Below, one piece after another: positions 1 to 64,000 of a stretch of 64,000 nucleotides of DNA. Location of the stretch: contig OZ024741.1 in the NCBI GenBank assembly GCA_964016885.1, positions 258,912,001-258,976,000 on the forward strand, read 5' to 3'. Below the pieces are notes generated by a model. The model searched no databases. It saw nothing but the letters and a program-made list of their open reading frames with translations, and was not told the DNA's origin. How positions within the stretch are numbered: position 1 is the stretch's first letter; every line of letters begins with the position of its first letter. A program made the translations under genes and the position numbers. This stretch comes from Eledone cirrhosa. Its lineage: Eukaryota.

Positions 1-3000
1 CGAAACACTCATAAGTCGAAACACTCGTAAGTCGAAACACACGTAAGCCGAAACACTGAAACACTCGTAAGCCGAAACACTCGTTAGTCGAAACACTCGT
101 AAGCCGAAACACTCGTAAGCCGAAACACTCGTAAGCCGAAATACTCGTAGGTCAAAACATTCGTAAGCCGAAACACTCGTAAGTGGAAACACGCGTAAGC
201 CGGAACACTCGTAAGTCGAAACACTCGTACGCCGAAACACTCGTAAGTCGGAGCACTCGTAAGTCGAAACACCGTAAGTCAAAACACTCGTAAGTCGAAA
301 CACTCGTAAGCCAAAAATACTCGTAAGTCGAAACACCCTTAAGTCAAAACACTCGTAAGTCGAAACTCTCGTAAGCCGAAACACCCGTAAGTCAAAACAC
401 CCGTAAGTCGAAACACTCGTAAGTCGAAACACTCGTACGCCGAAACACTCGTAAGTAAAAACATTAGTAAGTCGAAACACTCGTAAGCCGAAAGACTCGT
501 AAGTCGAAACACTCGTAAGCCGAAGCACCCGTAAGTCAAAACATTCGTAAGTCAAAACACTCGTAAGTCGAAACACTCGTAAGTAGAAACACTCGTAAGT
601 CAAATCTCTCGTACGCCGAAACACTCGTAAGTAAAAACATTAGTAAGTCGAAACACTCGTAAGCCGAAACACTCGTAAGCCGAAACACTCATAAGTCGAA
701 ACACTCGTAAGTCGAAACACACGTAAGCCGAAACACTGAAACACTCGTAAGCCGAAACACTCGTAAGTCGAAACACTCGTAAGCCGAAACACTCGTAAGC
801 CGAAACACTCGTAAGCCGAAATACTCGTAAGTCAAAACATTCGTAAGCCGAAACACTCGTAAGTGGAAACACGCGTAAGCCGGAACACTCGTAAGTCGAA
901 ACACTCGTACGCCGAAACACTCGTAAGTCGGAACACCGTAAGTCAAAACACTCGTATGTCGAAACATCCGTAAATCAGAACACTCGTAAGTCGAAACACT
1001 CGTAAGCCGAAACACTCGTAAGTCGAAACACTCGTAAGCCGAAACACGCGTAAGTCAAAACACCCGTAAGTCGAAACACTCGTAAGTCGAAACACTCGTA
1101 AGCCGAAACACTCGTAAGTCGGAACACTCGTAAGTCGAAACACCGTAAGTCAAAACACTCGTAAGTCGAAACACTCGTAAGCCAAAAATAATCGTAAGTC
1201 GAAACACCCTTAAGTCAAAACACTCGTAAGTCGAAACTCTCGTAAGCCGAAACACCCGTAAGTCAAAACACCCGTAAGTCGAAACACTCGTGAGTCGAAA
1301 CACTCGTACGCCGAAACACTCGTAAGTAAAAACATTAGTAAGTCGAAACACTCGTAAGCCGAAAGACTCGTAAGTCGAAACACTCGTAAGCCGAAACACC
1401 CGTAAGTCAAAACATTCGTAAGTCAAAACACTCGTAAGTCGAAACACTCGTCAGTAGAAACACTCGTAAGTCAAATCTCTCGTACGCCGAAACACTCGTA
1501 AGTAAAAACATTAGTAAGTCGAAACACTCGTAAGCCGAAACACTCATAAGTCGAAACACTCGTAAGCCGAAACACCCGTAAGTCAAAACATTCGTAAGTC
1601 AAAACACTCGTAAGTCGAAACACCCGTAAGTCAAAACACTCGTATGTCGAAACACTCGTAAGCCGAAACAACGTAAGTAAAAACACTCGTACGTCGAAAC
1701 ACCCATAAGTCGAAACACTCGTAAGCCGAAACACTCGTAACTCGAAACACTCATAAGCCGAAACACTCGTAAGTCGGAACACTCGTAAATCAGAACACCC
1801 GCAAGTCAGAACACTCGTAAATCAGAACACTCTTAAGTCGAAACTCACGTAAGCCGAAACACTCGTAAGTCGAAACACTCGTAAGTCGAAACATCCTTCA
1901 GTCGAAACACTCGTACACCGAAACACTCGTAAGTATAAACATTAGTAAGTCGAAACACTCGTAAGCCGAAACACTCGTAAGTCGAAACACTCGTAAGTCG
2001 AAACACCCGTAAGTCAAAACGCTCGTATGTCGAAACACTCGTAAACCGAAACACTCGTAAGTCGGAACACTCGTAAGTCAGAACACTCGTAAGTCAGAAC
2101 ACTCGTAAGTCGAAACACTCATAAGTCGAAACACTCGTAAGTCGAAACACCCGTAAGTCGAAACACCCGTAAGTCAAAACACTCGTAAGTCGAAACACTC
2201 GTAAGTCGAAACACCCATAAGCCGAAACACTCGTAAGCCAAAACATTCGTAAGTCGAAACACTCGTAAGTCGAAACACCCATAGCCGAAACACTCGTAAG
2301 TCGGAACACACGTAAGTCAGAACACCCGTAAGTCAGAACACTCGTAAGTCAGAACACTCGTAAGTCAGAGCACTCGTATCGAAACACTCGTATGTCAAAA
2401 CACCCGTAAGTCAAAACACTCGTAAGTCGAAACACTCGTAAGCCGAAACACCGTAAGCCAAAACACTCGTAAGTCGAAACACCCGTAAGTCGGAACACTC
2501 GTAAGTCGAAACACTCGTAAGTCGAAACACTCGTAAGCCGAAACACTCGTAAGCCGAAACACTCGTAAGTCGGAACACTCGTAAGTCGGAACACTCGTAA
2601 GTCAGAACACTCGTAAGTCAGAACACTCGTAAGTCAGAACACTCGTAAGTCGAAACACTCGTATCGAAACACTCGTATGTCAAAACACTCGTAAGTCAAA
2701 ACACTCGTAAGTCGAAACACTCGTAAGTCGAAACACTCGTATGTCGAAACATCCGTAAATCAGAACACTCGTAAGTCGAAACACTCGTAAGTCGAAACAC
2801 TCGTAAGCCGAAACACTCGTAAGTCGAAACACTCGTATCGAAACACTCGTAAGTCGAAACACCCTTAAGTCAAAACACTCGTAAGCCAAAACACTCGTAA
2901 GTCGAAACACTCGTAAGTCGGAACACTCGTAAGTCAGAACACTCGTAAGTCAGAACACTCGTAAGTGGAAACACGCGTAAGTCGAAAGACCCGTAAGTCA

Positions 3001-3084
3001 AAAATCTCGTAAGTCAAAACACTCGTAAGCCGAAACACTCGTAAGTCGAAACACTCGTAAGTCGAAACATTCGTAAAGCGAAAC

Positions 3085-3154
3085 GTATAAATAAAGATTA
3101 ATGTAATGAACTTGAAAAGCATAGATATTTGAAACCGCGTCTAATTGTTATTTT
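3085..3154. repeat. B module copy 1 (70-bp AT-rich interspersed unit)
   Basis: GTATAAATAAAGATTAATGTAATGAAYTTGAAAAGCATAGATATTTGAAACCGCGTCTAWTTGTTATTTT, always preceded by the variant monomer GTAAAGCGAAAC; 18 copies. Confidence 0.95.
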
Positions 3155-4068
3155 CGTAAGTCGAAACACTCGTAAGTCAGAACACTCGTAAGTCAGAACA
3201 CTCTTAAGTCAGAACACTCGTATCGAAACACTCGTATGTCAAAACACCCGTAAGTCAAAACACTCGTAAGTCGAAACACTCGTAAGTCGAAACACTCGTA
3301 AGCCGAAACAATCGTAAGTCAAAACACTCGTAAGTCGAAACACTCGTAAGCCGAAAATACTCGTAAGTCGGAACACCCGTAAGCCGAAACCCTCGTAAGT
3401 CGAAACACTCGTAAGCCGAAACACCCGTAAGTCAGAACATTCGTAAGTCAAAACACTCGTAAGTCGAAACACTCGTAAGTCGAAACACTCGTAAGTCGAA
3501 ACACTCGTAAGTCGAAACACCCGTAAGTCAAAACACTCGTAATCGTAACACTCGTAAGTCGGAACACTCGTAACACTCGTAAGTCGAAACACTCGTATCG
3601 AAACACTCGTATGTCAAAACACCCGTAAGTCATAACACTCGTAAGTCGAAACACTCGTAAGCAGAAACAGCGTAAGTCAAAACACTCGTAAGTCAAAACA
3701 CTCGAAAGTCGAAACACTCGTAAGTCGAAACACTCGTAAGTCGTAACACTCGTAAGCCGAAACACTCGTAAGTCGAAACACTCGTAAGTCGTAACACTCG
3801 TAAGTCGAAACACTCGTAAGTCGAAACACTCGTAAGTCGAAACACTCGTAAGTCGAAATACTCGTAAGCCGAAACACTCGTAAGTCGGAACACTCGTAAG
3901 TCAGAACGCTCGTAAGTCAGAACACTCGTAAGTCAGAACACTCGTAAGTCAGATCACTCGTAAGTCAGAACACTCGTAAGTCAGAACACTCGTAAGTCGA
4001 AACACTCGTATCGAAACACTCGTAAGTCAAAACACCAGATCAAAAGGTTGAATTTTATGTGCATAACA

Positions 4069-4464
4069 AACACTCCCTGAAACATAAGTAATAAACATGT
4101 AAAGTTTGAAAAAAATCGGTTGGGTACTTCTCGCATTTTAGGGATTCAAACTCACAGACACACACACACACAGACAGACATCCTCAGGGAAGTGACGTAA
4201 TGCAGACAGCCAGACATACAGACAGATATTATAAGGGCACGACGTTATATGTATGTATCTATCTAAAAAGAGAAAGACTAAGAATTATAGAGAGAGATCG
4301 CTTAATCGCCTAATGTGGTCCCTAGGGTATTGAAAATTTGAAATATTTTTTGCTCAGAACACTCCCTGAAACATAAGTATTACATGTGTAAAGTTCGAAA
4401 ACAGTCGGTTGGGTGGTTCTCGAGTTTTAAGGATTGAAACTCACACACAGACAGACATCCTCAG
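4069..4464. repeat. Imperfect ~110-120-bp direct repeat inside the A module (4069-4187 and 4358-4464)
   Basis: Both copies read AACACTCCCTGAAACATAAGTA...TGTAAAGTTYGAAAA...TCGGTTGGGT..TTCTCG..TTTTA.GGATT.AAACTCACA...CAGACAGACATCCTCAG. Confidence 0.93.
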
Positions 4465-4479
4465 TTTTATATATATAGA

Positions 4480-4516
4480 CTAGCAGAAAACCACCCGGTG
4501 AGCGGTTTTCTGCTAG
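4480..4516. other. 37-bp palindrome/hairpin (13-bp perfect stem, 11-nt centre), present in all 17 A modules
   Basis: CTAGCAGAAAACC-ACCCGGTGAGC-GGTTTTCTGCTAG; the arms are exact reverse complements; followed by CAAAT-CTAG-T. Confidence 0.97.
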
Positions 4517-4692
4517 CAAATCTAGTGTATATACTGATATTGTTGAGATTTGGATGAGAAATGTTTTTGGCACCACATGTTCAAGCGTCTCTCGGTGTGT
4601 CTTTTATGCATGTATAAATATGTTATCTATACGGTGAAATCTTTGAAATAAATATATGTTAAAACGAAAAAGGAGAAAAAGAGATTAGTGAC

Positions 4693-4775
4693 GGAAATAT
4701 AAACGTTATGATATAACGATGGAAATATATAAACGTTTACGATAAAACGATGGAAATAGAAACGTTTATATATAA
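4693..4775. repeat. Three degenerate ~30-bp AT-rich tandem repeats at the right end of the A module
   Basis: GGAAATATAAACGTTATGATATAACGAT / GGAAATATATAAACGTTTACGATAAAACGAT / GGAAATAGAAACGTTTATATATAA. Confidence 0.85.
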
Positions 4776-6562
4776 TAATCCGAAAGACTCGTAAGCCGAA
4801 ACACTCGTAAGCCGAAACACTCATAAGTCGAAACACTCGTAAGTCGAAACACACGTAAGCCGAAACACTGAAACACTCGTAAGCCGAAACACTCGTTAGT
4901 CGAAACACTCGTAAGCCGAAACACTCGTAAGCCGAAACACTCGTAAGCCGAAATACTCGTAAGTCAAAACATTCGTAAGCCGAAACACTCGTAAGTGGAA
5001 ACACGCGTAAGCCGGAACACTCGTAAGTCGAAACACTCGTACGCCGAAACACTCGTAAGTCGGAGCACTCGTAAGTCGAAACACCGTAAGTCAAAACACT
5101 CGTAAGTCGAAACACTCGTAAGCCAAAAATACTCGTAAGTCGAAACACCCTTAAGTCAAAACACTCGTAAGTCGAAACTCTCGTAAGCCGAAACACCCGT
5201 AAGTCAAAACACCCGTAAGTCGAAACACTCGTAAGTCGAAACACTCGTACGCCGAAACACTCGTAAGTAAAAACATTAGTAAGTCGAAACACTCGTAAGC
5301 CGAAAGACTCGTAAGTCGAAACACTCGTAAGCCGAAGCACCCGTAAGTCAAAACATTCGTAAGTCAAAACACTCGTAAGTCGAAACACTCGTAAGTAGAA
5401 ACACTCGTAAGTCAAATCTCTCGTACGCCGAAACACTCGTAAGTAAAAACATTAGTAAGTCGAAACACTCGTAAGCCGAAACACTCGTAAGCCGAAACAC
5501 TCATAAGTCGAAACACTCGTAAGTCGAAACACACGTAAGCCGAAACACTGAAACACTCGTAAGCCGAAACACTCGTAAGTCGAAACACTCGTAAGCCGAA
5601 ACACTCGTAAGCCGAAACACTCGTAAGCCGAAATACTCGTAAGTCAAAACATTCGTAAGCCGAAACACTCGTAAGTGGAAACACGCGTAAGCCGGAACAC
5701 TCGTAAGTCGAAACACTCGTACGCCGAAACACTCGTAAGTCGGAACACCGTAAGTCAAAACACTCGTATGTCGAAACATCCGTAAATCAGAACACTCGTA
5801 AGTCAAAACACTCGTAAGTCGAAACACTCGTAAGCCAAAAATACTCGTAAGTCGAAACACCCTTAAGTCAAAACACTCTTAAGTCGAAACACTCGTAAGC
5901 CGAAACACGCGTAAGTCAAAACACCCGTAAGTCGAAACACTCGTAAGTCGAAACACTCGTAAGCCGAAACACCCGTAAGTCAAAACATTCGTAAGTCAAA
6001 ACACTCGTAAGTCGAAACACTCGTAAGTAGAAACACTCGTAAGTCAAATCTCTCGTACGCCGAAACACTCGTAAGTAAAAACATTAGTAAGTCGAAACAC
6101 TCGTAAGCCGAAACACTCATAAGTCGAAACACTCGTAAGCCGAAACACCCGTAAGTCAAAACATTCGTAAGTCAAAACACTCGTAAGACGAAACACCCGT
6201 AAGTCAAAACACTCGTAAGCCGAAACACTCGTAAGTCGAAACACTCATAAGCCGAAACACTCGTAAGTCGGAACACTCGTAAATCAGAACACCCGCAAGT
6301 CAGAACACTCGTAAATCAGAACACTCTTAAGTCGAAACTCACGTAAGCCGAAACACTCGTAAGTCGAAACACTCGTAAGTCGAAACATCCTTAAGTTGAA
6401 ACACTCGTACACCGAAACACTCGTAAGTATAAACATTAGTAAGTCGAAACACTCGTAAGTCGAAAGACCCGTAAGTCAAAACTCTCGTAAGTCAAAACAC
6501 TCGTAAGCCGAAACACTCGTAAGTCGAAACACTCGTAAGTCGAAACATTCGTAAAGCGAAAC

Positions 6563-6632
6563 GTATAAATAAAGATTAATGTAATGAACTTGAAAAGCAT
6601 AGATATTTGAAACCGCGTCTATTTGTTATTTT
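6563..6632. repeat. B module copy 2
   Basis: Same 70-bp sequence. Confidence 0.95.
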
Positions 6633-7563
6633 CGTAAGTCGAAACACTCGTAAGTCAGAACACTCGTAAGTCAGAACACTCTTAAGTCAGAACACTCGTA
6701 TCGAAACACTCGTATGTCAAAACACCCGTAAGTCAAAACATTCGTAAGTCGAAACACTCGTAAGTCGAAACACTCGTAAGCCGAAACAATCGTAAGTCAA
6801 AACACTCGTAAGTCGAAACACTCGTAAGCCGAAAATACTCGTAAGTCGGAACACCCGTAAGCCGAAACCCTCGTAATTCGAAACACTCGTAAGCCGAAAC
6901 ACCCGTAAGTCAGAACATTCGTAAGTCAAAACACTCGTAAGTCGAAACACTCGTAAGTCGAAACACTCGTAAGTCGAAATACTCGTAAGTCGAAACACCC
7001 GTAAGTCAAAACACTCGTAAGTCAGAATACTCGTAGGTCAGAACACTCGTAAGTCGAAACACTCGTAAGTCAGAACACTCGTAACACTCGTAAGTCGAAA
7101 CACTCGTATCGAAACACTCGTATGTCAAAACACCCGTAAGTCATAACACTCGTAAGTCGAAACACTCGTAAGCAGAAACACCGTATGTCAAAACACTCGT
7201 AAGTCAAAACACTCGAAAGTCGAAACACTCGTAAGTCGAAACACTCGTAAGTCGAAACACTCGTAAGCCGAAACACTCGTAAGTCGAAACACTCGTAAGT
7301 CGTAACACTCGTAAGTCGAAACACTCGTAAGTCGAAACACTCGTAAGTCGAAACACTCGTAAGCCGAAACACTCGTAAGACGAAACACTCGTAAGCCGAA
7401 ACACTCGTAAGTCGGAACACTCGTAAGTCAGAACGCTCGTAAGTCAGAACACTCGTAAGTCAGAACACTCGTAAGTCAGAACACTCGTAAGTCAGAACAC
7501 TCGTAAGTCAGAACACTCGTAAGTCGAAACACTCGTATCGAAACACTCGTAAGTCAAAACACC

Positions 7564-8303
7564 AGATCAAAAGGTTGAATTTTATGTGCATAACAAACAC
7601 TCCCTGAAACATAAGTAATACACATGTAAAGTTTGAAAAAAATCGGTTGGGTACTTCTCGCATTTTAGGGATTCAAACTCACAGACACACACACACACAG
7701 ACAGACATCCTCAGGGAAGTGACGTAATGCAGACAGCCAGACATACAGACAGATATTATAAGGGCACGACGTTATATGTATGTATCTATCTAAAAAGAGA
7801 AAGACTAAGAATTATAGAGAGAGATCGCTAAATCGCCTAATGTTGTCCCTAGGGCATTGAAAATTTGAAATATTTTTTGCTCAGAACACTCCCTGAAACA
7901 TAAGTATTACATGTGTAAAGTTCGAAAACAGTCGGTTGGGTGGTTCTCGAGTTTTAAGGATTGAAACTCACACACAGACAGACATCCTCAGTTTTATATA
8001 TATAGACTAGCAGAAAACCACCCGGTGAGCGGTTTTCTGCTAGCAAATCTAGTGTATATACTGATATTGTTGAGATTTGGATGAGAAATGTTTTTGGCAC
8101 CACATGTTCAAGCGTCTCTCGGTGTGTCTTTTATGCATGTATAAATATATATGTTATCTATACGGTGAAATCTTTGAAATAAATATATGTTAAAACGAAA
8201 AAGGAGAAAAAGAGATTAGTGACGGAAATATAAACGTTATGATATAACGATGGAAATATATAAACGTTTACGATAAAACGATGGAAATAGAAACGTTTAT
8301 ATA
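7564..8303. repeat. A module copy 2
   Basis: Near-identical to 4037-4775; AGA|CTAG junction at 8006/8007. Confidence 0.95.
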
Positions 8304-10810
8304 TAAGCCGAAAGACTCGTAAGCCGAAACACTCGTAAACCGAAACACTCATAAGTCGAAACACTCGTAAGTCGAAACACACGTAAGCCGAAACACTCGT
8401 AAGTGGAAACACGCGTAAGCCGAAATACTCGTAAGTCAAAACATTTGTAAGCCGAAACACTCGTAAGTGGAAACACGCGTAAGCCGGAACACTCGTAAGT
8501 CGAAACACTCGTACGCCGAAACACTCGTAAGTCGGAACACTCGTAAGTCGAAACACTCGTAAGTCAAAACACTCGTAAGTCGAAACACTCGTAAGTCGAA
8601 ACACACGTAAGCCGAAACACTGAAACACTCGTAAGCCGAAACACTCGTAAGTCGAAACACTCGCAAGTCGAAGTAAGTCAAAACATTCGTAAGTCAAAGC
8701 ACTCGTAAGTCGAAACACTCGTAAGTCGAAACAATCGTAAGTCAAAACACTCATACGCTGAAACACTCGTAAGTCGAAACACTCGTAAGTCGAAGCGCTC
8801 GTAAGTCGAAACACTCTTAAGTCGAAACACCCGTAAGTCGAAACACCCGTAAGTCAAAACACTCGTATGTCGAAACACTCGTAAGCCGAAACACCGTAAG
8901 TCAAAACACTCGTAAGTCGAAACACTCGTAAGTCGAAACACTCGTAAGCCGAAACACGCGTAAGCCAAAACATTCATAACTCGAAACACTCGTAAGCCGA
9001 AACACTCGTAAGTCGAAACACTCGTAAGCCGAAGCACTCGTAAGTCGAAACCCTCATAAGCCGAAACACTCGTAAGTCGGAACACTCGTAAGTCAGAACA
9101 CCCATAAGTCAGAACACTCGTAAGTCAGAACACTCGTAAGTCAGAACACTCGTAAGTCAGAACACTCGTATCGAAACACTCGTAAGTCAAAACACTCGTA
9201 AGTCGAAACACTCGTAAGCCGAAACACGGTAAGTCAAAACACTCGTAAGTCGAAACACTCGTAAGCCGAAACATTCGTAAGCCAAAACAATCGTAAGTCA
9301 AAACAATCGTAAGCCGAAACACTCGTAAGTCGGAACACCCGTAAGTCAGAACACTCGTAAGTCGAAACACTCGTAAGTCGAAACACTCGTAAGTCGAAAC
9401 ACGCGTAAGTCAGAACACTCGTAGGACAGAACATTCGGAAGTCCAAACACTCGTAAGTCAGAACACTCGTAACACTCGTAAGTCGAAACACTCGTATCGA
9501 AACACTCGTATGTCAAAACACCCGTAAGTCATAACACTCGTAAGCCGAAACACTCGTAAGCCGAAACACTCGTAAGCCGAAATACTCGTAAGTGGAAACA
9601 CGCGTAAGCCGGAACACTCGTAAGTCGAAACACTCGCAAGTCGAAACACTCGTAAGTCGAAACACTCGTAAGTAGGAACACTCGTATGTCAGATCACTCG
9701 TAAGTCGAAGTAAGTCGAAACACTCGTAAGTCAAAACACTCATACGCTGAAACACTCGTAAGTCGAAACACTCGTAAGTCGAAGCGCTCGTAAATCGAAA
9801 CACTCTTAAGTCGAAACACCCGTAAGTCGAAACACTCGTAAGTCAAAACACTCGTATGTCGAAACACTCGTAAGCCGAAACACCGTAAGTCAAAACACTC
9901 GTAAGTCGAAACACTCGTAAGTCGAAACACTCGTAAGTCGAAACACTCGTAAGCCGAAACACTCGTAAGTCGAAACACTCGTAAGCCGAAACACTCATAA
10001 GTCGAAACCGTCATAAGCCGAAACACTCGTAAGTCGGAACACTCGTAAGTCAGAACACCCGTAAGTCAGAACACTCGTAAGTCAGAATACTCGTAAGTCA
10101 GAACACTCGTATCGAAACACTCGTATGTCAAAACACCCGTAAGTCAAAACACTCGTAAGTCGAAACACTCGTAAGCCGAAACACCGTAAGTCAAAACACT
10201 CGTAAGTCGAATCACTCGTAAGCCGAAACATTCGTAAGCCAAAACAATCGTAAATCAAAACAATCGTAAGCCGAAACACTCGTAAGTCGGAACACCCGTA
10301 AGTCAGAACACTCGTAAGTCGAAACACTCGTAAGTCAGACCATTCGTAGTCGAAACACGCGTAAGTCAGAACACTCGTAGGTCAGAACATTCGTAAGTCG
10401 AAACACTCGTAAATCAGAACACTCGTAACACTCGTAAGTCGAAACACTCGTATCGAAACACTCGTAATTCAAAACACCCGTAAGTCATAACACTCGTAAG
10501 TCGAAACACTCGTAAGCAGAAACACCGTAAGTCAAAACACTCGTAAGTCAAAACACTCGTAAATCGAAACACTCGTAAGTCGAAACACTCGTAAGTCGGA
10601 ACACTCGTAAACCGAAACACTCGTAAGTCGGAACGCTCGTAAGTCGGAACACTCGTAAGTCAGAACACTCGTAAGTCGAAACACTCGTAAGCCGAAACAC
10701 CCGTAAGTCAAAACACTCTTAAGTCAAAACACTCGTAAGACGAAACACACGTAAGTCAAAACACTCGTAAGTCGAAACACTCGTACGCCGAAACACTCGT
10801 AAAGCGAAAC

Positions 10811-10880
10811 GTATAAATAAAGATTAATGTAATGAATTTGAAAAGCGTAGATATTTGAAACCGCCTCTATTTGTTATTTT
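10811..10880. repeat. B module copy 3
   Basis: Same 70-bp sequence. Confidence 0.95.
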
Positions 10881-11588
10881 CGTAAGTCGAAACACTCGTA
10901 AGCCGAAACACTCGTAAGTCGAAACACTCGTAAGTCGGAACATTCGTAAGTCGAAACACTCGTAAGTCGAAACACTCGTAAGTCGAAACACGCGTAAGCC
11001 GAAACACCCGTAAGTTAAAACACTCGTAAGTCGAAACACTCGTAAGTCGAAACACTCGTAAGTCGAAACACCCGTAAGTCAAAACACTCGTAAGTCAGAA
11101 CACTCGTAGTTCAGAACACTCGTAAGTCGAAACACTCGTAAGTCAGAACACTCGTAACACTCGTAAGTCGAAACACTCGTATCGAAACACTCGTATGTCA
11201 AAACACCCGTAAGTCATAACACTCGTAAGTCGAAACACTCGTAAGCAGAAACACCGTAAGTCAAATCACTCGTAAGTCAAAACACTCGAAAGTCGAAACA
11301 CTCGTAAGTCGAAACACTCGTAAGTCGAAACACTCGTAAGCCGAAACACCCGTAAGTCGAAACACTCGTAAGTCGTAACACTCGTAAGTCGAAACACTCG
11401 TAAGTCGAAACACTCGTAAGCCGAAACACTCGTAAGTCGGAACACTCGTAAGTCAGAACGCTCGTAAGTCAGAACACTCGTAAGTCAGAACACTCGTAAG
11501 TCAGAACACTCGTAAGTCAGAACACTCGTAAGTCAGAACACTCGTAAGTCGAAACACTCGTATCGAAACACTCGTAAGTCAAAACACC

Positions 11589-12325
11589 AGATCAAAAGGT
11601 TGAATTTTATGTGCATAACAAACACTCCCTGAAACATAAGTAATAAACATGTAAAGTTTGAAAAAAATCGGTTGGGTACTTCTCGCATTTTAGGGATTCA
11701 AACTCACAGACACACACACAGACAGACATCCTCAGGGAAGTGACGTAATGCAGACAGCCAGACATACAGACAGATATTATAAGGGCACGACGTTATATGT
11801 ATGTATCTATCTTAAAAGAGAAAGACTAAGAATTATAGAGAGAGATCGCTAAATCGCCTAATGTGGTCCCTAGGGCATTGAAAATTTGAAATATTTTTTG
11901 CTCAGAACACTCCCTGAAACATAAGTATTACATGTGTAAAGTTCGAAAACAGTCGGTTGGGTGGTTCTCGAGTTTTAAGGATTGAAACTCACACACAGAC
12001 AGACATCCTCAGTTTTATATATATAGACTAGCAGAAAACCACCCGGTGAGCGGTTTTCTGCTAGCAAATCTAGTGTATATACTGATATTGTTGAGATTTG
12101 GATGAGAAATGTTTTTGGCACCACATGTTCAAGCGTCTCTCGGTGTGTCTTTTATGCATGTATAAATATATGTTATCTATACGGTGAAATCTTTGAAATA
12201 AATATATGTTAAAACGAAAAAGGAGAAAAAGAGATTAGTGACGGAAATATAAACGTTATGATATAACGATGGAAATATATAAACGTTTACGATAAAACGA
12301 TGGAAATAGAAACGTTTATATATAA
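11589..12325. repeat. A module copy 3
   Basis: Near-identical copy; junction at 12027/12028. Confidence 0.95.
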
Positions 12326-14111
12326 TAAGCCGAAAGACTCGTAAGCTGAAACACTCGTAAGCCGAAACACTCATAAGTCGAAACACTCGTAAGTCGAAAC
12401 ACACGTAAGCCGAAACACTGAAACACTCGTAAGCCGAAACACTCGTAAGTCGAAACACTCGTAAGCCGAAACACTCGTAAGCCGAAACACTCGTAAGCCG
12501 AAATACTCGTAAGTCAAAACGCTCGTATGTCGAAACACTCGTAAACCGAAACACGCGTAAGCCGGAACACTCGTAAGTCGAAACACTCGTACGCCGAAAC
12601 ACTCGTAAGTCGGAGCACTCGTAAGTCGAAACACCGTAAGTCAAAACACTCGTAAGTCGAAACACTCGTAAGCCAAAAATACTCGTAAGTCGAAACACCC
12701 TTAAGTCAAAACACTCGTAAGTCGAAACTCTCGTAAGCCGAAACACCCGTAAGTCAAAACACCCGTAAGTCGAAACACTCGTAAGTCGAAACACTCGTAC
12801 GCCGAAACACTCGTAAGTAAAAACATTAGTAAGTCGAAACACTCGTAAGCCGAAAGACTCGTAAGTCGAAACACTCGTAAGCCGAAGCACCCGTAAGTCA
12901 AAACATTCGTAAGTCAAAACACTCGTAAGTCGAAACACTCGTAAGTAGAAACACTCGTAAGTCAAATCTCTCGTACGCCGAAACACTCGTAAGTAAAAAC
13001 ATTAGGAAGTCGAAACACTCGTAAGCCGAAACACTCGTAAGCCGAAACACTCATAAGTCGAAACACTCGTAAGTCGAAACACACGTAAGCCGAAACACTG
13101 AAACACTCGTAAGCCGAAACACTCGTAAGTCGAAACACTCGTAAGCCGAAACACTCGTAAGCCGAAACACTCGTAAGCCGAAATACTCGTAAGTCAAAAC
13201 ATTCGTAAGCCGAAACACTCGTAAGTGGAAACACGCGTAAGCCGGAACACTCGTAAGTCGAAACACTCGTACGCCGAAACACTCGTAAGTCGGAACACTC
13301 GTAAGTCGAAACACCGTAAGTCAAAACACTCGTATGTCGAAACATCCGTAAATCAGAACACTCGTAAGTCAAAACACTCGTAAGTCGAAACACTCGTAAG
13401 CCAAAAATACTCGTAAGTCGAAACACCCTTAAGTCAAAACACTCTTAAGTCGAAACACTCGTAAGCCGAAACACGCGTAAGTCAAAACACCCGTAAGTCG
13501 AAACACTCGTAAGTCAAATCTCTCGTACGCCGAAACACTCGTAAGTAAAAACATTAGTAAGTCGAAACACTCGTAAGCCGAAACACTCATAAGTCGAAAC
13601 ACTCGTAAGCCGAAACACCCGTAAGTCAAAACATTCGTAAGTCAAAACACTCGTAAGTCGAAACACCCGTAAGTCAAAACACTCGTATGTCGAAACACTC
13701 GTAAGCCGAAACAAGGTAAGTAATAACACTCGTAAGTCGAAACACCCATAAGTCGAAACACTCGTAAGCCGAAACACTCGTAAGTCGAAACACTCATAAG
13801 CCGAAACACTCGTAAGTCGGAACACTCGTAAATCAGAACACCCGCAAGTCAGAACACTCGTAAATCAGAACACTCTTAAGTCGAAACTCACGTAAGCCGA
13901 AACACTCGTAAGTCGAAACACTCGTAAGTCGAAACATCCTTAAGTTGAAACACTCGTACACCGAAACACTCGTAAGTATAAACATTAGTAAGTCGAAACA
14001 CTCGTAAGTCGAAAGACCCGTAAGTCAATACTCTCGTAAGTCAAAACACTCGTAAGCCGAAACACTCGTAAGTCGAAACACTCGTAAGTCGAAACATTCG
14101 TAAAGCGAAAC

Positions 14112-14181
14112 GTATAAATAAAGATTAATGTAATGAACTTGAAAAGCATAGATATTTGAAACCGCGTCTATTTGTTATTTT
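14112..14181. repeat. B module copy 4
   Basis: Same 70-bp sequence. Confidence 0.95.
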
Positions 14182-15367
14182 CGTAAGTCGAAACACTCGT
14201 AAGTCAGAACACTCGTAAGTCAGAACACTCTTAAGTCAGAACACTCGTATCGAAACACTCGTATGTCAAAACACCCGTAAGTCAAAACATTCGTAAGTCG
14301 AAACACTCGTAAGTCGAAACACTCGTAAGCCGAAACAATCGTAAGTCAAAACACTCGTAAGTCGAAACACTCGTAAGCCGAAAATACTCGTAAGTCGGAA
14401 CACCCGTAAGCCGAAACCCTCGTAATTCGAAACACTCGTAAGCCGAAACACCCGTAACTCAGAACATTCGTAAGTCAAAACACTCGTAAGTCGAAACACT
14501 CGTAAGTCGAAACACTCGTAAGTCGAAACACTCGTAAGTCGAAACACCCGTAAGTCAAAACACTCATAAGTCAGAACACTCGTAGGTCAGAACACTCGTA
14601 AGTCGAAACACTCGTAAGTCAGAACACTCGTAACACTCGTAAGTCGAAACACTCGTATCGAAACACTCGTATGTCAAAACACCCGTAAGTCATAACACTC
14701 GTAAGTCGAAACACTCGTAAGCAGAAACACTCGTAAGTCGAAACATTCGTAAGCCGAAACACTCGTAAGTCGAAACACTCGTAAATCGTAACACTCGTAA
14801 GTCGAAACACTCGTAAGTCGAAACACTCGTAAGTCGAAACACTCGTAAGCCGAAACACTCGTAAGCCGAAACACTCGTAAGTCGGAACACTCGTAAGTCA
14901 GAACGCTCGTAAGTCAGAACACTCGTAAGTCAGAACACTCGTAAGTCAGAACACTCGTAAGTCAGAACACTCGTAAGTCGAAACACTCGTATCGAAACAC
15001 TCGTATGTCAAAACACTCGTAAGTCAAAACACTCGAAAGTCGAAACACTCGTAAGTCGAAACACTCGTAAGTCGAAACATTCGTAAGCCGAAACACTCGT
15101 AAGTCGAAACACTCGTAAGTCGTAACACTCGTAAGTCGAAACACTCGTAAGTCGAAACACTCGTAAGTCGAAACACTCGTAAGCCGAAACACTCGTAAGC
15201 CGAAACACTCGTAAGTCGGAACACTCGTAAGTCAGAACGCTCGTAAGTCAGAACACTCGTAAGTCAGAACACTCGTAAGTCAGAACACTCGTAAGTCAGA
15301 ACACTCGTAAGTCAGAACACTCGTAAGTCGAAACACTCGTATCGAAACACTCGTAAGTCAAAACACC

Positions 15368-16108
15368 AGATCAAAAGGTTGAATTTTATGTGCATAACAA
15401 ACACTCCCTGAAACATAAGTAATACACATGTAAAGTTTGAAAAAAATCGGTTGGGTACTTCTCGCATTTTAGGGATTCAAACTCACAGACACACACACAC
15501 AGAGACAGACATCCTCAGGGAAGTGACGTAATGCAGACAGCCAGACATACAGACAGATATTATAAGGGCACGACGTTATATGTATGTATCTATCTAAAAA
15601 GAGAAAGACTAAGAATTATAGAGAGAGATCGCTAAATCGCCTAATGTTGTCCCTAGGGCATTGAAAATTTGAAATATTTTTTGCTCAGAACACTCCCTGA
15701 AACATAAGTATTACATGTGTAAAGTTCGAAAACAGTCGGTTGGGTGGTTCTCGAGTTTTAAGGATTGAAACTCACACACAGACAGACATCCTCAGTTTTA
15801 TATATATAGACTAGCAGAAAACCACCCGGTGAGCGGTTTTCTGCTAGCAAATCTAGTGTATATACTGATATTGTTGAGATTTGAATGAGAAATGTTTTTG
15901 GCACCACATGTTCAAGCGTCTCTCGGTGTGTCTTTTATGCATGTATAAATATATATGTTATCTATACGGTGAAATCTTTGAAATAAATATGTTAAAACGA
16001 AAAAGGAGAAAAAGAGATTAGTGACGGAAATATAAACGTTATGATATAACGATGGAAATATATAAACGTTTACGATAAAACGATGGAAATAGAAACGTTT
16101 ATATATAA
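15368..16108. repeat. A module copy 4
   Basis: Near-identical copy; junction at 15810/15811; shares diagnostic variants (AATACACATG, ATGTTGTCCC) with copy 2. Confidence 0.95.
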
Positions 16109-18567
16109 TAAGCCGAAAGACTCGTAAGCCGAAACACTCGTAAACCGAAACACTCATAAGTCGAAATACTCGTAAGTCGAAACACACGTAAGCCGAAACA
16201 CTCGTAAGTGGAAACACGCGTAAGCCGAAATACTCGTAAGTCAAAACATTCGTAAGCCGAAACACTCGTAAGTGGAAACACGCGTAAGCCGGAACACTCG
16301 TAAGTCGAAACACTCGTACGCCGAAACACTCGTAAGTCGGAACACACGTAACTCAGAACACTCGTCAGTCAGAACACTCGTAAGTCGAAACACTCGTAAG
16401 TCAAAACACTCGTAAGTCGAAACACTCGTAAGTCGAAACACACGTAAGCCGAAACACTGAAACACTCGTAAGCCGAAACACTCGTAAGTCGAAACACTCG
16501 CAAGTCGAAGTAAGTCAAAACATTCGTAAGTAAAAGCACTCGTAAGTCGAAACACTCGTAAGTCGAAACAATCATAAGTCAAAACACTCATACGCTGAAA
16601 CACTCGTAAGTCGAAACACTCGTAAGTCGAAGCGCTCGTAAGTCGAAACACTCTTAAGTCGAAACACCCGTAAGTCGAAATACCCGTAAGTCAAAACACT
16701 CGTATGTCGAAACACTCGTAAGCCGAAACACCGTAAGTCAAAACACTCGTAAGTCGAAACACTCGTAAGTCGAAACACTCGTAAGCCGAAACACGCGTAA
16801 GCCAAAACATTCGTAAGTCGAAACACTCGTAAGCCGAAACACTCGTAAGTCGAAACACTCGTAAGCCGAAGCACTCGTAAGTCGAAACCCTCATAAGCCG
16901 AAACACTCGTAAGTCGGAACACTCGTAAGTCAGAACACCCGTAAGTCAGAACACTCGTAAGTCAGAACACTCGTAAGTCAGAACACTCGTAAGTCAGAAC
17001 ACTCGTATCGAAACACTCGTATGTCAAAACACCCGTAAGTCAAAACACTCGTAAGTCGAAACACTCGTAAGCCGAAACACGGTAAGTCAAAACACTCGTA
17101 AGTCGAAACACTCGTAAGCCGAAACATTCGTAAGCCAAAACAATCGTAAGTCAAAACAATCGTAAGCCGAAACACTCGTAAGTCGGAACACCCGTAAGTC
17201 AGAACACTCGTAAGTCGAAACACTCGTAAGTCGAAACACTCGTAAGTCGAAACACGCGTAAGTCAGAACACTCGTAGGACAGAACATTCGTAAGTCGAAA
17301 CACTCGTAAGTCAGAACACTCGTAACACTCGTAAGTCGAAACACTCGTATCGAAACACTCGTATGTCAAAACACCCGTAAGTCATAACACTCGTAAGCCG
17401 AAACACTCGTAAGCCGAAACACTCGTAAGCCGAAATACTCGTAAGTGGAAACACGCGTAAGCCGGAAAACTCGTAAGTCGAAACACTCGCAAGTCGAAAC
17501 ACTCGTAAGACGAAACACTCGTAAGTAGGAACACTCGTATGTCAGATCACTCGTAAGTCGAAGTAAGTCGAAACACTCGTAAGTCAAAACACTCATACGC
17601 TGAAACACTCGTAAGTCGAAACACCCGTAAGTCGAAGCGCTCGTAAATCGAAACACTCGTATGTCGAAACACTCGTAAGCCGAAACACCGTAAGTCAAAA
17701 CACTCGTAGGTCGAAACACTCGTAAGTCGAAACACTCGTAAGTCGAAACACTCGTAAGCCGAAACACTCGTAAGTCGAAACACTCGTAAGCCGAAGCACT
17801 CATAAGTCGAAACCCTCATAAGCCGAAACACTCGTAAGTCGGAACACTCGTAAGTCAGAACACCCGTAAGTCAGAACACTCGTAAGTCAGAATACTCGTA
17901 AGTCAGAACACTCGTATCGAAACACTCGTATGTCAAAACACCCGTAAGTCAAAACACTCGTAAGTCGAAACACTCGTAAGCCGAAACACCGTAAGTCAAA
18001 ACACTCGTAAGTCGAATCACTCGTAAGCCGAAACATTCGTAAGCCAAAACAATCGTAAATCAAAACAATCGTAAGTCGAAACACTCGTAAGTCGGACCAT
18101 TCGTAGTCGAAACACGCGTAAGTCAGAACACTCGTAGGTCAGAACATTCGTAAGTCGAAACACTCGTAAATCAGAACACTCGTAACACTCGTAAGTCGAA
18201 ACACTCGTATCGAAACACTCGTATGTCAAAACACCCGTAAGTCATAACACTCGTAAGTCGAAACACTCGTAAGCAGAAACACCGTAAGTCAAAACACTCG
18301 TAAATCAAAACACTCGTAAATCGAAACACTCGTAAGTCGAAACACTCGTAAGTCGGAACACTCGTAAACCGAAACACTCGTAAGTCGGAACGCTCGTAAG
18401 TCGGAACACTCGTAAGTCAGAACACTCGTAAGTCGAAACACTCGTAAGCCGAAACACCCGTAAGTCAATACACTCTTAAGTCAAAACACTCGTAAGACGA
18501 AACACACGTAAGTCAAAACACTCGTAAGTCGAAACACTCGTACGCCGAAACACTCGTAAAGCGAAAC

Positions 18568-18637
18568 GTATAAATAAAGATTAATGTAATGAATTTGAAA
18601 AGCATAGATATTTGAAACCGCGTCTATTTGTTATTTT
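18568..18637. repeat. B module copy 5
   Basis: Same 70-bp sequence. Confidence 0.95.
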
Positions 18638-19423
18638 CCTAAGTCGAAACACTCGTAAGCCGAAACACTCGTAAGTCGAAACACTCGTAAGTCGGAACAT
18701 TCGTAAGTCGAAACACTCGTAAGTCGAAACACTCGTAAGTCGAAACACGCGTAAGCCGAAACACCCGTAAGTTAAAACACTCGTAAGTCGAAACACTCGT
18801 AAGCCGAAACACCCGTAAGTCAGAACATTCGTAAGTCAAAACACTCGTAAGTCGAAACACTCGTAAGTCGAAACACTCATAAGTCGAAACACTCGTAAGT
18901 CGAAACACCCGTAAGTCAAAACACTCGTAAGTCAGAACACTCGTAGGTCAGAACACTCGTAAGTCGAAACACTCGTAAGTCAGAACACTCGTAACACTCG
19001 TAAGTCGAAACACTCGTATCGAAACACTCGTATGTCAAAACACCCGTAAGTCATAACACTCGTAAGTCGAAACACTCGTAAGCAGAAACACCGTAAGTCA
19101 AATCACTCGTAAGTCAAAACACTCGAAAGTCGAAACACTCGTAAGTCGAAACACTCGTAAGTCGAAACACTCGTAAGCCGAAACACTCGTAAGTCGAAAC
19201 ACTCGTAAGTCGTAACACTCGTAAGTCGAAACACTCGTAAGCCGAAACAATCGTATGTCGGAACACTCGTAAGTCAGAACGCTCGTAAGTCAGAACACTC
19301 GTAAGTCAGAGCACTCGTAAGTCAGAACACTCGTAAGTCAGAACACTCGTAAGTCAGAACACTCGTAAGTCGAAACACTCGTATCGAAACACTCGTATCG
19401 AAACACTCGTAAGTCAAAACACC

Positions 19424-20163
19424 AGATCAAAAGGTTGAATTTTATGTGCATAACAAACACTCCCTGAAACATAAATAATAAACATGTAAAGTTTGAAAAA
19501 AATCGGTTGGGTACTTCTCGCATTTTAGGGATTCAAACTCACAGACACACACACACACACAGACAGACATCCTCAGGGAAGTGACGTAATGCAGACAGCC
19601 AGACATACAGACAGATATTATAAGGGCACGACGTTATATGTATCTATCTAAAAAGAGAAAGACTAAGAATTATAGAGAAAGATCGCTAAATCGCCTAATG
19701 TGGTCCCTAGGGCATTGAAAATTTGAAATATTTTTTGCTCAGAACACTCCCTGAAACATAAGTATTACATGTGTAAAGTTCGAAAACAGTCGGTTGGGTG
19801 GTTCTCGAGTTTTAAGGATTGAAACTCACACACAGACAGACATCCTCAGTTTTATATATATAGACTAGCAGAAAACCACCCGGTGAGCGGTTTTCTGCTA
19901 GCAAATCTAGTGTATATACTGATATTGTTGAGATTTGGATGAGAAATGTTTTTGGCACCACATGTTCACCGTCTCTCGGTGTGTCTTTTATGCATGTATA
20001 AATATATATGTTATCTATACGGTGAAATCTTTGAAATAAATATATGTTAAAACGAAAAAGGAAAAAAAGAGATTAGTGACGGAAATATAAACGTTATGAT
20101 ATAACGATGGAAATATATAAACGTTTACGATAAAACGAAGGAAATAGAAACGTTTATATATAA
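19424..20163. repeat. A module copy 5
   Basis: Near-identical copy; junction at 19864/19865. Confidence 0.95.
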
Positions 20164-21751
20164 TAAGCCGAAAGACTCGTAAGCAGAAACACTCGTAAGC
20201 CGAAACACTCATAAGTCGAAACACTCGTAAGTCGAAACACACGTAAGCCGAAACACTGAAACACTCGTAAGCCGAAACACTCGTAAGTCGAAACACTCGT
20301 AAGCCGAAACACTCGTAAGCCGAAATAATCGTAAGTCAAAACATTCGTAAGCCGAAACACTCGTAAGTGGAAACACGCGTTAGCCGGAACACTCGTAAGT
20401 CGAAACACTCGTACGCCGAAACCCTCGTAAGTCGGAACACTCGTAACTCAGAACACTCGTCAGTCAGAACACTCGTAAGTCGAAACACCCGTAAGTCAAA
20501 ACACTCGTAAGTCGAAACACTCGTAAGTCAGAACACTCGTAGGTCAGAACACTCGTAAGTCGAAACACTCGTATCGAAACACTCGTATGTCAAAACAACC
20601 GTAAGTCATAACACTCGTAAGACGAAACACTCGTAACTCGAAACACTCGTAAGTCGAAACACTCGTAAGTCGAAACACCCGTAAGTCAAAACACCCGTAA
20701 GTCATAACACTCCTAAGTCGAAACACTCTTAAGTCGAAACACCCGTAAGTCGAAACACACGTAAGTCAAAACACTCGTATGTCGAAACACTCGTAAGCCG
20801 AAACACCGTAAGTCAAAACACTCGTAAGTCGAAACACTCGTAAGTCGAAACACTCGTAAGTCGAAACACTCGTAGGCCGAAACACTCGTAAGCCAAAACA
20901 TTCGTAAGTCGAAACACTCGTAAGCCGAAACACTCGTAAGTCGAAACACTCGTAACCCGAAGCACTCGTAAGTCGAAACCCTCATAAGCCGAAACACTCG
21001 TAAGTCGGTAGACTCGTAAGTCAGAACACCCGTAAGTCAGAACACTCGTAAGTCAGAACACTCGTAAGTCAGAACACTCGTAAGTCAGAACACTCGTATC
21101 GAAACACTCGTATGTCAAAACACCCGTAAGTCAAAACACTCGTAAGTCGAAACACTCGTAAGCCGAAACATTCGTAAGTCAAAACAATCGTAAGCCGAAA
21201 CACTTGTAAGTCGAAACACCCGTAAGTCAGAACATTCGTAAGTCAAAACACTCGTAAGTCGAAACACTCGTAAGTCGAAACACTCGTAAGTCGAAACACG
21301 CGTAAGTCAGAACACTCGTAGGTCAGAACATTCGTAAGTCGAAACACTCGTAAGTCAGAACACTCGTAACACTCGTAAGTCGAAACACTCGTATCGAAAC
21401 ACTCGTATGTCAAAACACCCGTAAGTCATAACACTCGTAAGTCGAAACACTCGTAAGCAGAAACACCGTAAGTCAAAACACTCGTAAGTCAAAACACTCG
21501 TAAGTCGAAACACTCGTATGTCGAAACACTCGTAAGTCGGAACACTCGTAAGCCGAAACACTCGTAAGTCGGAACGCTCGTAAGTCGGAACACTCGTAAG
21601 TCAGAACACTCTTAAGTCGAAACACACGTAAGCCGAAACACCCGTAAGTCAAAACACTCTTAAGTCAAAACACTCGTAAGCCGAAACACACGTAAGTCAA
21701 AACACTCGTAAGTCGAAACACTCGTACGCCGAAACACTCGTAAAGCGAAAC

Positions 21752-21821
21752 GTATAAATAAAGATTAATGTAATGAATTTGAAAAGCATAGATATTTGAA
21801 ACCGCGTCTATTTGTTATTTT
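21752..21821. repeat. B module copy 6
   Basis: Same 70-bp sequence. Confidence 0.95.
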
Positions 21822-22657
21822 CGTAAGTCGAAACACTCGTAAGCCGAAACACTCGTAAGTCGAAACACTCGTAAGTCGAAACATTCGTAAGTCGAAACAC
21901 TCGTAAGTCGAAACACTCGTAAGTCGAAACACGCGTAAGTCGAAACACCCGTAAGTTAAAACACTCGTAAGTCGAAACACTCGTAAGCCGAAACACCCGT
22001 AAGTCAGAACATTCGTAAGTCAAAACACTCGTAAGTCGAAACACTCGTAAGTCGAAACACTCGTAAGTCGAAACAGTCGTAAGTCGAAACACCCGTAAGT
22101 CAAAACACTCGTAAGTCAGAACACTCGTAAGTCGAAACACTCGTAAGTCAGAACACTCGTAACACTCGTAAGTCGAAACACTCGTATCGAAACACTCGTA
22201 TGTCAAAACTCCCGTAAGTCATAACACTCGTAAGTCGAAACACTCGTAAGCAGAAACACCGTAAGTCAAAACACTTGTAAGTCAAAACACTCGAAAGTCG
22301 AAACACTCGTAAGTCGAAACACTCGTAAGTCGAAACACTCGTAAGCAGAAACACCGTAAGTCAAAACACTCGTAAGTCAAAACACTCGAAAGTCGAAACA
22401 CTCGTAAGTCGAAACACTCGTAAGCCGAAACACTCGTAAGTCGAAACACTCGTAAGTCGTAAAAACTCGTAAGTCGAAACACTCGTAAGTCGAAACACTC
22501 GTAAGCCGAAACACTCGTAAGCCGAAACACTCGTAAGTCGGAACACTCGTAAGTCAGAACGCTCGTAAGTCAGATCACTCGTAAGTCAGAACACTCGTAA
22601 GTCAGAACACTCGTAAGTCGAAACACTCGTATCGAAACACTCGTAAGTCAAAACACC

Positions 22658-23397
22658 AGATCAAAAGGTTGAATTTTATGTGCATAACAAACACTCCCTG
22701 AAACATAAGTAATAAACATGTAAAGTTTGAAAAAAATCGGTTGGGTACTTCTCGCATTTTAGGGATTCAAACTCACAGACACACACACACACACAGACAG
22801 ACATCCTCAGGGAAGTGACGTAATGCAGACAGCCAGACATACAGACAGATATTATAAGGGCACGACGTTATATGTATCTATCTAAAAAGAGAAAGACTAA
22901 GAATTATAGAGAAAGATCGCTAAATCGCCTAATGTGGTCCCTAGGGCATTGAAAATTTGAAATATTTTTTGCTCAGAACACTCCCTGAAACATAAGTATT
23001 ACATGTGTAAAGTTCGAAAACAGTCGGTTGGGTGGTTCTCGAGTTTTAAGGATTGAAACTCACACACAGACAGACATCCTCAGTTTTATATATATAGACT
23101 AGCAGAAAACCACCCGGTGAGCGGTTTTCTGCTAGCAAATCTAGTGTATATACTGATATTGTTGAGATTTGGATGAGAAATGTTTTTGGCACCACATGTT
23201 CACCGTCTCTCGGTGTGTCTTTTATGCATGTATAAATATATATGTTATCTATACGGTGAAATCTTTGAAATAAATATATGTTAAAACGAAAAAGGAAAAA
23301 AAGAGATTAGTGACGGAAATATAAACGTTATGATATAACGATGGAAATATATAAACGTTTACGATAAAACGAAGGAAATAGAAACGTTTATATATAA
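22658..23397. repeat. A module copy 6 (apparent recombinant of copies 7 and 5)
   Basis: Near-identical copy; junction at 23098/23099. Confidence 0.95.
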
Positions 23398-24985
23398 TAA
23401 GCCGAAAGACTCGTAAGCAGAAACACTCGTAAGCCGAAACACTCATAAGTCGAAACACTCGTAAGTCGAAACACACGTAAGCCGAAACACTGAAACACTC
23501 GTAAGCCGAAACACTCGTAAGTCGAAACACTCGTAAGCCGAAACACTCGTAAGCCGAAATAATCGTAAGTCAAAACATTCGTAAGCCGAAACACTCGTAA
23601 GTGGAAACACGCGTTAGCCGGAACACTCGTAAGTCGAAACACTCGTACGCCGAAACCCTCGTAAGTCGGAACACTCGTAACTCAGAACACTCGTCAGTCA
23701 GAACACTCGTAAGTCGAAACACCCGTAAGTCAAAACACTCGTAAGTCGAAACACTCGTAAGTCAGAACACTCGTAGGTCAGAACACTCGTAAGTCGAAAC
23801 ACTCGTATCGAAACACTCGTATGTCAAAACAACCGTAAGTCATAACACTCGTAAGACGAAACACTCGTAACTCGAAACACTCGTAAGTCGAAACACTCGT
23901 AAGTCGAAACACCCGTAAGTCAAAACACCCGTAAGTCATAACACTCCTAAGTCGAAACACTCTTAAGTCGAAACACCCGTAAGTCGAAACACACGTAAGT
24001 CAAAACACTCGTATGTCGAAACACTCGTAAGCCGAAACACCGTAAGTCAAAACACTCGTAAGTCGAAACACTCGTAAGTCGAAACACTCGTAAGTCGAAA
24101 CACTCGTAGGCCGAAACACTCGTAAGCCAAAACATTCGTAAGTCGAAACACTCGTAAGCCGAAACACTCGTAAGTCGAAACACTCGTAACCCGAAGCACT
24201 CGTAAGTCGAAACCCTCATAAGCCGAAACACTCGTAAGTCGGTAGACTCGTAAGTCAGAACACCCGTAAGTCAGAACACTCGTAAGTCAGAACACTCGTA
24301 AGTCAGAACACTCGTAAGTCAGAACACTCGTATCGAAACACTCGTATGTCAAAACACCCGTAAGTCAAAACACTCGTAAGTCGAAACACTCGTAAGCCGA
24401 AACATTCGTAAGTCAAAACAATCGTAAGCCGAAACACTTGTAAGTCGAAACACCCGTAAGTCAGAACATTCGTAAGTCAAAACACTCGTAAGTCGAAACA
24501 CTCGTAAGTCGAAACACTCGTAAGTCGAAACACGCGTAAGTCAGAACACTCGTAGGTCAGAACATTCGTAAGTCGAAACACTCGTAAGTCAGAACACTCG
24601 TAACACTCGTAAGTCGAAACACTCGTATCGAAACACTCGTATGTCAAAACACCCGTAAGTCATAACACTCGTAAGTCGAAACACTCGTAAGCAGAAACAC
24701 CGTAAGTCAAAACACTCGTAAGTCAAAACACTCGTAAGTCGAAACACTCGTATGTCGAAACACTCGTAAGTCGGAACACTCGTAAGCCGAAACACTCGTA
24801 AGTCGGAACGCTCGTAAGTCGGAACACTCGTAAGTCAGAACACTCTTAAGTCGAAACACACGTAAGCCGAAACACCCGTAAGTCAAAACACTCTTAAGTC
24901 AAAACACTCGTAAGCCGAAACACACGTAAGTCAAAACACTCGTAAGTCGAAACACTCGTACGCCGAAACACTCGTAAAGCGAAAC

Positions 24986-25055
24986 GTATAAATAAAGATT
25001 AATGTAATGAATTTGAAAAGCATAGATATTTGAAACCGCGTCTATTTGTTATTTT
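24986..25055. repeat. B module copy 7
   Basis: Same 70-bp sequence. Confidence 0.95.
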
Positions 25056-25891
25056 CGTAAGTCGAAACACTCGTAAGCCGAAACACTCGTAAGTCGAAAC
25101 ACTCGTAAGTCGAAACATTCGTAAGTCGAAACACTCGTAAGTCGAAACACTCGTAAGTCGAAACACGCGTAAGTCGAAACACCCGTAAGTTAAAACACTC
25201 GTAAGTCGAAACACTCGTAAGCCGAAACACCCGTAAGTCAGAACATTCGTAAGTCAAAACACTCGTAAGTCGAAACACTCGTAAGTCGAAACACTCGTAA
25301 GTCGAAACAGTCGTAAGTCGAAACACCCGTAAGTCAAAACACTCGTAAGTCAGAACACTCGTAAGTCGAAACACTCGTAAGTCAGAACACTCGTAACACT
25401 CGTAAGTCGAAACACTCGTATCGAAACACTCGTATGTCAAAACTCCCGTAAGTCATAACACTCGTAAGTCGAAACACTCGTAAGCAGAAACACCGTAAGT
25501 CAAAACACTTGTAAGTCAAAACACTCGAAAGTCGAAACACTCGTAAGTCGAAACACTCGTAAGTCGAAACACTCGTAAGCAGAAACACCGTAAGTCAAAA
25601 CACTCGTAAGTCAAAACACTCGAAAGTCGAAACACTCGTAAGTCGAAACACTCGTAAGCCGAAACACTCGTAAGTCGAAACACTCGTAAGTCGTAAAAAC
25701 TCGTAAGTCGAAACACTCGTAAGTCGAAACACTCGTAAGCCGAAACACTCGTAAGCCGAAACACTCGTAAGTCGGAACACTCGTAAGTCAGAACGCTCGT
25801 AAGTCAGATCACTCGTAAGTCAGAACACTCGTAAGTCAGAACACTCGTAAGTCGAAACACTCGTATCGAAACACTCGTAAGTCAAAACACC

Positions 25892-26632
25892 AGATCAAAA
25901 GGTTGAATTTTATGTGCATAACAAACACTCCCTGAAACATAAGTAATAAACATGTAAAGTTTGAAAAAAGTCGGTTGGGTACTTCTCGCATTTTAGGGAT
26001 TCAAATTCACAGACACACACACACACAGACAGACATCCTCAGGGAAGTGACGTAATGCAGACAGCCAGACATACAGACAGATATTATAAGGGCACGACGT
26101 TATATGTATGTATCTATCTAAAAAGAGAAAGACTAAGAATTATAGAGCGAGATCGCTAAATCGCCTAATGTGGTCCCTAGGGCATTGAAAATTTGAAATA
26201 TTTTTTGCTCAGAACACTCCCTGAAACATAAGTATTACATGTGTAAAGTTCGAAAACAGTCGGTTGGGTTGTTCTTGAGTTTTAAGGATTGAAACTCACA
26301 CACAGACAGACATCCTCAGTTTTATATATATAGACTAGCAGAAAACCACCCGGTGAGCGGTTTTCTGCTAGCAAATCTAGTGTATATACTGATATTGTTG
26401 AGATTTGGATGAGAAATGTTTTTGGCACCACATGTTCAAGCGTCTCTCGGTGTGTCTTTTATGCATGTATAAATATATGTTATCTATACGGTGAAATCTT
26501 TGAAATAAATATATGTTAAAACGAAAAAGGAGAAAAAGAGATTAGTGACGGAAATATAAACGTTATGATATAACGATGGAAATATATAAACGTTTACGAT
26601 AAAACGATGGAAATAGAAACGTTTATATATAA
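25892..26632. repeat. A module copy 7
   Basis: Near-identical copy; junction at 26334/26335. Confidence 0.95.
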
Positions 26633-27814
26633 TAAGCCGAAAGACTCGTAAGCTGAAACACTCGTAAGCCGAAACACTCATAAGTCGAAACACTCGTAAG
26701 TCGAAACACACGTAAGCCGAAACACTGAAACACTCGTAAGCCGAAACACTCGTAAGTCGAAACACTCGTAAGCCGAAACACTCGTAAGCCGAAACACTCG
26801 TAAGCCGAAATACTCGTAAGTCAAAACACTCGTATGTCGAAACACTCGTAAACCGAAACACTCGTAAGTCGGAACACTCGTAAGTCAGAACACTCGTAAG
26901 TCAGAACACTCGTAAGTCGAAACACTCATAAGTCGAAACACTCGTAAGTCGAAACACCCGTAAGTCGAAACACCCGTAAGTTGAAACACTCGTATGTCGA
27001 ATAACTCGTAAGCCGAAACACCGTAAGTCAAAACACTCGTAAGTCGAAACACTCGTAAGTCGAAACACCCATAAGCCGAAACACTCGTAAGCCAAAACAT
27101 TCGTAAGTCGAAACACTCGTAAACCGAAACACTCGTAAGCCAAAACATTCGTAAGTCGAAACACTCGTAAGTCGAAACACCCATAGCCGAAACACTCGTA
27201 AGTCGGAACACACGTAAGTCAGAACACCCGTAAGTCAGAACACTCGTAAATCAGAACACTCGTAAGTCAGAACACTCGTAAGTCAGAGCACTCGTATCGA
27301 AACACTCGTATGTCAAAACACCCGTAAGTCAAAACACTCGTAAGTCGAAACACTCGTAAGCCGAAACACCGTAAGCCAAAACACTCGTAAGTCGAAACAC
27401 CCGTAAGTCGGAACACTCGTAAGTCGAAACAATCGTATGTCAAAACACCCCTAAGTCATAACACTCGTAAGTCGAAACACTCGTAAGCAGAAACACCGTA
27501 AGTCAAATCACTCGTAAGTCAAAACACTCGAAAGTCGAAACACTCGTAAGTCGAAACACTCGTAAGTCGAAACACTCGTAAGCCGAAACACTCGTAAGTC
27601 GAAACACTCGTAAGTCGTAACACTCGTAAGTCGAAACACTCGTAAGCCGAAACACTCGTAAGCTGAAACAATCGTAAGTCGGAACACTAGTAAGTCAGAA
27701 CGCTCGTAAGTCAGAACACTCGTAAGTCAGAACACTCGTAAGTCAGAACACTCGTAAGTCAGAACACTCGTAAGTCGAAACACTCGTATCGAAACACTCG
27801 TAAGTCAAAACACC

Positions 27815-28552
27815 AGATCAAAAGGTTGAATTTTATGTGCATAACAAACACTCCCTGAAACATAAATAATAAACATTTAAATTTTGAAAAAAATCGGTTG
27901 GGTACTTCTCGCATTTTAGGGATTCAAACTCAGACACACACACACACACAGACAGACATCCTCAGGGAATTGACGTAATGCAGACAGCCAGACATACAGA
28001 CAGATATTATAAGGGCACGACGTTATATGTATCTATCTAAAAAGAGAAAGACTAAGAATTATAGAGAGAGATCGCTAAATCGCCTAATGTGGTCCCTAGG
28101 GCATTGAAAATTTGAAATATTTTTTGCTCAGAACACTCCCTGAAACATAAGTATTACATGTGTAAAGTTCGAAAACAGTCGGTTGGGTGGTTCTCGAGTT
28201 TTAAGGATTGAAACTCACACACAGACAGACATCCTCAGTTTTATATATATAGACTAGCAGAAAACCACCCGGTGAGCGGTTTTCTGCTAGCAAATCTAGT
28301 GTATATACTGATATTGTTGAGATTTGGATGAGAAATGTTTTTGGCACCACATGTTCACCGTCTCTCGGTGTGTCTTTTATGCATGTATAAATATATATGT
28401 TATCTATACGGTGAAATCTTTGAAATAAATATATGTTAAAACGAAAAAGGAAAAAAAGAGATTAGTGACGGAAATATAAACGTTATGATATAACGATGGA
28501 AATATATAAACGTTTACGATAAAACGAAGGAAATAGAAACGTTTATATATAA
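27815..28552. repeat. A module copy 8
   Basis: Near-identical copy; junction at 28253/28254. Confidence 0.95.
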
Positions 28553-30213
28553 TAAGCCGAAAGACTCGTAAGCCGAAACACTCGTAAGCCGAAACACTCA
28601 TAAGTCGAAACACTCGTAAGTCGAAACACACGTAAGCCGAAACACTGAAACACTCGTAAGCCGAAACACTCGTAAGTCGAAACACTCGTAAGCCGAAACA
28701 CTCGTAAGCCGAAACACTCGTAAGCCGAAATACTCGTAAGTCAAAACATTCTTAAGCCGAAACACTCGTAAGTGGAAACACGCGTTAGCCGGAACACTCG
28801 TAAGTCGAAACACTCGTACGCCGAAACCCTCGTAAGTCGGAACACTCGTAACTCAGAACACTCGTCAGTCAGAACACTCGTAAGTCGAAACACCCGTAAG
28901 TCAAAACACTCGTAAGTCGAAACACTCGTAAGTCAGAACACTCGTAGGTCAGAACACTCGTAAGTCGAAACACTCGTTAGTCAGAACACTCGTAACACTC
29001 GTAAGTCGAAACACTCGTATCGAAACACTCGTATGACAAAACAACCGTAAGTCATAACACTCGTAAGACGAAACACTCGTAACTCGAAACACTCGTAAGT
29101 CGAAACACTCGTAAGTCGAAACACCCGTAAGTCAAAACACCCGTAAGTCATAACACTCGTAAGTCGAAACACTCTTAAGTCGAAACACCCGTAAGTCGAA
29201 ACACACGTAAGTCAAAACACTCGTATGTCGAAACACTCGTAAGCCGAAACACCGTAAGTCAAAACACTCGTAAGTCGAAACACTCGTAAGTCGAAACACT
29301 CGTAAGTCGAAACACTCGTAAGCCGAAACACTCGTAAGCCAAAACATTCGTAAGTCGAAACACTCGTAAGCCGAAACACTCGTAAGTCGAAACACTCGTA
29401 AGCCGAAGCACTCGTAAGTCGAGACCCTCATAAGCCGAAATACTCGTAAGTCGGAAGACTCGTAAGTCAGAACACCCGTAAGTCAGAACACTCGTACGTC
29501 AGAACACTCGTAAGTCAGAACACTCGTAAGTCAGAACACTCGTATCGAAACACTCGTATGTAAAAACACCCGTAAGTCAAAACACTCGTAAGTCGAAACA
29601 CTCGTAAGCCGAAACATTCGTAAGCCAAAACAATCGTAAGTCAAAACAATCGTAAGCCGAAACACTTGTAAGTCGAAACACCCGTAAGTCAGAACATTCG
29701 TAAGTCAAAACATTCGTAAGTCGAAACACTCGTAAGTCGAAACACTCGTAAGTCGAAACACGCGTAAGTCAGAACACTCGTAGGTCAGAACATTCGTAAG
29801 TCAAAACACTCGTAAGTCAGAACACTCGTAACAGTCGTAAGTCGAAACACTCGTATCGAAACACTCGTATGTCAAAACACCCGTAAGTCATAACACTCGT
29901 AAGTCGAAACACTCGTAAGCAGAAACACCGTAAGTCAAAACACTCGTAAGTCAAAACACTCGTAAGTCGAAACACTCGTATGTCGAAACACTCGTAAGTC
30001 GGAACACTCGTAAGCCGAAACACTCGTAAGTCGGAACGCTCGTAAGTCGGAACACTCGTAAGTCAGAACACTCTTAAGTCGAAACACTCGTAAGCCGAAA
30101 CACCCGTAAGTCAAAACACTCTTAAGTCAAAACACTCGTAAGCCGAAACACACGTAAGTCAAAACACTCGTAAGTCGAAACACTCGTACGCCGAAACACT
30201 CGTAAAGCGAAAC

Positions 30214-30283
30214 GTATAAATAAAGATTAATGTAATGAATTTGAAAAGCATAGATATTTGAAACCGCGTCTATTTGTTATTTT
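30214..30283. repeat. B module copy 8
   Basis: Same 70-bp sequence. Confidence 0.95.
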
Positions 30284-31183
30284 CGTAAGTCGAAACACTC
30301 GTAAGCCGAAACACTCGTAAGTCGAAACACTCGTAAGTCGGAACATTCGTAAGTCGAAACACTCGTAAGTCGAAACACTCGTAAGTCGAAACACGCGTAA
30401 GTCGAAACACCCGTAAGTTAAAACACTCGTAAGTCGAAACACTCGTAAGCCGAAACACCCGTAAGTCAGAACATTCGTAAGTCAAAACACTCGTAAGTCG
30501 AAACACTCGTAAGTCGAAACACTCGTAAGTCGAAACACTCGTAAGTCGAAACACCCGTAAGTCAAAACACTCGTAAGTCAGAACACTCGTAGGTCAGAAC
30601 ACTCGTAAGTCGAAACACTCGTAAGTCAGAACACTCGTAACACTCGTAAGTCGAAACACTCGTATCGAAACACTCCTATGTCAAAACACCCGTAAGTCAT
30701 AACACTCGTAAGTCGAAACACTCGTAAGCAGAAACACCGTAAGTCAAAACACTTGTAAGTCAAAACACTCGAAAGTCGAAACACTCGTAAGTCGAAACAC
30801 TCGTAAGTCGAAACACTCGTAAGCAGAAACACCGTAAGTCAAAACACTCGTAAGTCAAAACACTCGAAAGTCGAAACACTCGTAAGTCGAAACACTCGTA
30901 AGCCGAAACACTCGTAAGTCGAAACACTCGTAAGTCGTAAAAACTCGTAAGTCGAAACACTCGTAAGTCGAAACACTCGTAAGCCGAAACACTCGTAAGC
31001 CGAAACACTCGTAAGTCGGAACACTCGTAAGTCAGAACGCTCGTAAGTCAGATCACTCGTAAGTCAGAACACTCGTAAGTCAGAACACTCGTAAGTCAGA
31101 ACACTCGTAAGTCAGAACACTCGTAAGTCAGAACACTCGTAAGTCGAAACACTCGTATCGAAACACTCGTAAGTCAAAACACC

Positions 31184-31922
31184 AGATCAAAAGGTTGAAT
31201 TTTATGTGCATAACAAACACTCCCTGAAACATAAGTAATAAACATGTAAAGTTTGAAAAAAATCGGTTGGGTACTTCTCGCATTTTAGGGATTCAAACTC
31301 ACAGACACACACACACACAGACAGACATCCTCAGGGAAGTGACGTAATGCAGACAGCCAGACATACAGACAGATATTATAAGGGCACGACGTTATATGTA
31401 TGTATCTATCTAAAAAGAGAAAGACTAAGAATTATAGAGCGAGATCGCTAAATCGCCTAATGTGGTCCCTAGGGCATTGAAAATTTGAAATATTTTTTGC
31501 TCAGAACACTCCCTGAACAATAAGTATTACATGTGTAAAGTTCGAAAACAGTCGGTTGGGTTGTTCTCGAGTTTTAAGGATTGAAACTCACACACAGACA
31601 GACATCCTCAGTTTTATATATATAGACTAGCAGAAAACCACCCGGTGAGCGGTTTTCTGCTAGCAAATCTAGTGTATATACTGATATTGTTGAGATTTGG
31701 ATGAGAAATGTTTTTGGCACCACATGTTCAAGCGTCTCTCGGTGTGTCTTTTATGCATGTATAAATATATGTTATCTATACGGTGAAATCTTTGAAATAA
31801 ATATGTTAAAACGAAAAAGGAGAAAAAGAGATTAGTGACGGAAATATAAACGTTATGATATAACGATGGAAATATATAAACGTTTACGATAAAACGATGG
31901 AAATAGAAACGTTTATATATAA
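31184..31922. repeat. A module copy 9
   Basis: Near-identical copy; junction at 31626/31627. Confidence 0.95.
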
Positions 31923-34029
31923 TAAGCCGAAAGACTCGTAAGCTGAAACACTCGTAAGCCGAAACACTCATAAGTCGAAACACTCGTAAGTCGAAACACA
32001 CGTAAGCCGAAACACTGAAACACTCGTAAGCCGAAACACTCGTAAGTCGAAACACTCGTAAGCCGAAACACTCGTAAGCCGAAACACTCGTGAGCCGAAA
32101 TACTCGTAAGTCAAAACATTCGTAAGCCGAAACACTCGTAAGTGGAAACACGCGTAAGCCGGAACACTCGTAAGTCGAAACACTCGTACGCCGAAACACT
32201 CGTAAGTCGGAACACTCGTAAGTCGAAACACCGTAAGTCAAAACACTCGTATGTCGAAACATCCGTAAATCAGAACACTCGTAAGTCAAAACACTCGTAA
32301 GTCGAAACACTCGTAAGCCAAAAATACTCGTAAGTCGAAACACCCTTAAGTCAAAACACTCGTAAGTCGAAACACTCGTAAGCCGAAACACCCGTAAGTC
32401 AAAACACCCGTAAGTCGAAACACTCGTAAGTCGAAACACTCGTACGCCGAAACACTCGTAAGTAAAAACATTAGTAAGTCGAAACACTCGTAAGCCGAAA
32501 GACTCGTAAGTCGAAACACTCGTAAGTCGAAACACCCGTAAGTCAAAACATTCGTAAGTCAAAACACTCGTAAGTCGAAACACTCGTAAGTAGAAACACT
32601 CGTAAGTCAAATCTCTCGTACGCCGAAACACTCGTAAGTAAAAACATTAGTAAGTCGAAACACTCGTAAGCCGAAACACTCATAAGTCGAAACACTCGTA
32701 AGCCGAAACACCCGTAAGTCAAAACATTCGTAAGTCAAAACACTCGTAAGTCGAAACACCCGTAAGTCAAAACACTCGTATGTCGAAACACTCGTAAGCC
32801 GAAACAACGTAAGTAAAAACACTCGTAAGTCGAAACACCCATAAGTCGAAACACTCGTAAGCCGAAACACTCGTAAGTCGAAACACTCATAAGCCGAAAC
32901 ACTCGTAAGTCGGAACACTCGTAAATCAGAACACCCGCAAGTCAGAACACTCGTAAATCAGAACACTCTTAAGTCGAAACTCACGTACGCCGAAACACTC
33001 TTAAGTCGAAACACTCGTAAGTCGAAACATCCTTAAGTCGAAACACTCGTAAGTCGAAACACTCGTAAGTCGAAACACCCGTAAGTCGAAACACCCGTAA
33101 GTCAAAACACTCGTATGTCGAAACACTCGTAAACCGAAACACTCGTAAGTCGGAACACTCGTAAGTCAGAACACTCGTAAGTCAGAACACTCGTAAGTCG
33201 AAACACTCATAAGTCGAAACACTCGTAAGTCGAAACACCCGTAAGTCGAAACACCCGTAAGTCGAAACACTCGTATGTCGAATAACTCGTAAGCCGAAAC
33301 ACCGTAAGTCAAAACACTCGTAAGTCGAAACACTCGTAAGTCGAAACACCCATAAGCCAAAACACTCGTAAGCCAAAACATTCGTAAGTCGAAACACTCG
33401 TAAACCGAAACACTCGTAAGCCAAAACATTCGTAAGTCGAAACACTCGTAAGTCGAAACACCCATAGCCGAAACACTGGTAAGTCGGAACACACGTAAGT
33501 CAGAACACCCGTAAGTCAGAACACTCGTAAGTCAGCACACTCGTAAGTCAGAACACTCGTAAGTCAGAGCACTCGTATCGAAACACTCGTATGTCAAAAC
33601 ACCCTTAAGTCAAAACACTCGTACGTCGAAACACTCGTAAGCCGAAACACCGTAAGCCAAAACACTCGTAAGTCGAAACACCCGTAAGTCGGAACACTCG
33701 TAAGTCGAAACACTCGTAAGTCGAAACACTCGTAAGCCGAAACACTCGTAAGCCGAAACACTCGTAAGTCGAAACACTCGTATCGAAACACTCGTAAGTC
33801 GAAACACACTTAAGTCAAAACACTCGTAAGCCAAAACACTCGTAAGTCGAAACACTCGTAAGTCGGAACACTCGTAAGTCAGAACACTCGTAAGTCAGAA
33901 CACTCGTAAGTGGAAACACGCGTAAGTCGAAAGACCCGTAAGTCAAAAATCTCGTAAGTCAAAACACTCGTAAGCCGAAACACTCGTAAGTCGAAACACT
34001 CGTAAGTCGAAACATTCGTAAAGCGAAAC

Positions 34030-34099
34030 GTATAAATAAAGTTTAATGTAATGAACTTGAAAAGCATAGATATTTGAAACCGCGTCTATTTGTTATTTT
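34030..34099. repeat. B module copy 9
   Basis: Same 70-bp sequence. Confidence 0.95.
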
Positions 34100-35420
34100 C
34101 GTAAGTCGAAACACTCGTAAGTCAGAACACTCGTAAGTCAGAACACTCTTAAGTCAGAACACTCGTATCGAAACACACGTATGTCAAAACACCCGTAAGT
34201 CAAAACACTCGTAAGTCGAAACACTCGTAAGTCGAAACACTCGTAAGCCGAAACAATCGTAAGTCAAAACACTCTTAAGTCGAAACACTCGTAAGCCGAA
34301 AATACTCGTAAGTCGGAACACCCGTAAGCCGAAACCCTCGTAGGTCGGAACACTCGTAAGTCGAAACACTCGTAAGTCGAAACACCCGTAAGTCGGAACA
34401 CTCGTAAGTCAGAATACTCGTAAGTCGAAACACTCGTAAACCGGAACACCCGTAAGGCAAAACATTCGCAAGTCAAAACACTCGTAAGTCGAAACACTCG
34501 TAAGCCGAAACACTCGTAAGTCGAAACACTCGTAAGTCGAAACACTCGTAAGTCGAAAAACTCGTAAGTCAGTGCACCCGTAAGTCAGAACACTCGTAGT
34601 CAGAACACTCGTAAGTCGAAACACTCGTAAGTCGAAACACCCGTAAGTCGAAACATCCGTAAGTCAAAACACTCGTATGTCGAAACACTCGTAAGCCGAA
34701 ACACTCGTAAGTCGGAACACTCGCAAGTCAGAACACTCGTAAGTCAGAACACTCGTAAGTCGAAACACTCGTAAGTCGAAACACTCGTAAGTCGAAACGC
34801 CCGTAAGTCAAAACACTCGTATGTCGAAACACTCGCAAGCCGAAAAACCGTAAGTCAAAACACTCGTAAGTCGAAACACTCGTAAGTCGAAACACTCGTA
34901 AGCCGAAACACTCGTAAGCGAAAACATTCGTAAGTCGAAACACTCGTAACCCGAAACACTCGTAAGTCGAAACACTCGAAAGCCGAAACACTCGTAAGTC
35001 GAAACACTCATAAGCCGAAACACTCGTAAGTCGGAACACTCGTAAGTCAGAACACCCGTAAGTCAGAACACTCGTAGTCAGAACACTCGTAAGTCGAAAC
35101 ACTCGTAAGCCGAAACACTCGCAAGTCGAAGCACTCGTAATCCGAAACACTCTTAAGTCGAAACACTCGTAAGTCGGAACACTCGTAAGTCAGAACACTC
35201 GTAAGTCAGAACACTCGTAAGTCGAAACACTCGTAAGCCGAAACATCCGTAAGTCAAAACATCCGTAAGTCAAAACACTCGTAAGCCGAAACACTCGCAA
35301 GTCGAAGCACTCGTAATCCGAAACACATGTAAGTCAAAACACTCGTAAGTCAAAACACTCGTAAGCCGAAACACTCGTAAGTCGAAACACTCGTAAGTCG
35401 AAACACTCGTAAAGCGAAAC

Positions 35421-35490
35421 GTATAAATAAAGATTAATGTAATGAATTTGAAAAGCATAGAGATTTGAAACCGCGTCTATTTGTTATTTT
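35421..35490. repeat. B module copy 10
   Basis: Same 70-bp sequence (ATAGAGATTT subtype). Confidence 0.95.
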
Positions 35491-36777
35491 CGTAAGTCGA
35501 AACACTCGTAAGCCGAAACACTCGTGAGCCGAAACACTCGTAAGTCGGAACACTCGTAAGTCAGAACACTCGTAAGTCAGAACACTCGTAAGTTAGAACA
35601 CTCGTAAGTCAGAACACTCGTAAGTCAGAACACTCGTAAGTCAGAACACTCGTAAGTCGAAACACTCGTATCGAAACACTCGTATGTCAAAACACCAGTA
35701 AGTCAAAACACTCGTAAGTCGAAACACTCGTAAGCCGAAACACTGTAAGTCAAAACACTCGTAAGTCGAAACACTCGTAAGTCGAAACACTCGTAAGCCG
35801 AAACACTCGTAAGCCGAAACACTCGTAAGTCGGAACACTCGTATGTCAGAACACTCATAAGTCAGAACACTCGTAAGTCAGAACACTCGTAAGTCGAAAC
35901 ACTCGTAAGCCGAAACACCGTAAGTCGAAACACCCGTATGTCGAAACACTCGTAAGCCGAAACACTCGTAAGTCGAAACACCCGTAGTTGAAACACTCGT
36001 AAGTCGAAACACCCGTAAGTCGAAACACTCGTAAGTCGAAACACTCGTAAGCCGAAACACTCGTAAGTCGAAACACTCATATGCCGAAACACTCGTAAGT
36101 CGAAACACTCGTAAGTCAGAACACTCGTAGTCAGAACACTCGTAAGTCAAACCACTCGTAAGCCGAAACACTCGTAAGTCGAAACACTCGTAAGTCAAAA
36201 CACTCGTAAGTCGAAAAACTCGTAAGCCGGAACACTCGTAAGTCAGAACACTCGTAAGTCAGAACACTCGTAAGTCGAAACACTCGTAAGCCGAAACACC
36301 CGTAAGTCGAAACATTCGTAAGTCGAAACACCCGTAAGTCGAAACAGTCGTAAGTCGAAACAGCCGTAAGTCGAAACACTCGTAAGTCGAAACACTCGTA
36401 AGTCGAAACACCGTAAGTCAAAACACTCGTATGTCGAAACATCCGTAAATCAGAACACTCCTAAGTCAAAACACTCGAAAGTCGAAACACTCGTAAGTCG
36501 AAACACTCGTAAGTCGAAACACTCGTAAGCCGAAACACTCGTAAATCGAAACACTCGTAAGTCGTAACACTCGTAAGTCGAAACACTCGTAAGCCGAAAC
36601 ACTCGTAAGCCGAAACACTCGTAAGTCGGAACACTCGTAAGTCAGAACGCTCGTAAGTCAGAACACTCGTAAGTCAGAACACTCGTAAGTCAGAACACTC
36701 GTAAGTCAGAACACTCGTAAGTCAGAACACTCGTAAGTCGAAACACTCGTATCGAAACACTCGTAAGTCAAAACACC

Positions 36778-37515
36778 AGATCAAAAGGTTGAATTTTATG
36801 TGCATAACAAACACTCCCTGAAACAAATAATAAACATGTAAAGTTTGAAAAAAATCGGTTGGGTACTTCTCGCATTTTAGGGATTCAAACTCACAGACAC
36901 ACACACACACACAGACAGACATCCTCAGGGAAGTGACGTAATGCAGACAGCCAGACATACAGACAGATATTATAAGGGCACGACGTTATATGTATCTATC
37001 TAAAAAGAGAAAGACTAAGAATTATAGAGAGAGATCGCTAAATCGCCTAATGTGGTCCCTAGGGCATTGAAAATTTGAAATATTTTTTGCTCAGAACACT
37101 CCCTGAAACATAAGTATTACATGTGTAAAGTTCGAAAACAGTCGGTTGGGTGGTTCTCGAGTTTTAACGATTGAAACTCACACACAGACAGACATCCTCA
37201 GTTTTATATATATAGACTAGCAGAAAACCACCCGGTGAGCGGTTTTCTGCTAGCAAATCTAGTGTATATACTGATATTGTTGAGATTTGGATGAGAAATG
37301 TTTTTGGCACCACATGTTCACCGTCTCTCGGTGTGTCTTTTATGCATGTATAAATATATATGTTATCTATACGGTGAAATCTTTGAAATAAATATATGTT
37401 AAAACGAAAAAGGAAAAAAAGAGATTAGTGACGGAAATATAAACGTTATGATATAACGATGGAAATATATAAACGTTTACGATAAAACGAAGGAAATAGA
37501 AACGTTTATATATAA
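36778..37515. repeat. A module copy 10
   Basis: Near-identical copy; junction at 37216/37217. Confidence 0.95.
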
Positions 37516-39748
37516 TAAGCCAAAAGACTCGTAAGCCGAAACACTCGTAAGCCAAAACACTCATAAGTCGAAACACTCGTAAGTCGAAACACACGTAAGC
37601 CGAAACACTGAAACACTCGTAAGCCGAAACACTCGTAAGTCGAAACACTCGTAAGCCGAAACACTCGTAAGCCGAAACACTCGTAAGCCGAAATACTCGT
37701 AAGTCAAAACATTCGTAAGCCGAAACACTCGTAAGTGGAAACACGCGTGAGCCGGAACACTCGTAAGTCGAAACACTCGTACGCTGAAACCCTCGTAAGT
37801 CGGAACACTCGTAACTCAGAACACTCGTCAGTCAGAACACTCGTAAGTCGAAACACCCGTAAGTCAAAACACTCGTAAGTCGAAACACTCGTATCGAAAC
37901 ACTCGTATGTCAAAACAACCGTAAGTCATAACACTCGTAAGTCGAAACACTCGTAACTCGAAACACTCGTAAGTCGAAACACTCGTAAGTCGAAACACCC
38001 GTAAGTCAAAACACCCGTAAGTCATAACACTCGTAAGTCGAAACACACTTAAGTCAAAACACCCGTAAGTCATAACACTCGTAAGTCGGAACACTCGTAA
38101 GTCGAAACACCGTAAGTCAAAACACTCGTATGTCTAAACATCCGTAAATCAGAACACTCGTAAGTCAAAACACTCGTAAGTCGAAACACTCGTAAGCCAA
38201 AAATACTCGTAAGTCGAAACACCCTTAACTCAAAACACTCGTAAGTCGAAACACTCGTAAGCCGAAACACCCGTAAGTCAAAACACCCGTAAGTCGAAAC
38301 ACTCGTAAGTCGAAACACTCGTACGCCGAAACACTCGTAAGTAAAAACATTAGTAAGTCGAAACACTCGTAAGCCGAAAGACTCGTAAGTCGAAACACTC
38401 GTAAGTCGAAACACCCGTAAGTCAAAACATTCGTAAGTCAAAACACTCGTAAGTCGAAACACTCGTAAGTAGAAACACTCGTAAGTCAAATCTCTCGTAC
38501 GCCGAAACACTCGTAAGTAAAAACATTAGTAAGTCGAAACACTCGTAAGCCGAAACACTCATAAGTCGAAACACTCGTAAGCCGAGACACCCGTAAGTCA
38601 AAACATTCGTAAGTAAAAACACTCGTAAGTCGAAACACCCATAAGTCGAGACACTCGTAAGCCGAAACACTCGTAAGTCGAAACACTCATAAGCCGAAAC
38701 ACTCGTAAGTCGGAACACTCGTAAATCAGAACACCCGCAAGTCAGAACACTCGTAAATCAGAACACTCTTAAGTCGAAACTCACGTACGCCGAAACACTC
38801 GTAAGTCGAAACACTCGTAAGTCGAAACATCCTTAAGTCGAAACACTCGTACACCGAAACACTCGTAAGTATAAACATTAGTAAGTCGAAACACTCGTAA
38901 GCCGAAACACTCGTAAGTCGAAACACCCATAGCCGAAACACTGGTAAGTCGGAACACACGTAAGTCAGAACACCCGTAAGTCAGAACACTCGTAAGTCAG
39001 CACACTCGTAAGTCAGAACACTCGTAAGTCAGAGCACTCGTATCGAAACACTCGTATGTCAAAACACCCTTAAGTCAAAACACTCGTACGTCGAAACACT
39101 CGTAAGCCGAAACACCGTAAGCCAAAACACTCGTAAGTCGAAACACCCGTAAGTCGGAACACTCATAAGTCGAAACACTCGTAAGTCGAAACACTCGTAA
39201 GCCGAAACACTCGTAAGCCGAAACACTCGTAAGTCGGAACACTCGTAAGTCGGAACACTCGTAAGTCAGAACACTCGTAAGTCAGAACACTCGTAAGTCA
39301 GAACACTCGTAAGTCAGAACACTCGTAAGTCGAAACACTCGTATCGAAACACTCGTATGTCAAAACACCCATAAGTCAAAACACTCGTAAGTCGAAACAT
39401 TCGTATGTCGAAACATCCGTAAATATGAACACTCGTAAGTCGAAACACTCGTAAGTCGAAACACTCGTAAGCCGAAACACTCGTAAGTCGAAACACTCGT
39501 ATCGAAACACTCGTAAGTCGAAACACACTTAAGTCAAAACACTCGTAAGCCAAAACACTCGTAAGTCGAAACACTCGTAAGTCGGAACACTCGTAAGTCA
39601 GAACACTCGTAAGTCAGAACACTCGTAAGTGGAAACACGCGTAAGTCGAAAGACCCGTAAGTCAAAAATCTCGTAAGTCAAAACACTCGTAAGCCGAAAC
39701 ACTCGTAAGTCGAAACACTCGTAAGTCGAAACATTCGTAAAGCGAAAC

Positions 39749-39818
39749 GTATAAATAAAGATTAATGTAATGAACTTGAAAAGCATAGATATTTGAAACC
39801 GCGTCTATTTGTTATTTT
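39749..39818. repeat. B module copy 11
   Basis: Same 70-bp sequence. Confidence 0.95.
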
Positions 39819-40771
39819 CGTAAGTCGAAACACTCGTAAGTCAGAACACTCGTAAGTCAGAACACTCTTAAGTCAGAACACTCGTATCGAAACACACGTA
39901 TGTCAAAACACCCGTAAGTCAAAACACTCGTAAGTCGAAACACTCGTAAGTCGAAACACTCGTAAGCCGAAACAATCGTAAGTCAAAACACTCTTAAGTC
40001 GAAACACTCGTAAGCCGAAAATACTCGTAAGTCGGAACACCCGTAAGCCGAAACCCTCGTAGGTCGGAACACTCGTAAGTCGAAACACTCGTAAGTCGAA
40101 ACACCCGTAAGTCGGAACACTCGTAAGTCAGAATACTCGTAAGTCGAAACACTCGTAAACCGGAACACCCGTAAGGCAAAACATTCGCAAGTCAAAACAC
40201 TCGTAAGTCGAAACACTCGTAAGCCGAAACACTCGTAAGTCGAAACACTCGTAAGTCGAAACACTCGTAAGTCGAAAAACTCGTAAGTCAGTGCACCCGT
40301 AAGTCAGAACACTCGTAGTCAGAACACTCGTAAGTCGAAACACTCGTAAGTCGAAACACCCGTCAGTCGAAACATCCGTAAGTCAAAACACTCGTATGTC
40401 GAAACACTCGTAAGCCGAAACAGTCGTAAGTCGAAACACCGTAAGTCAAATCACTCGTAAGTCAAAACACTCGAAAGTCGAAACACTCGTAAGTCGAAAC
40501 ACTCGTAAGTCGAAACACTCGTAAGCCGAAACACTCGTAAGTCGAAACACTCGTAAGTCGTAACACTCGTAAGTCGAAACACTCGTAAGCCGAAACAATC
40601 GTATGTCGGAACACTCGTAAGTCAGAACGCTCGTAAGTCAGAACACTCGTAAGTCAGAGCACTCGTAAGTCAGAACACTCGTAAGTCAGAACACTCGTAA
40701 GTCAGAACACTCGTAAGTCGAAACACTCGTATCGAAACACTCGTATCGAAACACTCGTAAGTCAAAACACC

Positions 40772-41511
40772 AGATCAAAAGGTTGAATTTTATGTGCATA
40801 ACAAACACTCCCTGAAACATAAATAATAAACATGTAAAGTTTGAAAAAAATCGGTTGGGTACTTCTCGCATTTTAGGGATTCAAACTCACAGACACACAC
40901 ACACACACAGACAGACATCCTCAGGGAAGTGACGTAATGCAGACAGCCAGACATACAGACAGATATTATAAGGGCACGACGTTATATGTATCTATCTAAA
41001 AAGAGAAAGACTAAGAATTATAGAGAAAGATCGCTAAATCGCCTAATGTGGTCCCTAGGGCATTGAAAATTTGAAATATTTTTTGCTCAGAACACTCCCT
41101 GAAACATAAGTATTACATGTGTAAAGTTCGAAAACAGTCGGTTGGGTGGTTCTCGAGTTTTAAGGATTGAAACTCACACACAGACAGACATCCTCAGTTT
41201 TATATATATAGACTAGCAGAAAACCACCCGGTGAGCGGTTTTCTGCTAGCAAATCTAGTGTATATACTGATATTGTTGAGATTTGGATGAGAAATGTTTT
41301 TGGCACCACATGTTCACCGTCTCTCGGTGTGTCTTTTATGCATGTATAAATATATATGTTATCTATACGGTGAAATCTTTGAAATAAATATATGTTAAAA
41401 CGAAAAAGGAAAAAAAGAGATTAGTGACGGAAATATAAACGTTATGATATAACGATGGAAATATATAAACGTTTACGATAAAACGAAGGAAATAGAAACG
41501 TTTATATATAA
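40772..41511. repeat. A module copy 11
   Basis: Matches copy 5 variants; junction at 41212/41213. Confidence 0.95.
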
Positions 41512-43099
41512 TAAGCCGAAAGACTCGTAAGCAGAAACACTCGTAAGCCGAAACACTCATAAGTCGAAACACTCGTAAGTCGAAACACACGTAAGCCGAA
41601 ACACTGAAACACTCGTAAGCCGAAACACTCGTAAGTCGAAACACTCGTAAGCCGAAACACTCGTAAGCCGAAATAATCGTAAGTCAAAACATTCGTAAGC
41701 CGAAACACTCGTAAGTGGAAACACGCGTTAGCCGGAACACTCGTAAGTCGAAACACTCGTACGCCGAAACCCTCGTAAGTCGGAACACTCGTAACTCAGA
41801 ACACTCGTCAGTCAGAACACTCGTAAGTCGAAACACCCGTAAGTCAAAACACTCGTAAGTCGAAACACTCGTAAGTCAGAACACTCGTAGGTCAGAACAC
41901 TCGTAAGTCGAAACACTCGTATCGAAACACTCGTATGTCAAAACAACCGTAAGTCATAACACTCGTAAGACGAAACACTCGTAACTCGAAACACTCGTAA
42001 GTCGAAACACTCGTAAGTCGAAACACCCGTAAGTCAAAACACCCGTAAGTCATAACACTCCTAAGTCGAAACACTCTTAAGTCGAAACACCCGTAAGTCG
42101 AAACACACGTAAGTCAAAACACTCGTATGTCGAAACACTCGTAAGCCGAAACACCGTAAGTCAAAACACTCGTAAGTCGAAACACTCGTAAGTCGAAACA
42201 CTCGTAAGTCGAAACACTCGTAGGCCGAAACACTCGTAAGCCAAAACATTCGTAAGTCGAAACACTCGTAAGCCGAAACACTCGTAAGTCGAAACACTCG
42301 TAACCCGAAGCACTCGTAAGTCGAAACCCTCATAAGCCGAAACACTCGTAAGTCGGTAGACTCGTAAGTCAGAACACCCGTAAGTCAGAACACTCGTAAG
42401 TCAGAACACTCGTAAGTCAGAACACTCGTAAGTCAGAACACTCGTATCGAAACACTCGTATGTCAAAACACCCGTAAGTCAAAACACTCGTAAGTCGAAA
42501 CACTCGTAAGCCGAAACATTCGTAAGTCAAAACAATCGTAAGCCGAAACACTTGTAAGTCGAAACACCCGTAAGTCAGAACATTCGTAAGTCAAAACACT
42601 CGTAAGTCGAAACACTCGTAAGTCGAAACACTCGTAAGTCGAAACACGCGTAAGTCAGAACACTCGTAGGTCAGAACATTCGTAAGTCGAAACACTCGTA
42701 AGTCAGAACACTCGTAACACTCGTAAGTCGAAACACTCGTATCGAAACACTCGTATGTCAAAACACCCGTAAGTCATAACACTCGTAAGTCGAAACACTC
42801 GTAAGCAGAAACACCGTAAGTCAAAACACTCGTAAGTCAAAACACTCGTAAGTCGAAACACTCGTATGTCGAAACACTCGTAAGTCGGAACACTCGTAAG
42901 CCGAAACACTCGTAAGTCGGAACGCTCGTAAGTCGGAACACTCGTAAGTCAGAACACTCTTAAGTCGAAACACACGTAAGCCGAAACACCCGTAAGTCAA
43001 AACACTCTTAAGTCAAAACACTCGTAAGCCGAAACACACGTAAGTCAAAACACTCGTAAGTCGAAACACTCGTACGCCGAAACACTCGTAAAGCGAAAC

Positions 43100-43169
43100 G
43101 TATAAATAAAGATTAATGTAATGAATTTGAAAAGCATAGATATTTGAAACCGCGTCTATTTGTTATTTT
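43100..43169. repeat. B module copy 12
   Basis: Same 70-bp sequence. Confidence 0.95.
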
Positions 43170-44005
43170 CGTAAGTCGAAACACTCGTAAGCCGAAACAC
43201 TCGTAAGTCGAAACACTCGTAAGTCGAAACATTCGTAAGTCGAAACACTCGTAAGTCGAAACACTCGTAAGTCGAAACACGCGTAAGTCGAAACACCCGT
43301 AAGTTAAAACACTCGTAAGTCGAAACACTCGTAAGCCGAAACACCCGTAAGTCAGAACATTCGTAAGTCAAAACACTCGTAAGTCGAAACACTCGTAAGT
43401 CGAAACACTCGTAAGTCGAAACAGTCGTAAGTCGAAACACCCGTAAGTCAAAACACTCGTAAGTCAGAACACTCGTAAGTCGAAACACTCGTAAGTCAGA
43501 ACACTCGTAACACTCGTAAGTCGAAACACTCGTATCGAAACACTCGTATGTCAAAACTCCCGTAAGTCATAACACTCGTAAGTCGAAACACTCGTAAGCA
43601 GAAACACCGTAAGTCAAAACACTTGTAAGTCAAAACACTCGAAAGTCGAAACACTCGTAAGTCGAAACACTCGTAAGTCGAAACACTCGTAAGCAGAAAC
43701 ACCGTAAGTCAAAACACTCGTAAGTCAAAACACTCGAAAGTCGAAACACTCGTAAGTCGAAACACTCGTAAGCCGAAACACTCGTAAGTCGAAACACTCG
43801 TAAGTCGTAAAAACTCGTAAGTCGAAACACTCGTAAGTCGAAACACTCGTAAGCCGAAACACTCGTAAGCCGAAACACTCGTAAGTCGGAACACTCGTAA
43901 GTCAGAACGCTCGTAAGTCAGATCACTCGTAAGTCAGAACACTCGTAAGTCAGAACACTCGTAAGTCGAAACACTCGTATCGAAACACTCGTAAGTCAAA
44001 ACACC

Positions 44006-44746
44006 AGATCAAAAGGTTGAATTTTATGTGCATAACAAACACTCCCTGAAACATAAGTAATAAACATGTAAAGTTTGAAAAAAATCGGTTGGGTACTTCT
44101 CGCATTTTAGGGATTCAAATTCACAGACACACACACACACAGACAGACATCCTCAGGGAAGTGACGTAATGCAGACAGCCAGACATACAGACAGATATTA
44201 TAAGGGCACGACGTTATATGTATGTATCTATCTAAAAAGAGAAAGACTAAGAATTATAGAGCGAGATCGCTAAATCGCCTAATGTGGTCCCTAGGGCATT
44301 GAAAATTTGAAATATTTTTTGCTCAGAACACTCCCTGAAACATAAGTATTACATGTGTAAAGTTCGAAAACAGTCGGTTGGGTTGTTCTTGAGTTTTAAG
44401 GATTGAAACTCACACACAGACAGACATCCTCAGTTTTATATATATAGACTAGCAGAAAACCACCCGGTGAGCGGTTTTCTGCTAGCAAATCTAGTGTATA
44501 TACTGATATTGTTGAGATTTGGATGAGAAATGTTTTTGGCACCACATGTTCAAGCGTCTCTCGGTGTGTCTTTTATGCATGTATAAATATATGTTATCTA
44601 TACGGTGAAATCTTTGAAATAAATATATGTTAAAACGAAAAAGGAGAAAAAGAGATTAGTGACGGAAATATAAACGTTATGATATAACGATGGAAATATA
44701 TAAACGTTTACGATAAAACGATGGAAATAGAAACGTTTATATATAA
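44006..44746. repeat. A module copy 12
   Basis: Matches copy 7 (offset 18114); junction at 44448/44449. Confidence 0.95.
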
Positions 44747-45928
44747 TAAGCCGAAAGACTCGTAAGCTGAAACACTCGTAAGCCGAAACACTCATAAGTC
44801 GAAACACTCGTAAGTCGAAACACACGTAAGCCGAAACACTGAAACACTCGTAAGCCGAAACACTCGTAAGTCGAAACACTCGTAAGCCGAAACACTCGTA
44901 AGCCGAAACACTCGTAAGCCGAAATACTCGTAAGTCAAAACACTCGTATGTCGAAACACTCGTAAACCGAAACACTCGTAAGTCGGAACACTCGTAAGTC
45001 AGAACACTCGTAAGTCAGAACACTCGTAAGTCGAAACACTCATAAGTCGAAACACTCGTAAGTCGAAACACCCGTAAGTCGAAACACCCGTAAGTTGAAA
45101 CACTCGTATGTCGAATAACTCGTAAGCCGAAACACCGTAAGTCAAAACACTCGTAAGTCGAAACACTCGTAAGTCGAAACACCCATAAGCCGAAACACTC
45201 GTAAGCCAAAACATTCGTAAGTCGAAACACTCGTAAACCGAAACACTCGTAAGCCAAAACATTCGTAAGTCGAAACACTCGTAAGTCGAAACACCCATAG
45301 CCGAAACACTCGTAAGTCGGAACACACGTAAGTCAGAACACCCGTAAGTCAGAACACTCGTAAATCAGAACACTCGTAAGTCAGAACACTCGTAAGTCAG
45401 AGCACTCGTATCGAAACACTCGTATGTCAAAACACCCGTAAGTCAAAACACTCGTAAGTCGAAACACTCGTAAGCCGAAACACCGTAAGCCAAAACACTC
45501 GTAAGTCGAAACACCCGTAAGTCGGAACACTCGTAAGTCGAAACAATCGTATGTCAAAACACCCCTAAGTCATAACACTCGTAAGTCGAAACACTCGTAA
45601 GCAGAAACACCGTAAGTCAAATCACTCGTAAGTCAAAACACTCGAAAGTCGAAACACTCGTAAGTCGAAACACTCGTAAGTCGAAACACTCGTAAGCCGA
45701 AACACTCGTAAGTCGAAACACTCGTAAGTCGTAACACTCGTAAGTCGAAACACTCGTAAGCCGAAACACTCGTAAGCTGAAACAATCGTAAGTCGGAACA
45801 CTAGTAAGTCAGAACGCTCGTAAGTCAGAACACTCGTAAGTCAGAACACTCGTAAGTCAGAACACTCGTAAGTCAGAACACTCGTAAGTCGAAACACTCG
45901 TATCGAAACACTCGTAAGTCAAAACACC

Positions 45929-46666
45929 AGATCAAAAGGTTGAATTTTATGTGCATAACAAACACTCCCTGAAACATAAATAATAAACATTTAAATTTTG
46001 AAAAAAATCGGTTGGGTACTTCTCGCATTTTAGGGATTCAAACTCAGACACACACACACACACAGACAGACATCCTCAGGGAATTGACGTAATGCAGACA
46101 GCCAGACATACAGACAGATATTATAAGGGCACGACGTTATATGTATCTATCTAAAAAGAGAAAGACTAAGAATTATAGAGAGAGATCGCTAAATCGCCTA
46201 ATGTGGTCCCTAGGGCATTGAAAATTTGAAATATTTTTTGCTCAGAACACTCCCTGAAACATAAGTATTACATGTGTAAAGTTCGAAAACAGTCGGTTGG
46301 GTGGTTCTCGAGTTTTAAGGATTGAAACTCACACACAGACAGACATCCTCAGTTTTATATATATAGACTAGCAGAAAACCACCCGGTGAGCGGTTTTCTG
46401 CTAGCAAATCTAGTGTATATACTGATATTGTTGAGATTTGGATGAGAAATGTTTTTGGCACCACATGTTCACCGTCTCTCGGTGTGTCTTTTATGCATGT
46501 ATAAATATATATGTTATCTATACGGTGAAATCTTTGAAATAAATATATGTTAAAACGAAAAAGGAAAAAAAGAGATTAGTGACGGAAATATAAACGTTAT
46601 GATATAACGATGGAAATATATAAACGTTTACGATAAAACGAAGGAAATAGAAACGTTTATATATAA
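45929..46666. repeat. A module copy 13
   Basis: Matches copy 8 (offset 18114); junction at 46367/46368. Confidence 0.95.
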
Positions 46667-48327
46667 TAAGCCGAAAGACTCGTAAGCCGAAACACTCGTA
46701 AGCCGAAACACTCATAAGTCGAAACACTCGTAAGTCGAAACACACGTAAGCCGAAACACTGAAACACTCGTAAGCCGAAACACTCGTAAGTCGAAACACT
46801 CGTAAGCCGAAACACTCGTAAGCCGAAACACTCGTAAGCCGAAATACTCGTAAGTCAAAACATTCTTAAGCCGAAACACTCGTAAGTGGAAACACGCGTT
46901 AGCCGGAACACTCGTAAGTCGAAACACTCGTACGCCGAAACCCTCGTAAGTCGGAACACTCGTAACTCAGAACACTCGTCAGTCAGAACACTCGTAAGTC
47001 GAAACACCCGTAAGTCAAAACACTCGTAAGTCGAAACACTCGTAAGTCAGAACACTCGTAGGTCAGAACACTCGTAAGTCGAAACACTCGTTAGTCAGAA
47101 CACTCGTAACACTCGTAAGTCGAAACACTCGTATCGAAACACTCGTATGACAAAACAACCGTAAGTCATAACACTCGTAAGACGAAACACTCGTAACTCG
47201 AAACACTCGTAAGTCGAAACACTCGTAAGTCGAAACACCCGTAAGTCAAAACACCCGTAAGTCATAACACTCGTAAGTCGAAACACTCTTAAGTCGAAAC
47301 ACCCGTAAGTCGAAACACACGTAAGTCAAAACACTCGTATGTCGAAACACTCGTAAGCCGAAACACCGTAAGTCAAAACACTCGTAAGTCGAAACACTCG
47401 TAAGTCGAAACACTCGTAAGTCGAAACACTCGTAAGCCGAAACACTCGTAAGCCAAAACATTCGTAAGTCGAAACACTCGTAAGCCGAAACACTCGTAAG
47501 TCGAAACACTCGTAAGCCGAAGCACTCGTAAGTCGAGACCCTCATAAGCCGAAATACTCGTAAGTCGGAAGACTCGTAAGTCAGAACACCCGTAAGTCAG
47601 AACACTCGTACGTCAGAACACTCGTAAGTCAGAACACTCGTAAGTCAGAACACTCGTATCGAAACACTCGTATGTAAAAACACCCGTAAGTCAAAACACT
47701 CGTAAGTCGAAACACTCGTAAGCCGAAACATTCGTAAGCCAAAACAATCGTAAGTCAAAACAATCGTAAGCCGAAACACTTGTAAGTCGAAACACCCGTA
47801 AGTCAGAACATTCGTAAGTCAAAACATTCGTAAGTCGAAACACTCGTAAGTCGAAACACTCGTAAGTCGAAACACGCGTAAGTCAGAACACTCGTAGGTC
47901 AGAACATTCGTAAGTCAAAACACTCGTAAGTCAGAACACTCGTAACAGTCGTAAGTCGAAACACTCGTATCGAAACACTCGTATGTCAAAACACCCGTAA
48001 GTCATAACACTCGTAAGTCGAAACACTCGTAAGCAGAAACACCGTAAGTCAAAACACTCGTAAGTCAAAACACTCGTAAGTCGAAACACTCGTATGTCGA
48101 AACACTCGTAAGTCGGAACACTCGTAAGCCGAAACACTCGTAAGTCGGAACGCTCGTAAGTCGGAACACTCGTAAGTCAGAACACTCTTAAGTCGAAACA
48201 CTCGTAAGCCGAAACACCCGTAAGTCAAAACACTCTTAAGTCAAAACACTCGTAAGCCGAAACACACGTAAGTCAAAACACTCGTAAGTCGAAACACTCG
48301 TACGCCGAAACACTCGTAAAGCGAAAC

Positions 48328-48397
48328 GTATAAATAAAGATTAATGTAATGAATTTGAAAAGCATAGATATTTGAAACCGCGTCTATTTGTTATTTT
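48328..48397. repeat. B module copy 13
   Basis: Same 70-bp sequence. Confidence 0.95.
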
Positions 48398-49297
48398 CGT
48401 AAGTCGAAACACTCGTAAGCCGAAACACTCGTAAGTCGAAACACTCGTAAGTCGGAACATTCGTAAGTCGAAACACTCGTAAGTCGAAACACTCGTAAGT
48501 CGAAACACGCGTAAGTCGAAACACCCGTAAGTTAAAACACTCGTAAGTCGAAACACTCGTAAGCCGAAACACCCGTAAGTCAGAACATTCGTAAGTCAAA
48601 ACACTCGTAAGTCGAAACACTCGTAAGTCGAAACACTCGTAAGTCGAAACACTCGTAAGTCGAAACACCCGTAAGTCAAAACACTCGTAAGTCAGAACAC
48701 TCGTAGGTCAGAACACTCGTAAGTCGAAACACTCGTAAGTCAGAACACTCGTAACACTCGTAAGTCGAAACACTCGTATCGAAACACTCCTATGTCAAAA
48801 CACCCGTAAGTCATAACACTCGTAAGTCGAAACACTCGTAAGCAGAAACACCGTAAGTCAAAACACTTGTAAGTCAAAACACTCGAAAGTCGAAACACTC
48901 GTAAGTCGAAACACTCGTAAGTCGAAACACTCGTAAGCAGAAACACCGTAAGTCAAAACACTCGTAAGTCAAAACACTCGAAAGTCGAAACACTCGTAAG
49001 TCGAAACACTCGTAAGCCGAAACACTCGTAAGTCGAAACACTCGTAAGTCGTAAAAACTCGTAAGTCGAAACACTCGTAAGTCGAAACACTCGTAAGCCG
49101 AAACACTCGTAAGCCGAAACACTCGTAAGTCGGAACACTCGTAAGTCAGAACGCTCGTAAGTCAGATCACTCGTAAGTCAGAACACTCGTAAGTCAGAAC
49201 ACTCGTAAGTCAGAACACTCGTAAGTCAGAACACTCGTAAGTCAGAACACTCGTAAGTCGAAACACTCGTATCGAAACACTCGTAAGTCAAAACACC

Positions 49298-50036
49298 AGA
49301 TCAAAAGGTTGAATTTTATGTGCATAACAAACACTCCCTGAAACATAAGTAATAAACATGTAAAGTTTGAAAAAAATCGGTTGGGTACTTCTCGCATTTT
49401 AGGGATTCAAACTCACAGACACACACACACACAGACAGACATCCTCAGGGAAGTGACGTAATGCAGACAGCCAGACATACAGACAGATATTATAAGGGCA
49501 CGACGTTATATGTATGTATCTATCTAAAAAGAGAAAGACTAAGAATTATAGAGCGAGATCGCTAAATCGCCTAATGTGGTCCCTAGGGCATTGAAAATTT
49601 GAAATATTTTTTGCTCAGAACACTCCCTGAACAATAAGTATTACATGTGTAAAGTTCGAAAACAGTCGGTTGGGTTGTTCTCGAGTTTTAAGGATTGAAA
49701 CTCACACACAGACAGACATCCTCAGTTTTATATATATAGACTAGCAGAAAACCACCCGGTGAGCGGTTTTCTGCTAGCAAATCTAGTGTATATACTGATA
49801 TTGTTGAGATTTGGATGAGAAATGTTTTTGGCACCACATGTTCAAGCGTCTCTCGGTGTGTCTTTTATGCATGTATAAATATATGTTATCTATACGGTGA
49901 AATCTTTGAAATAAATATGTTAAAACGAAAAAGGAGAAAAAGAGATTAGTGACGGAAATATAAACGTTATGATATAACGATGGAAATATATAAACGTTTA
50001 CGATAAAACGATGGAAATAGAAACGTTTATATATAA
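49298..50036. repeat. A module copy 14
   Basis: Matches copy 9 (offset 18114); junction at 49740/49741. Confidence 0.95.
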
Positions 50037-52143
50037 TAAGCCGAAAGACTCGTAAGCTGAAACACTCGTAAGCCGAAACACTCATAAGTCGAAACACTCG
50101 TAAGTCGAAACACACGTAAGCCGAAACACTGAAACACTCGTAAGCCGAAACACTCGTAAGTCGAAACACTCGTAAGCCGAAACACTCGTAAGCCGAAACA
50201 CTCGTGAGCCGAAATACTCGTAAGTCAAAACATTCGTAAGCCGAAACACTCGTAAGTGGAAACACGCGTAAGCCGGAACACTCGTAAGTCGAAACACTCG
50301 TACGCCGAAACACTCGTAAGTCGGAACACTCGTAAGTCGAAACACCGTAAGTCAAAACACTCGTATGTCGAAACATCCGTAAATCAGAACACTCGTAAGT
50401 CAAAACACTCGTAAGTCGAAACACTCGTAAGCCAAAAATACTCGTAAGTCGAAACACCCTTAAGTCAAAACACTCGTAAGTCGAAACACTCGTAAGCCGA
50501 AACACCCGTAAGTCAAAACACCCGTAAGTCGAAACACTCGTAAGTCGAAACACTCGTACGCCGAAACACTCGTAAGTAAAAACATTAGTAAGTCGAAACA
50601 CTCGTAAGCCGAAAGACTCGTAAGTCGAAACACTCGTAAGTCGAAACACCCGTAAGTCAAAACATTCGTAAGTCAAAACACTCGTAAGTCGAAACACTCG
50701 TAAGTAGAAACACTCGTAAGTCAAATCTCTCGTACGCCGAAACACTCGTAAGTAAAAACATTAGTAAGTCGAAACACTCGTAAGCCGAAACACTCATAAG
50801 TCGAAACACTCGTAAGCCGAAACACCCGTAAGTCAAAACATTCGTAAGTCAAAACACTCGTAAGTCGAAACACCCGTAAGTCAAAACACTCGTATGTCGA
50901 AACACTCGTAAGCCGAAACAACGTAAGTAAAAACACTCGTAAGTCGAAACACCCATAAGTCGAAACACTCGTAAGCCGAAACACTCGTAAGTCGAAACAC
51001 TCATAAGCCGAAACACTCGTAAGTCGGAACACTCGTAAATCAGAACACCCGCAAGTCAGAACACTCGTAAATCAGAACACTCTTAAGTCGAAACTCACGT
51101 ACGCCGAAACACTCTTAAGTCGAAACACTCGTAAGTCGAAACATCCTTAAGTCGAAACACTCGTAAGTCGAAACACTCGTAAGTCGAAACACCCGTAAGT
51201 CGAAACACCCGTAAGTCAAAACACTCGTATGTCGAAACACTCGTAAACCGAAACACTCGTAAGTCGGAACACTCGTAAGTCAGAACACTCGTAAGTCAGA
51301 ACACTCGTAAGTCGAAACACTCATAAGTCGAAACACTCGTAAGTCGAAACACCCGTAAGTCGAAACACCCGTAAGTCGAAACACTCGTATGTCGAATAAC
51401 TCGTAAGCCGAAACACCGTAAGTCAAAACACTCGTAAGTCGAAACACTCGTAAGTCGAAACACCCATAAGCCAAAACACTCGTAAGCCAAAACATTCGTA
51501 AGTCGAAACACTCGTAAACCGAAACACTCGTAAGCCAAAACATTCGTAAGTCGAAACACTCGTAAGTCGAAACACCCATAGCCGAAACACTGGTAAGTCG
51601 GAACACACGTAAGTCAGAACACCCGTAAGTCAGAACACTCGTAAGTCAGCACACTCGTAAGTCAGAACACTCGTAAGTCAGAGCACTCGTATCGAAACAC
51701 TCGTATGTCAAAACACCCTTAAGTCAAAACACTCGTACGTCGAAACACTCGTAAGCCGAAACACCGTAAGCCAAAACACTCGTAAGTCGAAACACCCGTA
51801 AGTCGGAACACTCGTAAGTCGAAACACTCGTAAGTCGAAACACTCGTAAGCCGAAACACTCGTAAGCCGAAACACTCGTAAGTCGAAACACTCGTATCGA
51901 AACACTCGTAAGTCGAAACACACTTAAGTCAAAACACTCGTAAGCCAAAACACTCGTAAGTCGAAACACTCGTAAGTCGGAACACTCGTAAGTCAGAACA
52001 CTCGTAAGTCAGAACACTCGTAAGTGGAAACACGCGTAAGTCGAAAGACCCGTAAGTCAAAAATCTCGTAAGTCAAAACACTCGTAAGCCGAAACACTCG
52101 TAAGTCGAAACACTCGTAAGTCGAAACATTCGTAAAGCGAAAC

Positions 52144-52213
52144 GTATAAATAAAGTTTAATGTAATGAACTTGAAAAGCATAGATATTTGAAACCGCGTC
52201 TATTTGTTATTTT
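52144..52213. repeat. B module copy 14
   Basis: Same 70-bp sequence. Confidence 0.95.
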
Positions 52214-53534
52214 CGTAAGTCGAAACACTCGTAAGTCAGAACACTCGTAAGTCAGAACACTCTTAAGTCAGAACACTCGTATCGAAACACACGTATGTCA
52301 AAACACCCGTAAGTCAAAACACTCGTAAGTCGAAACACTCGTAAGTCGAAACACTCGTAAGCCGAAACAATCGTAAGTCAAAACACTCTTAAGTCGAAAC
52401 ACTCGTAAGCCGAAAATACTCGTAAGTCGGAACACCCGTAAGCCGAAACCCTCGTAGGTCGGAACACTCGTAAGTCGAAACACTCGTAAGTCGAAACACC
52501 CGTAAGTCGGAACACTCGTAAGTCAGAATACTCGTAAGTCGAAACACTCGTAAACCGGAACACCCGTAAGGCAAAACATTCGCAAGTCAAAACACTCGTA
52601 AGTCGAAACACTCGTAAGCCGAAACACTCGTAAGTCGAAACACTCGTAAGTCGAAACACTCGTAAGTCGAAAAACTCGTAAGTCAGTGCACCCGTAAGTC
52701 AGAACACTCGTAGTCAGAACACTCGTAAGTCGAAACACTCGTAAGTCGAAACACCCGTAAGTCGAAACATCCGTAAGTCAAAACACTCGTATGTCGAAAC
52801 ACTCGTAAGCCGAAACACTCGTAAGTCGGAACACTCGCAAGTCAGAACACTCGTAAGTCAGAACACTCGTAAGTCGAAACACTCGTAAGTCGAAACACTC
52901 GTAAGTCGAAACGCCCGTAAGTCAAAACACTCGTATGTCGAAACACTCGCAAGCCGAAAAACCGTAAGTCAAAACACTCGTAAGTCGAAACACTCGTAAG
53001 TCGAAACACTCGTAAGCCGAAACACTCGTAAGCGAAAACATTCGTAAGTCGAAACACTCGTAACCCGAAACACTCGTAAGTCGAAACACTCGAAAGCCGA
53101 AACACTCGTAAGTCGAAACACTCATAAGCCGAAACACTCGTAAGTCGGAACACTCGTAAGTCAGAACACCCGTAAGTCAGAACACTCGTAGTCAGAACAC
53201 TCGTAAGTCGAAACACTCGTAAGCCGAAACACTCGCAAGTCGAAGCACTCGTAATCCGAAACACTCTTAAGTCGAAACACTCGTAAGTCGGAACACTCGT
53301 AAGTCAGAACACTCGTAAGTCAGAACACTCGTAAGTCGAAACACTCGTAAGCCGAAACATCCGTAAGTCAAAACATCCGTAAGTCAAAACACTCGTAAGC
53401 CGAAACACTCGCAAGTCGAAGCACTCGTAATCCGAAACACATGTAAGTCAAAACACTCGTAAGTCAAAACACTCGTAAGCCGAAACACTCGTAAGTCGAA
53501 ACACTCGTAAGTCGAAACACTCGTAAAGCGAAAC

Positions 53535-53604
53535 GTATAAATAAAGATTAATGTAATGAATTTGAAAAGCATAGAGATTTGAAACCGCGTCTATTTGTTA
53601 TTTT
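53535..53604. repeat. B module copy 15
   Basis: Same 70-bp sequence (ATAGAGATTT subtype). Confidence 0.95.
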
Positions 53605-54891
53605 CGTAAGTCGAAACACTCGTAAGCCGAAACACTCGTGAGCCGAAACACTCGTAAGTCGGAACACTCGTAAGTCAGAACACTCGTAAGTCAGAACACT
53701 CGTAAGTTAGAACACTCGTAAGTCAGAACACTCGTAAGTCAGAACACTCGTAAGTCAGAACACTCGTAAGTCGAAACACTCGTATCGAAACACTCGTATG
53801 TCAAAACACCAGTAAGTCAAAACACTCGTAAGTCGAAACACTCGTAAGCCGAAACACTGTAAGTCAAAACACTCGTAAGTCGAAACACTCGTAAGTCGAA
53901 ACACTCGTAAGCCGAAACACTCGTAAGCCGAAACACTCGTAAGTCGGAACACTCGTAAGTCAGAACACTCATAAGTCAGAACACTCGTAAGTCAGAACAC
54001 TCGTAAGTCGAAACACTCGTAAGCCGAAACACCGTAAGTCGAAACACCCGTATGTCGAAACACTCGTAAGCCGAAACACTCGTAAGTCGAAACACCCGTA
54101 GTTGAAACACTCGTAAGTCGAAACACCCGTAAGTCGAAACACTCGTAAGTCGAAACACTCGTAAGCCGAAACACTCGTAAGTCGAAACACTCATATGCCG
54201 AAACACTCGTAAGTCGAAACACTCGTAAGTCAGAACACTCGTAGTCAGAACACTCGTAAGTCAAACCACTCGTAAGCCGAAACACTCGTAAGTCGAAACA
54301 CTCGTAAGTCAAAACACTCGTAAGTCGAAAAACTCGTAAGCCGGAACACTCGTAAGTCAGAACACTCGTAAGTCAGAACACTCGTAAGTCGAAACACTCG
54401 TAAGCCGAAACACCCGTAAGTCGAAACATTCGTAAGTCGAAACACCCGTAAGTCGAAACAGTCGTAAGTCGAAACAGCCGTAAGTCGAAACACTCGTAAG
54501 TCGAAACACTCGTAAGTCGAAACACCGTAAGTCAAAACACTCGTATGTCGAAACATCCGTAAATCAGAACACTCCTAAGTCAAAACACTCGAAAGTCGAA
54601 ACACTCGTAAGTCGAAACACTCGTAAGTCGAAACACTCGTAAGCCGAAACACTCGTAAATCGAAACACTCGTAAGTCGTAACACTCGTAAGTCGAAACAC
54701 TCGTAAGCCGAAACACTCGTAAGCCGAAACACTCGTAAGTCGGAACACTCGTAAGTCAGAACGCTCGTAAGTCAGAACACTCGTAAGTCAGAACACTCGT
54801 AAGTCAGAACACTCGTAAGTCAGAACACTCGTAAGTCAGAACACTCGTAAGTCGAAACACTCGTATCGAAACACTCGTAAGTCAAAACACC

Positions 54892-55629
54892 AGATCAAAA
54901 GGTTGAATTTTATGTGCATAACAAACACTCCCTGAAACAAATAATAAACATGTAAAGTTTGAAAAAAATCGGTTGGGTACTTCTCGCATTTTAGGGATTC
55001 AAACTCACAGACACACACACACACACAGACAGACATCCTCAGGGAAGTGACGTAATGCAGACAGCCAGACATACAGACAGATATTATAAGGGCACGACGT
55101 TATATGTATCTATCTAAAAAGAGAAAGACTAAGAATTATAGAGAGAGATCGCTAAATCGCCTAATGTGGTCCCTAGGGCATTGAAAATTTGAAATATTTT
55201 TTGCTCAGAACACTCCCTGAAACATAAGTATTACATGTGTAAAGTTCGAAAACAGTCGGTTGGGTGGTTCTCGAGTTTTAACGATTGAAACTCACACACA
55301 GACAGACATCCTCAGTTTTATATATATAGACTAGCAGAAAACCACCCGGTGAGCGGTTTTCTGCTAGCAAATCTAGTGTATATACTGATATTGTTGAGAT
55401 TTGGATGAGAAATGTTTTTGGCACCACATGTTCACCGTCTCTCGGTGTGTCTTTTATGCATGTATAAATATATATGTTATCTATACGGTGAAATCTTTGA
55501 AATAAATATATGTTAAAACGAAAAAGGAAAAAAAGAGATTAGTGACGGAAATATAAACGTTATGATATAACGATGGAAATATATAAACGTTTACGATAAA
55601 ACGAAGGAAATAGAAACGTTTATATATAA
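54892..55629. repeat. A module copy 15
   Basis: Matches copy 10 (offset 18114); junction at 55330/55331. Confidence 0.95.
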
Positions 55630-57862
55630 TAAGCCAAAAGACTCGTAAGCCGAAACACTCGTAAGCCAAAACACTCATAAGTCGAAACACTCGTAAGTCG
55701 AAACACACGTAAGCCGAAACACTGAAACACTCGTAAGCCGAAACACTCGTAAGTCGAAACACTCGTAAGCCGAAACACTCGTAAGCCGAAACACTCGTAA
55801 GCCGAAATACTCGTAAGTCAAAACATTCGTAAGCCGAAACACTCGTAAGTGGAAACACGCGTGAGCCGGAACACTCGTAAGTCGAAACACTCGTACGCTG
55901 AAACCCTCGTAAGTCGGAACACTCGTAACTCAGAACACTCGTCAGTCAGAACACTCGTAAGTCGAAACACCCGTAAGTCAAAACACTCGTAAGTCGAAAC
56001 ACTCGTATCGAAACACTCGTATGTCAAAACAACCGTAAGTCATAACACTCGTAAGTCGAAACACTCGTAACTCGAAACACTCGTAAGTCGAAACACTCGT
56101 AAGTCGAAACACCCGTAAGTCAAAACACCCGTAAGTCATAACACTCGTAAGTCGAAACACACTTAAGTCAAAACACCCGTAAGTCATAACACTCGTAAGT
56201 CGGAACACTCGTAAGTCGAAACACCGTAAGTCAAAACACTCGTATGTCTAAACATCCGTAAATCAGAACACTCGTAAGTCAAAACACTCGTAAGTCGAAA
56301 CACTCGTAAGCCAAAAATACTCGTAAGTCGAAACACCCTTAACTCAAAACACTCGTAAGTCGAAACACTCGTAAGCCGAAACACCCGTAAGTCAAAACAC
56401 CCGTAAGTCGAAACACTCGTAAGTCGAAACACTCGTACGCCGAAACACTCGTAAGTAAAAACATTAGTAAGTCGAAACACTCGTAAGCCGAAAGACTCGT
56501 AAGTCGAAACACTCGTAAGTCGAAACACCCGTAAGTCAAAACATTCGTAAGTCAAAACACTCGTAAGTCGAAACACTCGTAAGTAGAAACACTCGTAAGT
56601 CAAATCTCTCGTACGCCGAAACACTCGTAAGTAAAAACATTAGTAAGTCGAAACACTCGTAAGCCGAAACACTCATAAGTCGAAACACTCGTAAGCCGAG
56701 ACACCCGTAAGTCAAAACATTCGTAAGTAAAAACACTCGTAAGTCGAAACACCCATAAGTCGAGACACTCGTAAGCCGAAACACTCGTAAGTCGAAACAC
56801 TCATAAGCCGAAACACTCGTAAGTCGGAACACTCGTAAATCAGAACACCCGCAAGTCAGAACACTCGTAAATCAGAACACTCTTAAGTCGAAACTCACGT
56901 ACGCCGAAACACTCGTAAGTCGAAACACTCGTAAGTCGAAACATCCTTAAGTCGAAACACTCGTACACCGAAACACTCGTAAGTATAAACATTAGTAAGT
57001 CGAAACACTCGTAAGCCGAAACACTCGTAAGTCGAAACACCCATAGCCGAAACACTGGTAAGTCGGAACACACGTAAGTCAGAACACCCGTAAGTCAGAA
57101 CACTCGTAAGTCAGCACACTCGTAAGTCAGAACACTCGTAAGTCAGAGCACTCGTATCGAAACACTCGTATGTCAAAACACCCTTAAGTCAAAACACTCG
57201 TACGTCGAAACACTCGTAAGCCGAAACACCGTAAGCCAAAACACTCGTAAGTCGAAACACCCGTAAGTCGGAACACTCATAAGTCGAAACACTCGTAAGT
57301 CGAAACACTCGTAAGCCGAAACACTCGTAAGCCGAAACACTCGTAAGTCGGAACACTCGTAAGTCGGAACACTCGTAAGTCAGAACACTCGTAAGTCAGA
57401 ACACTCGTAAGTCAGAACACTCGTAAGTCAGAACACTCGTAAGTCGAAACACTCGTATCGAAACACTCGTATGTCAAAACACCCATAAGTCAAAACACTC
57501 GTAAGTCGAAACATTCGTATGTCGAAACATCCGTAAATATGAACACTCGTAAGTCGAAACACTCGTAAGTCGAAACACTCGTAAGCCGAAACACTCGTAA
57601 GTCGAAACACTCGTATCGAAACACTCGTAAGTCGAAACACACTTAAGTCAAAACACTCGTAAGCCAAAACACTCGTAAGTCGAAACACTCGTAAGTCGGA
57701 ACACTCGTAAGTCAGAACACTCGTAAGTCAGAACACTCGTAAGTGGAAACACGCGTAAGTCGAAAGACCCGTAAGTCAAAAATCTCGTAAGTCAAAACAC
57801 TCGTAAGCCGAAACACTCGTAAGTCGAAACACTCGTAAGTCGAAACATTCGTAAAGCGAAAC

Positions 57863-57932
57863 GTATAAATAAAGATTAATGTAATGAACTTGAAAAGCAT
57901 AGATATTTGAAACCGCGTCTATTTGTTATTTT
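57863..57932. repeat. B module copy 16
   Basis: Same 70-bp sequence. Confidence 0.95.
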
Positions 57933-60495
57933 CGTAAGTCGAAACACTCGTAAGTCAGAACACTCGTAAGTCAGAACACTCTTAAGTCAGAACACTCGTA
58001 TCGAAACACACGTATGTCAAAACACCCGTAAGTCAAAACACTCGTAAGTCGAAACACTCGTAAGTCGAAACACTCGTAAGCCGAAACAATCGTAAGTCAA
58101 AACACTCTTAAGTCGAAACACTCGTAAGCCGAAAATACTCGTAAGTCGGAACACCCGTAAGCCGAAACCCTCGTAGGTCGGAACACTCGTAAGTCGAAAC
58201 ACTCGTAAGTCGAAACACCCGTAAGTCGGAACACTCGTAAGTCAGAATACTCGTAAGTCGAAACACTCGTAAACCGGAACACCCGTAAGGCAAAACATTC
58301 GCAAGTCAAAACACTCGTAAGTCGAAACACTCGTAAGCCGAAACACTCGTAAGTCGAAACACTCGTAAGTCGAAACACTCGTAAGTCGAAAAACTCGTAA
58401 GTCAGTGCACCCGTAAGTCAGAACACTCGTAGTCAGAACACTCGTAAGTCGAAACACTCGTAAGTCGAAACACCCGTCAGTCGAAACATCCGTAAGTCAA
58501 AACACTCGTATGTCGAAACACTCGTAAGCCGAAACAGTCGTAAGTCGGAACACTCGCAAGTCAGAACACTCGTAAGTCAGAACACTCGTAAGTCGAAACA
58601 CTCGTAAGTCGAAACACCCGTAAATCGAAACGCCCGTAAGTCAAAACACTCGTATGTCGAAACACTCGCAATCCGAAAAACCGTAAGTCAAAACACTCGT
58701 AAGTCGAAACACTCGTAAGTCGAAACACTCGTAAGCCGAAACACTCGTAAGCGAAAACATTCGTAAGTCGAAACACTCGTAACCCGAAACACTCGTAAGT
58801 CGAAACACTCGAAAGCCGAAACACTCGTAAGTCGAAACACTCATAAGCCGAAACACTCGTAAGTCGGAACACTCGTAAATCAGAACACCCGTAAGTCAGA
58901 ACACTCGTAGTCAGAACACTCGTAAGTCGAAACACTCGTAAGCCGAAACACTCGCAAGTCGAAGCACTCGTAATCCGAAACACTCTTAAGTCGAAACACT
59001 CGTAAGTCGGAACACTCGTAAGTCAGAACACTCGTAAGTCAGAACACTCGTAAGTCGAAACACTCGTAAGCCGAAACATCCGTAAGTCAAAACATCCGTA
59101 AGTCAAAACACTCGTAAGCCGAAACACTCGCAAGTCGAAGCACTCGTAATCCGAAACACATGTAAGTCAAAACACTCGTAAGTCAAAACACTCGTAAGCC
59201 GAAACACTCGTAAGTCGAAACACTCGTAAGTCGAAACACTCGTAAGCCGAAACACTCGCGAGCCGAAACACTCGTAAGTCGGAACACTCGTAAGTCAGAA
59301 CACTCGTAAGTCAGAACACTCGTAAGTTAGAACACTCGTAAGTCAGAACACTCGTAAGTCAGGACACTCGTAAGTCAGAACACTCGTAAGTCGAAACACT
59401 CGTATCGAAACACTCGTATGTCAAAACACCAGTAAGTCAAAACATTCGTAAGTCGAAACACTCGTAAGCCGAAACACTGTAAGTCAAAACACTCGTAAGT
59501 CGAAACACTCGTAAGTCGAAACACTCGTAAGCCGAAACACTCGTAAGCCGAAACACTCGTAAGTCGGAACACTCGTAAGTCAGAACACTCATAAGTCAGA
59601 ACACTCGTAAGTCAGAACACTCGTAAGTCGAAACACTCGTAAGCCGAAACACCGTAAGTCGAAACACCCGTATGTCGAAACACTCGTAAGCCGAAACACT
59701 CGTAAGTCGAAACACCCGTAGTTGAAACACTCGTAAGTCGAAACACCCGTAAGTCGAAACACTCGTAAGTCGAAACACTCGTAAGCCGAAACACTCGTAA
59801 GTCGAAACACTCATATGCCGAAACACTCGTAAGTCGAAACACTCGTAAGTCAGAACACTCGTAGTCAGAACACTCGTAAGTCAAACCACTCGTAAGCCGA
59901 AACACTCGTAAGTCGAAACACTCGTAAGTCAAAACACTCGTAAGTCGATAAACTCGTAAGCCGGAACACTCGTAAGTCAGAACACTCGTAAGTCAGAACA
60001 CTCGTAAGTCGAAACACTCGTAAGCCGAAACACCCGTAAGTCGAAACATTCGTAAGTCGAAACACCCGTAAGTCGAAACAGTCGTAAGTCGAAACAGCCG
60101 TAAGTCGAAACACTCGTAAGTCGAAACACTCGTAAGTCGAAACACCGTAAGTCAAAACACTCGTATGTCGAAACATCCGTAAATCAGAACACTCCTAAGT
60201 CAAAACACTCGAAAGTCGAAACACTCGTAAGTCGAAACACTCGTAAGTCGAAACACTCGTAAGCCGAAACACTCGTAAATCGAAACACTCGTAAGTCGTA
60301 ACACTCGTAAGTCGAAACACTCGTAAGCCGAAACACTCGTAAGCCGAAACACTCGTAAGTCGGAACACTCGTAAGTCAGAACGCTCGTAAGTCAGAACAC
60401 TCGTAAGTCAGAACACTCGTAAGTCAGAACACTCGTAAGTCAGAACACTCGTAAGTCAGAACACTCGTATCGAAACACTCGTAAGTTAAAACACC

Positions 60496-61233
60496 AGATC
60501 AAAAGGTTGAATTTTATGTGCATAACAAACACTCCCTGAAACAAATAATAAACATGTAAAGTTTGAAAAAAATCGGTTGGGTACTTCTCGCATTTTAGGG
60601 ATTCACACTCACAGACACACACACACACACAGACAGACATCCTCAGGGAAGTGACGTAATGCAGACAGCCAGACATACAGACAGATATTATAAGGGCACG
60701 ACGTTATATGTATCTATCTAAAAAGAGAAAGACTAAGAATTATAGAGAGAGATCGCTAAATCGCCTAATGTGGTCCCTAGGGCATTGAAAATTTGAAATA
60801 TCTTTTGCTCAGAACACTCCCTGAAACATAAGTATTACATGTGTAAAGTTCGAAAACAGTCGGTTGGGTGGTTCTCGAGTTTTAACGATTGAAACTCACA
60901 CACAGACAGACATCCTCAGTTTTATATATATAGACTAGCAGAAAACCACCCGGTGAGCGGTTTTCTGCTAGCAAATCTAGTGTATATACTGATATTGTTG
61001 AGATTTGGATGAGAAATGTTTTTGGCACCACATGTTCACCGTCTCTCGGTGTGTCTTTTATGCATGTATAAATATATATGTTATCTATACGGTGAAATCT
61101 TTGAAATAAATATATGTTAAAACGAAAAAGGAAAAAAAGAGATTAGTAACGGAAATATAAACGTTATGATATAACGATGGAAATATATAAACGTTTACGA
61201 TAAAACGAAGGAAATAGAAACGTTTATATATAA
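60496..61233. repeat. A module copy 16
   Basis: Near-identical copy; junction at 60934/60935. Confidence 0.95.
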
Positions 61234-61730
61234 TAAGCCGAAAGACTCGTAAGCCGAAACACTCATAAGTCGAAACACTCGTAAGTCGAAACACACGTAA
61301 GCCGAAACACTGAAACACTCGTAAGCCGAAACACTCGTAAGTCGAAACGCTCGTAAGCCGAAACACTCGTAAGTCGAAACACTCGTATGTCGAAACATCC
61401 GTAAATCAGAACACTCGTAAGTCGAAACACTCGTAAGTCGAAACACTCGTAAGCCGAAACACTCGTAAGTCGAAACACTCGTATCGAAACACTCGTAAGT
61501 CGAAACACCCTTAAGTCAAAACACTCGTAAGCCAAAACACTCGTAAGTCGAAACACTCGTAAGTCGGAACACTCGTAACTCAGAACACTCGTAAGTCAGA
61601 ACACTCGTAAGTGGAAACACGCGTAAGTCGAAAGACCCGTAAGTCAAAAATCTCGTAAGTCAAAACACTCGTAAGCCGAAACACTCGTAAGTCGAAACAC
61701 TCGTAAGTCGAAACATTCGTAAAGCGAAAC

Positions 61731-61800
61731 GTATAAATAAAGATTAATGTAATGAACTTGAAAAGCATAGATATTTGAAACCGCGTCTATTTGTTATTTT
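61731..61800. repeat. B module copy 17
   Basis: Same 70-bp sequence. Confidence 0.95.
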
Positions 61801-62897
61801 CGTAAGTCGAAACACTCGTAAGTCAGAACACTCGTAAGTCAGAACACTCTTAAGTGAGAACACTCGTATCGAAACACTCGTATGTCAAAACACCCGTAAG
61901 TCAAAACACTCGTAAGTCGAAACACTCGTAAGTCGAAACACTCGTAAGCCGAAACAATCGTAAGTCAAAACACTCGTAAGTCGAAACAGTCGTAAGCCGA
62001 AAATACTCGTAAGTCGGAACACCCGTAAGCCGAAACCCTCGTAGGTCGGAACACTCGTAAGTCGAAACACTCGTAAGTCGAAACACCCGTAAGTCGAAAC
62101 ACTCGTAAGTCGAAACACCCGTAAGTCGAAACATCTGTAAGTCAAAACACTCGTATGTCGAAACACTCGTAAGCCGAGACACTCGTAAGTCGGAACACTC
62201 GCAAGTCAGAACACTCGTAAGTCAGAACACTCGTAAGTCGAAACACTCGTAAGTCGAAACACCCGTAAGTCGAAACGCCCGTAAGTCAAAACACTCGTAT
62301 GTCGAAACACTCGCAAACTGAAAAACCGTAAGTCAAAACACTCGTAAGTCGAAACACTCGTAAGCCGAAACACTCGTAAGCGAAAACATTCGTAAGTCGA
62401 AACACTCGTAACCCGAAACACTCGTAAGTCGAAACACTCGAAAGCCGAAACACTCGTAAGTCGAAACACTCATAAGCCGAAACACTCGTAAGTCGGAACA
62501 CTCGTAAGTCAGAACACCCGTAAGTCAGAACACTCGTAGTCAGAACACTCGTAATTCGAAACACTCGAAAGCCGAAGCACTCGTAATCCGAAACACTCTT
62601 AATTCGAAACACTCGTAAGTCGGAAGACTCGTAAGTCAGAACACTCGTAAGTCAGAACACTCGTAAGTCGAAACACTCGTAAGCCGAAACATCCGTAAGT
62701 CAAAACATCCGTAAGTCAAAACATTCGTAAGTCGAAACACCCGTAGTCGAAACACTCGCATGTCGAAACACTCGTAAGTCGAAACACGCGTAAGTCGAAA
62801 CACATGTAAGTCAAATCACTCGTAAGTCAAAACACTCGTAAGCCGAAACACTCGTAAGTCGAAACACTCGTAAGTCGAAACACTCGTAAAGCGAAAC

Positions 62898-62967
62898 GTA
62901 TAAATAAAGATTAATGTAATGAATTTGAAAAGCATAGAGATTTGAAACCGCGTCTATTTGTTATTTT
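62898..62967. repeat. B module copy 18
   Basis: Same 70-bp sequence (ATAGAGATTT subtype). Confidence 0.95.
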
Positions 62968-63442
62968 CGTAAGTCGAAACACTCGTAAGCCGAAACACTC
63001 GTGAGCCGAAACACTCGTAAGTCGGAACACTCGTAAGTCAGAACACTCGTAAGTCAAAACACTCGTAAGTTAGAACACTCGTAAGTCAGAACACGCGTAA
63101 GTCAGAACACTCGTAAGTCAGAACACTCGTAAGTCGAAACACTCGTATCGAAACACTCGTATGTCAAAACACCAGTAAGTCAAAACACTCGTAAGTCGAA
63201 ACACTCGTAAGCCGAAACACCGTAAGTCAAAACACTCGTAAGTCGAAACACTCGTAAGTCGAAACACTCGTAAGTCGAAACACTCGTAAGTCGAAACACT
63301 CGTAAGCCGAAACACTCGTAAGCCGAAACACTCGTAAGTCGGAACACTCGTAAGTCAGAACACTCATAAGTCAGAACACTCGTAAGTCAGAACACTCGTA
63401 AGTCGAAACACTCGTATCGAAACACTCGTAAGTCAAAACACC

Positions 63443-64000
63443 AGATCAAAAGGTTGAATTTTATGTGCATAACAAACACTCCCTGAAACATAAATAATAA
63501 ACATGTAAAGTTTGAAAAAAATCGGTTGGGTACTTCTCGCATTTTAGGGATTCAAACTCACAGACACACACACACACACACACAGACAGACATCCTCAGG
63601 GAAGTGACGTAATGCAGACAGCCAGACATACAGACAGATATTATAAGGGCACGACGTTATATGTATCTATCTAAAAAGAGAAAGACTAAGAATTATAGAG
63701 AGAGATCGCTAAATCGCCTAATGTGGTCCCTAGGGCATTGAAAATTTGAAATATTTTTTGCTCAGAACACTCCCTGAAACATAAGTATTACATGTGTAAA
63801 GTTCGAAAACAGTCGGTTGGGTGGTTCTCGAGTTTTAACGATTGAAACTCACACACAGACAGACATCCTCAGTTTTATATATATAGACTAGCAGAAAACC
63901 ACCCGGTGAGCGGTTTTCTGCTAGCAAATCTAGTGTATATACTGATATTGTTGAGATTTGGATGAGAAATGTTTTTGGCACCACATGTTCACCGTCTCTC
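63443..64000. repeat. A module copy 17 (truncated by window end)
   Basis: Near-identical copy; junction at 63887/63888. Confidence 0.95.

What the first reader, a model, noticed from the sequence alone, without database searches (positions are those of the whole stretch)
4465..63924. Composite satellite that looks like a head-to-tail concatemer of Helitron-like elements filled with a 16-bp repeat
Seen: all 17 A modules contain the same junction. On the minus strand it reads hairpin-TTTTCTG-CTAG immediately followed by TCTATATATATAAAACTGAGGATGTCTGTCTG, with no intervening base and no target-site duplication. Known: Helitrons begin 5'-TC and end CTRR-3' about 10-12 nt after a hairpin. Rolling-circle replication can give head-to-tail CTAG|TC junctions, and some non-autonomous Helitron-type elements (Drosophila DINE-1/DINE-TR1, bivalve HINE-type elements) carry central tandem repeats that seed satellites. 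Inference: the true repeat unit runs junction to junction, as element 5' arm + satellite + B + satellite + 3' arm. Unit lengths are 3527, 4021, 3783, 4054, 3234, 3236, 1919, 3373, 5590, 3996, 3236, 1919, 3373, 5590, 5604 and 2953 bp. This would be a transposon-to-satellite transition caught in progress, in a family I do not recognise.
Basis: partly seen in the sequence, partly recalled or inferred. Interest (0 to 1): 0.8.

Follow-up and report, generated by a model that had tools for sequence, protein, structure and literature searches.

The report
Helitron that targets other Helitrons' starts
The repeated junction joins two different rolling-circle transposons, one of which sits directly in front of another such element in 96% of its copies and likely targets that spot, while its tiny internal 16-base repeat likely grew by ordinary unequal recombination into a satellite domain about 7 Mb long.

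Summary
The 17 junctions and all 16 unit lengths are exact, and both halves are real Helitron ends. But they come from two families. The 3' arm, module B and the 16-mer belong to family X (about 1.0-1.55 kb, A|TC start, 1-6 repeat units). The 5' arm is the first 443 bp of family Y (0.4-1.0 kb, own 3' end).

The joint pre-exists in dispersed copies: 461 of 480 exact X ends are followed by TC, against 5 of 100 listed Y ends. What follows X is the start of many Helitron families, usually more diverged than X. X therefore likely inserts at the A|TC start of resident Helitrons.

The window lies in a roughly 7-Mb satellite domain made mostly of B plus 16-mer. Its first array begins with X's interior. 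The junction module is a minor passenger: higher-order repeat breakpoints lie in satellite, and all 36 modules sampled elsewhere had lost CTAG yet spread. Recombination, not rolling-circle concatemer formation, best explains the array.

The parts
1..63441 (-). 16-bp satellite (element strand TTACGAGTGTTTCGAC-type), about 79% of the window; the expanded central repeat of Helitron family X
   Evidence: 1-6 units in 29 of 30 dispersed X copies
4037..4479 (-). First 443 bp of non-autonomous Helitron family Y (starts TCTATATATATAAAACTGAGG at 4479, carries an internal second copy of its nt ~23-122), cut off at ...GATCT and joined to satellite at 4037/4036; first of 17 copies
4480..4775 (-). 3' arm (296 bp) of Helitron family X, ending ...GGTTTTCTGCTAG at 4480; first of 17 copies
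4480..4516 (-). Terminal palindrome of X: 16-bp stem, 5-nt loop, CTAG inside the stem at both ends
4479..4480 (-). X|Y junction CTAG|TC; the others lie at 8006, 12027, 15810, 19864, 23098, 26334, 28253, 31626, 37216, 41212, 44448, 46367, 49740, 55330, 60934, 63887
3081..3150 (-). Module B (about 70 bp), the segment directly upstream of the central repeat in X; first of 18 copies in the window
22710..58547 (.). Higher-order duplication, period 18,114 bp (22,710-40,433 repeated at 40,824-58,547); identity breaks down near 22,600-22,700 and 40,433, not at a CTAG|TC junction

Best explanation
The array is a satellite made of parts of Helitron family X (module B plus its 16-bp central repeat) that carries a junction between X and a second family, Y, which likely arose when X inserted at Y's start and was likely copied passively by unequal recombination. 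Steps: (1) shown: X is a dispersed non-autonomous Helitron whose 3' end nearly always abuts the 5' TC of another Helitron; (2) inferred: X integrates at the host-A|TC boundary of resident Helitrons, the bond that a RepHel transposase nicks to start replication; (3) shown as a series of present-day states, inferred as a history: the central repeat grows inside X (6 units in L118, about 14 at C2:80.556 Mb, 4 kb of B+16-mer at C2:240.96 Mb with X|Y still running on into the Y body); (4) inferred: one non-homologous break joined Y nt 443 to satellite, so the X3'|Y5' block became flanked by satellite on both sides; (5) inferred: unequal exchange within the 16-mer, higher-order duplication and block duplication spread B+16-mer over about 7 Mb and the junction block to roughly 90 copies.
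For: Two families. X 5' flank is A in 23 of 24 copies where the 5' end was found. 461 of 480 exact X ends are followed by TC, against 5 of the first 100 listed Y ends and 14% C after T in flanking DNA. 26 of 27 X ends in loci chosen by an internal query are followed by a Helitron-like start, of at least 8 kinds by eye, among them a decayed RepHel element. Y is more diverged than the adjoining X in 22 of 24 pairs. X-preceded Y copies are scattered over the Y tree (17 label changes; shuffled mean 17.8). The first array of the domain begins with X's internal segment, then B, then satellite. At least 187 kb right of the last A module has no A. All 86 exact array joints lie in C2:256.6-261.7 Mb. 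36 of 36 sampled modules elsewhere read CTAT|TC or CTAA|TC. Variants are more linked across the junction (Mantel r 0.45) than within the junction-to-junction unit (0.15).
Against: All 24 modules of this block keep an intact CTAG|TC, and A modules are densest here. The within-unit linkage is also above chance (p = 0.017). 19 of the 24 X|Y pairs were picked with X queries, which favours young X; in the 5 picked otherwise Y was more diverged in 4. The Y tree is poorly resolved (7 of 50 branches well supported), so scatter is weak evidence. No empty-site polymorphism was seen, so the order X-after-Y is not shown directly. Neither true end of this block is informative: the left end is cut inside the X arm, the right end was not reached. 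No autonomous partner with X termini among 20 RepHel loci read.
Confidence: 0.72

Rival explanations
1. One reading: the junction-to-junction unit is one chimeric Helitron (Y 5' arm, satellite, B, X 3' arm), and the array is its rolling-circle concatemer.
For: Perfect CTAG|TC in all 24 modules of this block. The chimera has an intact 5' and 3' end. Head-to-tail junctions and tandem arrays are cited as signs of rolling-circle replication (PMC5876387, passages).
Against: No dispersed copy; no A|TC start in 60 modules; units of 1.9-5.6 kb with 0-2 B modules; the junction pre-exists in hundreds of dispersed heterologous pairs; a CTAT variant spread through the other blocks; higher-order breakpoints are not at the junction.
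Confidence: 0.06
2. Hybrid: the junction arose as in the best explanation, but because CTAG|TC is the structure of a Helitron circle junction, a RepHel protein used it as an origin on chromosomal or circular satellite DNA and boosted local amplification of this block.
For: This block keeps CTAG and holds 24 modules in 89 kb. The genome holds an intact 1,718-aa RepHel frame whose start shares about 12-14 nt with Y's. Helraiser needs the left end and only loosely the right (PMC4778049, passages).
Against: Dense clusters also exist where the junction reads CTAT (257.36-257.43 and 260.49-260.51 Mb). About 1.2 Mb of the same block, as sampled, amplified with no junction at all.
Confidence: 0.14
3. 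Reverse order or co-transposition: other Helitrons inserted behind X's CTAG (at G|T), or X moves only as a composite that reads through its paired end into the next element.
For: Both orders give the same final structure, as noted for one maize pair (PMC2267711, passages). X's CTAG is buried in a stem, which could make it a poor terminator or a nick site. The palindrome serves as an end on either strand.
Against: Solo X is rare (19 of 480) while 65 of the first 100 listed Y starts follow A. G|T is not among Helraiser's common non-AT targets (46 of 1,751, mostly TT, AC, AA). X and Y distances are uncorrelated (rho 0.016). Family V has the same palindromic end and ordinary flanks. This rival changes the origin of the joint, not the recombination model for the array.
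Confidence: 0.08

Closest known systems
Canonical non-autonomous Helitrons (Helitron1/HLE1; Helibat/Helraiser type)
   Same: 5' TC, 3' CTAG, insertion after host A, no target-site duplication, no coding capacity; Y has a short GC hairpin 8 nt before CTAG and inserts between A and T (definition from PMC4778049, passages).
   Different: X's 3' palindrome is 16-17 bp and includes the CTAG, and X's downstream flank is another Helitron's start in 96% of copies rather than generic AT-rich DNA.
Helitron-type elements with central tandem repeats that seed satellites (Drosophila DINE-1/DINE-TR1, oyster Cg_HINE)
   Same: A short central repeat behind a microsatellite-like left module grows into stand-alone arrays, later spread by unequal crossover (PMC7492417 and PMC10048060, passages; DINE-TR1 seen only as a citation).
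   Different: Those are Helentron-type (subterminal inverted repeats, TT target); X has TC/CTAG ends and A|T targets. Here the array reaches megabases, includes the adjoining B segment and carries a two-family end junction.
Head-to-tail Helitron pairs and tandem arrays (bat, maize, D. pseudoobscura Y)
   Same: Exact CTAG|TC joints. One heterologous maize pair was read as consecutive insertions, possibly at the A|T of the resident's start (PMC2267711, passages). Maize Helitrons are said to insert near other Helitrons (PMC12477314, passage citing a paper not held).
   Different: Those reports are same-element tandems or single cases. Here base-exact heterologous joints are the rule for a whole family (461 of 480) and involve many partner families.

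Membership tests
Non-autonomous canonical Helitron (family X) | 5' TC terminus after host A | tested here: met
   23 of 24 copies with a located 5' end follow A; the other follows another X's CTAG
Non-autonomous canonical Helitron (family X) | 3' CTRR terminus followed by T, no target-site duplication | tested here: met
   Homology ends at CTAG; 461 of 480 followed by TC; no duplication seen in the printed flanks
Non-autonomous canonical Helitron (family X) | Short hairpin ending about 10-12 nt before the 3' end | tested here: inconclusive
   An inner short stem lies about 7 nt before CTAG, but the predicted stem extends through CTAG
Non-autonomous canonical Helitron (family X) | Autonomous RepHel partner with the same termini | tested here: inconclusive
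   None among 20 loci read of 150 scored and 3,704 candidates
Non-autonomous canonical Helitron (family Y) | A|TC start, hairpin plus CTAG|T end, related RepHel element | tested here: met
   a decayed PF14214+PF05970 element shares 79% over the first 145 nt and has a similar end
Helentron/HINE/DINE-1 | Subterminal inverted repeats with TT insertion site | tested here: not met
   X and Y have TC...CTAG ends and follow A; the two ends of X are not inverted repeats of each other in the printed sequence
Rolling-circle concatemer of one Helitron | Both sides of the junction are ends of the same mobile element, which also occurs as solo copies | tested here: not met
Rolling-circle concatemer of one Helitron | Array or duplication boundaries at element termini | tested here: not met
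   Domain starts in X's interior; 18,114-bp duplication does not break at the junction; the block's right end was not reached
Rolling-circle concatemer of one Helitron | Extrachromosomal circles closed at CTAG|TC | not testable with these tools
   Needs eccDNA sequencing; genomic tandem joints would confound inverse PCR
Transposon-derived satellite DNA | Monomer is an internal repeat of a dispersed element and forms long stand-alone arrays with higher-order repeats | tested here: met
Centromeric satellite | Binds CENP-A / lies at the primary constriction | not testable with these tools
   Only size (about 7 Mb, with inversions) is known

The most novel reading that the evidence does not exclude
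Family X and its relatives with the same 5' end are origin-homing Helitrons: their transposase integrates them almost only at the nick site (host A|TC) of resident Helitrons of many families, a safe-haven strategy of parasitising other transposons. This builds exact CTAG|TC joints without rolling-circle concatemers, and one such joint was caught in a multi-megabase, possibly centromeric, satellite grown from X's 3-unit internal repeat.
Probability: 0.6. Interest if true: 0.8.

Novelty: new variant of a known kind. Interest (0 to 1): 0.62.

Why it matters
CTAG|TC junctions are widely cited as genomic evidence of rolling-circle concatemers; here hundreds arise between unrelated families, so the junction alone does not prove that mechanism. 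A Helitron family with near-exclusive, base-exact targeting makes Helitron target choice, which is poorly understood, directly testable, with family V (same 3' palindrome, ordinary targets) as a natural control. The genome also preserves intermediates from a 3-unit internal repeat to a roughly 7-Mb satellite.

Tried and rejected
Autonomous partner of X: none among 20 long-frame RepHel loci; 130 scored and thousands of unscored candidates were not read. Coding remnants: tblastn of the intact RepHel found nothing in the window, X or Y. Alternative reading with a plus-strand 3' end (hairpin, CAAAT, CTAG): rejected, since dispersed homology runs through it and breaks at 4479/4480. The 3' palindrome as the cause of targeting: not sufficient, since V copies have it with ordinary flanks; most V rows came from a search excluding TC, but in 7 rows whose true flank was unconstrained 1 began TC and none looked like a Helitron start. 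The block's ends: left cut at 258,910,539 by an element with a 505-aa frame that has no Pfam hit; right end lies beyond 260.18 Mb and was not found. Sequencing runs: no RNA holder listed; two RAD-seq runs had no read over the array-specific joint, which proves nothing for reduced-representation data. The long-match step crashed and was redone. Earlier findings of this scan: none. Seven paper searches showed no report of family-wide targeting of Helitron 5' ends; subscription papers, Repbase and Dfam could not be searched, two key papers were not held, and no supplements were read.
Full report
Observation. The window is about 79% 16-mer with 17 A and 18 B modules. It lies at G000:C2:258,912,001-258,976,000 of a 3.0-Gb assembly. 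The host taxon was not established by any search. The 3' end folds into a 16-bp stem that includes the terminal CTAG, unlike the canonical hairpin 11 nt upstream of the end described for Helraiser (PMC4778049, passages).

Two families. Searching each half of A separately gave dispersed loci on several contigs. There the 3' arm is preceded by B and a few 16-mers (1-6 units in 29 of 30 loci; one had an insertion), an internal Helitron-like start, and about 1 kb more up to a start TCT(C/A)CTTATAAT that follows A in 23 of 24 copies. I call this family X. The 5' arm continues in dispersed copies into a different body ending CCCGTGCAACGCCGGGTACCACTGCTAG|T, 0.4-1.0 kb from its start: family Y, with 2,126 exact starts. 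Neither encodes RepHel. A decayed element with PF14214 and PF05970 hits has a start 79% like Y's over 145 nt. An intact 1,718-aa RepHel exists elsewhere, but none of the 20 loci read has X termini.

The junction pre-exists. Of 480 exact 44-nt X ends, 461 are followed by TC. Among the first 100 of 2,202 listed Y ends only 5 are (pattern allowed A, C, T), and C follows T in 14% of flanking DNA. In 30 loci picked by an internal X query, 27 had a 3' end in reach and 26 were followed by a TA-rich start with a GTCT-type microsatellite. By eye these are at least 8 different starts, including Y, other X subfamilies (stacks such as X|X|other) and the decayed RepHel element; I confirmed 3' ends only for Y, X and that element. 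Conversely 35 of the first 100 listed Y starts follow G, and all 15 such loci fetched follow a Helitron-type 3' end. Raw reads of another sample break at 4479 into diverse flanks, and a contig of organism C bridges the X|Y joint.

Order of insertion. In 24 dispersed X|Y pairs the Y part deviates more from its column majority than the X part in 22 (means 5.7% and 2.7%), distances of the two parts are uncorrelated, and X-preceded Y copies are as diverse as A-preceded ones (0.895 and 0.895) and unclustered on a weakly resolved tree of 53 rows. Nineteen pairs were chosen with X queries, a bias in favour; among the other 5, 4 agree, with or without CpG columns. Insertion of X at a resident's A|TC obeys the AT rule; the reverse needs G|T. 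Helraiser cleaves exactly between flank and TC in vitro, which offers a chemistry for homing; that step is inference. Family V has the same palindromic end, another 5' end and ordinary flanks, so the palindrome is not sufficient. The targeting subfamilies I saw share X's 5' end, a correlation on few copies.

The array. A modules occupy only 258.911-258.999 Mb (24 copies); the next 187 kb read continuously is B+16-mer without A, and ten samples out to 260.18 Mb are the same. Sixteen of 20 4-kb samples between 256.3 and 261.35 Mb are at least 93% satellite. The first array, at 254,735,084, starts with X's internal segment, then B, then 16-mer. At C2:240.96 Mb, 4 kb of B+16-mer ends in X3'|Y5' and runs on into the Y body, the state expected before the break. 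The only joint special to the array is Y nt 443 to satellite, with no evident microhomology; its 86 exact copies all lie in C2:256.6-261.7 Mb. I fetched 36 of the 64 outside this block: each has the X arm directly before Y, 34 read CTAT|TC and 2 CTAA|TC. CTAG survives in this block (24 of 24), at 240.96 Mb and in two modules near 261.65 Mb. Variants are linked more across the junction than within the proposed unit (Mantel 0.45 and 0.15, both above chance). An 18,114-bp duplication breaks near 22,650 and 40,433, away from the junction. A second array of about 97 kb on C1 showed B but no A in the 27 kb of it that I read.

Mechanism. Shown: anatomy, two families, junction statistics, distribution, loss of CTAG in spread copies. 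Inferred: X homing to resident starts, growth of the central repeat in place, one break in Y, and spread by unequal exchange (0.72). Rivals: transposase-assisted local amplification from the junction (0.14), reverse order or composite movement (0.08), concatemer of one element (0.06).

Known and new. Satellites from Helitron-type central repeats are known (PMC7492417, PMC10048060, passages). Head-to-tail joints are known and usually read as rolling-circle products (PMC5876387; bioRxiv 2021.06.02.446622; PMC12001565; passages). One heterologous maize pair was read as consecutive insertions (PMC2267711, passages); single self-insertions are noted in Fusarium (PMC5148889, passages); insertion near other Helitrons is cited for maize (PMC12477314, passage). 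Passages of PMC4224331, PMC13286980, PMC3789558 and PMC13282606 added nothing on targeting. Seven searches showed no family-wide, base-exact targeting, within a library that lacks most subscription papers.

Verdict. The satellite is a well-documented new member of a known kind; the 5'-end homing of family X is a new variant and the part worth following. Interest 0.62.

Noticed in passing
L172, L177, L179, L181, L217; L143, L149, L154, L184: The terminal palindrome serves as a 3' end on either strand: some X-5'-bearing elements end in an inverted Helitron start plus the palindrome, others carry the loop inverted, and they too are followed by TC starts.
   Followed up: partly
G000:C2:254,735,084-261,668,609: About 7-Mb satellite domain with an inverted block of more than 1.2 Mb; two blocks end in the same flank (257.429 and 261.669 Mb), pointing to block duplication. 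Centromere candidate, untested.
   Followed up: partly
G000:C1:279,296,658-279,393,306: Second B+16-mer array of about 97 kb, bordered on both sides by other satellites.
   Followed up: partly
L069:6919-8433 (minus strand): 505-aa open frame just beyond the block's left end; looks by eye like a Penelope-type reverse transcriptase with GIY-YIG nuclease (recalled label), but no Pfam hit at E 0.001.
   Followed up: partly
L291:1303-8002: Intact autonomous Helitron, 6.7 kb, 1,718-aa RepHel with N-terminal STPR repeats, A|TC and CTAG|T ends.
   Followed up: partly
G000:C20:3.5-5.2 Mb and C27:13.0-15.5 Mb: Near-identical RepHel matches recur about every 100-150 kb on one strand, suggesting very large tandem duplications.
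   Followed up: no
G000:C1:143.30-143.77 Mb: Nine Y starts and nine palindromic ends spaced about 58 kb apart: a large tandem segmental duplication.
   Followed up: no
L319-L335, L338, L345, L346: A sub-lineage of A modules at 260.48-261.46 Mb carries an 81-bp internal duplication in the Y arm (nt 142-222).
   Followed up: no
window:4790-4870 laid on runs X5, X6: The 16-mer is held at high depth in contigs of organisms B and C, so the satellite is likely shared with related species.
   Followed up: no
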